Of a stretch of DNA of 64,000 bases, positions 1 through 64,000 are shown one piece after another (the first letter of the stretch is position 1; each line of letters begins with the position of its first letter). The DNA lies in the NCBI GenBank assembly GCA_951406725.2, contig OX597815.1:79360001-79424000 (forward strand), given 5' to 3'. The translations under genes were made by a program, and so were the position numbers. Under the pieces are notes generated by a model. That model did not search any database and was not told the origin of the DNA. It saw nothing but the letters and a program-made list of their open reading frames with translations. Origin of the DNA: Octopus vulgaris (Eukaryota).

Positions 1-499
1 GCTTGCATAGAAAACAGAGATGTAGAGCAAAAAAACAAAAAAAAACAAAACTAAAACTCTCCTCACAAAGAGCATCACAATTAATATATACAATGATGCT
101 ATGAAGGGTAACTGTGGTACACAAAACTCCTACCCAAAAGTCTAGCAGGACTTTAACAGAAATCAGTGAAAGCAGGTTTGAATGAAAGGGAAAATACAAT
201 ACAATAAACATCAGATACAATGTTATTTGAACTGCAAATTAAAAAGGGCAAACAAAATAAACAGACAAATAAACAACAAAAAAGTCTCCAAAAATCTATT
301 CCATTTCCCCTAACATCATTTTATATTTTTAAAAAATATGCTATATTTCATGAAGCTTTCTGTTTTACAAGCTAACATAAATAATACTCTAGAATTAGTT
401 TGCTTTTGATGGTCTTTTCATTAATTACCAAAGAAATGGAATGTAAATTGGATATCAGCAACAATTAAATTTAGAAATGACAAATAATGGCTATCATAA

Positions 500-1070
500 C
501 ACAGTAGGCTCAAAACTGTACCCTGACACAAATAACACCACCACTTTCTCCATTCTCATCAACTGCACAGGCTTTGCCAAATCTGAGTATATTCAGAGAC
601 ACAATCAGAGACAGCAGTGTTGTCCACTGGGCAACAGGCCAACATTTGAACATTAGGTACAAGCATGTAACCAACACAATACATAACAACAAGTCTGTCA
701 CCAACATCTGAGGTATGTTTATCTAAACTAATAAAAAGATCAAGACAAACTATCCAGACATAATAATCAACACTAGGATGAAAATATCTGTGTGCCGACA
801 AACATCTTAATCTCCTCAAACCAAAACATTATATGATAGGACATGGAGAAACTATGAAAGTACAAAGACCTGGTAACTGAAATGAAAAGGATGTGGGACG
901 TGAAAATAAAAAGAGTACCAATAACAACTGGAGTATAAGGTAAGATTTTTTTTTTTAAATGAACAAAACATACAAACCATACCAAGCCTAACAATAGTAC
1001 ATATAATCTAAAAAAAAAGTAGCTCTGCTAGACACAACCACATCCTACACAAGATACTTTCAGTTAAACA
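500..1070 (+). mobile_element. Decayed R4/Dong-like (RLE-clade) non-LTR retrotransposon, C-terminal fragment
   Basis: Broken frames give ILINCTGFAKSEYIQRHN, YPDIII, KYKDLVTEMKRMWDVKIKRVPITTG and KKVALL, i.e. zinc-knuckle/RHN and restriction-like endonuclease motifs. Confidence 0.7.
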
Positions 1071-2009
1071 GTAAAATTCGAACAATATACCCTCTGCACA
1101 AAAGACATACCCAACATAATAATCACCAAATAAAATAACACAACATAATCTACATGATCAATACCTAATAAAGAAAACACATACCTACATAACTGATCCT
1201 ACACACTTCACATTCTTTACAGCAGCAACTTGTAAATGTTATGCAAAGCACACAGTATATACTCTAAGCAATCACCATCTGACAATCAAACACATAATAT
1301 CAATCAGACAACACATACAAAACATAATCACCACCCAACAAAATAATACAGCTCACACTACAACATACTCTTCATAAAAAATGAAATGCTAAAACTGCAC
1401 CAGAATCCACTCCAAACCTCATAAGAAAGCAACATTGATGTAGTGTACAAACACAAGACCACTGTGAGTTTCTACGGTGAAGCAGTAGAAACTCATATAA
1501 AACTGTTGAAAATTCATAATTGATAACAGCAGCAATGACTTGTGTAGAGAAGGCGGTATTGCTGAGTGAATTAATTTTCTAGAACTAGGTTTTATTTTAT
1601 CATTTGCAGAGAATGGAAACAAAGTCGACTCAAGTAGATTTTCAAACTCATTTCATATAAAGATGAAACTATGTGTAGCATGCTATTTTACTACTTCAAA
1701 TAGAAATTTTAAGGTCAGGTCTTTGTAGCATACTAACAGTGTATACTTCCATTAATGGGAAATTTTGAATGAGAAGGCAGATAGATGAGTTTTACTCATC
1801 AATAGTCTTCAACTACTATCTTCCAAATGGGATATTACTTCACTCTGTCTCTTCAATAGCAGTGGCGTATGCTTCCCTGAACTAGCTAGCTTCAAATATC
1901 TCCAAACCATTCTTCTCACTCATGTTTTCTCAACCTATCACCACTGGCATACCTCAGTTTGCAGATTCAGTACTAAACACTTTGATCCAGGACTGCAAAG
2001 TAATGTCTT

Positions 2010-2200
2010 TTATTTTTTTTTTACCTTCAACTTGTTTTAGTCATTGATCTTTAATAGAACAAATCAACCACAGTATTTTTTTTAAAGTCTGGGGTACTTA
2101 TTCCATTGGTCACTTTAGCCAAACTGCTACGGGGATGTAAACAAACCAACACTAGTTGTCAAGTTATGGTGGAGAGAAACACAGACACAAATGCATGCAC
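2010..2200 (-). mobile_element. 3' part of SINE family A
   Basis: Matches the 3' half of the family seen at 40690-40890 and 37986-38165. Confidence 0.6.
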
Positions 2201-2317
2201 ACACATGCATGAGCAAAAAATGACATGCATATAAATGTACATAAAATACCCCCAGACATACACACATGTATGATGTGTGTGGGTACATGAAGGGAATGCA
2301 TTTCATTAACATTACAT

Positions 2318-2348
<31 letters not shown>

Positions 2349-2364
2349 GTATGTATATACACAT

Positions 2365-2834
2365 ATACAGATAGAAGACAAAATATAAATAATGGTCATT
2401 ACAAATTTTTCCTTTACTGGAGTAAATTTGGTTTACAGCTATTTCTAGTAGTTATTATAGGTTCAGTACTGATAGAGTCATTTCTAGTTAACTAGAAATG
2501 GCTGCATTAAGTTTTTAGGTCACTCAACTTTTCTCAACTGATCAGTAGACAAGTAAACCTGTCAGTAACAAACCTATCATGACTACAGGAAACAGCTGTA
2601 AGCCAAATTTACTCCAATAAGGGAAAAATATGTAACGACCATTATTTATACCTTGTCTTGTATATCACTCTGTGTAAAAACCAGTGTAACTGGAGCACAA
2701 CCACAGATTTACAATATAGAACTCTGATGAACTATGACCTCATACCCTATCACAAGAAAACTTGTGAACAATATTGTTACCCTGGTGTACTAGCAGAGAG
2801 TTTATGAAATATCTTGCCAGACTGATAATCCTCA

Positions 2835-2836
<2 letters not shown>
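2365..2836. repeat. Diverged fold-back element (arms ~2372-2472 / ~2557-2665) with unique tail, between (TA)n tracts
   Basis: ATAAATAATGGTCATTACAAATTTTTCCTTTACTGGAGTAAATTTGGTTTACAGCT is the reverse complement of AGCTGTAAGCCAAATTTACTCCAATAAGGGAAAAATATGTAACGACCATTATTTAT. Microsatellites lie at 2318-2365 and 2838-2872. Confidence 0.8.
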
Positions 2837-2876
<40 letters not shown>

Positions 2877-3589
2877 AACATTTTAAAACTATCATAAAGC
2901 AAAATTATGCAAGAAATGTAATAATATGAATGTCTAACTGTTACCTAATTGATAAACAAATAACAAGTCAAAAATGAAACCGCTACACTAATTGCCCGAC
3001 GTGCTTAAATATCCCTTAAATCACACACTACCACCACAAAAATGGATGAACACACTGGATAATGCTGATGAAAATATACTGAGAAAGTTAATAGATGGAT
3101 ACAGCAAGAGCACCATTGATAATAAGTCTCAAATAATTGTTGGATCAACTCTAAGCCAGAGCTAAAAGACAGAAACCAGTTGTGAATAATATGTAATATC
3201 TAGTGTAATAGAAACTTTCTATGTCTAATAGTACTTACCAAGATCTACTTTTAAAAGAACAAAATTTCAATGAAAAACAAAACAACAAAATGATAATAAT
3301 GTTCAATAATGTAAATGAAATTGAGCCTTAACTTAAAAATTTAAAGGAAACACAAGCAAAAAAAAATTCATGTGATAGAAAAAGACAAAATAATTTACAA
3401 AATAGAATAAAGATAAACAAAAACACTGTGATACTGTTAAGGTAGATGAGAAGAAAAATGAATTAATACTTTTAAAAAATTCAAGAAATTCAAAAAATTT
3501 CAAAAGATATCAGCCCATCACACACATATATATATGTATGTATATGTATATATATATATACACACACACATACAGTTGCCTAAGAATCC

Positions 3590-4622
3590 TTAAGTCAGAA
3601 GAATAGGCACTTATATGTTTGTCAATAGAATTGGTATACAAAATAAAGTATGCAGTATTATAGAGCCATTACACCCAATTTTACCAATTGGTTTCATGCC
3701 AGATATTAGGTAACTTGGCTGTTATTTAATAAAGATGCTCTTCAAGGACGGCAGGTATGGATAAAGATATGGTAAATGCCCCCTTTATTGAAAGTGAGAA
3801 AATGTGACATCTAGTTTGAAAGCGCTGACAGAAAGATGAAACAAAGTTGCATGTGACAATTAAGGGATTTATCAAGGGTTATGTCCCTTTCTCCCACAAA
3901 CCCCACTGAGTTAACTGTAATGCAACAGGATTTAGTGAGTAAATGTATGTGCAGGGATGAAGGGGTTGGTGGATATGTGTAGGGGTACTTTGGAACAGGA
4001 AACTGGGCAAGTGCCCAAACATTCAACCTCATATTTGGGGCATATCCTATGTAAGAATGGTTTGGCCAAAACTTGGTTCTCAGAATGTGATGGTGGTGGG
4101 GAGATGAAGGAGATTTTGGCGTTTATAATTATGGTGGAACCTCTAGCAAGCTAACATGTATCTTCTCTCATGTAGGTATGGGCCTAAAATCTCATTTTTG
4201 CAATATAGGTAAATGTCTGGGTGATGAGATTTTTTAATATAATTCTTTTCTTGGTTAGACATAACCTGTATTTCCCACTACTATCAAAATGAAGCTTGCA
4301 TTTATCCAAGGTTTTCCTTTTGATGTTGTAATTCATGGTCATCGAAGTCAAGTGTCATGGATTACAACATCAAGCAGAAAATCTTGGAGAAGTGCAAGCG
4401 TTATTTTAATAGTTTTAGAAAATGCAGATTATGTCAAGATGAGAAAAGAATTATATTAAAAAAATTATGATTACATCCAATAACTGAGAGCAGTTACTTA
4501 TCTTTTCCATATTTGCTGTTCCTGAAGAGCGTATATATTAGATAAAACCCAATTACCTAATATCTAGTATGAAACCAATTGTTAAAATCACCTGTAATAC
4601 CTCTATAATACAGTATACTTTG
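3590..4622 (-). mobile_element. Penelope-like retroelement 3' remnant with inverted duplication
   Basis: Plus 4360-4465 reads DYNIKQKILEKCKRYFNSFRKCRLCQDEKRIILKK. The minus copy reads NYNIKRKTLDKCKLHFDSSGKYRLCLTKKRIILK and, after a frameshift, CKNEILGPYLHERRYML. This fits the CxLCxxEK...NxRxE...CxH C-terminus of PLE GIY-YIG proteins. Inverted pairs: 4229-4337/4356-4466 and 3644-3780/4488-4621. Confidence 0.75.
4522..4584 (+). ncRNA. Degenerate type I hammerhead ribozyme motif (inverted copy ~3682-3745, minus)
   Basis: CTGAAGA, helix II ATATTAGATA/TATCTAGTAT, then GAAAC-CAATT-GTT. The inverted copy has the intact palindromic helix III GAAAC-CAATTG-GTA. Helix I is decayed. Confidence 0.55.
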
Positions 4623-4648
4623 AGATATATATATATATGCACACACAC

Positions 4649-5504
4649 ACAGGGTGAAGTGAATAAACTGCCGTCTGAATTACATGAAAATAACACTGAC
4701 ATCTCATTTTAACATATATATTTACCAAAATTACAGGAAAATATCTTGAAATACTAAAGAGTAAATTTATTTTTTAAAAATCGCTATTGGCTTCAACCAC
4801 GGCCACCAGTCGATTTTGGAATCTCCTGCAACTCTTCTTGATGATCTCCTAGTCTTAGGTTGGTGAATAGTGCTTGCCTTCAGTTCATCTTTGATGTTAC
4901 ATGGAGTTTTGTTGGTCTCTTGCTCAACTGCTGCCCACACATAATCAAGGGGGTTGCAGTCTGGAGAGTTAGGTGGCCAGATGTTACGGGTGATGTGGTT
5001 GCAGAAATTGTCCGACAGCCATGACTGGGGTCTTCTGCTTGTGTGGCATGGTGCAGAGTCCTGTTGCCAAACATAGGATCTTCTAGCAGCCATCCTCTAG
5101 ACCCAGGGCAGCACTACCTCCTCTAGGCACTTGATGCAGGCCTCTGTGTTGAGTTTGAGGCCGTGTGGGAAGATGAATAGAGGCATAATGTCACCATCAC
5201 TAGTGATCACTCCAAACGTCATGATGCTGACTGGATGTTTTATTTTTATTACTTTTGGTACATGTCCTCAGATTGACACCCAAATACTCCAAAATGTTTG
5301 TATTGGAGCTGCCAGCATGAATGCCAAGCAGTAAAGCTTGTCATTTCCAGATTTCTGGCAGAGTGAATTGTATCATGGTGCTGTTTTTCTCACAGATGGA
5401 GATCAACTGACCCTAATATACTGTGTAGTTGACGAAATCAAGAACAATGTGCATACGTAAAATTAAGAATATAAAATGGTGACAATTTACCCATTGCACC
5501 TTGT
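4649..5504 (-). mobile_element. Tc1/mariner superfamily DD37D (maT-type) transposon fossil, internally deleted
   Basis: ORF 4767-5093 has WQQDSAPCHT...WPPNSPDCNPLDYVW with 37 residues between the two catalytic Asp. Imperfect CAGGGTG / CACCTTG-TA termini. Confidence 0.8.
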
Positions 5505-5510
5505 ATGTAT

Positions 5511-5560
<50 letters not shown>

Positions 5561-5612
5561 ATGTATGTATGCATGTATGTATGCAACATATATATTATGC
5601 ATATTTATACAT

Positions 5613-5654
<42 letters not shown>

Positions 5655-5966
5655 GTCACTTATTTTTATTCATTAATTTTAATTATATATTTATTTACTT
5701 ATTTATTTGCTTATTTCATCCATTTATTTGGATCACTTACACATATGATTGTAATCAATTAATAAATAGATATAATTGAATATTTACAAGCTGATGTTTG
5801 TTGATTGTTTATCCTCCCCATTTTCTTATTTGCCTTATATATTATACATGCATGTATGTATATACACACATATATACATATATATATACACCTACATGTA
5901 TTATATATATACACACACACATATACATACATGTATGTATATATACACATATACATACATACATAC

Positions 5967-6015
<49 letters not shown>
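5505..6015. repeat. Compound (TA)n/(TATG)n/(CA)n microsatellite field
   Basis: Directly visible; source of the spurious YI/MYVC ORFs. Similar fields occur throughout the window. Confidence 0.95.
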
Positions 6016-6272
6016 AGTAAGATTCAGTTGAATTAGGTACTGAAATTGAGGCATCTTATTAGGTCGGAATAATATATACGCATGTAACAATATTAAGTAA
6101 GTATCAAACTTGGTACATAAGTACTGGCCGAATGATATTCATGCAGTATATGTAGACAATTAGACCTAGCTGGGTCAAGAAATCTGCTCTTGAGCTATTC
6201 AGACATTATATTAAATACACTGTCCATAATATCTACGAAGGACAGATTCCGAGACAGGTGAATAAAATATGA

Positions 6273-7089
6273 GTAACAGTAGAGGTGCAGGTGTCAATCC
6301 ATTATGGCCATTTCTAACAACTCCTTTAATTGATTAATGAAGATATTACATCATTGGAAAGAAACTGTTTTCACAGATGAATTCATGAACTTCAAAATAA
6401 AGGACATTCAGAATGATTTAACAGAGTTTAAAATCCAAGGAGTAAAATCATTTACAGTGACTCTGTTACTATTTCAGTTGGCAGAATGGATTTATCAGAA
6501 TAGTGTATATTTGATCAGAACAGAGAAACTTAGTGGTTAGTAGAGTTTTTAGGAGTGGGAAGGAATAATTGACTCCAGTGACCCAATTATCTATACTTCT
6601 AACAAGAGAGGAGGGTACATCTCCAATAGTCCAGATTTATCTATTGAGGTGTTGTTTAATGTCTACTGGTCATTGGTAAGAAAATGATTTGTGGTCAGGT
6701 CAACCTACTAAATTATCAAGGTAACTGGACTATTGGAGCTGCGCCCTCCTCTCTTGTTAGAAGTATAGATAATTGGGTCACTGGAGTCAATTATTCCTTC
6801 TCCGCTCCTAAAAACTGTACTTACTCCTAAATTTCTCTGTTCTAATCAAATATACACTATTCTGGTAAATCCATTCTGCCAACAGAAATAGTAGCAGAAT
6901 CACTGTAAATGTTTTTGCTCCGTGGATTTTAAACTATATTAAACCATTCTGAATGTCCTTTATTTTGAATTTCATGAATTCATCAGTGAAAACAGTTTCT
7001 TTCCAATGATGCAATATTTTCATTAATCAATTAAAGGAGTTGTTAGAAATGGCTGTAATGGATTGACATACCTGTACCTCTACTGTTAC
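6273..7089. repeat. Long inverted repeat, ~360 bp arms (6273-6634 / 6725-7089), ~90 bp loop
   Basis: Arms align base by base, roughly 90% by eye (e.g. CCATTTCTAACAACTCCTTTAATTGATTAATGAA vs TTCATTAATCAATTAAAGGAGTTGTTAGAAATGG). Unique extension 6020-6272; (TA)n on both sides. Confidence 0.92.
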
Positions 7090-7203
7090 ACATTTATATA
7101 TATATAATTTCAACAATTGAGGGTAAAATTAATTAATTATTAATCAATTTCACCAAGTGTTCAGTATGCAAAGGGACCATTTAAGGCGAATTCAAATTAT
7201 TAC

Positions 7204-7828
7204 ATTATATAAAAGGGCTTAGTAAAATAAATTACTTTGCCGCATACTGAACTCATTAGAAATAGCAGCTAAAAAACTTTTTTAAAGCTATTTCTAATAC
7301 TTAGAAAATCTCTCTCATATAGTGTTTGCTTAACTCAACTCACGAAAGTTTGGGGGTAAGGACATCAAAAAATCAAATGCAAAGGTTATTTGAGAACGTA
7401 CGTTTCAAGATTAGTCAACACGACACTTCTATCATCAGCTCAGAAACTCCTTGGTTTGGATTTGAAAACACTGAAAGTAAGAGCATACTTACGGCTTCTC
7501 ATCGCTTTCGAAGATCTTCGAAAGCGATGAGAAGCCGTAAGGGTATGCTCTTACTTTCAGTGTTTTCAAATCCAAACCAAGGAGTTTCTGAGCTGATGAT
7601 AGAAGTGTCGTGTTGACTAATCTTGAAACGTACGTTCTCAAATAACCTTTGCATTTGATTTTTTGATGTCCTTACCCCAAACTTTCGTGAGTTGAGTTAA
7701 GCAAACACTATATGAGAGAGATTTTCTTTAAGTATTAGAAATAGCTTTAAAAAAGTTTTTTAGCTGCTATTTCTAATGAGTTCAGTATGCGGCAAAGTAA
7801 TTTATTTTACTAAGCCCTTTTATATAAT
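7204..7828. repeat. Near-perfect 625 bp spacer-less palindrome, centre 7514/7515
   Basis: Centre CATCGCTTTCGAAGA|TCTTCGAAAGCGATG. Arms differ only by a few 1-2 nt indels. Unique tail ~7105-7203; (TA)n flanks. Confidence 0.95.
7587..7642 (+). ncRNA. Minimal type I hammerhead ribozyme-like motif (mirror copy 7389-7444, minus)
   Basis: TGAG-CTGATGA(7593-7599), imperfect helix II (AGA/TCT, GTC/GAC, U.U first pair), GAAAC(7625-7629)-GTAC-GTT-CTCA. Helix III is the palindrome ACGTACGT, helix I is TGAG/CTCA, triplet GUU. Confidence 0.6.
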
Positions 7829-7856
7829 ATATATATATATATATATGGAGAGAGAG

Positions 7857-8109
7857 ATAATTGTATAGGGTACAATTATACTTAAGGGCACAAAAGCTAT
7901 CATGCCTATATGCTGAAACAAGTTTTCAAATGTCTTACCACTTCAAATATTCACTCCACATATATTTCACACAGGTTGTGTAAAAACCTGTGTAAAAAAT
8001 ATACGTGGAGTGAATATTTAAAGTGGTAGGACTTATTTGATGTCTTGTTTCAGCATATAGGCATGATAGCTTTTGTGCTCTTAAGTATAATTGTACCTTA
8101 TACAATTAT
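7857..8109. repeat. Hairpin element, ~120 bp arms with short loop, plus tail to ~8205
   Basis: ATAATTGTATAGGGTACAATTATACTTAAGGGCACAAAAGCTATCATGCCTATATGCTGAAACAAG pairs with CTTGTTTCAGCATATAGGCATGATAGCTTTTGTGCTCTTAAGTATAATTGTACCTTATACAATTAT; (TA)n flanks. Confidence 0.9.
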
Positions 8110-9218
8110 ATATAACTCCGTATGTATTTTAGCTAAAAGGTTTTTTTTATATATGCATGTCACTGATAAAATTCATTAATTTTAATGATATTATCCTATT
8201 ATGCTTTATATATATATATATATATATTGAGAAAAAAGGTCACCATAATTTTGGGAAAAAAATCTTATTATTTATTCATTAGCGCTTTTGTTTGTTTCTT
8301 GAACTTGTCAAATGTATTCTTTATTTATACATGCACGTGCGCGCGCGTGTGTGTGTGAGTATTTATACATGCATGTATACACACATAGCCTCGTGATAAA
8401 GAAATTCACTTCATATGCATATAACTTTGGGTTTAGTCCCACTGCTTGACACCTGGTCAGTTTTTCTATTATGACCATAAGCTAACCAAAGCCTTGTGAT
8501 TGAATTTGATAGATCAAAGCTGAGTAGAAGCTTATCACAACACACACACACGTTTTTTTAAACTTGTACCTAAATTAGGAACACTAGTTATTATTATCAT
8601 GATTATTGTTTGTTACCATTACACTGATGGAGTAACAGAAACATGAGAATCATGAACTAAATACTGTGATATCTTCACCATTGTGCACTATGAGTTCATA
8701 ACTTAGGTTGATTTTGTTTCTCTTTCTTCTAAGGCTGATAAAATATGTTCTATCAATATACTAGAGATAATCTCATTATCAAAATTCCCTCCTCTGTAAA
8801 TTTAAGGTCATATGTCAAAGTTTTCATGATTATTAACAATCATAACAACAAAAATGATAATAATAATCCTGCTAAATTGTATAATAAACACAAAAAGCTA
8901 ATTAGAAATAAGCAGAATAATATTAAAGATAATATTTTTGATTTTGTTCCATAGTTAATATTGTTCCATAGTTAATATTGTTTACTTCTTAACATAAAGT
9001 GAAAAATAACAGACAACTCACTAAGTAGAAGCTGTATGAATATGATAATTTTCAGAGATGCTGTTTCTGGAGGTTGCACCTTTAATACTATTCATATGGA
9101 CTTTTACAACATCTCAAGGTTCTAATGGTTCAGAAAAATATACAATTCCATCTTACAATTTTCAAGATAACCATGAAATTTCCACAGGGTGTGACCAGCA
9201 ATAGTAATAATAATAATG

Positions 9219-9900
9219 ATCCTTTATTCTATAGGCAGGTCTGACAGTTTGGAGAAGGAGGTTAGATGAATACATTAACCCCAGTGTTCAACTGGTATTT
9301 GTTTTATTGACCTCAGAAGGATGAAAAGCAAAGTGAACTTTTGGTGGAATTTGAACTCAGAATGTAAAGATGAATGAAATGCTGCTAAACATTTTGTCCA
9401 GCAAAGGCAACCGTTCTGCCATAATAATAATAATAATAACCCTTCCTACTATAGGAATGAGACCTGAAATTTTCAGTGGGAATGGGGTAAGTCGATTACA
9501 TTGACTCCAGTGTATAATTGGTACTTGATTTATCGACACTGAAACGATGAAAGGCAAAGTTGACCTTGGTGGAATTTGAACGCAGAACATAGCGATGGGC
9601 AAAATATCATTAAGCATTTTGCCTGGCATGCTAACGATTCTGCCTGTTTGCCACCTTATGCCATAATAATAATAATAAGAAGAAGAAGAAGCAACCTTTG
9701 TACAATAGGCACAAAGCCTGGAGTTTGAGGTGATAGCTGATTACATCGACCTCAGTGCTTGACTGATACTTTTGCCATCGACCCCGAAAGGATAAAGGCT
9801 AAGTCAATCTTGATGGAATTTGAACTCAGAACATAAGGTCAGACAAAATGCCACTAAGCATTTTTCCCAGCATGCTAATGATTCTGCCAGCTTGCTGCCT
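9219..9900 (-). mobile_element. Three head-to-tail copies of tRNA-derived SINE family B separated by (TAA)n
   Basis: ~200 bp unit (GATTACATCGACCCCAGTG...GGAATTTGAACTCAGAAC...TAAGCATTTT...GATTCTGCC) at ~9219, ~9440 and ~9695. GAGTTCAAATTCC is a B-box-like motif on the minus strand. Confidence 0.8.
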
Positions 9901-10093
9901 TAATAATAATAATAATAATAATACTTCCAATCAATTTATTTCCTAAAATGATTTCAAAATCAGAAAATTATTTACATAAATAACAGCAAAAATGTGTCAA
10001 ACACATAAAAGATACATTTGGGCTTGAAAGAAACACCCCCACACCCACACCCACACATGGGGGTGGTATGTGTGTGCATATATATGTGTGAAT

Positions 10094-10144
<51 letters not shown>

Positions 10145-11494
10145 TACACAGATATATTTAATATTACATAGACAATAGTATCCACATTCAACAAATTAGT
10201 TCAGAAAATAGAAAAAATATGAATGATATGGAGGAACATAAATAAACATTAGAAATTTAATAAAAATACATAAACAATTAAATAAAAATACACAAAAATA
10301 AAAAGAGTAGAAATAACAGATAAACAAACATTCAAAAATAAAATTAATAACAACAAAATATGAAAGAAAAAAAACAAGAGCAACAACATCAAACAATAAT
10401 GGCAGATATAAAAATGCAGGTAGGTGAAAGGGTCATTTGAGCAAGCAATATGCATTTGTTCATTCATGGAGAGAGAGAGAGAGAGAGGTGGGGATAGAAA
10501 TATAAAGAAAGACAGATGTACAGAGGTAGATTGCGAAAGAAAGGAAGGGAAAGAATGAATTGTAAAAGAGAGAGAGAGACAGAGTGCATGAGTGTGGGTT
10601 CATTTTGTGCATGACAGTTTTTCTGCAAGGAGAGAGAGAAAAAATACCAATTGTGACAGGGGATGTCAAACATAGGTGGTGTGATGCATCGATGAATTTT
10701 ACTATTTCACCTAAAAATAAGTTTGTGCACTTGTATATGCAGCTATATGTGTGTGTGCGTGTGTGCATATACTTAACTACAGGTATTCATCTTAGTTCCA
10801 CTAGCTAAATATGCCATATTTATTTCCATATCTTTAAACTTAAATGATCATGTATGTACCCACGAAAAAATACATCTATATACCCCTGAATACACACACA
10901 GTTGCACACATACAAATCTCCCTCTCTCTCTCTCTCTCTCTCTCATATGTGTGACTGAGTTTGTGTACACTCATATATAAGCAATCATTCAATTGCCTGT
11001 TCATTTGTCTTATGTTGGGTTTTCTATGCTGGTATAGATGGCATGGGTATTTATTTGAAGCAGTATGTCATAGTTGGATGCTCTCCCTATCACCAACTCT
11101 TATCTGTTTAACAAATAAGGGACTTTTTTTTTTATTCCTCTACCTTAAGAGTACATAGTTATGGACATAATGGTCACCAGGAATGTAAATATGGCAACAT
11201 TTTTTTTGCTCAGGCAATCACATGTAAAGGACCAGGAATGACAACATGACACAAACCCACACTCACACACCAACATGCATGCATGCAAATGAATAGGCAC
11301 CCCCATACGCATGAGTGTGTATGTGTATTAATGAACAGCCAACTAGTTTTCATCTACCAATTCAACTCACAGGGAAAAGGTGAGCCAGAGATAACAGTAG
11401 TGGGCATTTACTCAAGGTACAACACAATCAGACAACCTAAAACCATGTGGCATCAATGCAAACTTCTTAACCACACTGTGGTATTTGTACCAAT

Positions 11495-11533
<39 letters not shown>

Positions 11534-12329
11534 TACAACTCATCTACTTCGAATGCACATATATGCACATGCATGCAGGCACTAATATCCTATTGAAATA
11601 AGTTGCAGAAATACAAACATACTAAATACCAAGTTAACAAAGTGAAAATATATCTGAAATACAGAACTTGAAAGTAATACTGAATTTTTTTTATTCGATG
11701 TCTTTACTTGCAGACTTACTCGCAGAGAGAAACTTGGAATATTATACAAACACACACACGTGTGTGTGAGTATACAAATGTGTATGCATACGTACATACA
11801 TATATACACACACACACACACATACATATGTATGTGTTGTCATATGCACACACACACACACACACACACCAACATGTGTGTGTGTGTGTGTGTGAAATAT
11901 CTATAGAATAGAAATGGATCTCTGTCAGTTTCAAGAATGTTCTGTTATTGGAGCAGCTGAACTACCTTTATTGAAATAGACATGACAATTCAATGAGAAA
12001 AAAGTCAAGATAATTGAACAGAACATTTCTGAAACAGAAAGAAAGCCATTACTATTTTATAAATATTTTACTTATATATGAATGTGTGTATGTGTGTAAT
12101 TCCAAGCTCTCATCTAGCTTACTACTCCAAGTTTCTCACTGGGAGGTCTACAAATGAAGACATCTGACATTGAGAAATGCAGAATTAAGAATACTTTCCA
12201 AGTTCTCGATTTTAAATACTTGTAGAGTACTCAATGGACATATGTAACCTTAACATAATCCCCAGGAACAATCAGTGTGCCAAAGCTTGACCTTTTAATT
12301 ACAAGTGCAATCATCCACAAATATATATA

Positions 12330-13978
12330 TGAGGGACCAGCTATCCAAATTGACAGTACCTTGGTAAATAAAGCAATTAAGGCTATGAAGACAGGGAAAG
12401 CCCCTGGCCCATCAGTAATCACCAGTGAGATGCTTAAAATACCAGGTGGTGTAGGCTATGGTCTAGTCACCCGTATAGTCAACAAGGTGATACATGAAGG
12501 AGTCATACCCTTATCCCTTATCTGGTGGTCAATGCAGAAACTAGTAGATGAGTGGTTAATGAAAGCTGTACAAGCCTCCAGGCAATAACAGAGGAATTCA
12601 AGACAAGCTGTTCTTGAGAGGTCCTCTATGCTGATGACCTTGCTCATATAGATGAATCACTACCAGAACTAGAGAAGTTTCAGGTGTGGAAGCAATGTCT
12701 AGAATCAAAGGGCCTTAGAGTTAAAAAACCCCAAAAAGCTTAGTAAGTAGGAAGGTGGACAAATCACAAATCCTTTCAGGTAGATGGCCCTGCTCAATAT
12801 ATAGAAAAGGCATAGGTAGAAACTCCAAGAGATGTAAGCTATGGACACATAAGAGGTGCAGCAATATCAGAGGAAGGTTAACAAGGAAGATAGTTTTTGT
12901 GTGTTGAAGGTGCACAGGTATAATAAACACCAAAAACGTACAGATAATAGATTCTATCAAATGCCAGTGGGAAAAACTAGAAGTAGTTGATAGCTTCTAT
13001 CACCGAGGTAACCAAGTCAGTAGTAGGGGTGGATGCTCTGAGAGCATAGCTGCTACAATAAGAATAGGCTGGGCAAAGTTCAGAGAGCTCCTACTCTGTT
13101 GGTAACAAAGGGCTTCTTGCTCAGAGTGAAAGGCAGACTGTGTGATGCCTGTATGTGAACAGCCATGCTATACGGCAATGAAACATGGGCTGTGACTGCT
13201 GAGGACATGTGTGGGCTTGTAAGAAATGAAGCTAGCATACTTCACTGGCTGTGTAATGTCAGTGTACATGCACGACAGTGTGTAAGCATCCTGGGAAAAA
13301 TGTTGGACTTAAAAAGCATCAGATGTGATGTGCAAGAGAGATGACTGCGCTGATATGGTCATGTGATATGTATGGATGAAAACAGCTGTGTGAAGAAGTG
13401 CCGCACTCTAACAATGGCGAGAACTTGTGGAAGAGGTAAACCCAGAACGATATGGGACGAGGTGGTGAAGTATGATCTTCAAATGTTGGGCCTCACAGAG
13501 GCAATGACAAGCAACCAAGACCTTTGGAGATATGCCGTGCTTGAGAAGACCTGTCAAGCCATGTGAGATCGTAGTCATGGCTGATGCCAGTGTCATTTAA
13601 CTGGTCAGTTAAAAGCACCCTTCAATTGTTGGGTAATATGCTGTGCTTGTGAAGGCCTGTTGTACTGAGTGAAATTGTAGTTGTGGCTGATGCCCATGCT
13701 GGTGGCACATAAAAAGCACCATTCAAGCAGTGAACGTCATGGAAGCAGTGACAGGTGACCAAAACCCTTGGTGATATACCATGCTTGTGTTGACCTGTAT
13801 TGACCTTGTGTTGACCAGTGGCAGGTCAATGGCACCCGTGCCAGAGGCATGAAAGAAGCACCCACTACACTTGCCATATCAGATTGGAATCTGGTGTAGC
13901 CCCACCAGTTTTCAATCAAACCACTCAACCCATGCCAGCATGGAAAGTGGACATTGAAGTAAAATGATGATGATGATG
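12330..13978 (+). mobile_element. RTE-clade LINE remnant (RT to 3' UTR, (GAT)n tail)
   Basis: Fragments KAMKTGKAPGPSVITSEMLK, LYADDL, AMLYGNETWAVT and GRGKPRTIWDEVVK with many stops and frameshifts. The 3' end is shared with SINE family C. Confidence 0.85.
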
Positions 13979-14237
13979 GGGTATGTGTGTGAGTGTGTAT
14001 ATGTATACAGTAATCCCCCAACTATTGCAGGTGTTATGTTCCAAAACACCCCACAATAGGTGAAAATCCACAAAGCAGAAACAGTACTACACTGTATATT
14101 TTTATTATTTTTATAATTTGTCTATATTTATTTTATTATAAATACCAAACAAGACCACAGAGGAATCAGCGTAAGCTTAAATAATAAACCGCGATTGGTA
14201 AGGGATTACTATATATATATACACACACACACACACA

Positions 14238-14873
14238 TACAAGGTGTGATCAATAAGTATCTGGACTGTTGCCATAGTAACAAAGCTAAAACATGCAGAG
14301 TGAAGCCATTTGGGACAGATTAACCTTGGACTCTGCTGTGCATGTGCACTAAGTATTAATGTTCACAACCAGCAGAACTGAGAAAAACATTGCAGAAATG
14401 TATGCAGCTGTGAGAGGAAATCGTTGAATCACCATCCATGAGTTATCAGAGGATGTGTAGATTAATTATGGTTCAGTTCAGTATCACTGAAAATTTGGGT
14501 ATGAGATGCGTATCTGCCAAAACTGCTTTCAGCTGACCAAAAAGACATTCAGGTTTCAGTCCTGCAAGAGCTCCTTGACTGTGTTGAGAATGATGAAAAT
14601 TTAAAAAAAAATATTGTGTAGGTCTCTGAGCAAGTATCACCAAGTTTTTGGCAAAATTTGATGCACACTCTCTGCTCAACCTTTGTCATGGTCAATATGA
14701 CAATCACATGTTACACACCTTCCTTCCAAGCACTGCTGTAAACAGCAGAAGTGAGCTGGAACTTTAAAACTTAGTGCGAATGCATAGCAGAGTTCAAGGT
14801 CAATCTGTGCCAAGTGGCTTCACTATGCATGCTTTAACTTCATTACTATGGCAACAGTCTGGATACTTATTGG
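14238..14873. mobile_element. Non-autonomous mariner-like element with ~120 bp terminal inverted repeats
   Basis: CAATAAGTATCTGGACTGTTGCCATAGTAA...GCACTAAGT is mirrored by ACTTAGTGC...TTACTATGGCAACAGTCTGGATACTTATTG. Internal transposase debris (ENLGMRCVSAK); the right outer end is truncated. Confidence 0.8.
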
Positions 14874-14902
14874 TAAGTAGGTAGATATGTATGTATGTAT
14901 GT

Positions 14903-14934
<32 letters not shown>

Positions 14935-16433
14935 ACACACACACATATATATATATATATTTATTTATACATACATACAAACAAACAAAAGACTTCTTTC
15001 AGTTTCTGTCTACCACATCTACTCATAAGGCTTTAGCAGCCTGGGGATAGAGTAGAAGACACTTACCCAAGCTGCACACACATACATACAACAGATATTT
15101 GCATACATGCAATTAAAACATATGCTCTTTTCTTAAGAAACATATTTGAAGTGAAATATATTTCCATCATAATCACTCGCGTAATTTAGAAAGTCAATAA
15201 GGGTCGAAATAGAAGAAAAAATAAATAAAATATAACGAACATAAAAAGCAAAAGTAAAATTACAACAGAGGAAAAGTAAAAAAAAATGCATTATGAAGCA
15301 TATTTAGATAACAAAGAAATGTAAATATATATTGTGTCTATTTTTGTCTTAACATCTGTTTTTCCATGCTGGCATGGGTTGGACAAACACTCTTTGAGGA
15401 AGTACTTTTCAACCAAGTCCTCCTTCTGCCAGCAATCCTTAACATTTTTTAAGCAAGGAATTTTTCATTCTGCTGGTCATTGAAAGTGCAGAGCCATTAG
15501 ATGCATAGTTTACATGGAGTGTAAATGTTCAAACAAACACTCAAAATTGAACATAAACACACCATTATCATCCTCACTGTTTTGATGCCTACTTTAATGT
15601 GCTTGCTTAAGTTAGATGAGACTACTTTGGGACAGAGTTTTCTCCAGCCTGATACCTTTCTTGATGCCAACCAATGCCTGTCTCCATACAGATAGTCCAG
15701 ACATAGGTACATGGAAATCTGGAAACAACAGGCACTGTTTAAATGAGTCTTGTGATTACAAAGACCACACAACAAGTCAAAATATGGCAAGAAACCTGGA
15801 GGTGCTTTCATAGGGGGCTGCAAGCAAAACAACTCATCTGTATGAACAGTGATGCATTTGTTTACAAGCAGTGAGCACACGTGGAAATGAAGGGAATATT
15901 AACTCAGCCACAAAAACATAAAACCACATACACTCACACACATATATTATTAGGTCTTTTAAATTCTATCAGTTTCATTCATGTGGTATTAGTCAACCTG
16001 CAATTATAGTACAGGACATTGGCCAACAGTTGCAATCAGACATAAACACCTTTGACCCCTTCACCTTTGTCTATGGTAGGAAGGGAGAGAGGAATGCATC
16101 AGTACCCAGCTGGTACTCATTGTAGCTGAGTTAACAATAGCAACATGAAATCTAGTGCCTTCCTTTCGCAAGTTCACAAAATGCCATCTGACATAGATAC
16201 TGAACCCACAAGCTTATGATCATGTCAAACACTCTTGCCATTAGGCCATGTACATACGTCCCTTTCACTCCAAAATGGAGACAAACATCAATATTCTATG
16301 TGGTAAGCTTGATAATTGTTAAGGGCTTCCTGAACACATGAAACCAATGGTAGCCTTAATCCACAAACAAAGAATCTTTATCCACCAATACGGTGTTAAG
16401 CACTCATTCATATTGATATTTATGTATGTGTGT

Positions 16434-16487
<54 letters not shown>

Positions 16488-16739
16488 TAACATCACTATA
16501 CATATATGTATATCTGTGATTGCAAGTTTTCCCAGCAAGTTTTTCTTTTCTTTATAAATTGTGAAGAACTCTTACCATGAAGCTAATTTCTGAGAACAAA
16601 TTACAAAATTTGTAAAAGAAACTATAACTGAAAATTGTGATATGTATGTCTTTCTCAAAGAGCGATAAAAGCATAAATATAATGACCTCAACTTAGAATC
16701 AAAACTATGACAGGTAGTTTACTGTTCAGCCATAATGCC

Positions 16740-16808
16740 AATAATAATAGTAATAATAATAATAATTAACAATAATAATAGTAATAATAATAATAATTAA
16801 CAATAATA

Positions 16809-16848
<40 letters not shown>

Positions 16849-17220
16849 TAATATTGATGATGGTACTTACACCCACCTCCATTTGAGAAAAATCAAAATG
16901 CAAAGACTCTGTAGCACTTTAGCATACAGATTATTCATACAACAACAAATTTAACATGTTTTTTTTCTTTTTTTCATAAAACAGACAACAATAGAGTTCT
17001 GGTAATTGAAAAAGCCAATACCTGACAATTATAATGCTACTAGAAATGTGCTAAAAAGCTCAAGAATTATACCTAGCTCGGTTATTGAATAATAGTCATT
17101 ATTACATGAAAAATGAAAATCTGTATGCCATTATATTAGCAATTGGCACAACTGGAATGTAACACAATCACTTCTGAACAATACTGGCAACTCAACAAAA
17201 AGTTGCAGCTACAAGTGCAA
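16740..17220 (+). mobile_element. (TAA)n array followed by a highly decayed RLE-domain (Dong/R4-like) fragment
   Basis: (TAA)n with 30 bp higher-order units at 16740-16850, then debris resembling ENxNxKxLWDFxIQ, IPDNYN, AIGTTG and QKVA. Confidence 0.45.
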
Positions 17221-17231
17221 GTTCCAAAAGT

Positions 17232-17268
<37 letters not shown>

Positions 17269-17679
17269 GTTTTGAACTTATTTTAAAATAATCATTTTCC
17301 AGAATATTGATTTAGTGTTTTTGATACTGGCATAGCTGGGGCTACCTCTGGTTCTATGAATCAAAGCCTCTTAGAGTAAAGAGTTCCTATTTAAATAAGA
17401 AATTTTTATTATATTTTTATGTATGAATCTTGTGTTATGTCTGAATCACTGGCTGAATAACGAAAAGAATTAGCAATTTTGGTAAATCTCTCCAAATATT
17501 TTAGTAATTTCCAAATAAATTTCAACACATGGGCTGCATATTTCAAGAGGAAAATGGTTAAGCCTTGACTATTTGATCATTTTAATATACTTCTAATAAA
17601 ACATAGTTCATTCTTTGTGAGATATACAGAAGGAAAATATTGATGTATATCTATAATCATGAAGAAAGTTAATGTTTAC

Positions 17680-18315
17680 TAATCTGGAACAAGGCTTGCA
17701 TTTTAAGAAGTAGAGGCAGACTAGATTAATCAAAGCCAGTACTTCGGTGGCATTTATTTTATCAACCCCATAGAAATGAAAGGTATAGTCAATACCTGTG
17801 TAGTACTTGAACCCAAAATGTAGTGAGGCATAACTAAAAACTGTAAGACAGTAGGACCAACACACTACTGATTCTTCTACTCCTTTGCATTTGAGTAGAG
17901 TTAATGGTTATTTTTTATATAAGTAAGGGCCACAACTTTATGGAGAAAAAAGTATAGCTAAAATGAATCAATCCAACACGGTATGTTATTACTCTGGACA
18001 GGCAAAAAACAAAGTCAACCTTAAAATGGTTTGAATTCAAAGCATAAAGAATCAAATAAAATAAATACCACAAGTTATTTAGTTAAACACCCTATTATTT
18101 TGTTACTCCACTACATTCATAAAATTGATAATAATGATTTCTTATACAAGATCACAAATTTTAGGAACGGGTGAATACTTTAACTGATAGCTAATTTATC
18201 AAACCCTGAAGGAGAAAAAGCAAAGCCAACCTTAGTAGGGTTTAAACTCAGAGAGTAAAATGACAACTAAATTCTGCAAGGCATTCCATCTTGTACCCCA
18301 CTGATCCTGCTATCA
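17680..18315 (-). mobile_element. Cluster of old SINE family B-like copies
   Basis: Three degenerate units with AAAGTCAACC...TTGAAC/TTTAAACTCAG motifs. Confidence 0.5.
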
Positions 18316-18809
18316 TTTAATAAAAATTTTAAAGTAAATGAGCTTTCCTTGAATAAAGTTTTAAAAAATTAGTAAATAAAGTCTTATTGTCTGGTGAAAA
18401 AAGAAAATTCCACTTTAATTGAGAGTAAATGTAGGTGAAGGACAAGAAAATCTCAAACTGATGGTACAGTTCTGTTGAAGAGAAAGACAGAGATGAAAGA
18501 GAGAAGGAGAGAGGAGAGTGCAGGAGATATGCATGGATGCAAAGCAATATTTTATAAAGATCATTTCCAGAAGCTGAGCTGTAGCCAGTAAAATACCAGA
18601 TAGAGAGAAATGAAGAGAGATAGAAAGAGAGAGAGAGAGAGAGGGGGGAAGAGACAGACAGAGACTTTAATCAAAATAAAATGAAAACCGATCTTGAAAG
18701 CAATTCCAATCAGATATATAGTGTTTTGCAAAGAATACTTGTCAGATTTGTAAAGAGAATATTTTGCTATCAGCTTTGAGAAATGAATTCTACACATGGA
18801 AATTAAAAC

Positions 18810-18841
<32 letters not shown>

Positions 18842-20489
18842 AATAAAAAGTAGGAAAAGGGGAGAGATGATAAACAGGCACATGCAGCAATCTTTATATA
18901 TATATATGCATGCATAGAAGCATCCCTACAGACAATCTTGTTTAGACTACATACATACACGTATATACACAACATCATACAGACCAAGTCAGCTGCAATA
19001 GACAGACACCTCCTTTTTCTTGTGATGGTACTTCATATATATATATATAAATATATCTTGTTTTATTTTTGTCCTTTACATTATATAAATGAGTATATAT
19101 ATTATTATTTTCTTTTTTACTTTTGCTTAATGGATGACAGCTAATCCCTTAAACAACGTCACAGGAAGAAAAGTTCTCTCGCTTTATATACATATACACG
19201 CATATATATGCATATTATATGATAAAAATTATTAAATAAGTTTAAATATATATATAAGCATTTCTCCAAGATTAATATTGTTGGAATTAAAAAAACACTT
19301 TAAGCTAATATAATTATACAAATCCTTCATTAACAATAATGTATAACATAATAATTCAGGCAAAAACTATTCTGGAAAACTTATGTTGTACTTTGGTTAT
19401 TGGAGAGGTGTTGAACACACAGGCATACGTACATAAATATTGATAGATACCTTTCACACACTAAGCACTAAAGTCTATCACAAGGTTAAAAAACCCAAAA
19501 ACCAATGTGAATTGAAATATGACTTACTCTATATAGATGCAAAAATAATAATGCTTTTTGTGGTTTATAGATGATTTCAACTAAGGATTATTCTTGCCCA
19601 TTCCCATTTACAAAGAAATATCTAATATATATATATATATATATAGATACACAAATACACAAACATCCATACTCTTCTTGACTTGACAGCACATAGTGCT
19701 ATGTGTCTCCATCTGTTACATGGGAGACTAGACTTAATTCACTACTAAACTGATCATATAATGTTATATATGGGGCAAATGGTCATAACAAGCTGCAAAG
19801 ATTAGTGTTGGACTAATGCTAACACGACTGTCTGTTCAAATCTTACAGCAAGCACTGCTTTATAATCCTGAGTAAGGCACATTATTTAACTGGCTGACAT
19901 AAAAAATAAAAAGAAACTCATTCCATTTTTATAATGGAATAGTTAACAGTTGTAAGAGTAGCTATATGTAAAATAATTGTTCCATTCCCTACTTGAACTA
20001 GTATAGAAAAACAGATGTGAACTAGTGATTATGCATGCATGTATGTATGTGTGTGTGTATGTATGTATGTATGTGTATCTATGTATCATACATAATGTGT
20101 ATACACTGATAGGCCAGTTGCATGGCATTTATCCTGAAATAACATCTGTTATGGACGTGTATTAAGAACAAATATAGGAGGGAAACTAAAGAATCACTCA
20201 CAGACATGAATACCCAACTCTTAATGTAATTCTTAAGTATAATCAGCTTGATAATAAGCCTGTACCTTTCAAACTACAGATACAATCTACCCAACAAGCT
20301 TCTACACAGTTTCCAATTTCATTTACAAGGTATGACTACAGAAAATAACATTTGCCCAAGATGCCATGCTGTAAGACTGAACCTAGAACCATGTGGTTGT
20401 GAAGCAAACATCTTAACCACTTGGCCATACTGCACCTACACACACACAAAGACACATACACGTGTGTGCACATACACACCTATCTTTTA

Positions 20490-20880
20490 CAGGTTTTGGT
20501 CATTGGACTGTGACCATGCTGGGGCATGAGCTTGGAGGGTTTAGTCAAACAAACCAACCCCAGTACTTGCTTTTTTTTTCAAGCCTAATTCTTATTCTAT
20601 TGGTCACTTTTTGATGACCAGCTAATTTACAGGGACATAAACAAACCAACACTGGCTATCAAGTGGTGGTGGGAAAGAAACACTCAGACAAGGACACATA
20701 CATAGGTGTGTGTATATATATATATATATATATGATGGATTTCTTTCAATTTCCATCTACCAAATCCACTCACAAGGCTTTGGTTAGCCCAGGGCTATAA
20801 TGAAAGGCTCTTGCCTAAGCTGCCATGCAATAGGACTGAACCCAGAACCATATGGTTGGGGATACCACACACCTATGCCT
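20490..20880 (-). mobile_element. SINE family A copy with internal microsatellite
   Basis: CTACCAAATCCACTCACAAGGCTTTGG...GGACTGAACCCAGAACCATATGGTTGGG; same layout as 37986-38322. Confidence 0.75.
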
Positions 20881-23800
20881 ACAGAAAAATGTATAAATTA
20901 ATGGCTAGGAGTTTTAACGAGTAAATGAGGGGACTCACACCATATGCCTATTGCTTGCTGAGTTAATGTGCTATCAATTACATCACAATGAATATACCTC
21001 TCCTTGAGATATATAAATCTTTCTCCTGTACTTTTACTAAACTTCTCAATCTCCACAAGAACCATGGCTGTTTCACAAACACACACACACAATGAACTAA
21101 AATGAATGATTACTTGAAGACAGAGACATCCGTTCATTTGCTTTTCATCTATATTTCTGTGCTAGCATGGGTTAGATGAATGCACATTATTGATATTATT
21201 AAAGCAGTGCAGAGTTACTGAATGATTTGTTGACAAAGAAATGTCAACAAATATTATGTCAGTAGCCTGGTGGCATTTTACGTGAAGCATAATATTATAC
21301 ACACACACATAATGAGCCAATGTTCAGCATGATTAACTGATTGATGATTTTCAATATAGTTAACCATAACAAAGTGAGCTAAGTGTATGTATTGAGTTAC
21401 CAGCTGTAGGGATGCAAGCATTGTGGGATGAAGAGTTCTCTCTGCTCTATAATTTATATTTCTGCTCCCTTGAGTCAATAGTTTTTACAGTAGTTTATGA
21501 AGTTATATATCTTTTCTATGATAGAGTAAAAATGGATGGTTTATTCTGAAGTGCTGAACATTCTAGATGGGTTCACTCTACTATGGCTAAAGAAATTGTC
21601 TCTTCTCAGTTAGTCTCATTTAGGAATTGGAAGAATGGAGGTGAAGAAAATGGGATACAATTTGGGGATATTGTATAGCAGTTGCACAATGGAAGCAAGA
21701 GATTATTATGATTGGCTATATTACATTGTAACAACAGTGAAGTGAGTGGGGAATGTGAATATTGAAATACTCAACAAGAGGTATATTAGCACGCATACTT
21801 TATGAAGTAGAATGGAAACAGGTAAAATATCTCAGAACGTAATCAACTAATATTGAACAGACATTAAATATACCAAATGAGTGATGAGTGAAAAAGTGCC
21901 ATGTGTTGACAATGGAGGGTAATTGTGAGGGAGAGAACTTGGCGAGACATGAGAAGTGGTATGGGTTCTCAGTATATTAAACTACAAATATTTGACAGTA
22001 AAAGATGAAAGTGAGTTTTAATATGCTTTACAGCTGACCCATCTAACCCATGTCATCAAGGAAATATGGAATTTTATGAGGATAATGATATGTGTAGAAA
22101 TATGGCAATTAAAGATATTTGAAAATGTTGTTTATCACTAATGGTTATAACTAAAAGAAGTTACTCTTGGTAATAACTCATCTAAAAAATACAGAAATGT
22201 AAGTAATTTCAATCTTAGGGTCTGGAGTAAAGTTTAAACCATTTGCTCAACATTTACTATGACAATTGTTGTTGTTACTGTAAAACAAATACAATCAACT
22301 CTTGGTTTGATATATAGTGAGAATCATCAACTACCATATCGCAGACCCTATGGGACACCGGATATACATGACTTCAGTATGTTCTGAAACTACACTGCAC
22401 AAATTCTGTCATGTAAGTGATTGGTTCCAAAGAGGTTTAATACATGAACATTGTGGCCCATGCTTTGTTCTGTATGGATGACCTACTTTTGTACCTCCAG
22501 GTTAGTTATACATTGAGGTTAGAAAGAGAAATAACTAACTTTTGGGGTGGGGTGTAGAGAGAGTTCTTTCTTCTTCAACAAAAGCCTTGTCTGAAATATT
22601 AGCCTTGCTATACATTAGTCTCCTTATGTCTGTTTCATTTTGCCTCAGGAAATAGTTTCCAGTTTTCGTTACATACTTTGAGGTCAAGTAATTAGCTTTG
22701 GAGACACTGTAAATATTACTTGTTCAGATATCTTAAAAACAATAATTTACATACAAATAATAAGGATTATCATATTGCATTCCATATTTGTCATGGAATT
22801 TTCTTTAGTATTTCAGTGAGTGTATATGAAAGAGGACACTAACAGGATAATAAAAGAATGTGTGTGTGTTTGCATGTTTGAACACAGCTATGTGTATAAG
22901 AGCAATTATGTGTCACATCATATATTTCTGATGAGAGGTGGATCAGATTTTATTAAAAATTTATGTAAACAGCTTGGTAAAAAGACAGTTTTTTCTATTT
23001 CTAAAGAAAACATTTAATGGCTTCCAATTTAATTAACTATTAAAGACAAAAAGTTGTGTCTTTCGTCCCAGTTAATATTTCACTGCTAATAAGCAAGAAA
23101 ATATAATTCATTTAAAATTTCATAAAATTATTCAATAGCCAAAAGAATTTATACATGTTAGAAATCATTTCACATTCAGGTTTAAACAGTTTACTTAGAA
23201 TTGTATTTTTGATATTTTATATCATCTTCATTATTATTACTAACAAAATCTAAATTTCTATATGCATTACAAACATGGTCTGGATGGATCTGCAATTAAG
23301 TATTTTCGCGGGCTTCTTGACCCCTGTCTGAGAGACCCAACATGGTCAGGTTTCATCTAGTCCCTTCGTTTGAAGTCTTTCTTTGTTAACTTCTAACATA
23401 TATTTCATCATTAACATATAGCACTCTTTTACAGGACACATATTGTAGCAGACATTTACATTACATCTCTACACCACTTTAATTATTGCTTTTGCCTGCA
23501 GAAACAATGCCATTCATACTATAGTGTTTTAATTAAACTTAATTTTCACACGTAGTGTTTGCTAAAGCCTTAGATTTATCCTGCAGACACTTTCACACCA
23601 AAACAACATGCTGCTTCATGCAACAGTTATTTATTAATGCTATGATACTCAGATACTTACTCCTGTATATATTAATAAAAAAAAGCATGAACATTACATA
23701 GCTATTGTAGCATGCTACAACTACTATTCATTGATTCTTTCAATCATTCATTTCTAAATATCTAAAAATAACAAGTCTTTAGAACTGTCTAGAATTAGAT

Positions 23801-26800
23801 CTTCACTAAATTAGGTTATATTAACATATTAGTAAGATTGATAAAGCAAAGTAGTTAGAAGTAGCATGTGTCTCCTACTAACCTAAAAATTATATTGAAA
23901 AATTCATGTATACTATTTATATATTCTTCTTGTCTTTACATTCATTGTCATCTATCTGAACAAATATAACCAAAAACTAACTTAAAAAAGCTTAAAGTCT
24001 AAATAAGCTGCTGATAATCATATAACAACTAGATAAAGAAAAAAGAAAATGATAATTATATGTATTCTTTCTCTTTTATCATGATTAATATCAGCATTTT
24101 GAACTTTGAATTTCATTGAATAACTCTTTTCAAATAAAGTTGAGCAATCTTTTAGTTCAGAATTAACTGTTTGGACACACTAGAAATGTGCATTAGCCAA
24201 TGCAGTGTTTGTTATGTTTTTTTTTAAACAACTTTTGTAAGTGAAACCTATCTGGTCTAAATTCTGGCACAATTTATGCACCAAGATGGAAAATAACACC
24301 AACAGTGGTCTAGATTTCCACTTATCATAGACGAAGACTGGGTTTGTCCAAAGTTTACTGCTTGATATTATCCTAATTATTATACATAATTTCTTCTCAT
24401 GCTTAAGATAGTTGAGATTTATTTCAAAGTAATTTTAGTTGAAATTAATGTAGATGTCTGTTTATTAGTAGCAGAATAGTTTCTTAAATTTCCACTAGCA
24501 CTATATCATATCAGGTCAAAAGCCTGACAAGATATTTACACTTTGATTAAATTTGGGAATCGATCATGCAAAGATTTAAGATCAGATAAGATGTGTGACA
24601 GTGGTATACTTATGAAAACAGTTAAAAAGTAGAACAAAGACTATTAAATGATCATTTGTATTTTTGATTAGCTAATTCTGGGCTATAAGTTTGCTCAATT
24701 TATGGATTATTTTAAGTATATTCCTTTTAGGTAGCAGCTTTTCTAAAGTCTCATTCCACAATATGAATAAAATATAAGCTGCTACTTCATAAACCAACAA
24801 ACTATCTAGGCTGGAACCCACTTCCCATTATAAACATACATTTCTTTGAATTTTGAGTCAATTTAACTTTCAACAGTTTACAATAATGAAGAATGGAAAA
24901 GAATCATTCATAAGACAAGCTATTTGTGATAGATTAGGATATTATCCAGTGAGAAGTTTACCACTCATCTCTCAATGACAAACAAAAATCAAGTACCACT
25001 TGTATGGACTATTGTAATTTATTAAAGTACTAATTTCAATAAAGGTCTTGACTACCAATCAAATTGAAGGTTAAACTTTCCTTTATCTAGTATAAAATGC
25101 CTCTTAAGCAATAAAAGTTATTCCAGTTTCATGGCATGCAGTAGATGAGATATATATCTCCTGAACAGGACACCATTCTGTTACAGATTTAAAATCTCAG
25201 ATGGTCAAGTATTTCCAACAGCTAAATAAACCAAAACAATGTAGAATAAGCTGTTCTGTCCAGAAATATAATGGAATATCTAAAGCAAGTTTTGAACTCA
25301 TGAACCCAGGGCAAGCAGCCCAATTCCTAACTAATTCAACTATTTCATTTCTATAATTCCTTAACCTGTGAAGCAACATCATCCTCATTTATTAACATCC
25401 ATCTTTCACAATGGCATGGATTGGATAATTTGATAAGACCCAATGGGTCCAGGACTGTAATGGACTCAAATGTCTGCATTGGAATGGTTTCTAAGGTTTG
25501 ATGCTCTTCCTAAAACCAGCCACTTACTGACTGATTTTTTTTTGCCTATGTTACAACCTTTAAAAAAAAGAATACCAATTATTTGTTTTCATTTCAAAAA
25601 CACTGTTCTAACACAACTATTTTTAATTCAAAATCTAACAGATAGTAAAGTAAGTCATCACCATATTGCTAAATATCAAACTCACTCTACATTGCATTCC
25701 ATTTTAATTAAATTTAGTTAATTAAAATCTTAGAGTGTCTCCCAATTCCTTTTTCATGAGAATTAGAAACTTAGAAAATGAGCATTCCCATTATTAAAGA
25801 TGTAATTTCACTTAGAACTTCTTGGCTTACATCAAGTAAGCTAATACCACTTTATATCAGAAATCATTTAACTTTTGTACTTTAATGTAGGAGCTAGTAT
25901 ATTTGTACTTGATAATAATAATATAAGTTTTATCAACTGATCTTAGTGAAATTGATAAAACTAAGCTGAAAGGTTGCTTGATAAATTTCTTCACAAGTAA
26001 AATTCTATTTAATTAAAGGTATCTAGACAGCATTTTGTTTAACAAAAGCCAACTAGCTGGCTATTAAAGATTTATTTATTGACCAGAGATTGAAGTTCTA
26101 TTTCTGTTAGAACGTTTGATGTGAAATATATATCTAATCACACAGCCACATAGCACGTATTTACCGTTGATTCCTGAGGCAAGACAGCTTGGACTTAAAC
26201 AAATTTGTCTTTCAATTTTTTTCTTTCACTGAGGTCATTTGTACTTCATCAAGAAGACACGAAATAACTAATACCTGCCTCAATGAACATGAGGGGAATA
26301 TTAATTTACTTATAAATGTTGATAAAAGATAGCACATACACAAACAATGGGAGCCAAGTAATTTTCTACATGGTCAGTCAACCAGCAAAAAATAAAAGTA
26401 GATTCCTCTCAAAATCACCCCTTACAACAATGCATAATGTTGTCTATGAAAAAATACACAAGGGTAGTTATGACTAGAATATTTTTGATCATAAGGCCAA
26501 CTTAAAGCTGAACAACAAAAATATACATTTACTTATAAGTATGAGAGAATGATGAATGATTGATTCAAATCTCTCAGTTTGTGATATGGGATTGTTAAGT
26601 AAAATACTCAAATTCATTTTTATTTTATTGAATTTTGAAGTTTTCATCTCTCTCCCTATATCATATTTCAGGTAAATTACATAATTATACTATCTTAATT
26701 CAATAAAGAACACCTCATTTTGTTTCATTATGAGCTTCCTGTAGTAACATATCATCATCTCAGTTTTATTTCATGCTAGCATGGGTTGAATAAAAGAGAC

Positions 26801-29049
26801 CATTTTCAAACATCTCAGTACTCTTTCAGCTTATTCATGAAGCTTAACTTTCAAAGAGATAGTGCAAAGGCTTCATAGCAAGTTTTAATGGGAGGGGAAA
26901 CTATTTCTTCATTTTCATTTATCCTCAGCTATCAACAGTAATATTATGTCATCCACTTATAAGTCTATACCAGCATGTGTAGAGGGAAGATGACAGGGTA
27001 TATAATGTATTGGACTATGAGCATTTTATTCTATGTAACATCAATTCACCTAACAGTCAGGAACCGGTACTGGATCATCTGATAACCTATCTAAATGGAC
27101 GTTTTTCACTTATCTACATCATGCCATGAAACAAGAGTTATGCAGTCTCCTGGGTGGGAGGAACCCCTCAGGATGTAGATGCTTAATACTTAATATGAGT
27201 GCAGTTGACTCTGTTGCATGTATCAGCTAATATTTTGGTCCCCAGAAACTTTAGAGAGCAATCTCAGGAGACAACTTCACAACACTTCAACATCATTTCA
27301 ATATCTATTTCCCCAAGCCAGTAGCTATATGTTATCTATATGAGTCAAATTGTTTATTGCTCTACACTGATAGTATAATAAGCATACTCCCAAAGTGATT
27401 ACTTCTTATTTTCTGATATCCACACATGTTTTATGCTTGCATGTGTGAAAATACATTTTAATATTTGTAGAGGAATTAATCATGCAAACTCGACATTTTT
27501 AAATTTTATATCTGAATGAATAACCTCTCCTAACACTGGCTGTAATAGTACTTCTCATCAAGACCACTCAATTTCAAGCCAAATTTCCATACTGATTATG
27601 GGGCAGCTAATGGTCAAGGCTTGTGCAGGTGTGCTATAGACTGCATCACTAATTTCAATGAGAATTTACCAAAACAGTATACAAAATACATATCAGATGA
27701 AATCATCATCATCATCATCATTTAGCATCCGCTAAATATTAATAATTATTTCTAAATGGCAACCAGAGTTGTGACAAATGAAATCATCAAACCAAGTTCA
27801 TAAGTTTTGTTAGTACAATTAAGATTAATATAATTGAATTCTGAGTAAAATGCAAAATTAGCAGCTGATAGGATATACTTGTAAAGACTGATAAGATTTG
27901 TGGGACACAACTCCTTTTTTTATCATACTTGCATATGGTTTTAAACTTGGTATTATAAGCTAATTAATTACAAGTTAATTTAAGTCATTGTTGGAGTAGT
28001 GAACTCTACTATCTTGGAGTACCTATTTACAGCTAAAAGAAATAGCACAGTGTAACACTAAAAGCAGATTATAAGCCTTCAATCTGGGGGTTGATTGACA
28101 ATTAAGTACCTGATTGATTTGGCCATCTGCAGCTCTGCCAGCCCTTTAATTAACATTATAAAGTAACAAAACAGTTTGATGGTGAAATGTTAACAAGAAT
28201 AGAGGTTAGAAATTATATAATATCTAATGTAAAAGGATTTCTTTTCTGTTGTTTTTCTCTTATTTCTTCGATGGATTCAGCCACTGGAGTGCAACCATGT
28301 TGGAGAACCATCTTCAAGGTTTTACTTAACTGATTCTAGTACTTCTAATATGTGTGTGTGTGTGTTATCAATCTTGCAAGACAATACAACAAAACTGACC
28401 TGGGTGGCATTTGCTCATTTGTAGCAAATTTTGTTAATCTACTGCCTATTTGCTTTTTTTTAAAAACAATATGCTGTAAGCAATCTGTTTTACAACAAAT
28501 GAGATGGTTTGGGGAATGAATTGCAAAAAAAAAAAAAACCCAAAAAAAACCCAGTTTTGTAGAGTTTACAGGTGTTTGTCTACTTTCCTTCTTTGTTCAG
28601 CCTACCAATGATATCCACAGTCGATTGAAATGGGATAAGTAATATAAACAGGACATCTATAAATAAGAGACCTGCTGGAAACATATTTTGAAAGTGTGAT
28701 ACTTAAAACAGTAACAATTAGGGTATTATTAATTTAAAGAACAGCCTACAAAGCATATGATACTAGGAAATAATCCTTTAATGTATAAGTCTGACAGTGA
28801 AAAAAATTATTTCATTTGAAGCACTCAAATTCACACTTCAAATTCAGTCTAACAATAAGGTTAGCCTTCATTCTAATTTAAATATATATAACTGAATGTA
28901 TGTTAAGAATATTTAAGTTTGTGTGAATGTATGTGTGTGTATGTATCTATGTATGTGTATATATATATATGCACATACACATGCAAATATGTCTGCATGT
29001 GATTTTGTGCACATATCTATCTATCTATCTATCTATCTGTGTGCATGTG

Positions 29050-30322
29050 TATACAAATCAAACATATCTGCACTCTCATCAAAACTTTCTTTGGGTTGGC
29101 CACAATGCCTTAAGTGCTTGCATGCTAAAAGACAGTACTCTCATGGTTATATAACTGAATTTTGACCTTGGTTGGTCCACTTTACTATCTTGTGTTACAG
29201 AGTTCACATGCCTGCTCCACTGGCAGAGTGCACCAAGGAAGTATAGATATCAGTGATCTGATTTTTCTGGTCTAAAAGTGAGTCTGAAGCTGAAATTCAT
29301 TGCAGACCTTCAGTACCGCATGAGGACAGCGCTCTACCATGTACAAGTGTGTATGAATGGATCAAGAATTTTTAAAATGACTTCACAAGTATAAAGCACA
29401 CAGAAGGAGCAAGATGCCCATCAACCTCTAGCACTGACTTGAAGATTCAACAAGCACAAGAGATGGTTCTGGTGAACTGACAAGTGGCCATCAATGCAGT
29501 GGAATATTCTTTGCAAAGCAGTCATAATTCTGCATACAAACTCATCCACAACAAGCTTCCCTTCCATAAAGTCTGTGTGAGATGGGTGCCAAGAGAGCTT
29601 GCCAAAGCACATAAGTGCAACTGTGTGGATGCTTATGTCAATGCTTACTCAACTGCTACAACAATGAAGATGAAGTCTTTTTGAACAGAATAATCACAGA
29701 TGAGACCTGGGTTCATCACTTTGAGTCAAAATTCAAAAGGCAGAGTATAAAGTGGAAACACCTGAATCACCAGTGAAAAAGAAATTCAAGACACAACCTT
29801 CTGCAGAAAAAGTGATTTCTGGGGATGACAAGGGGACTCTACCAGAACATTACTTGGAAAGGGATCAACAGTCACCGTTGTAGGCTACTGTGTAACCAGC
29901 AATTTGCACCAAGCGCTGAAGTCTGTTGTCAAAGCAAATGTTATTGTTGCACAACAATGCACACCCACATATGGCTGCCCACAGCATTGAAACACTGAAA
30001 AATTGGGTTTCAAGTAGCTGGAACACCCTGCATACAGGACAGATCTCACTCCTTTAGACTACCACTTCTTTGGACAACTCATACATCCCTTATGAGATCA
30101 TCAATTTACTATGAATGAAGAAGCACAGGAAGTGGTGCACAAAGTGCTGTACGACCAGCCAAAAACCTTTTCCTCTGATGGAATAAACAAACTTGTGACC
30201 CGTTGGAAAAGGTGCAGCGAAAAGCAAGGAGACTGTGTTGAAAAATGATGTAATTGTTCAACCCCTGCTTTTGTTTTAATTAAAGAAACAAGAGTGCATG
30301 TAAGTTTTGACTTACCCTTGTA
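29050..30322 (+). mobile_element. Mariner transposon fossil (near full-length transposase pseudogene)
   Basis: Motifs KVCVRWVPREL, ITDETWVHHFES, LLHNNAHPH, LEHPAYRTDLTPLDYHL and GINKLVTRWKRC with stops and frameshifts. Right TIR ...GTTTTGACTTACCCTTG-TA; left TIR degenerate. Confidence 0.88.
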
Positions 30323-31479
30323 CACACACACACACACACATACAATATAAACCCTGAAAATCAGTTGATCATGAAAGAATATGATTTTGAAACCCAGCAA
30401 AGAGAAATATGAAACACCTACCTATTTCAAAACTAACCAAACACAAAACAAAAATCTTAATTTTAAAAACTGAAAGATGGATAAAGATACAATTTGAAAG
30501 ATGCCAGAAGCCAATTTGCTTATTTTTTTAATTTTAGATTCTTGAAGACTCAAAGTTAAAATATTATTCTTTTTTCTCTATAGCTATAAAATTTATAAAT
30601 AAAGTAACTAGAAACTGTAACATACCTTGAAATACAAAGCTATTAATTTCCAAATATACAAGGATCTTATAGAGCAGCACTATCTCCAGGCTTCTAGTAA
30701 TATTAAGCAAGTGAAATGAAATTTCCTAGTGGATAGGGGACTTTTATCTTCTACAACAGTGTTGCAGATGCTACTTGCGAGAGTAGGACAAACTGGTTTG
30801 TTGATAAACAAATATCTTGGCTTTGAACAAAACCAATGCCGCCCCAGTCATACAAGACTACCTCTGGGCTGGTTGATGAGTATCTTACTGACATGACCAT
30901 CAACAGCATAATAGAATGCATATAAATGAGAAACATGTGTTTGATGAGTGTGTGTGTGTGTGTGTATATATATATATCATATTCCTTTCTGTTGTAGAGT
31001 GAAGGCTCAAAATGTAAGTCTTTCTCTCTTTCTCAAATGTCAAACTAATACATCTGCTTGTTGTTCATATACCTGTCTACGTATTTTGTTTATCTGTAAA
31101 CTTCAACAATATATATATATATATATAAACAATGTATGCTTTGTATATATAAATATTGCAGATTGTATTTATTAACAGACAATACACACTTTTGCACCCT
31201 GTCATATAATAATCTACAAGTCATTAAAACTCTATTGCAATCTATGCAAACCTCAAACTACTATACAGAAAGATTTCAATAAGCTGACCAGGAAAAGGGA
31301 CTAACTTCACTCAGCTATTATTTATCCCATCAAGCAAGGAGACCATAAAAAGGTGATGGGCATTGCACAAGAACCCTACTACACTCACTTTTCTTCAGGC
31401 TATATAATTTTTTAGAGAAGAAACAATATTTCTATATGAATATGCATATATGTATATGCCTGCATACACTAAATATTAC

Positions 31480-31513
<34 letters not shown>

Positions 31514-32059
31514 TTACACATGTATCACTATTTGCGTATGTATGTACATGTACATTGGGGGAGAATAGTTCTTTTGTCTTAATACAAGGGCTTTACTAGT
31601 TTGTTATGGGAAATTAGGTTGTGACTATAACTGATTTTACTATTACTATTTTTTATGTTTTTATCAACCTGATTGCAATATAAAAGGCAAAGTTTGTTCC
31701 TGGTGGGATTTTTTTTTCTACCTCAGAATAAAAACGCAACTAAATATTCAACATGATAAACCATCCATCCACAACACATACACACACACACTTCCAAAAT
31801 GTCAAAACGCAGCTTAATGAAATCCCCTGACACAACCATTCATCATCATTCTTCAGCACTGATTGGTAATTATCCAAACATCAACACCACCATCATCAAC
31901 ACCACCTCATTTAGAAACTAGCATTTCTTTCAAATAAATTAGTATCATTTTAAATTTAGAATAACATTTTAAAAATTCTAATTATTTTATAAATTTTCAG
32001 ATTAATTCTTTTAAGTATCCCCTTCTATTATCCCCAATGAAGAAAGAACCTGTCAACGG

Positions 32060-32590
32060 GTGAAGTCTACTGGCCAGTATAGTCTGTTAGTTAGCCAACC
32101 AAAGTGATATGGCTGATCAGCCAGTCCAAATAAAAGTCAGCAAGGTAACCAACCAGCTCAGGGGTTAATTGGGTCACCAACCAATCCACTGGTCAGTTGA
32201 TCACAGAATCAATCAACCAACTACTGGCAAAATAGCCAAACAGTCCAGTAGATTGATGAGTTACCAGTAAAATAACCAACTAATCAGTTAGTCAGCCAAA
32301 AACCTCTAGCTAGAAGTCAGTCAGCTTGTTGCCCAGCCAATCAAAAAGCTGCTAGCTAACTGCAAAGCTAATTAGCAGCTGGTCAGCTAGGCAACTAACC
32401 AATCAGCTTGAAGGTTATAATCAAATTACCATTCAGTATATCAAACAGCAATAAACTAGCCCCCAATCCTTAAAAGCAATGAACTGGTCAGTAAATTAAC
32501 CAATGAATTAACAAGTGAGTTAATTAAACCACTAATCAGCCAGTCAGCTAGCCAACCAACCAACAGAAAAAAACCAGCCAGTTGGAACTT
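32060..32590. repeat. Degenerate tetranucleotide low-complexity tract (CCAA/CCAG/TCAG/CTAG)
   Basis: Visible periodic motifs over ~500 bp just inside the intron after the 32698 donor. Confidence 0.7.
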
Positions 32591-32697
32591 ACTGAGAGAT
32601 GGTAGAGTTTTTGTTTTAATTCTGTTTTTGTTAAAAGTTTGCCTGCTTGCCTGCCTTCTTTCCTTCCTTCCTGCCAGCCCGATTAAGAACGTCTTAC

Positions 32698-32884
32698 CTA
32701 TAGTCTATAACATCATCTATATTTTTCTTGCCATGTGCACGGTGCCAGAGATCCTTTACTTTATCTATTGCTTCACTTGCAACTGACTTCTTGCCTCTAT
32801 TCCAATCATCAATATCGTCTAACCTGCCAATGTGTGATGACGTTGCGGATGGTGTCGAGCGGTAGTCTTCATCATAACGGTCTC
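32698..32884 (-). CDS. CLINT1: CLINT1/epsinR coding exon (post-ENTH acidic region)
   Basis: (R)DRYDEDYRSTPSATSSHIGRLDDIDDWNRGKKSVASEAIDKVKDLWHRAHGKKNIDDVIDY. Pyrimidine tract then TTGAAG| acceptor in phase 1, donor AG|GTAAGA (phase 2). RY-RDRYD resembles vertebrate RYSERYD. The acceptor position is the least certain boundary. Confidence 0.8.
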
Positions 32885-33365
32885 CTTCAATAATAGTGGA
32901 AAAGTAAGAAAGAAAAGAGCAAAAGAGAAAAACACAGAGGAGGGACAAACAGTTACAACAATAACAAGGGGGAAAAAAATAATAGAAAATATTGTCTTAC
33001 AAAATATTTTTGTTGATATATATTTTTACTCTTTGCAGTTACTGATCATGGGAAAGCTAGGATAATCATTACCTTCTTTAACAAGCAATCAATTACATCA
33101 AGTCTAGTGCTTGTTTTATTTGGTATCTATTTTACTGACTCTTGGAGGATCAAAGAAAAGGTGGATTTGGGTGGAATTTGAATACAGAAAAAATTGGAAC
33201 TAAACAGCATCAGCTATTTTGGCCAATGCTGTGCCAATTCTGCCATCCACTCACCAAACATATGAAGATTATTATGTAATAAGAAATTTATGAGACCAGT
33301 TACAGATATTTGTGGCCTATTAAGCCAGTGTTTATCTTCCATTTTGATGAGATTAAGGTTTCCTT

Positions 33366-33554
33366 CATCATCAACATCATCGTTTAGCGTCCGCTTTCCA
33401 TGCTAGCATGGGTTGGACGGTTCAACTGGGGTCTGGGAAGCCAGAAGGCTGCACCAGGCCCAGTTTGATCTGGCAATGTTTCTACGGCTGGATGCCCTTC
33501 CTAACGCCAACCACTCCATGAGTGTAGTGGGTGCTTTTTACGTGCCACCGGCAC
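33366..33554 (-). mobile_element. SINE family C / RTE 3'-end copy with (GAT)n tail
   Basis: CATCATC-GTTTAGCGTCCGCTTTCCATGCTAGCATGGGTTGGACGG...GGATGCCCTTCCTAACGCCAACCACTC...GTGCTTTTTACGTGCCACCGGCAC. CpG-rich, so probably young. Confidence 0.85.
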
Positions 33555-33567
33555 AGAAAAGAAAGGA

Positions 33568-33639
33568 TGCGTCGGCCGGGAGTCGGACCCGGATCGACTG
33601 CTTGGAAGGCAACCATGCTAACCGTTACACCACCTTGTT
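33568..33639 (-). pseudogene. tRNA-Gly(TCC) pseudogene, 5'-truncated
   Basis: Minus strand GGTGGTGTAACGGTTAGCATGGTTGCCTTCCAAGCAGTCGATCCGGGTCCGACTCCCGGCCGACGCA followed by TCCTTTCTTTT. Anticodon TCC at 33604-33606. The first ~5 nt of the acceptor stem do not pair, and the T-loop reads GTCCGA instead of GTTCGA. Confidence 0.85.
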
Positions 33640-34048
33640 GCAGGAATTTAACTGAGCACAGTAGAATAAAAAAAGAAAACAAAAAACACTTGCCAGTTTT
33701 ACAGTGTTGTCACTACTTAAAGCAATGAATCACATAAAACCCATGGTCCATACTGAAAGTTTGGTGGGTTTGGCCATTCAGAGTTAAGTGCCTTTGTTAT
33801 GTATGCAACACACAAATTACTGGCTTCTCAGTTATCTGGGACCATATCAACCAACATATCTGCATTCTCCACAATAAACTATAGAAGGGGCCACAGGTTT
33901 TAAAATACAGAAGTAGTCAATAAAAAACTAGCAGTACCAAATGTCTATAGTTCAGACCATCACTTGAAATCATGGGTGACTCGAGAAAATATAATAATAA
34001 TGATGTTGGAATAAGAGAGGATACCTCAAAAGATATATATAGTAGGTG

Positions 34049-34215
34049 ATTTTAGTGAAACTCACAAATTGGATAAGTTTTAAGCAAATTGAATAAGTGA
34101 AGCCTTTCATAAGAAATAAAGACATCTTGACTTTCTGAAGAGCTTTGCTTTAAATGACAGCAGTTTCATTTCCATAGCATATAAACTTATCCAAATTTAT
34201 GAATTTTACTGAAAT
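34049..34215. repeat. Old short inverted repeat (~55 bp arms)
   Basis: ATTTTAGTGAAACTCACAAATTGGATAAGTTT vs AAACTTATCCAAATTTATGAATTTTACTGAAAT; short (TA)n on the left. Confidence 0.6.
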
Positions 34216-35338
34216 ATTTTTGTCTAGGCAGATAAACACTAGTTTTCTTGGGTTCTGGATTTTATGAATATCACAAGTCTGGCAGTCTACCCTTTCTGTG
34301 ACTTTACCACACTAATAATAATGATTTCTCATACTAGTACAAGGCCATGAACTTGTAGACTATAGAAATAGTTAATTAAATCAAACCTTGTACATGACTA
34401 GTATTATTTTATCAATACTAATCAGATGAAAGGTCAAGTCAACCCCAGAAGAATCTGAAAGATGGATGGATGAAGTCACATCCCAAAGATAAGGCATTCA
34501 AGCAATCATTTCCACGACTGCAGTGATTTAATAAATAACAAATCAATCACAGCATTAATAATGGTAATGATGATAACAATTTCATTTATAGTAACAGAGC
34601 TTCAGCTTCATAGGTAGCCAAAAATGTAATTTTGACAATTATACCTATTTTAGAGAAGCAGTTCTAGCTGCTTAATAAAACCAGGGGTTCAAATAGTTTT
34701 GGAAAAAATCATAGGACTTCTTATTAGGTGATCAGAAGCATGTGTTCAGTTAATGAACAAAATCTAAATAGCAGCAGTTGAATATGAATAATATGTATCA
34801 ATGAAAACCTATCTCAATATTAGTGTGATCACTTGAGAAGAGCAGGATTTAGCAAAAGGACATAATTTGCCAGGAACTTACTTCTAAACTTCAAACTAAT
34901 TTTTAAAATACAAGTAGTCTCAAAGTTTCAGATTTTAAATGGAGGAAAGTAAGAAATAATGATCCTATCTTTCCAGAGGGCAATAACCACAGAATGGAAG
35001 TGAAAAAGAAATGTAAATCACAGATCCAGACTGTGGTGAACTTAACAGGTATGTTTACATAAGTAAGCAAGTTATTTCAAATTCATATTTATTTTGACAT
35101 GGCAGAAAGCTGATATCTGTCAAAGTTAGAATAGGGTTAGTATTATAATTTCTGATATTAAGATTATCAGTTCCTTGAAGCAACAAAAAAATTTGTACTC
35201 AGAAAAGTGAAGTATCTAACTTAGCATTTTTTCTGAGTCGTCTCTGACAGTGTAAGTTTTATTTTCTTAACAGTATAAAAAAAAATTTTTTTTAAATAAA
35301 GCATAAAAGAGAGTAAAGACCTTGTCTTGAGAACTTAC

Positions 35339-35470
35339 TATATCTGATACCATGGCTGTCACTGGCCATTCCGATGTACTTGTCTTTTGTTTTTTTGGCT
35401 TTCTTCCGTTCATCTCTTAGCCTCTCATCATCCTGGATGAAATCAATCAATTCTTTACCTTTTTGCCGTA
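35339..35470 (-). CDS. CLINT1: CLINT1/epsinR coding exon (ENTH C-terminal helix)
   Basis: (V)RQKGKELIDFIQDDERLRDERKKAKKTKDKYIGMASDSHGIRY. Acceptor TTCGTTTCAG|TA, donor A|GTAAGT; 132 nt, phase 1 to 1, after an ~18 kb intron. Confidence 0.93.
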
Positions 35471-37279
35471 CTGAAACGAAACAAGAATACAAAGAAATTA
35501 TTTATGTCAATATTATCATTAATGTCATCAACTTTGTTTTAAAGTTCACTTTTCCAGGTTTGCATGGAAAAGTTTTCTGTTTAGATTCCCTTCCTGTTAC
35601 CAATCTTCAGCTGTTTCCAAGCAAGGTAATGCTTCTGCAAGACTGGAAATATTTTCATGTAAGATTCAACATGAAGGACAAAGTTTGTATGACAGTGATG
35701 CTCATTTAGAACTATTGTACATCAAGACCAACACACACAAACAAATTTCTTTTAGTTTCCATCAACCAAAGCCACCAACAAGGCTTTGATTGGCCCAGGT
35801 TTATAGTAGAAGATACTAGCCCAAGATGATACATAGTGGAACTGAACCAGAAACCATGTGAGTGTTGCTTTAAAATCCCAAGAAAGAATTTAGAAGTTTG
35901 AGAAACTAAGATCACAACGGTAACCTAACTGGGTCTCATTTATTGACAGCCAAAGGATTGCTATTTCAACCTGATAACCAAAAGAATGTGATTTTGTGAT
36001 TTCAACTTAAATAGGTCTCATAAATGACAAAACAAAAGTTTCAAACTAGAGGCATCTCATTTCTATTTACTCAGAATATCCTAATAATTCCTCATTTTTA
36101 TGCTCAATTTTCCATGTTTGCATGGGTCAAGAACAAAAATATTGAAATGCTTATAAGAAGTTTGTATACACTAAGGGACAGCTTGTTTACAACTCTTGTG
36201 ACCTATATCCAATGTTTATACATATAAACTTTTTAAGCGAGTCAGGTATACATTGGAAATGATAAGCTAGCTGATGCCTTCCTAGTATATTTACCTTTGG
36301 CAACATTTATTTCAAAATGTTGAAAGGTAATTTGCACTTCAGAAAGGCAAAGTTTGCTCTCGTAAGTCTAAATGTATCACTGTCAGACAAATGAAACAGA
36401 TAATCTATTTCCCCTGACTGCAACCTAGGGTTACAGTGAGAGAACTGTTTTGATTTTTATTTATTTAAACAAAAATTAGATTACCATAATAGATATGAGA
36501 GAAATAACTTCTTTCTGTGTTAGGATATAGGTAGCTCATGAAATAGAAGAAATGCATTAACACAAATTGGTGCTTTGGTTTCTTTTTTATTGTTGCTGTG
36601 TGTGTGTGTGTTTGGACTTCATAAATGAGAAAAGAATGTATGTCATAGCAGTGGAGTTTATTCATTTTCAAAGGTATGATCGATGCAAGCATTACTCTAT
36701 GGTTTAAAAGTTTGCTTCACAATCAAAAAGTTTCAGGATCAATTCCACTGTGTGATACCTTGGATAAGTGCATCTTACTATAGTCGCAAGTTTACCAATA
36801 AGTGAAATTTGGTTGATGGAAACTGTACAGAAGCACATTGCATATATCTATCTATATATATATATTGTGTGGCATGTATGTACAAGTGTGTTTATTCTCC
36901 TTTCAGGAGTGTTCAAATCTAAACAGAGGCAAACAAGGGAGATAACTACTATAAAATCAGCGGATCCAAATTTCTGGCATGACAATGAAATACAGGAATT
37001 ACCCCATGGCCAGGCATGTTTTTACAGATGTTTTATAATGAAGAACACTGCAACATGATGGTGACACTCATTTACAAGTATCACAATGTCAAGGCAAGGC
37101 GACAATAACACACACGCTTACATATATTTATGATGGACTTCGTTCAGTTTCTGTCTACCAAATCCACTCATAAGGTTTTGGTCAGCTCAGGGCTACAGTA
37201 GAAGACGCTTGTGAGACTAAACCCAGCACCATGTAGTTGAGTAGCAAATTTCTTACCAAACCGCCATGGTTCCACCTCT

Positions 37280-37745
37280 ATATATGTAAAAGTCCTGCAA
37301 TTTGCTGGTGCAGTTAGTGTGGAGGCCCTCATTACCTCATCGCAGCTGCACAAAGTAAGACATGTTTGCAGGATGGAGAACGCAGGGTCCCAAAGGCAGT
37401 TTTCTATGCTGAACTGTGTTGGGGCAAGTGGAGCTGTGGTGGCCACAGGTTCTGATACAGGGATGTGCTGAAGAGGCATATGAAGAACTTTGGCATCTTG
37501 CCAGACACCTAGGAAGAGACCATCATACAGCACTATGAATGCACCAATTGCTGATGCTTGTAATTCCAGCCATTGAGGAGAAACAACAGAAGGAAAATGA
37601 AAGAGCACATGTGAGGTGTCACTTCTCCATTACACCAAGTAGCTTCACCTACAGCAGATTAAAATAAGCTCTTGTAGCCCACATGCAAGCCTGTCAGAGA
37701 TGACTGCTGAACAAGAACAGTCAACATTAACCTTTGACAGACAGC
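37280..37745 (+). mobile_element. RTE-BovB-like LINE 3' fragment
   Basis: SVEALITSSQLHKVRHVCRMEN...YRDVLKRHMKNFGI resembles the RTE C-terminal region; ends in (AAG)n. Confidence 0.6.
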
Positions 37746-37985
37746 CAAAGAAGAAGAAGGTGAAAGTAAAATAAGCTCAGTACAGGTAATACAGTATAGT
37801 GCTCAAATGAACAGGAACTTCAACCTCTTTATCCAGAGCTGATTTGACTTTATTTTTTCTTCTGATGAAGTTGATCAAACAAGTACCAAGCATATACCAG
37901 AATAGATTCAATAAAATTTATGTTCTCATATGCCTATATAAAAATTTATTATTATTATTATTTTTGTAAATTGTGTGTGCTAGTA

Positions 37986-38322
37986 TCTTTTATCTTTTAC
38001 TTGTTTCAGTCATTAGACTGCATCTCCTTGAAGAATTTTTAATTGAATGAATTGACCCAACTACTTATCTTTTTTTAAGCTTGGTACTTATTCTATTGGT
38101 TTCTTTTGCTAAACTGTTAAGTTAAAGGGAAGTAAACACACCAACACCAGTTGTCAAGCAGTGGTCACACACACATGTGTGAGCTTCTTTCAGTTTCCGT
38201 CTACCAAATCCACTCACAAGGCTTTGGTTAGCCTGACATTTGTCCAAGGTGTCATGTAGTGGGACTGAACCTGGAACCATGTGGTTGGGAAGCAAGCTTC
38301 TTACCATACAGTCATGTCTGCA
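37986..38322 (-). mobile_element. SINE family A copy
   Basis: Minus-strand head GTATGGTAAGAAGCTTGCTTCCCAACCACATGGTTCCAGGTTCAGTCCC (tRNA-like boxes) through to the 3' GAAACAAGTAAAAGATAAAAGA tail. Confidence 0.8.
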
Positions 38323-40366
38323 CCAACATATATATGGGTTTCTGTATTAAGTAAGCAAATACGGATATTACATTGATATCAACAATGAGTTTAGATGCTC
38401 AATCAACTACCAATTTATTGAATTATAGAGTAAGTGGTTGAGTATTTGACACAGTGATCCTCAAGCAGAATCACTGTGACATTGTGTAATAAAGCTGACT
38501 CTTTAAATTCTATGTACTGCTCATCTGACGGGGCTCAATATGTCAGATCTAATAAATCTGACTTGCAGTTATGGAAGGAGGGTGCAGTGAAGTGAGACTG
38601 AACACATGACCACGCAACTGCAAAATAAATTTGTTAACGATTCAACAATACCTGTTCCCAAATTTCTGTGTGTATTTGTGCAAATGCATTTCCTATTCTC
38701 ATTTGATATGTGAATGAATATCTTCACATCTGTTTCCTTATTGTTTGTTTCTGCACCCCTTCCCCTATATAGTCTGAAGAGAGTTGACCATGTTGCTAGC
38801 CATTCTACTTTTATGTTTCTTATGCACTGGAGGATAGAGATAATACTTGTTTGAGGTTAGGTCAAGGTTGTAATGGTGACTGACTGGGGGGAAAAAAGAG
38901 CAGTTGGGGGTTAGACTATTTTAAGCTATGGATAAGTTGGGTTCAGTTGTTCATAAAAGCTGGTTCTGCTTTGGTTGTAATTGTGTTACAGTTGGCTGGG
39001 CAAAATAGTTGAAAGTAAACTAGCCAGTTTAAATACTGTTTACATGTTTCCAGAGAAACCACCTTAGAATTAATTCCATCATTTATTACTTTATATGTAT
39101 TTTACAAACTTTTATATGAATGCCAAAATAGCTGAACTAACAGCACATATATGTTGAATTCATAGCCAGTACAGGTTATTTTGTTGTTTATTGGAACATG
39201 TTAATAGTTTCTGCCACTTAGGTAACTGCATTGATGCTGGAGGTAGTTGTGATAAAAATAATCATTAGAGAAAAGAGTGAACAAACCTGAATAAATTTCC
39301 TAGTGTATACCTCATAATTTTTTTTTTATTAACCCTAGAAGAATGCAAAGTAAAGTTAATCCCAGTTGAATATGAACTCAAAAGGCAGAGTAGAAACTGT
39401 AAGATTTCCTGACATGAGTCCTCAATACAGAAATATTGTAGGATTATGGTTGTTAAAACCATGAGCAAATTTGTATAGATGTGTCTTTGCTAGTATAGAT
39501 ATTTTATGTGAATGAATGACTCTTGTTGAATGAAAATGTATCATATGCTGTCAGTAGGAGGTATCTTAGGGTAGAGAAAGCTCAAGAGAGAAATGGGAAG
39601 TAGTAAGGTCTAGTCTGAGAATGTTGGGTGGCTGAATACAAGACTGCATGCCGACTTAAATCCTGCCAAAATAAATTTTAAAAAATAGTAAAATAAAGAG
39701 GGAGGTGATGATATGAGTAGTACATCTTTACATGCTTGAATTCAGCCAGTTGTTGGGAACAATATCTGGGAATGTTACCCGAGATAGATCATCATCATAT
39801 GAAGAGCAAAAATTTACTTTCTGCTTAATATCATAAAGCTAGAACCAAGTACCAGACCTTATGAGTACATCTAGGATTAAAAAACTGAAAAGTTCAGCTA
39901 TAACAATCTTACTATGTAAGCCAATGATTTAACTTACATTCTCATGTGATACTCGCAAATAGAAACAGTTATTTAAAGAATAACAATATGTTTATTCAAG
40001 AAAGAAAATTCTTACTTCAATATTTTCTATTAACAAAGAGGTTAGTTTAGTTTACTCGTAGAGGTAGCAAGTCAGCAAGAGAGTTTCTATGTAATTACTG
40101 AACTTGCTTGGTATAGTATTCAAATCTCTCTCTAAAAAAGATAAAGCTGGCAGAAACGTTAGCATGCCAGGCAAAATGCTTAATGGCATTCCCTCTGTCT
40201 TTATGTTCAGAGTTCTAAATCCTCCAAGGTCTGGCTGTGTGGTAAGAAGCTTGCTTCTCAATCACATGGTTCCAGATTCAGTCCCACTGTGTGCTACCTA
40301 GGGCAAGTGTCTTCTATTATAGCCTTGTGAGTGGATTTGGTAGATGGAAACTGAAAGAAGCCCGTC

Positions 40367-40413
<47 letters not shown>

Positions 40414-40512
40414 GGAGTAAACACATAAATGTGAAACAAGGTGGAAAAAAGAGTACTCAAATACCAGTGGTAGAGTAATATGCTTTATTTTAAGCAGCAG
40501 AAAATTCAACAA

Positions 40513-40556
40513 AATCTGTTACTCTGAGTTTCTCGTTGCCGTTCATCAGACAGTTT
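40513..40556 (-). ncRNA. Mirror copy of the hammerhead motif, sense to CLINT1 pre-mRNA
   Basis: Exact reverse complement of 40575-40618. Confidence 0.75.
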
Positions 40557-40574
40557 TTGCTAGAATTCTAGCAA

Positions 40575-40618
40575 AAACTGTCTGATGAACGGCAACGAGA
40601 AACTCAGAGTAACAGATT
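40575..40618 (+). ncRNA. Minimal type I hammerhead ribozyme motif
   Basis: Helix I CTGT/ACAG, core CTGATGA (40582-40588), helix II A-CG-GCAA-CG-A (GNRA loop, first pair A.A mismatch), GAAAC (40599-40603), quasi-palindromic helix III ACTC-A-GAGT, triplet GUA (40609-40611). AATAAA lies ~30 nt downstream. Confidence 0.75.
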
Positions 40619-43600
40619 TTGTTGAATTTTCTGCTGCTTAAAATAAAGTATATATATATATATATATATATTTGTATATGTATATGAGTGTCTGTTCCCC
40701 AACCCATCACTTGACAACCAATGTTGGTGTGGTTACATCCCCGTAAATTAGCGGTTTGGCAAAAGATATCGATAGAATAAGTATTAGTCTTACAAAGAAT
40801 AAGTCCTGGAGTCAATCTGTTTGACCAAAACCCTTTAAGGTGGTACTCCAGCATGACTGCAGTTAAATGACTGAAACAAGTAAAAGAATAACCCTTTCAA
40901 CAACCTTTAAAACAAGGTCCTCATATTTTGAATTCAAAATCTTAACACTGCTTCACTCTTGATAAAGACATGGCTAAATACATTGATGGCATTCTTTCTT
41001 CGAGCAGTATCCCATTGATCGCATTTTACATTCAGTGTTCAGTGCCATGTATACACCAAGTTAAAGCAAACCAAGATTGCTAAACATTTTAGTTTCATTA
41101 GAGACCAGCAAAGTCAATTGATACCTCAACTACATTCTTCATAGAGACATTTCTGTATCTTTTTATGTTGCCCCTGCTTGGACTTTGCAACTGAGCTTTG
41201 AAGATCTATTCTGATCCTAACTTTAACAAAGTGCTACAGAATTAGTACAAGAGGTTGAGAAATCCACAGGCAAAATTAAATCTGCATAAATAGCAGCATG
41301 AGCACCAGAACAAGCAACGACATCTGGAATCTTATAAATTGGATAAATTTTATAACAATAAGATTGTAAAACTAGGAAATTTACATTGAATAAATTTAAA
41401 AAGGCGAGAGGAAATATAATTGCTATACATTTTTTCTCTTAAGTTGCTATTTCAACAGAGAAATGCTAAGAATATAAGGCTTTTAGAAGTTGTAGCACAT
41501 GCAGCGAGAAAAGTAAAGACAATCCTTGGAAATGATCTATGAGCAACAATAGTAGGTCTGATGTAGCTCATCCTCTGTAAAATATGTTTATGTTTAAGTA
41601 ATCAAAATATTGTTTGATAGTTATTTCAATGTTTGAGATTAGATCTGTAGTTTTAAAGTGTAGCACAATACATACACACACACACACAGAGGATATGCAT
41701 GCACATACACAAAAAATATATACAAAGGACGTAAAGACTATGGACTAGAGTAATGATATATTCACAAACAGCTGGTAATAATTTTTTTTTTATCTGACCT
41801 ATTCAGTCATGTCTCACAATTATAAGAGAAGCTGTAATAACTATGTGAGACAGATTTAGAAAAAATGGTATTATTGTTGCTATGAAGACACAGTCAGCTG
41901 TACTTGAGCTAAGCCTATAACATGTACAAAGAAATACTTAAAGTAACCCTCATAACTAACTCTCTTCATATACCATGCTTAGTCCTAATCAAAGAACAAG
42001 AATTTATAAATAAACATAGAATAATTGATTATTTAAGGTGGAGTGTGTCAATTAGGGTGCTTTGTACCTGTTACTTTGACCAATCTCTCTTATTATTTAT
42101 AATCAAAGCTCCCAGTTTTCAAAAATAGCATTCTAAAAAAATATCTAAATGCATGAAATGAATTGATTTGAATAAAATTATAATTTTTTTCTATACTATT
42201 AACCATACCTTCTAAATTGAAAAGGCTTTTTTTGTAGGTGCAAGCAGAGCATAGATGCAAGCATGGAACAGACACAGGTACGTGGTCTAGGATTCAGTCT
42301 CACTGTGTGGCACCTTGGGCAAATGTCTTCTATTGCCTCAGGTTGATCAATATCTTGTGAGTGAAACTGGAACTTGGAAACTGCATAGAAGCCTGTATGT
42401 GTGTGTGTGTGTGTATATATATATATACACATATGTATGTGTGTGTGTGTGTGTAGACAGACATGCAGGCAGTCAGACAGACAGACATACATACACACAC
42501 ATATATGCGCATTATTTCTTATAGCTCTGAGAGGTGGAATAAGAAAAACATTTTCATATATAAAAGAGGTAAGGGTGGAGTGAAAGGAAAAGCATCCGGC
42601 CTTAAATAAGTACTTGGCTAATCCAAGTCTGCATAAAGATGAACATAAAATGAATGAATGAACACTAGGTTTCAAAAGGTTCGTTTGCCAAAATTCATTA
42701 TGTGTACATAAGCCTAAACTAGAAACATTTCTTTGTAATCAAACTGCAATAAGATATGTTAATGTCTCAGTCATTAATTTAGGGCATGATGACTTTACCT
42801 GACATAAGTTCTGTGTTCAGCTTACTCCAGTTGACATGTATCTGGTATGGGATCTTGTTTAGGGTTAGGGACACCCAGTGAAAAACCACCGAAATGTGAT
42901 CTGGTATCTGGCGGGGATAGCTGCCTCTTTTTCACCTCAGTTGGAAGCGAACTATGTCTCACAGTGACATACACACTTATATCAGTTACTTTTGAAACAG
43001 TAGAATTCATAATCTTTGACACCAAAATTCAACTATCACAGGAAGGTATGCCTAATAGCAATGCAGGATCATGAGCTCAGAAGAAGACTTGTAAGGTCCT
43101 ATCTTGGCTTGAGATTACCAAATGAATGAATAAATGTTATTAACCTGAGCTTAGAAATACCAGATGACAATTGTGATCAAACTAATAGAGACAGGTGCAG
43201 ATATTTTTTTAAAAATTATCATCTTATGGACTGATTAACAGCCTGAAAATATACTTATATTCATGTCTTTTTTACTTCTAAATTTCATAATAGCATACTC
43301 TACAAAAAGAGGTGAGATGGACAAGAAACACAGTTTTACTGTTATTAAAAGGAAGATAACATTTTCTTGTATTAAAAAATGACACTTTCATGACCTGTAT
43401 GTCAGAGAAGTAATACTATATAGCATTGAAGCATTAGTTGTATCAATACTAAAAAGAAAGCTTTAAAGAACTTAATGAAGTGGAGTGGCCATGATGATAA
43501 TGTGTGTTATATTGTGGGGCTGACTACTTATCACAATGATCTATAATATTTATTGTTTTGCTTCTAGGTAAGATGTATTACTCAAATGTACCTCAATCTA

Positions 43601-45014
43601 AATAACAGAATAATCAATTAGTTTTATTTTATAGGTGCACTGATCTGCAATAAGATGAGAAGGGTCATTCAATGAAGATAAAAGAGAAATAAAAGCAAAA
43701 CTCCAATAATATATATGAAAACATTTAAATCTATAAGAATCACTCAACCCATGATAGCATGAAATAGTTTCTAAAATTGGTACAAGGTCACACATTTTGT
43801 GGGAGGGTAGAGTCATTTAGATTGATCCTACTACTTGAGTGGCACTTTTAGAACAACACTAGTACTTGACTGGTACTTATTTTATTAACCCTGCAAGGAG
43901 GGAAGACAACATTAACTCCAGCAAGTTTTAAACTCAAAATGCATAAAGTGATATAACTAAATACTATAAGGCATTTTGTCTGATGTACTATGATTCTACC
44001 ATTCATCACTCTGATATCATGAAATAATAGATGTAAAATAAATAATTAAAAAAATTAAAAACTTGCCGTCTGTATTCTATATTTGTTTGCACTGAATTAA
44101 CTTAATTATTAAAAAATGGTTAAATATACATGAATAGTAATCATTAATGGTTGAATAACTTTGAGATAGTTCCCTTTGCTAAAATATGGAATGGAAATGG
44201 TACCTGGCATTCAGCTTTTTTGAAATAAGGTTTAGTTTACTTTTAATTAAACAAATACATGATGATCTTTTAAACAAATACATGATGATCTTTGCATCTA
44301 CATATGGAATAGCTTTTACAAATATGGATATTTGAATATTGTTGGAACAATGCTCTTCTGACAGATGTCTATTCAACCATTATATGCAGTAGTAACAGAA
44401 GTTGTTTGTCATCCAACAGGACTGATGCAACCATATATTTATATGACAGATTTTAAAAGGCACCTCACAAATCCTGCAAAGTTAAAATATGAACAAGACC
44501 ATGTGGTCCAACTTCTCAACCTTTTACCCATCTTGCCATGGGTGGGAGAGGTAACAGGTGGATGACAGAAGAGTCATTATATAATACAATTGGGGTAGAG
44601 TTTGAATAGTATTATACACATAATCTTATTTTGTTGTTTTCCTTTATTTTGCATTTTTTTCTTTACTTAATAAAAAAAATAAGCTAAAACTAAAAGATAA
44701 GTAAAGGAGATTAATTCATAGGTGCTTGCTGGAGTGTTGCAGGATCTCTTCTTGTTTTTCAAATTTTTCATTCTCATCAAATTAACTTTCTTAGAAATAT
44801 TACTAGTTAAAAAAAAATTATTTACCTCTTTTTTTATTTCTTTTATAACAGAATCTTCTGGAAGAGAGTCAAGATTAAGAGCACTACTTTTTTTCATTGT
44901 CTGGCTAATTTCAACATCTCACTGTCTTTATACAACTAGCAATGTTTTGCTGTTTTTTTTAATGCTTTCTTATTCAATTGTAGTGAAATGTGTTTTGTAT
45001 CAAAAATATTAGTT

Positions 45015-45222
45015 TCAAATTTTGGTACAAGGCCAGCAATTTCAGAGGAAGAGACAAGTTGATTACATCAATCCCAGTGCTCAACTGGTACTTATTTTAT
45101 CAATACTGAAATGATGAAAGCAAAGTCAACCTCAGTGAAATTTGAACTCAGAATGTAAAGACAGACAAAATGCTACCTAGCATTTTACCCAGTGTGCTAA
45201 CAATTCTGCAAGCTTGCCACCT
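45015..45222 (-). mobile_element. SINE family B copy
   Basis: Same ~200 bp unit as 9219-9900; further copies near 33070-33250, 43770-44010 and 59125-59300. Confidence 0.8.
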
Positions 45223-45336
45223 TATTTTCTATCAAGAGTATTGCAATGAAATATATCTGGCCACCAAAACAAGCACACAGTCAATAACAGACCAATGATG
45301 GAGTTTCTACATGGTCACTCTACTTCATATCTCCTT

Positions 45337-45556
45337 TAACTCTAGCATTTAAACCAGCCATATTAGGTCCCAAATATTCTATCTATTGCATGTTTAACCT
45401 GTCCAGATCTGGTCTTTCATACCTAACAGACAATGTCATACTAAAAATCAAGCAATCACATCATTGAAATCTCAAAGTTATGAGATAATGCATGATTAAT
45501 TCAAAACAGTGTGAACAGATAAGTATTACATTTCACAGAGTAATCTGAATGCTAAA
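45337..45556. mobile_element. Probable TTAA-type MITE (piggyBac-like), decayed
   Basis: TTAA-CTCTAGCATTTAAA ... TCTGAATGCTAAA short imperfect TIR; the right TTAA is not retained. Confidence 0.45.
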
Positions 45557-46281
45557 TATCCTATCAATTGATAAGAACATCGGATACATTGGGCAATGTT
45601 GTTTTAGATATTCAAAAAAAAAAAAAAAGCTGAGATGATTGTAGAGGGAATGATTTTGATAATAGTCTACTCAATGTGTGCTTACTTGGAACAAAACAAC
45701 ATGTTGCCAACAAAAGTGGGTTAGATTTTAAAATAGTAATTGTTAGAATAATTGTTTATTCAGTTATATTTTTTTCATGCTAATTTGTCTATCAACTATC
45801 AATTAAGAGTAGAGTGCTATTGTTAGACAGGTAAACTTAGCTATCAGAGTAATATGATTTGTAAAAGGATGTTGTATATGGCAAAGTTTAAAATGACAGT
45901 GTACTATGAAGTAGGAGTGGCATCTATTTTCAATCTAGAACACTGAGACATGGAAAATAGTTCTTAGCTTCCCTACTGTCAATCAAAAATATGTGATTTC
46001 TATCTTTTACACCATGCTTCAATTGATTCTAGTATATGATGTATTCAGTGGAGAAAGGGAATAGTCAACATTTTAAAAATTTATCACAAAAGCTGTTTAA
46101 TAATTTCCAAAGAAATCGATATTTGTATTTTTTGATTTAATGAATTATTTACAAATTTGAATGCATGTCTAAGTGAGCTAATATTGTCTACTAAGTGTTG
46201 ATTAGCAAGAAAACAATTCAAACTTTTTTATTATATATTTTTGATTTATAGCTAGTTTATAGATTTGATTGTTTAGGAACT

Positions 46282-46640
46282 TCATCATCTTCATCAACAT
46301 TTAACATCTGTTTTCGATGCTAGCATGTGTTATACAGCTTGACAGGAATTAGCAAGGCCAGGAGCTGCACCAGGTTTCATAGTCTGTTTTGGCTTGGTTT
46401 CTATAGTTGGATGCCCTTCCTAATATCAACCACTTTACAGAGTGTACTAGGTGTTTTTTATGTGCCACCATCACCAGTGCTTTTTACGTGACGTCTATGC
46501 TATTGCATTTCATGTGGCACCAACACCAGTGCTTTTTATGTGATTTTTACAGTACCAGTATTTTTATGTGGAACCAACACCCACACTAGTGCTTTTATGT
46601 GGCACCATGGTTTTAGGATATCACTTCTACTGTGTTGGGC
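46282..46640 (-). mobile_element. SINE family C copy with internal ~26 bp repeats
   Basis: Same body as 33366-33554 plus CACCAGTGCTTTTTATGTG repeats. Confidence 0.7.
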
Positions 46641-46930
46641 AGGTCTTGACTGCCTTATTTATGTGAAATATATTTGTCTATTATACATGTATATCTCAAA
46701 AGAAAATCGCATATTTATAGCTATCAATGTATAACTATTTATGTTAATTAGTGTAATCCATCATGTTTTCATCATCATCATCATTCAATGTTACCAAACA
46801 AACTTAATTATCAGGTAGCATTTTGACTCAACAATGCTTAGCATCATCTGTGCTCATATCTCACTTCTTTATTATTGACCTTCCAACTTGAATTTCAATG
46901 TGAGAGTGTGTGTGTGTATCTATTATATAT

Positions 46931-47236
46931 ATGATCACCGTGACCGACCAGGCTATCAGAGGTTGCTACACATCGCTGGTCACAATGCGCTTCGCATTGC
47001 TTTAGCCTTCAAATGATGCCACCCCGCTGGCTAAGCGAGCAGGTCAACAGAAGAAAGAGTGAGAGAAAGTTATGGCGAAAGAATACAGCAGGGATCGCCA
47101 CCACCCACTGCTGGAGCCTCACGGAGCTTTAGGTGTTTTCACTCAATAAACACTCACAACGCCCTGTCTGGGAATCGAAACCACGATCCTACAACCGCGA
47201 GTCCGCTGCCCTAACCACTGGGCCATTGCACCTCCA
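46931..47236 (-). mobile_element. Young tRNA-derived SINE (family D)
   Basis: Minus-strand head TGGAGGTGCAATGGCCCAGTGGTTAGGGCAGCGGACTCGCGGTTGTAGGATCGTGGTTTCGATTCCC has A- and B-box-like motifs. CpG-rich body, (TA)n flanks. Confidence 0.8.
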
Positions 47237-48114
47237 CGTTATGTATATATATTTATAAAATAGATATGTCTTGGATAATTTTGAATTGTAAACTTTTATT
47301 TATTATTGTTAAATTCCACTTCCACTGATACAAACAATATGTATGTGCATTGATTTAAAACCTCATCTCCTAAGATGATCAGAGAAAACTCTTGGTGAAA
47401 TACTGTAACATCTAAAAATTTATATTTTCCAGACTATTTCATCATTTTTAAGTTTTTGCACTGCATTTTGATTGATGCAACTTTCAATTGCTTTTATAAA
47501 AATAACATTTCTGTAGACACAGTTTGGATTTAGAATTTAATTTTCTAATGCAATGATTAACAACTTTGAAATCTTACATGAGAAATAAAGCTTTCTAGTT
47601 AAAACACAGCCAAGAGAAATGTATGTATTTATATAAGTACAGACGTAAAACTAGAGCACCTAAACTTGATCAAAGATTGGACAGGTTGTCCTGTAAGAAA
47701 AAAATACAAAACAAGATTAATGAGGTTAAATGTCTGGAAAACTGAAATGATTATTAATTGTAACTCATCTCAGAGATATAGACATAAAATTAGTGTAATT
47801 AAAAGACCAGAAAAATGAAAAACGTATTTCTAAAACAACACATCTTAGACATGGTACTTAAGGAGAGAATTGCTTCTGAGAAACCATTATCAAAGAGTGA
47901 AAAGAGCATACATATATTTCCATATTAATTTTCATGAGATGAAATCCTTAAAGTCTCTGGTAGTCATAGATAGCAATATTTGGTCTACTTTATGGATTCT
48001 TCAGCATGACATAACTCAAAACTTTAAACTTAGTTAATCTAAATTAATTTAAAAATTAAAAGTAATGTATTTCTTTCTTTTTTTTTTCTAACATGTCTTA
48101 AAATTATGTATAAT

Positions 48115-48716
48115 TAGCTAAGCCCAGTTTCACCCGGTCAGTTTGGATGATGTGGCTGTAAAACCTACTCTGTGTAAGCATTCGACTTGTTTGGGCACGC
48201 TTACATTAAAAACAATTTTAGAATAACTTTTTTCTGTCAAAACACTAAAAATAATTGACCAACAAAAAAAAAAAAACCGCGATTCAACCAAATCAAAAAT
48301 TAAACCCAAATACTAAGCGAACAAAGATGAACCATCCCACTTGCATTGCGCACGCACACACAAACACACACACACATACCCCCCTTCTACATACACACAT
48401 ATATTCACACAGAGTTGAAATGTTGTTTGATTTATTTTTTCAGCGTACAATTTTCATCATCCCACTACCAAGTATGACATCACCCTTCCTTCCTTATTCA
48501 TCTATCACCTCTTCCTTTCTCATTCACAAACACTAGAGTATTATTAGAGTTGATTATCTCAGTAACCAATGGAGCTATGAAAAAAATACAAAGCCTAGCA
48601 TCACCACCAGATCATTCTACACATCTGTGTCATGTTTCATGCAATTCTACCAAGCCATTTGACTGTGAGTCCCAAGAAAAGAAAGAATCACCCATGTCAA
48701 ATTTATATGTATAGAT
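48115..48716 (+). mobile_element. Non-autonomous Helitron/Helentron-associated (DINE-1/HINE-like) element
   Basis: 5' TAGCTAAGCCCAGTTTCACCCGG, internal (CA)n, CATGTTTCATGCAATTC segment and 3' TTTATATGTATAGAT terminus. Recognised from architecture only. Confidence 0.5.
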
Positions 48717-51700
48717 AGATAAGGAATACAGAACAGTGTGAAATGCCTAATGATGCAACATCATCTCTGTAACAATATTTGAACTAAAGACAACATAGTT
48801 CCTTAATATCACAGTAAATTTAAACCATGTAGTTATTTTTTTTTTTAACACAATTAACCAGAAGAAAGAATTTAAGTCTTCAGTGTCTTCATGAATTAAT
48901 GTGTTATATTTTATAAGTGTTAAGATGCAAAGGTGTTTCATTGTATTTTGTGATCTAATTTAAAAAAAAAAAATTTGATAAGTAATTAAGATAAGCAGGA
49001 ATCTGATTATATGTGTGTGTGTGTGTGTGTGTGTGATTGCTTGCTTTTGCACACAAGCATGAGCATGCAACTGAATTTAGAAATAGATTATAAAATTTCA
49101 AACAGCCTATCATCCTTTCTGGAATGGGGAATAAAGATCAGTGAAGCTATACACCAATGAAAATGAGGTGGAGGAGGTATGACTTAGTGACATGAGAAGC
49201 TTGCAGTTTAAAATATAGATTGAGATTAGCCCTGAGACAACAGAGGATGTCACTGTCCAAATTCAATTCACACCTTGTGAACTTACTTCTCTAATGTAAA
49301 GACCCTCTTGCTCATCAAAAGAAATCTCTATTTACACCTAGAGTTTGATAAAGTAAAAAATACAGTGAAACTGGATGTTTTACTTTATCTAGTTTTGTCC
49401 TTGATTGTTTCCAGTTCAATTATCACTAACTTTCACTCCACTGGAGTTGCTATAAAATATACCAGCAAAACACTGGATATGAATATATCATCTTTACTCC
49501 TGTCTTCCACTGTGACTGACCTTGTGATCTAGATACCAGAAACAGTACAAGCATTTGAATACCTCATGAGCAACTAATAAGCTCATGGTTTTGATCACCA
49601 CTTGAAGGAAATTCAGTTTTTACATCAGTAATGTTTTCAAGAAAGGCGAGAATATAATAAAACCTCATTCCCATTCCATATGAATTAGTAATTGGTCATA
49701 ACTAACAGCAATGTACTATGTTTTATATGGGTTCATTCCACAGTATAATTTATAGGATAAGTTGGTATGAGAAGTAAGGTCTTGGTAAACTAAGTCTACC
49801 ATCCAGGTTTAATTCTCAGTTGTAACTATTTCACTTACTCTGATAATGTCTTTAATAAAAGCATGAGTGTCTCAAATCTCATTCTCCAACTCACTGAAGC
49901 CAAATGAAGTCATTCTTTGATGGATAATTCTTCTGATTATGAAAGGCTAAGCAACTGATCTCTATTTCTTGCACCATGGGTGAAAATTCATCCTTATTTG
50001 AAAACTAATATATATGCCACAATATGAAAGCCTTTAATATTAAACAGTAAATCTCTTACCTAAGCAGCTGTCTAACATCTAAGATACTGAAGGACATCAA
50101 TCATTACAATAAACTGTGAGACTTCAATACTGATTGAATGGATATACAAATACGTGGGTTCAAAACATGCAAAGGCTTATTGCAATTGATATTGCATTTG
50201 CTGAGTAGATCTGCTTGAGAAAACTCATAGGAGAGCAATAGCAAATTGAAAGAAACAGTCAATCAATATTTCTAACGGTGGTATTCATTCAATATTTATT
50301 ATCTCTTAAGCTTTACAATTTAAAATGCATGGCTCATTGAGTTCTCAAAGCTGTGTACTTGTGTACATATGCACACACATTTTGGAACCAGTAAACAAGA
50401 AATTAAAGATAGCATAAAAGAAACTAATTGAAGTAGAAAATGGTCAGTTGCCTAAAATAATAGTATAATTATTAATTTAGTAATTAATAAATATACATTA
50501 TTATACATTCCATGGATGCATACTTCTGTCACAGGAAAAATTTTGCAAATAATGAATACGAAAAGTCAGAGGGAACATCCATGTAGTCCCTATTTTTTAA
50601 AAATAATCAGGAATGTGATGACAGAATGTTGGTTTCTGTATAGAACAAGTTAAGAAACTATGTAGAAGCTCCTTGATTGCCCAACACTCATCATGGTTTG
50701 CCCCTTTGCAAGTTCAATTAATGTTTGCTTTTATTCATTTGTCTAAAGATAGGTTGAACCCCTATTTCATAACTGAATAGTTAATTAAGAAGCATTCGTA
50801 AGATAATGAAAACAACAATACTACTAATTTATTAAAGCAGAAATACTTTTACAAAACTTTTTAAAAAACCATTCTTATTCTTTTAGTCAGGTATGATAAA
50901 ATTAAATTATCATTATGTTCTTTTTTGTATTTGTAAACTCTATAACTTGCTAGTAATTTAGATTAGAAAGCCTCCATTTTCTTTTTTCTTCTTCTTCATC
51001 TTTTAGCTAACAATGGGGGACATTTCCCAGTGGTTATAAAAACCATCTGAGAAAGCAATGGGAGAGAAATAATGAGGTTAGCAATAGTTGGTACAGAAAT
51101 GGAAAAGTTAAAGGTTAGTGAATTATATGGAAAACAGTTGGCAGAGAAATGAATATTCTAGAGAAGTGGTCATCATAAAAAGTAGAGTTTTGAAATAAAA
51201 CAACAGCATGTAAAGAATGAGTAAATATAATAAATAGGTTCTTTAAGTGGAGAATAGTAGCAAATGGCAGCAGAATCCATTATGGTAACAACAGAGGAGG
51301 TAAAAAGAGAGTAAAAAAAAACCCAGCAACATAATAATGGATGAGGAACAAAACATTTTTAATAACTATATTACTTGGCAAGCAACAGATAAAATGATCT
51401 TTTCTTGGCTAAAGGTTCTTATAGGCCAGATGATGGTGTTACTGCTCTATATGTATGGCATGGAAAAAACATACAGGAGAATATTAACATGATCAACAGC
51501 ACAGCTGCTACGCTGCCACTAGTGCAGGTCATATGTGTTAGTTGACATAAATGATCAAATTAATGACTCAGACCATGTGTTTCTCATTCCACTTTCACTG
51601 TGCATTCTACTTTATGGATCTCTGATAATTTGTGTTTGTGTGTGTGTATGTAAGAGGGGGCGAGAGAGAGAATATATATCTCATTAGTAAAATTCCCTGA

Positions 51701-52259
51701 AACAGCTTGTATAGTAAACAAAAATTCAATATATAGAGTACAGGAGGCAAAAAGTCCTAAAGTAACACTTCCTATGAATTGTTTTCAGTAACTTGATAGT
51801 GTCAGCTAAGTCAGAAAAGGTGTACATAGATTAAATTAAAGGTATACCACTTTTTATCAACAAGTTTCAGTTTTCTCATCTCCTGACATGCACATTCTTA
51901 CACTCTTCAGTCCTTCTTTATTATTTACACACAAATGACAAGTACATGCAATTTCAACATCTTTGTCAGAATGTGAACATTCCGTATGAGACCTAAGCAC
52001 TCAGCAATGTAAACGTGACAACTTATTCTATCACTACACCTTTGGGAAATGACTCCACAGTATAGTATGCAACACAAATGCTCATTTACAACATTCAACT
52101 TAGAACATTAAACCTAGTTTTCAAAAAGGACCAATATTGCAGAACCAACACATTCATTCCTAAACCATAGCTAATTCTTTATACAGTAAATCATGGAGTC
52201 TATTTTATTTAAAATTGAATCTCCACCTCTCTCAAGCCCAAATAATAGAGATGGGAAGC

Positions 52260-52471
52260 TTAACCCTTTCGTTATCAACCTGCCTCAAACTGGCTGTGGC
52301 TCTGTAATACAAATATCTTGTTTTCATAAGTTTTGAATTAAAATCTTCCACCAAATCTTAGTCATAATTTATGTTCCTAACACTAGCTTAATGATAACTA
52401 AGTTATTTTACTAAATTCTTTGTTATATTTAAAATAACTGAAAGTAACACAGAGCATCTCAAAAAGGTTAA
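52260..52471. mobile_element. piggyBac-like MITE, copy 1
   Basis: TTAA-CCCTTTCGTTA ... AAAGG-TTAA; body nearly identical to 62267-62495. Confidence 0.8.
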
Positions 52472-52809
52472 ACAAGTTAAAGTATCATGTGCTTTATATT
52501 TCTGATTTCAAACCATACTAAAGCTATATTTGCCTTTCGTTCTTCTTAGTTTTATAAAATAAATATCAGTAATATAAAACAATAGAAATATACTACAGTC
52601 TTTAATTGAATGCTACAGCACTACAGGAATCTTCTTCGGTAAATAGCATACCAAGGACTAGTCAACCTAGTGCAACCTATGCACATCATGCTATTTATAA
52701 CAGCTCAAAACCAAAAGCATAAGATGTAACTGGAATGAAAAACTTCAACCAGGAATCAAACAAAGTTAGATTAAACTTAGCTCACCAGAATCCTTACAGT
52801 GTAGAGGGA

Positions 52810-52897
52810 GTCCATACAGACATTCTTACAATGTGGACAGTATCCAAACAGACATTCTTGCAATGTCAACAGTGTCCATACTGACATTCTTACACTG
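52810..52897. repeat. ~32 bp tandem repeat, ~2.7 copies
   Basis: TCCATACAGACATTCTTACAATG unit repeated with variation. Confidence 0.75.
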
Positions 52898-53639
52898 ATG
52901 GTCATAGTACAATGACTAAATGTCATTTTTGTAACAAGTTAAACAAAATCAATATTATCCACATCATACATGGGGTTGAAGGGCTATTTACAACAGATCA
53001 GATATTATATGGTACCTAGTCTGGTGCTTCATGTTTCTTAAGTCTAAGGTGTAGTACAATCAGAGGTAGGTTAGTATTGATAGCTTTCATGCAGCCTGCT
53101 GCGGCATGGTTTAAATTCATGATCATGAGGGTTAGTTGCCCAGAATCTTAACATTGAAGTTTTTACTGAGTTATCAGGAATGCAATAAATTATGATCTGC
53201 AATGATTTTGGTCTACATTTTTTAGGTGGGTAAAATGAAAAAAGGTGAATCAGAAGTCAATAAGGTGTTGCATTTTCCATAAGCATTAAGCTGAAATCTA
53301 CTACTACACATTTTTTGCAGTAACTAAGCTTGGAAACATATTTTATACATACTTCAGTTTAACTAGCAGACAGGAATATATAGTAGTGGTTTTAACAATG
53401 TTACCAACAACAGGATGCTAGTATTCTTTTGAGGGAGAACGTTTATTTTTCTTTAACTAAGTGCCATGAAACAGGAGATGAGCTATGCATTGACCCTTAC
53501 AAGTTCTTTGAGGGTTTTAATGTCACTTTTATTCTTTAAGTTAACACTTAAAGAAAATGTAACAACAATAATCTCACCAAGAAATGCACACCCATACACA
53601 TATGAACTAATAAGGAGAAAAAAATTGGAAAATACTTAC

Positions 53640-53778
53640 CATTCAGTCCCTGATCTTTCCCATTTTCATCTGTATAGGTATAGTTTTCAAGGCTGCGTAA
53701 ATCATACAAGTGTTCCCGTGAACTGGTGACCACTCTTTCTGAACCATTCTTCACTAGGTAGGATAGCAACAGCAGAGA
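53640..53778 (-). CDS. CLINT1: CLINT1/epsinR coding exon (ENTH domain)
   Basis: SLLLLSYLVKNGSERVVTSSREHLYDLRSLENYTYTDENGKDQGLN(V). Acceptor TTCTTTGTCCAG| (phase 0), donor G|GTAAGT (phase 1); 139 nt, in frame with the previous exon. Confidence 0.95.
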
Positions 53779-54088
53779 CTGGACAAAGAAAGATAGAAAA
53801 TAATACATGTAATATTAAATGTGAAGGAAGTGGAAGGGACAATGACAACAACCTACAAACATGTTTCAATGAAAAGAAAAACACTGGCTGTATGTGTGCA
53901 TGCATGAATATGCATGCATTTTTAAAAGTTAGTCAGAAGAACAGAAGTGCCTATTGCCTTGGCAAGCTTCCCTTTGGTTATATTATTGTGGCTGATGTTC
54001 ATCTTGAATAGTTGTAGGTTGTCAGTGTGAGGTGCAGGATAACTAAGAATACTGGACACAAACAACATGATATCTTGTTGGTCCACTG

Positions 54089-54151
54089 TTTCACTGAATC
54101 TTAACTTACTTTCACGTAATCTTAACTTGCTTTCACTTAATCTTAACTCAC
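54089..54151. repeat. 21 bp tandem repeat x3
   Basis: TTTCACTGAATCTTAACTTAC / TTTCACGTAATCTTAACTTGC / TTTCACTTAATCTTAACTCAC. Confidence 0.85.
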
Positions 54152-54776
54152 TGCTAATCATAGGCTTCCTGTGAAAGGCTGTTGCTGTTGTTGAGAAATC
54201 AAATAGCAGAAAATGATCCAGTGGCTAAGGTGTTCAGGACTTGTATTGTGTATGAGAATATTCTCTGACAGCATGTGAATTGGTTCCTTAGTTTAAGGAT
54301 TAAATAGATCCTGTGACTTAAGCTCAAGAAATCAGAAGACTAGCAGATCAAACTGTAAATAAACCAACAGAAGTCAATGAAAAACCACTGTCATATCTTT
54401 CCCCCAAAATATCAGGAATATTAAGATGTTGGCATGACAGTCCATGATTACCAATACCTGTAGGTATGGAACATGTAGGGAGCATCATAAAATAGTTGGA
54501 GAGTGTTTATACAGAATGTCTCACATTAGATCTTAGCAGTCATTGTCTTCTTTTTCTTTTCTTTTGTGTGTGTGTTGCCTTATGAATTAGTAATTAAAAT
54601 ATGCATTCTCTACTTTCAAAGACAATTTAGAGTAATCCAGTTTCTACCAATTCTATTTATTGAAATTATACACATACATAATAACACTAAATATTAAAGA
54701 ATAAATTTCTATGAAAAGTGTCACAGAGATGTAAAATTGTTTTTTTTTCTAATTAATCTTAATCCTGAAATTTTAC

Positions 54777-54978
54777 CTTATATACTCGTCGCCAGTTCTT
54801 CTTGTTATCATGCAACATTCGTTTCCAAAGCATGCCCATTACTTCCGGGAAATGTTCGTATGTAAATGTGTACTGTGCAATTTCACCCATTAGCGAGCCA
54901 TGTGGACCCCAAGCATCATCATTTGTGGCTTCTCGTACTTTAGCCTCGACATCAGAATAGTTCATCACCACATTGGTG
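54777..54978 (-). CDS. CLINT1: Clathrin interactor 1 / epsinR, internal coding exon (ENTH domain N-half)
   Basis: Translates TNVVMNYSDVEAKVREATNDDAWGPHGSLMGEIAQYTFTYEHFPEVMGMLWKRMLHDNKKNWRRVYK, closely matching the epsinR/CLINT1 ENTH domain. Acceptor TTTTCTACAG| (phase 2), donor |GTAAAA (phase 0); 202 nt. Confidence 0.95.
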
Positions 54979-55119
54979 CTGTAGAAAATAAATTGAAAAA
55001 TGACAAATAAATCTTAAATATTGGATTTGAAAATGGTTGATTATTATTATTCATATACACACTACAGATTGGACTGCTGGAAAAGAAAAATTCCTAACAT
55101 CGGGCTACAACAAGTAACC

Positions 55120-56410
55120 TTAGATCCCAAGAACCCTCTTAAGTATCCTAGCTGTCCCTAATAACACTGTTTTCTGGAGCTATACTAAACTGGGTTTTAT
55201 GCCTATTTCCTCTATTCACCTGTTCAAATCTTTGAGGATAGTTCCTAATGCACCTATAACTACTGGGATACATTTTACCTGCACTCTCCATAGTCACCAT
55301 AATTCAATGACTAGGTCCTGGTTCTTTGCTATTTTTTCTACACCTCACATATTGATTTTTTCATCATTTGGGACTGTAAAGTCAATTATCTGGCACTTTC
55401 TATTCTATTTATCTACTACTAAATCAGGCCTTCTAGCGTCTATTACCCAGTCCGTCTGAATGTTAAAGTGTCACAACATTTCTTAGTTTTTAGTACTTTG
55501 CTAGGTTGATGTGCATACCATTTATCAGTTTGGTCAAATCCTAGCTTTCTACATAATTCCCAGTGGATTACTCTCCCTAGGTTATCATGTCTTTTCTTGT
55601 ATTCTTTCTGTGCCAGCATGCTACATTCACTTAGTATATGAGAAACACTTTCCTCTTTTGATGTGCATAACCTACATTGGGAGTTTACTTTGCTTTTGTC
55701 AAACCAATTAGTCCTTAACACTTGATCTTATGCTGCTACTAACAAACTTTCTGTCTCCCTTTCCAGCCTTCCTTTCTGCAACCATAACCACTTCTCACTA
55801 CTACTATTTGCTGCAAATATCTTTGAGAATCTACAATGCAGAGCCTTCTTCTGCCAGTCAGATAACTTTTGTTCTTTTTTCTGGATTTTAACTTCGCTTG
55901 GATTTTTGATTTCCCCATTTTGATGTGACTAGCAGTTCTTAAACTTTCTTCATTATTACCTACATAGTAGTCTATATCTACTCTAGCTAACTCCATGCAA
56001 TCTTCTACTGATATTAACCTTCTTCTACCTTCCTTTCTAGGTAAGTATAATCTTGCTACTCCTGCCCTTGGGGAGTCCTCTATTCATATTGAATTCCTTC
56101 CTAGTTCTTCTGTCTAGCTTTACTAATTCAGTTTTTGTACAATCTACAAAAGCTGTTGAGTATCTAAGTAATGATACTGCCCAAGTACTTAAAGCCTTCG
56201 CTAGATTCAGACCATTTAGCTTTCATTTCATTAGCTTCTTCACCCTTCTGATGTACTCCTCAGTTTTAGCTTTCATTTCTATAGTTAGTACTTTATCAGA
56301 TTCTAATACTCCTAAATACTTATATCTCTCTCCTTCTTTCAATGATTTTAATGCCTGGCCATCTGGTAATTGGAATGCCTTCACTGTTGACTATCTGTCC
56401 CCTTTTCATG
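55120..56410 (-). mobile_element. R4/Dong-like RLE non-LTR retrotransposon, 5'-truncated
   Basis: CRLCTSKEESVSHILSECSMLAQKEYKKRHDNLGRVIHWELC (CCHC + RHD), IPVVIGALG, YKYLGVLE and LYLPRKEGRR. (TAA)n near both ends (55041, 56417). Confidence 0.85.
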
Positions 56411-56429
56411 ACAAATTATTATTATTATT

Positions 56430-56840
56430 ATTCTACTATATGGCTCAGAAACCTGGACGTTATCAAAGAAGCTTGAGAGGCGGTTGGATGGAACCTACAC
56501 TTGCCTCCTTATGAAAGCTCAAAATCTCTCGTGGAAGCGCCATCCAACCAAAATGCAAATATATGGGAAACTACCACCTGTGTCATCTCTTGTGAAAAGT
56601 AGGAGAGTCCAGTTTGCTGGACATTGTTGTAGAGCTGAAAAAGAGGTAATTTCTACTCTTCTCCTCTGGAAGCCATCTACTCGCAATACCAGAGGGCACA
56701 CACTCTCCTACCCTGATGTAATCTCCAGGGATACAGGCATCCAGCAACAGGACCTCTGTAATGCCATGATGGACCATGAAGTCTGGCATAGCATGGTAAA
56801 TTCCATTGTCTTGACCACAGTCGAACAATGATGTTGATGA
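56430..56840 (+). mobile_element. RTE-like LINE 3' fragment
   Basis: LYGSETWTLSKKLERRLDGTYTCLL...RRVQFAGHCCR...DHEVW, ending in a (TGA)-type tail. Confidence 0.75.
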
Positions 56841-57244
56841 TTATTATTTTGTTCTTTGATTTTCTTTCAATATTGATATATAATGTTAATGAGGTTAAAG
56901 TGCTACATCATTATCACCTGGTCATCAGGTAATAGCCTTATTACTATTAATATGTCTCAATGTATAAGATAAAAGCTGTAATTCTGCTTGCTTCAGTTTG
57001 CCTAGATAACAACAGGTTACGTCTTCCATTTCTCAGGTTTAGTAGTAAGAGGAGCTTTCAAGAGTAAAATTAATAATATCTAAAAATCTGGTATATGCAA
57101 TAGGGGCTATATTTAATTAAGATAACCCTCTGCATATCATGCTTATGTATATACATTGTTTACAGTCCAGTTACAGTAGATAACATTTCTTATGGATTTG
57201 GTGAGTTAAAAGCACAATAAATATCAGAGAGAGATGAAAACCCA

Positions 57245-57612
57245 TCTCAGTAGCAACCAACAAGAGTGCTGGATGCGTTTTGGCCTTTTCAATGGCCCTG
57301 CTCAATATGTAGAAAAAGGGTAGGTAGGAATTCCATTCAGTGTACCCAGTGAAAGCTATGGACACACATGAGATGCAGTGAAAACCAGGAAAGTTAACAG
57401 AGAAAGTAGTGTTTGTATGTGGAAGATGCACAGGAGCTATAAAGACTACAGATACACAGGAAGTTGGTTTTCTCATGGATAATTTCTGCTACCAAAGTAA
57501 CTTAATTTGCACTGGAGTGGGAAGTACTGAAAGTGTAATTGCTAGAATAAAAATAGAATGGAGAAAGTTCAGAGAGATTTTAGCTCTGTTGGCAACTAAA
57601 GGCCTCTCTCTC
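57245..57612 (+). mobile_element. RTE LINE internal fragment (same family as 12.7-13.1 kb)
   Basis: TGGCCCTGCTCAATATGTAGAAAA...VFVCGRCTGAI...SVIARIKIEWRKFREILALLATKGLSL. Confidence 0.75.
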
Positions 57613-59066
57613 CATATCTTACTCTCAAACTTACTCTCCTTTCTTTTCCAACAGAGGTATTCATGTATCTACAGCAAGACACCTATTTCTGTTCCTCTAT
57701 ATACCTTTAATCTCTCAAATGGCACAAAGGTAACCCCACTCAATACTACTTCCCCACCCATCTGAGGGGTTTTTGCATTTTTGTCTTGTAAAGTACTTGG
57801 TGACCCTGTTGGTAATGATGCAACATAAAAAGCTCTGGTGCTGGTGTCACTTAAAAGCATTGGTGCTGATGCCACATAAAAAAGCACTCATTATACTCTG
57901 TAAAGTGGTTGGCATTAGGAATGACATCCAACAGTAAAACCATGCCAAAACAGACAATGGAACTAGGTACAGCTCCCAGCTTTGCCAGCTCATCAAACTG
58001 TCCAGCCCATGCCAACATGGAAAATGGATGTTAAATAATGATGATATACTCAACCAGCTACATGCTCAGGGCATGCACACAGCAAGTTCAACAGGGATGT
58101 TATCTCATGACAAATACTGAAGTAACTGATCTATCAACAGTGTGTATACATTAAGTATGATACACAGATGGCTATCTTAAGAAATTTATAAAACCATTCA
58201 TTCAAACAAATAACTATCTTATACATTTTAACAGATGGAACTAATCTTATAATGTTTCTGAATACTTGGTCATAGTGCTAGCCATCTTATCCACAATCTA
58301 GTATAAATGAAATCTCATCAGTCTGGCACACTGGGTCAATGAATCTTTCCTGGCAAACTGATTACCCCTCTAAACACACTACATGCAGATGGATATAGTG
58401 CTTATGAGGCTTGCCAAATCACTAAAGTTATATCAAAACAGTGTTTCCCAACCAGGTGGCTATTGACAGTGCCTAAAACATTCAGGAACATATCAGCAAC
58501 ATAACGCACAAAAAAAATCACCATAATTTAAGAATGTTGAAAACAGAAAAATAAGCCTCTTGAATTTCTAGAAGTAAATTAAGCAGAAGTTTCCACAAAT
58601 TATATTTCTGGATTTGGGTGTGCTGTATTTGAAAAGAAATCCACCCACCAAACACACATACCACACAATACCAAATCACATAATTACATCATAATAATGT
58701 CAAACCTCAATGGAAAATAAGTTGGTGTTAGGGTCAGATGGAAATACACAGCTGTACACATTTCTTAAAAATGTAAGTATGAGAAACCCACCCCACCCTT
58801 GTCAAACTAGTGATTTTGATTGTGACTATTATCATAATAATTATTATTAATGTTTAACTTAAGATTACATAAACCACTTAAAGTGCAATGAATTAGAAGA
58901 GGAAGAATGATTTGAATGAGTTGAAAAATTTAAGGAGGAAATAGGGTAAAACCCAGGAATGATTAAGACATACTTAGGAAGAAATGCATGTTTGCTTGCT
59001 TATAAAAAAGTTGAATCAATACATCCCAACAACTTAATTGGTTAATAGAATAAAAAAAAGAATATG

Positions 59067-59125
<59 letters not shown>

Positions 59126-59671
59126 TTCAAATTTTGACACAAGGCCAGCAATTTGGGGGGAGGGTTAAGTCAATTAAATGGATCTCAGTATTCAATTGAT
59201 ACTTTATTAACCTCAGTTGAATTTGAGCTCAAAATGTAAAGAGCTGGAAGAAGTGCTGCTAAGCATTTTGCCTGGCATGCTATCGATTCTACCAGCTCAT
59301 AAATTTATATATATATATCTTTTATCTTTTACCCATTTCAGTCATTAGACTGCAGCCACACTGGGGCACTGCCTTGAAAAGTTTTTAGTCAAACAAATCA
59401 ACACCAGTACTTTTCTTTTAGGCTTGGCATTAATTCTATTAGGCCTTTTTGCCAAACTGCTAAGTTATGGGAATGTAAACAAACCAACACCAGTTTTCAA
59501 ACACAGACACAAAAATACACACACAAACACACACAAAAAGGTTTTGATCAGCCTGAGGTTACAGTGGAAAACACTTGCCCAAGGTGGCACAGAGTGGGAC
59601 TGAACCCAGAAACATGTGGTTGGGAAGCAAATTTCTTACTGCACAGCCATGCCTGTGCATATATATATATA

Positions 59672-60757
59672 TAGCCTGGGAAAAGTTCAGAGAGCTCCTA
59701 CTTCTGCTGGTGACAAAGGGCCTCTTGCTCAGAATAAAAGGTAGACTGTATGACATGTGTACGAACAGCCATGCTACATGGCAGTGAAACATGGGCCATG
59801 ACTGCTGAGGACATGTGTAAGCTCACAAGGAATGAAGCCAGTATGCTCTGCTGGATGTGTAATGTCAGTGTGCATACTCGACAGAGTGTAAGTGCCTTGA
59901 CAGAAAAGTTAGACCTAAGAAGCATCAGATGTGGTGAGCAAGAGAGACGACTGCACTGGTATGGTCATGTGGTGAGAATGGATGAGGATAGCTGTGTGAA
60001 AAAGTGTCACACCCTAGTGGTTAAGGGAACCCGTGGAAGAGGTAGACCCAGGAAGTGGTGAAGCACGACCTTCGAACATTAGGCCTCACTGAGGTAATGA
60101 CTAATGGCCGAGACCTTTGGAAATATGCTGTGCTTGAGAAGACCCGGCAAGCCAAGTGAGACCATAATCCCGTGGCCTATGCCAGTGGTGTAACCAGCCC
60201 ACTTATGTGTACCTTTCCTTCATTGAACACTAAACTCAGCTTGTGAAGACCTGTTGAGGTAAGTGAAATCGAAATCAAATTCAATGACAGCACTGCATGA
60301 CAGGCATCAGTTCTAGTGAAGTGCTAAGAAGACCATCCGAGCATGATTGTTGCCAGGGCTGCTGACTGGCTTCCATACTGGTGGCACGTAAAATGCACCA
60401 TTCGAGCATGATCGTTACCAGCATTGCCTTACTAGCACTTGTGCCAGTGGCATGTGAAAAACAACATTTGAGTGAGGTTGTTGCCAGTATTGCTTGACTG
60501 GCTCCTGTGCAGGTGGCACGTAAAAACACCATTTGAGCGTGGCTGTTGCCAGTACTGCCTGACTGGCCCCAATACCAGTGGCACGTAAAAGCACCCACTA
60601 CACTCTCGGAGTGGTGGGCGTTAGGAAGGACATCTAGCTGTAGAAACTCTGCCAGATCAGATTGGAGCCTGGTGCAGCCTCCTGGCTTGCCAGTCTTCAG
60701 ACAAACCATCCAACCCATGCCAACATGGAAAGCAGATGTTAAACGATGATGATGATA
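59672..60757 (+). mobile_element. RTE LINE 3' end with 3' UTR containing four ~65 bp tandem units and a (GAT)n tail
   Basis: CVRTAMLHGSETWAMT...RRLHWYGHVVRMDEDSCVKKC...RGRGRPRK; tandem units at 60333-60592. Confidence 0.88.
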
Positions 60758-62266
60758 TTTTATTATTATTATTATCATCATTATTATTAACAAACAAAAA
60801 ATGGAATATAAACTTTAAAAGCAATACAGTCTGACATTTCTATATTTCTGTGTGTTAAAGATAAAAATTGTGAAATGGAAAAATAATAGTGAATAATAAA
60901 GCTTTCAGAAACCATTTAATTCATTAACTAAAATATGTTATTTAAAATTATTGTTTATGTTTGCTAATGTAAAAAGCTTTATTTCGGAACCAAAAATATG
61001 TCAAATAACAGTAAAAGTCTTGGAATGATCACCTCTAAATTACACATAAAAAATTGTAAAAGTAAAGCAATTTGCACATCTTCAGTTTTTTTTTATTTGC
61101 TCTTTTTGTTTTTTTAATTCCTTGTTAGAGGGATGTACAAGCAGTTAAATGTTCATCATCACTTTCAAGACAGTTGGATATTATTTAATAGAGATGTGAT
61201 TGCTACTTTTACATAAGTGAAGCAACTGAATAGAGGCTCCCTTAAATGCTGGAAACAAAAAATGCAATATTAAATGAACGACAGTATTTAGCTTTCCTAT
61301 CAACTTAGGGTTCATATCCCACTGGAAATATTTTTTTGGTTTTTATTATGTTTGCGATGAAAGAGAAGCAGTAACGTATTTCGTCTATTAGAATAAAAAT
61401 ATAAAAGGACAACAAATTAGTAGAAACAGCAGAACACAAGACTCAATTCTGCTGATAAATTTAATCTCATCCTTCTATTATTCTAAGTTCAAATCTTGCT
61501 AGGATTGAATTTATCTTTTAATGTTTTAGGATCAATAAAATAAGTACTAACAATATATTAGGGTTCATTCAGTAACTGTGCAGCTATTTAGGGAAGACGG
61601 CATTGTGACTATGTGAGAAATCAATGTTAAATTGTTGACAAATAAAAAGAATAACTACTGAAGACTTTGACACATAGTGGAATCATATTGTTCACTAAAC
61701 CAATTATTCACGGGAAGAGAGATAGAGCCGATGAACTTAATACACCTTCCCAGATTCTTAAGATCAAAAGTTAAAATAAAGTTCATATAAAAGTATATAA
61801 TACAAAGATCTATTCTCATTTTGCTGCTTTATGCTATACTTGTAAATGTCTTTGTAATCTCTATTGAAGAACTTAATTGCTTACATATAGAGAGATATAT
61901 ACATATGTGCATATCCACAAGCATACATGTACAAATATATGAACATGCTCAAGCATACATACATATATATAAGCACAAGTATACATAGGAATAAAAATAC
62001 ATGTACACATATGAATATACATGCATTTGCACACATACATACAAATGTGCATATGCATGTTTGCACAAGAAAATATATAAGTATCAGCATATTTACTCAT
62101 CCACCTAGACACACATACATAAATGCAGTTTTTTAAATGCATCAGCTCAAACTAAAGGCCTTTGTGTCACTGGAGTTCGCAGGAAAACAAAAACGAAAAT
62201 ATTCTATGGACTGAGTTCTATGTCTTCAGTTTTTAAAGTGGACAAAATAATGGAAACATTACTTAT

Positions 62267-62495
62267 TTAATTCCTTCGATACCAACCCAGCTGAAACCAG
62301 CTCTGGCTCTGTAATACAAATGTCTTGTTTTCGTAAGTTTTGAATTAAAATCTTCCACCAAATCTTAGTCACAATTTATGTTCCTAACACTAGCTTAACG
62401 ATAACTAAGTTGTTCTACTAAATTCTTTGTTATATTTAAAATAATTGAAAGAAACACAGAGCATCTCAAAATAAATACAGTAACGAAAGGGTTAA
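62267..62495. mobile_element. piggyBac-like MITE, copy 2
   Basis: TTAA-TTCCTTCGATAC ... GTAACGAAAGGG-TTAA; homologous to 52260-52471. Confidence 0.8.
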
Positions 62496-62649
62496 CTAGT
62501 AATATGACAAATTCAAAAAAGTTATAGTCTATATATATACGTGTTCACATGCATTATGTATACCTTGTACATGATGAGATAACCTTCTGTTTTTCTTTTC
62601 CTTTTTATTATTTATTTATTTATTTTTGCAGATATTTAAAGAAGTTAAA

Positions 62650-62970
62650 ATGTATGACCTATCAGATTTTCAAAGAGGATAAATTGTTGGAGTGTGGCTG
62701 GTTGGAACATCACCCACTAAAACTACTGAATTGTTTAATGTTTCAAGCAGTACAGTCTCTAAAATTATGCCAATATTCCAAAAAGAAAGTAAAACAAACT
62801 CCGGCAAGCATAATTCTGGACAGAATGCTAAGTTCATAGAGAGGAACTGCAGAATAGTGTAACATATTGTGTCTAAAAACCATTGAACTACAGCAGTAAA
62901 AGTGACAGCAGAGCTAAACAACCACTTTACCAACCCAATGTCAACCAAAGTCATTCATCATGAGCTCCAT
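62650..62970 (+). mobile_element. Tc1-like transposase N-terminal (HTH) fragment
   Basis: DLSDFQRG*IVGVWLVGTSPTKTTELFNVSSSTVSKIM...TTAVKVTAELNNHFTNPMSTKVIHHELH. Confidence 0.7.
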
Positions 62971-63294
62971 GGAAGACTACAAATTGGTAGAATCAGACCA
63001 TCAACTAGAATGCCTTGCAGTATTTATCTCAGACCTCAGCACTCTGAGTTCAAATCTTCCTGAGTTCAACTTTACCTTTGGGAGTCCATAAATAAAGTAA
63101 CAAACTGTATATGACAGTTACAAATGGTTGGGCTGATTTAGCTTGGGAATTTCATTAAGGGTATAGAGATTTGTGGAAATTCATTTGCTTGCTTGTTAAT
63201 TTCACAAACGGAAGTTCAGTTGCTCTAACAACTGAATGTCTATTTCCAAAGGTTATGAAGAATCCACCACAGCAAGCATGTGTGTGTGTGTGAG

Positions 63295-63506
63295 TAAAAA
63301 GCACTGGTGTCATGTAAAAAGCACTGGTGCTGGTGCCGCATAAAAAGCACTGGTGCTGGTGCCACATAAAAAGTACTGGTGCTTGTGCCATGTAAAAAGC
63401 ATTGGTGCTGGTGCCATGTAAAAAGCATTGGTGCTGGTGCCATGTAAAAAGCACTGGTGATAGTGCTATGTAAAAAGCACTGGTAATGGTGCAATGTAAA
63501 AAGCAC
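63295..63506. repeat. 26 bp minisatellite (~8 copies) within a SINE family C copy extending to ~63670
   Basis: Unit TAAAAAGCACTGGTGCTGGTGCCATG with variants, no unique spacers. Confidence 0.9.
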
Positions 63507-64000
63507 CCACTACACACTGTAAAATGATTAGCATTAAGAAGGACATTCAACCATAGAAACCAAACCAAAACAGACCATGGAACCTGATGTGATACTTGCT
63601 GTTGCCAGTTCCTATCAAGTCATCCAACCCATGGCGGCATGGAAAACACATTAAATGGTGATGATGATAATAATGGAAACCTATACATATGTAAACCTAT
63701 AATTATATGCACAAGCATACATCTATACACTTCATATATATATATGCATACACAAACACATACATATGTATATGAGCACACACACACACACATACATACA
63801 TACATACATACATACATACATACATACATACATACATACATACATACATACATACATACATACATACATACATACATACAAAAGACAAGTAAATTCAGCA
63901 AGCTGAAGGTTGTTAGACACCAGATGGCCGTGTGAATAAAATTGCAGAGAAACATCAACGTAACATAACATCAGTCTAAACACGTGTTTGTGTTTCAGTG

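Follow-up and report, generated by a model that had tools for sequence, protein, structure and literature searches.

Palindromic Elements of the Window

The stretch of DNA that was analysed, referred to here as the window, comprises 64 kb (64,000 nucleotides) of Octopus vulgaris. Self-BLAST with microsatellites masked recovered six head-to-head palindromes, E1 to E6, with the following features:

2365-2837: E1, head-to-head stub; arms 2371-2663 (73% identity)
2589-2601: E1 helix III and GUA; core decayed
2664-2837, plus strand: E1 tail, unique extension of one arm
2667-2698: Hydra tail hairpin motif of E1 (short-motif match)
3575-4622: E2, 3′ end of a Hydra-clade Penelope-like element (PLE), head to head; arms 3645-3779/4490-4621 (80%) and 4230-4463 (77%)
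4339 to 3575, minus strand: E2 left arm; endonuclease (EN) end across a frameshift, 3′-UTR of ~380 nt, decayed hammerhead, 70-nt tail
3695: helix III of the decayed hammerhead, E2 left arm
4336-4622: E2 right arm; EN end, internal deletion of ~450 nt, hammerhead region
4336-4467, plus strand: GIY-YIG endonuclease C-terminus with CxxC motif (P0001), 62% to P0002
6020-7093: E3; arms 6269-7093 (87%), unpaired centre of ~90 nt, tail 6020-6268 (250 nt)
7095-7106: (TA)n tract common to E3 and E4
7107-7826: E4; arms 7206-7826 (98%), fold at 7514/7515, tail 7107-7205 (100 nt)
7593 (plus) and 7438 (minus): cores of complete hammerheads on both arms of E4 (full descriptor)
7827-7846: (TA)n tract common to E4 and E5
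7857-8206: E5; arms 7857-8109 (88%), tail 8110-8206 (97 nt)
40412-40648: E6; arms 40484-40647 (100%), fold at 40565/40566
40582 (plus) and 40549 (minus): cores of Hydra-type hammerheads on both arms of E6; helix II of only 2 bp
40412-40483: E6 tail (72 nt), bearing the Hydra tail hairpin

The arms are 73-100% identical across the six elements, and in each element a unique tail extends one arm (approximately 170 nt in E1, 70 in E2, 250 in E3, 100 in E4, 97 in E5 and 72 in E6). One end of every element lies 1-3 nt from a (TA)4+ run, whereas only 2.0% of window positions are as close as 5 nt to one. The opposite end lies 1-30 nt from one, with a CA/TG/GA repeat intervening; 5.7% of window positions fall within 30 nt. 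The corresponding local backgrounds are 7% (≤5 nt) and 16% (≤30 nt). E3, E4 and E5 are three stubs stacked within one TA tract. A sequence-only reading of this DNA had described a shared layout of inverted arms, one-sided tail and TA flanks among elements unrelated in sequence. This layout is seen in all six, the (TA)n enrichment agrees with it, and no element matches another by self-BLAST. The limits given in that reading largely hold, with adjustment of the start of E2 (near 3575), the start of E4 (7107) and both ends of E6 (40412-40648).

The symmetric terminal inverted repeats and fixed ends of a MITE are not found here, as in every element one arm extends 70-250 nt beyond the other. All six elements instead show an inverted 5′-truncated copy with a tail on one end, as PLEs do. 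The window contains no RT, the protein whose RWK and DKT motifs are among the marks of the Hydra clade, and, by self-BLAST, no direct (head-to-tail) repeats of units.

Palindromes may also arise as fold-back artefacts of assembly. The arms of E6 and E4 are 100% and 98% alike, no contig aligned to E3, E4 or E5 spanned a whole palindrome and, among the comparative loci listed (described below), two of 33 fold-backs have mirrored flanks, which suggests an artefact. However, four of the six elements have arms that are 73-88% alike and carry indels, the flanks are unmirrored and the tail occurs on a single side. An artefact is thus extremely improbable.

Predicted Hammerhead Ribozymes

The whole window was searched with a full hammerhead descriptor that included stem checks. 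Complete hammerheads occur only in E4 and E6, on both arms of each (four matches scoring ≥10, versus 0.2 expected). The half motif GAAAC-palindrome-GUH was matched seven times in the window versus 1.6 expected; six of these matches fall in E1, E2, E4 and E6, all oriented away from the element centre. Four hammerhead cores had been proposed earlier: those of E4 and E6 are whole, whereas E1 and E2 retain the half motif only, and E3 and E5 have none. Hydra-clade elements characteristically carry a type I hammerhead close to their 3′ end; one is accordingly predicted for E4 and E6 and, by half, for E1 and E2.

No Rfam ribozyme family matched the window or the single arms of E3, E4 and E6. The Rfam microRNA matches in the window are sub-threshold and reflect hairpins and microsatellites. 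Two further core-like motifs were rejected: CUGAUGA in the E1 tail (2724), where a valid hammerhead does not form, and a motif in E3 (6986, minus strand) that points inward, is without helices and differs in another copy.

Assignment to the Hydra Clade

As had been noted earlier, one element keeps a GIY-YIG C-terminus; this is E2, on both arms. Its EN ends match P0002 from both arms (E 5e-12 and 9e-8), and a HMMER search with the E2 peptide gave two matches. The right arm has CRLC..E, and the left arm has a decayed N..E..CxH region across the frameshift, so that a GIY-YIG EN with CxxC and CxH around conserved E and N is found in E2 only. The left arm runs on into a decayed Hydra C-terminal motif, compared with the text of Fig. 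S7 in the Hydra-clade paper. P0002, the nearest E2 homologue, has the CxCX5C linker that, in the absence of CCHH, marks the Hydra clade; the corresponding region is absent from the window. P0002 can be aligned to the full-length P0004, which is Hydra-like by motif and comes from another organism. Pfam has no name for P0001-P0004, and no viral relative of P0002 was found.

Helices I and III of the E6 hammerhead are those of Hydra-2_Amil. The tail hairpin of E6 and E1 was found by a short motif alone, relaxed after E1 had been seen; a tail-only nhmmer profile missed both in the window (best E 0.48, elsewhere). The E2 EN end, the E6 helices and the E1/E6 tail hairpin support the Penelope-derived origin suggested previously and narrow it to the Hydra clade, an assignment that is supported for E2 and E6 and probable for E1 from sequence features. 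At least three of the palindromes are truncated PLE ends, and the others likely are. All six are likely dead insertions that lack the 5′ part of the element, with E2, E6 and probably E1 belonging to the Hydra clade; in each, two 3′-end copies are placed head to head in a TA repeat.

The E4 Family

Read depth over E4 declines from 1.4 million at the tail to 0.12 million at the centre. The summed depth of its family exceeds 1 million versus ~55 per single contig, which is a measure of abundance and not of copy number. There is no link to an EN and no Hydra tail motif in E4, and a 21-mer of its tail does not occur in viral or prokaryote collections.

It could be postulated that some elements, E4 foremost, are non-autonomous PLE derivatives, in which a short non-coding ribozyme RNA depends for its mobility on a PLE protein acting in trans and is inserted as truncated head-to-head stubs. 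The E4 family greatly exceeds the other families in abundance, its 3′ end is strongly structured (z −4.6), the catalytic core is retained in a variant subfamily, six of the 12 family indels among those listed fall in loop II, and no ORF was seen in the 400 nt of E4. Nevertheless, other E4 copies continue beyond its fold point, so the parent extends upstream and an ORF further up is possible, and retrozyme-style head-to-tail units are lacking. The proposal is considered rather unlikely.

E3 and E5

Both E3 and E5 are multi-copy in the genome. Neither contains a convincing hammerhead by the descriptor, a tail-hairpin motif or a protein match; searches of Pfam, Atlas and the protein collection with the inward open frame of E3 (stops read as X) found nothing similar. 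Their layout matches that of Naiad, yet they are unlike the three octopus Naiad 3′ ends in a by-eye comparison. A PLE origin is likely for both, as assigned from layout only.

The missing hammerhead, EN and tail motif, along with DNA-transposon remnants nearby, would also suit MITE or foldback-type DNA-transposon derivatives that target TA and merely resemble PLE stubs. Against this, the one-sided tail, a depth that declines toward the centre (from the arm ends in E3, by read-contig comparison; from 3,316 at the tail to 655 in E5) and variable strand switches fit 5′ truncation and not symmetric termini, which makes a DNA-transposon origin improbable. The E3 family has at least five different strand switches at single-locus depth, each in 2-3 runs, although on a palindromic reference these can equally be deletions in one arm. 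Several E3-family contigs cease aligning at 6719-6722, which could mean a common fold point.

Comparative Loci from Metagenomes

The exact E6 hammerhead pattern, used as the query, returned at least 120 metagenome loci, which are from other organisms and partly redundant between samples. Among the loci listed, 103 belong to two Hydra families, A and B: 33 fold-backs, 29 single-arm copies and 41 that are cut by the contig end. The hammerhead follows a Hydra-type EN on the same strand in L001, L014, L023, L068, L101 and L104. In L044, a full ORF that is Hydra-like by motif and from another organism comes after the hammerhead, the tail and (TA)n.

The 3′ ends of the A and B loci listed form two groups, at +63 to +78 and +134 to +140. 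Where both ends were resolved, the pairing was long with short in 18 and short with short in two; long with long never occurred. The 5′ ends lie 0-12 nt before the ribozyme in 52 of 62 resolved cases among these loci. The junctions of the comparative stubs show microhomology or templated patches, and 25 were distinct among the 28 compared in the A and B loci listed, indicating that each stub arises anew. Both arms carry the same subfamily variant in 17 of 17 loci listed (13 junctions). This concordance cannot separate fold-back from two-strand priming, because variants may follow host species.

These data also bear on the possibility that what moves is the complete palindrome, as a family of retrozyme-like hairpins that all fold at one set position. 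The E3-family contigs that end near 6720 and the clustering of A and B 5′ ends just before the hammerhead would be expected of such a unit. The variety of junctions largely refutes it for families A and B; in addition, single-arm copies are common (29/103 among the loci listed), E3-family strand switches differ and E4 copies read through the centre. A mobile palindrome is therefore very unlikely.

Proposed Mechanism of Stub Formation

The layout, the Hydra-type EN end, the hammerheads, the two discrete 3′ ends and the locus-specific junctions were observed directly, and we infer every enzymatic step of stub formation. The RT-endonuclease of the element would cut both strands of the (TA)n tract, and reverse transcription would be primed from both ends of the tail stem-loop, such that one copy starts at the near end of the tail and the other at the far end. 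Cutting of both strands and two internal start sites have been reported in vitro for an anole element (PMC11167929). Copying would then halt early, and the 3′ ends of the two short cDNAs would be linked by way of a few microhomologous bases or a small patch of templated sequence. Alternatively, a single cDNA may fold back on itself and produce the same layout. The hammerhead would be a pseudo-LTR passenger that decays after insertion.

The long-plus-short pairing, the conserved tail hairpin and the 5′ ends near the ribozyme suggest run-off copying to the RNA 5′ end. It is tentatively proposed that the stubs are programmed run-off (‘strong-stop’) products and not random truncations. After priming at both ends of the conserved tail hairpin, near the RNA 5′ end, the enzyme may copy across the ribozyme as far as a transcription start that lies 0-12 nt ahead of it. 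This would happen on each of the two target strands, and the cDNAs would then be end-joined. No account was found in the literature searched of strict long-plus-short pairing, the conserved tail hairpin or 5′ ends stacking 0-12 nt before the ribozyme.

Significance

The origin of head-to-head PLE copies with a one-sided tail has been stated as open (PMC8557442). The stubs are an ordinary by-product of PLE copying that likely records how such elements start and stop being copied. They yield countable rules: two fixed 3′ ends, no double-long among 20 resolved (loci listed), arms of one variant, microhomology or templated junctions and 5′ ends just before the ribozyme. These rules can be tested in vitro with a system such as that of PMC11167929. 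If true, run-off copying would explain the inverted-plus-tail signature of PLEs.

In repeat annotation, the stubs are likely to be classified as MITEs, as repeats of unknown type or as hairpins resembling microRNAs. Octopus has been reported to have unusually frequent long dsRNA-forming loci, without repeat assignment (PMC5625713), for which the stubs are candidates. Should run-off copying hold, Hydra-clade stubs would be a large unannotated source of self-folding dsRNA in animals with heavy A-to-I editing. The divergence of the arms may plausibly form an age series, one that spans unrelated families and is uncalibrated.

Comparison with Known Systems

The Hydra clade of PLEs (Craig et al. 2021) includes Hydra-1_Obim, from Octopus bimaculoides, and Hydra-2_Amil (PMC8557442). 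It shares with the present elements a C-terminal GIY-YIG with CxxC (here E2), (TA)n targets, a one-sided tail, an inverted 5′-truncated copy, noted for Penelope-13_HM (PMC8557442), and, close to the 3′ end, a short type I hammerhead whose helix III is palindromic (here E6, E2 and E1). The tails here are 67-250 nt, compared with 30-40 nt in print. As both copies are tiny, no ORF is left in five of the six elements, unlike published Hydra elements. By-eye comparison with the published consensus ends from octopus gave no match for any of the six, so they belong to other families.

The Penelopes of Adineta vaga have an inverted pLTR, a palindromic junction and an optional tail (Arkhipova et al. 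2013, PMC3846280). The head-to-head arrangement, junction palindrome and tail on one inverted pLTR are alike, but in A. vaga the inverted pLTR sits beside a long copy that carries an ORF, whereas here two stubs are the whole insertion. In Schistosoma, section 5 of Cervera and de la Pena (2014, PMC4209133) describes opposite-strand min-HHR pairs 100-700 bp apart, read as truncated PLEs. These dual minimal hammerheads are the ribozyme view of the same kind of object; tails, junctions and TA targets are absent from that section.

Animal non-LTR retrozymes are likewise non-coding, carry a type I hammerhead and are PLE-related (PMC7229834; bioRxiv 10.64898/2026.07.22.740005). Their units are repeated in tandem, head to tail, and yield circular RNAs, whereas the stubs are head-to-head and single, have locus-specific junctions and lack a ribozyme in two of six cases; head-to-tail tandem units each with a hammerhead do not occur in the window. 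Two origins had been offered in the sequence-only reading. The extreme fold-back truncation product is upheld, and the autonomous-independent retrozyme-like unit is not, given the lack of head-to-tail repeats, the two elements without a hammerhead and the varying fold points in related families. The layout is not a new system, nor is there a new ribozyme system; it has been described for PLEs in PMC8557442, PMC3846280 and PMC4209133. Earlier publications already report head-to-head 5′-truncated copies, a tail on one side, (TA)n targeting and pairs of hammerheads on opposite strands.

Palindromic stubs in TA tracts

The window has the composition of animal DNA rich in AT and microsatellites. 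It holds six local palindromes (E1-E6), which show no similarity to one another in a self-BLAST of the window. The same search gave the likeness of their arms.

Palindromes of the window and identity of their arms (self-BLAST)
E1, 2365-2837: arms 73% alike
E2, 3575-4622: arms 77-80% alike
E3, 6020-7093: arms 87% alike
E4, 7107-7826: arms 98% alike
E5, 7857-8206: arms 88% alike
E6, 40412-40648: arms 100% alike

Arm-to-arm alignments revealed a tail of 70-250 nt that extends one arm only in all six. A (TA)4+ run lies no more than 3 nt from one end and no more than 30 nt from the other in every case, against a background of 2.0% of window positions within 5 nt of such a run and 5.7% within 30 nt. 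E3, E4 and E5 are stacked together in a single TA tract. Self-BLAST, arm alignments and (TA)4+ distances thus agree with the layout proposed in the sequence-only reading, namely mutually unrelated palindromes with a one-sided tail and TA flanks.

Other repeats were observed in the window:
4650-5470, between E2 and E3: Tc1/mariner-like transposase remnant (DDE_3, E 8.8e-5, below cut-off)
11895-12320: weak palindrome (11895-12068, 70%), then about 250 nt ending at a short TA run; it may be an older stub (two short element 3′ ends head to head)
12259-13700, 55100-56800 and 57300-60300: decayed LINE-like reverse transcriptase (RT) fragments, with several SINE-like dispersed repeats
14243-14880: terminal inverted repeats of about 145 nt (80-87%) flanking a unique middle, between TA/CA runs; it looks like a DNA-transposon derivative and not a fold-back stub

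Hammerheads and the endonuclease end

Hammerheads were sought with a descriptor that included stem checks, the expectation being drawn from 10 Markov controls. Complete predicted type I hammerheads occur in E4 and E6 only, on both arms of each, and four matches scored at least 10 where 0.2 were expected. The half motif GAAAC-palindrome-GUH occurs seven times in the window (1.6 expected), six of these within E1, E2, E4 and E6. All six point outward from the centre, so the two arms meet at their 5′ ends. Neither search found a convincing hammerhead in E3 or E5, and an Rfam search detected none of these minimal forms. Helix II of the E6 hammerhead is 2 bp only. The proposal of hammerhead cores in four elements consequently stands for E4 and E6, while E1 and E2 carry the half motif only.

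A solo decayed hammerhead is located at 16320-16365 (+), with the helix III listed for Hydra-1_oBim and a possible stem I; most of helix II is deleted, and a microsatellite begins at 16417. Near the centre of E4 (7540-7555), 13 bases are identical by eye to the beginning of the Hydra-1_Obim consensus, a likeness that is marginal by chance.

The right arm of E2 encodes a 44-residue peptide whose top match is the protein P0002 (62%, E 1.4e-7; two matches in all among 1.84 billion proteins searched). P0002 contains a CxCX5C linker and can be aligned to P0004, a full-length RT-endonuclease (EN) protein of 683 residues from another organism. E2 is a Hydra-clade 3′ end, because both arms are similar to P0002 and the left arm, past a frameshift, contains the C-terminal motif region as shown for that clade; its inverted copy is short of about 450 nt internally. 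The GIY-YIG C-terminus of a Penelope-like element (PLE), claimed from the sequence, is borne out here. In E3, a largely open frame (6295-6699, +; 135 codons, 5 stops) runs inward from the arm end, and protein and domain searches found no homologue of it.

Related elements in metagenomes

The E6 hammerhead pattern retrieved at least 120 metagenome loci, with at least 77 in Hydra family A, at least 26 in Hydra family B (by eye, the Hydra-2_Amil end) and at least 17 others. In at least six loci, the hammerhead lies downstream of same-strand Hydra-type EN sequence, and L044 has the order hammerhead, tail, (TA)n, full ORF. The 103 A and B loci among the matches listed, counted without de-duplication across samples, comprise 33 fold-backs, of which L109 is doubtful, together with 29 single-arm copies and 41 loci cut by the contig end.

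The 3′ ends in these listed loci fall into two groups separated by about 67 nt. Among the 33 fold-backs listed, 13 have one end cut; where both ends are resolved, 18 pair a long with a short end, two are short with short and none is long with long. The two exceptions, with mirrored flanks, are probably artefacts. Junctions are varied (25 distinct among the 28 compared in the listed fold-backs), several carry short patches copied from sequence nearby, and a subfamily variant is common to both arms in 17 of 17 loci among the matches listed.

In the same listed loci, 52 of 62 resolved forward arms end 0-12 nt ahead of helix I, and E6 ends at 12. This 5′ pile-up is partly ascertained, since a locus needs a whole hammerhead to match the pattern and contigs are broken by long copies; it amounts to 52 of the 103 loci even if all 41 unresolved ones are taken as long. 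At L052 (860-1604), a different Hydra-type element has a family B fold-back stub directly after its tail, a stacking at the TA end that resembles E3-E5.

The A and B tails start with a hairpin of constant base whose inner pairs vary by family, and the E6 tail folds likewise. A relaxed motif of this hairpin occurs three times in the window, two of them just beyond the short ends in E1 and E6. The best fold of the E1 tail is unlike it. At the E4 3′ end (7107-7300, -), there are three hairpins in a row (z -4.6), one of which has a base of 11 bp around the short-end site.

Read contigs

Contigs of four sequencing runs, from this organism and a relative, were compared with E3-E5, and none of those listed spans a whole palindrome. 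Single contigs have a depth of about 55 (run X1). Summed depth, which is not copy number, reaches 1.2-1.4 million on the tail and outer arm of E4 versus 0.12 million at its centre; it is 0.65-3.3 thousand on E5, with the maximum at the tail, and 1.8-10 thousand on the E3 arms, with the maximum at the outer ends. Loose ends in runs X2 and X4 indicate that other E4 copies run upstream beyond the fold, and the fold coincides with a palindrome of 6 bases in the parent. A variant E4 subfamily retains the catalytic core, with loop II holding 6 of the 12 indels listed. The E3 family has five different strand switches among the rows listed, at single-locus depth and in 2-3 runs, and several E3 contigs end near 6720.

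Proposed mechanism

Each stub is most likely one abortive PLE insertion. The (TA)n would be nicked, priming would occur at both ends of the tail, copying would stop early and the two copies would be joined at their inner ends. Both two-strand priming and fold-back are compatible with the data: the E4 6-base palindrome, which lacks a loop, and the templated patches fit a route in which two cDNAs are end-joined, and the matching arm variants fit a single template. Run-off at a nearby start is plausible for the Hydra elements by analogy with D. virilis, where the transcript begins 46 nt ahead of an intron that ends directly at helix I (PMC2377424).

Comparison with known systems

The interpretation offered in the sequence-only reading is supported in part. 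The stubs represent new families within an already described type of PLE remnant. The Penelope-derived origin first suggested is certain for E2 and E6 and probable for E1 and E4; E3 and E5 belong by layout only. Pairing of long with short ends, the tail hairpin and the 5′ pile-up were not found in the literature searched (open-access text only). For O. vulgaris, the main text of PMC13282606 lists 31 Penelope-like families as recently active and does not describe the stub layout. Retrozymes are described as head-to-tail repeats (PMC7229834; bioRxiv 2026.07.22.740005). For PLEs, an in vitro study (PMC11167929) reported cleavage of both strands and two internal sites of RT initiation delimiting the tail, with ribozyme cleavage not needed. 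Opposite-strand dual minimal hammerheads 100-700 bp apart have been interpreted as truncated PLEs (PMC4209133), and head-to-head junction palindromes with a tail on one inverted pLTR have been described (PMC3846280). PMC8557442 reports inverted 5′-truncated PLE copies with a one-sided tail of 30-40 bp and a (TA)n bias, and a Hydra clade that has hammerheads and includes one Octopus family; helices I and III of E6 are those it lists for Hydra-2_aMil.
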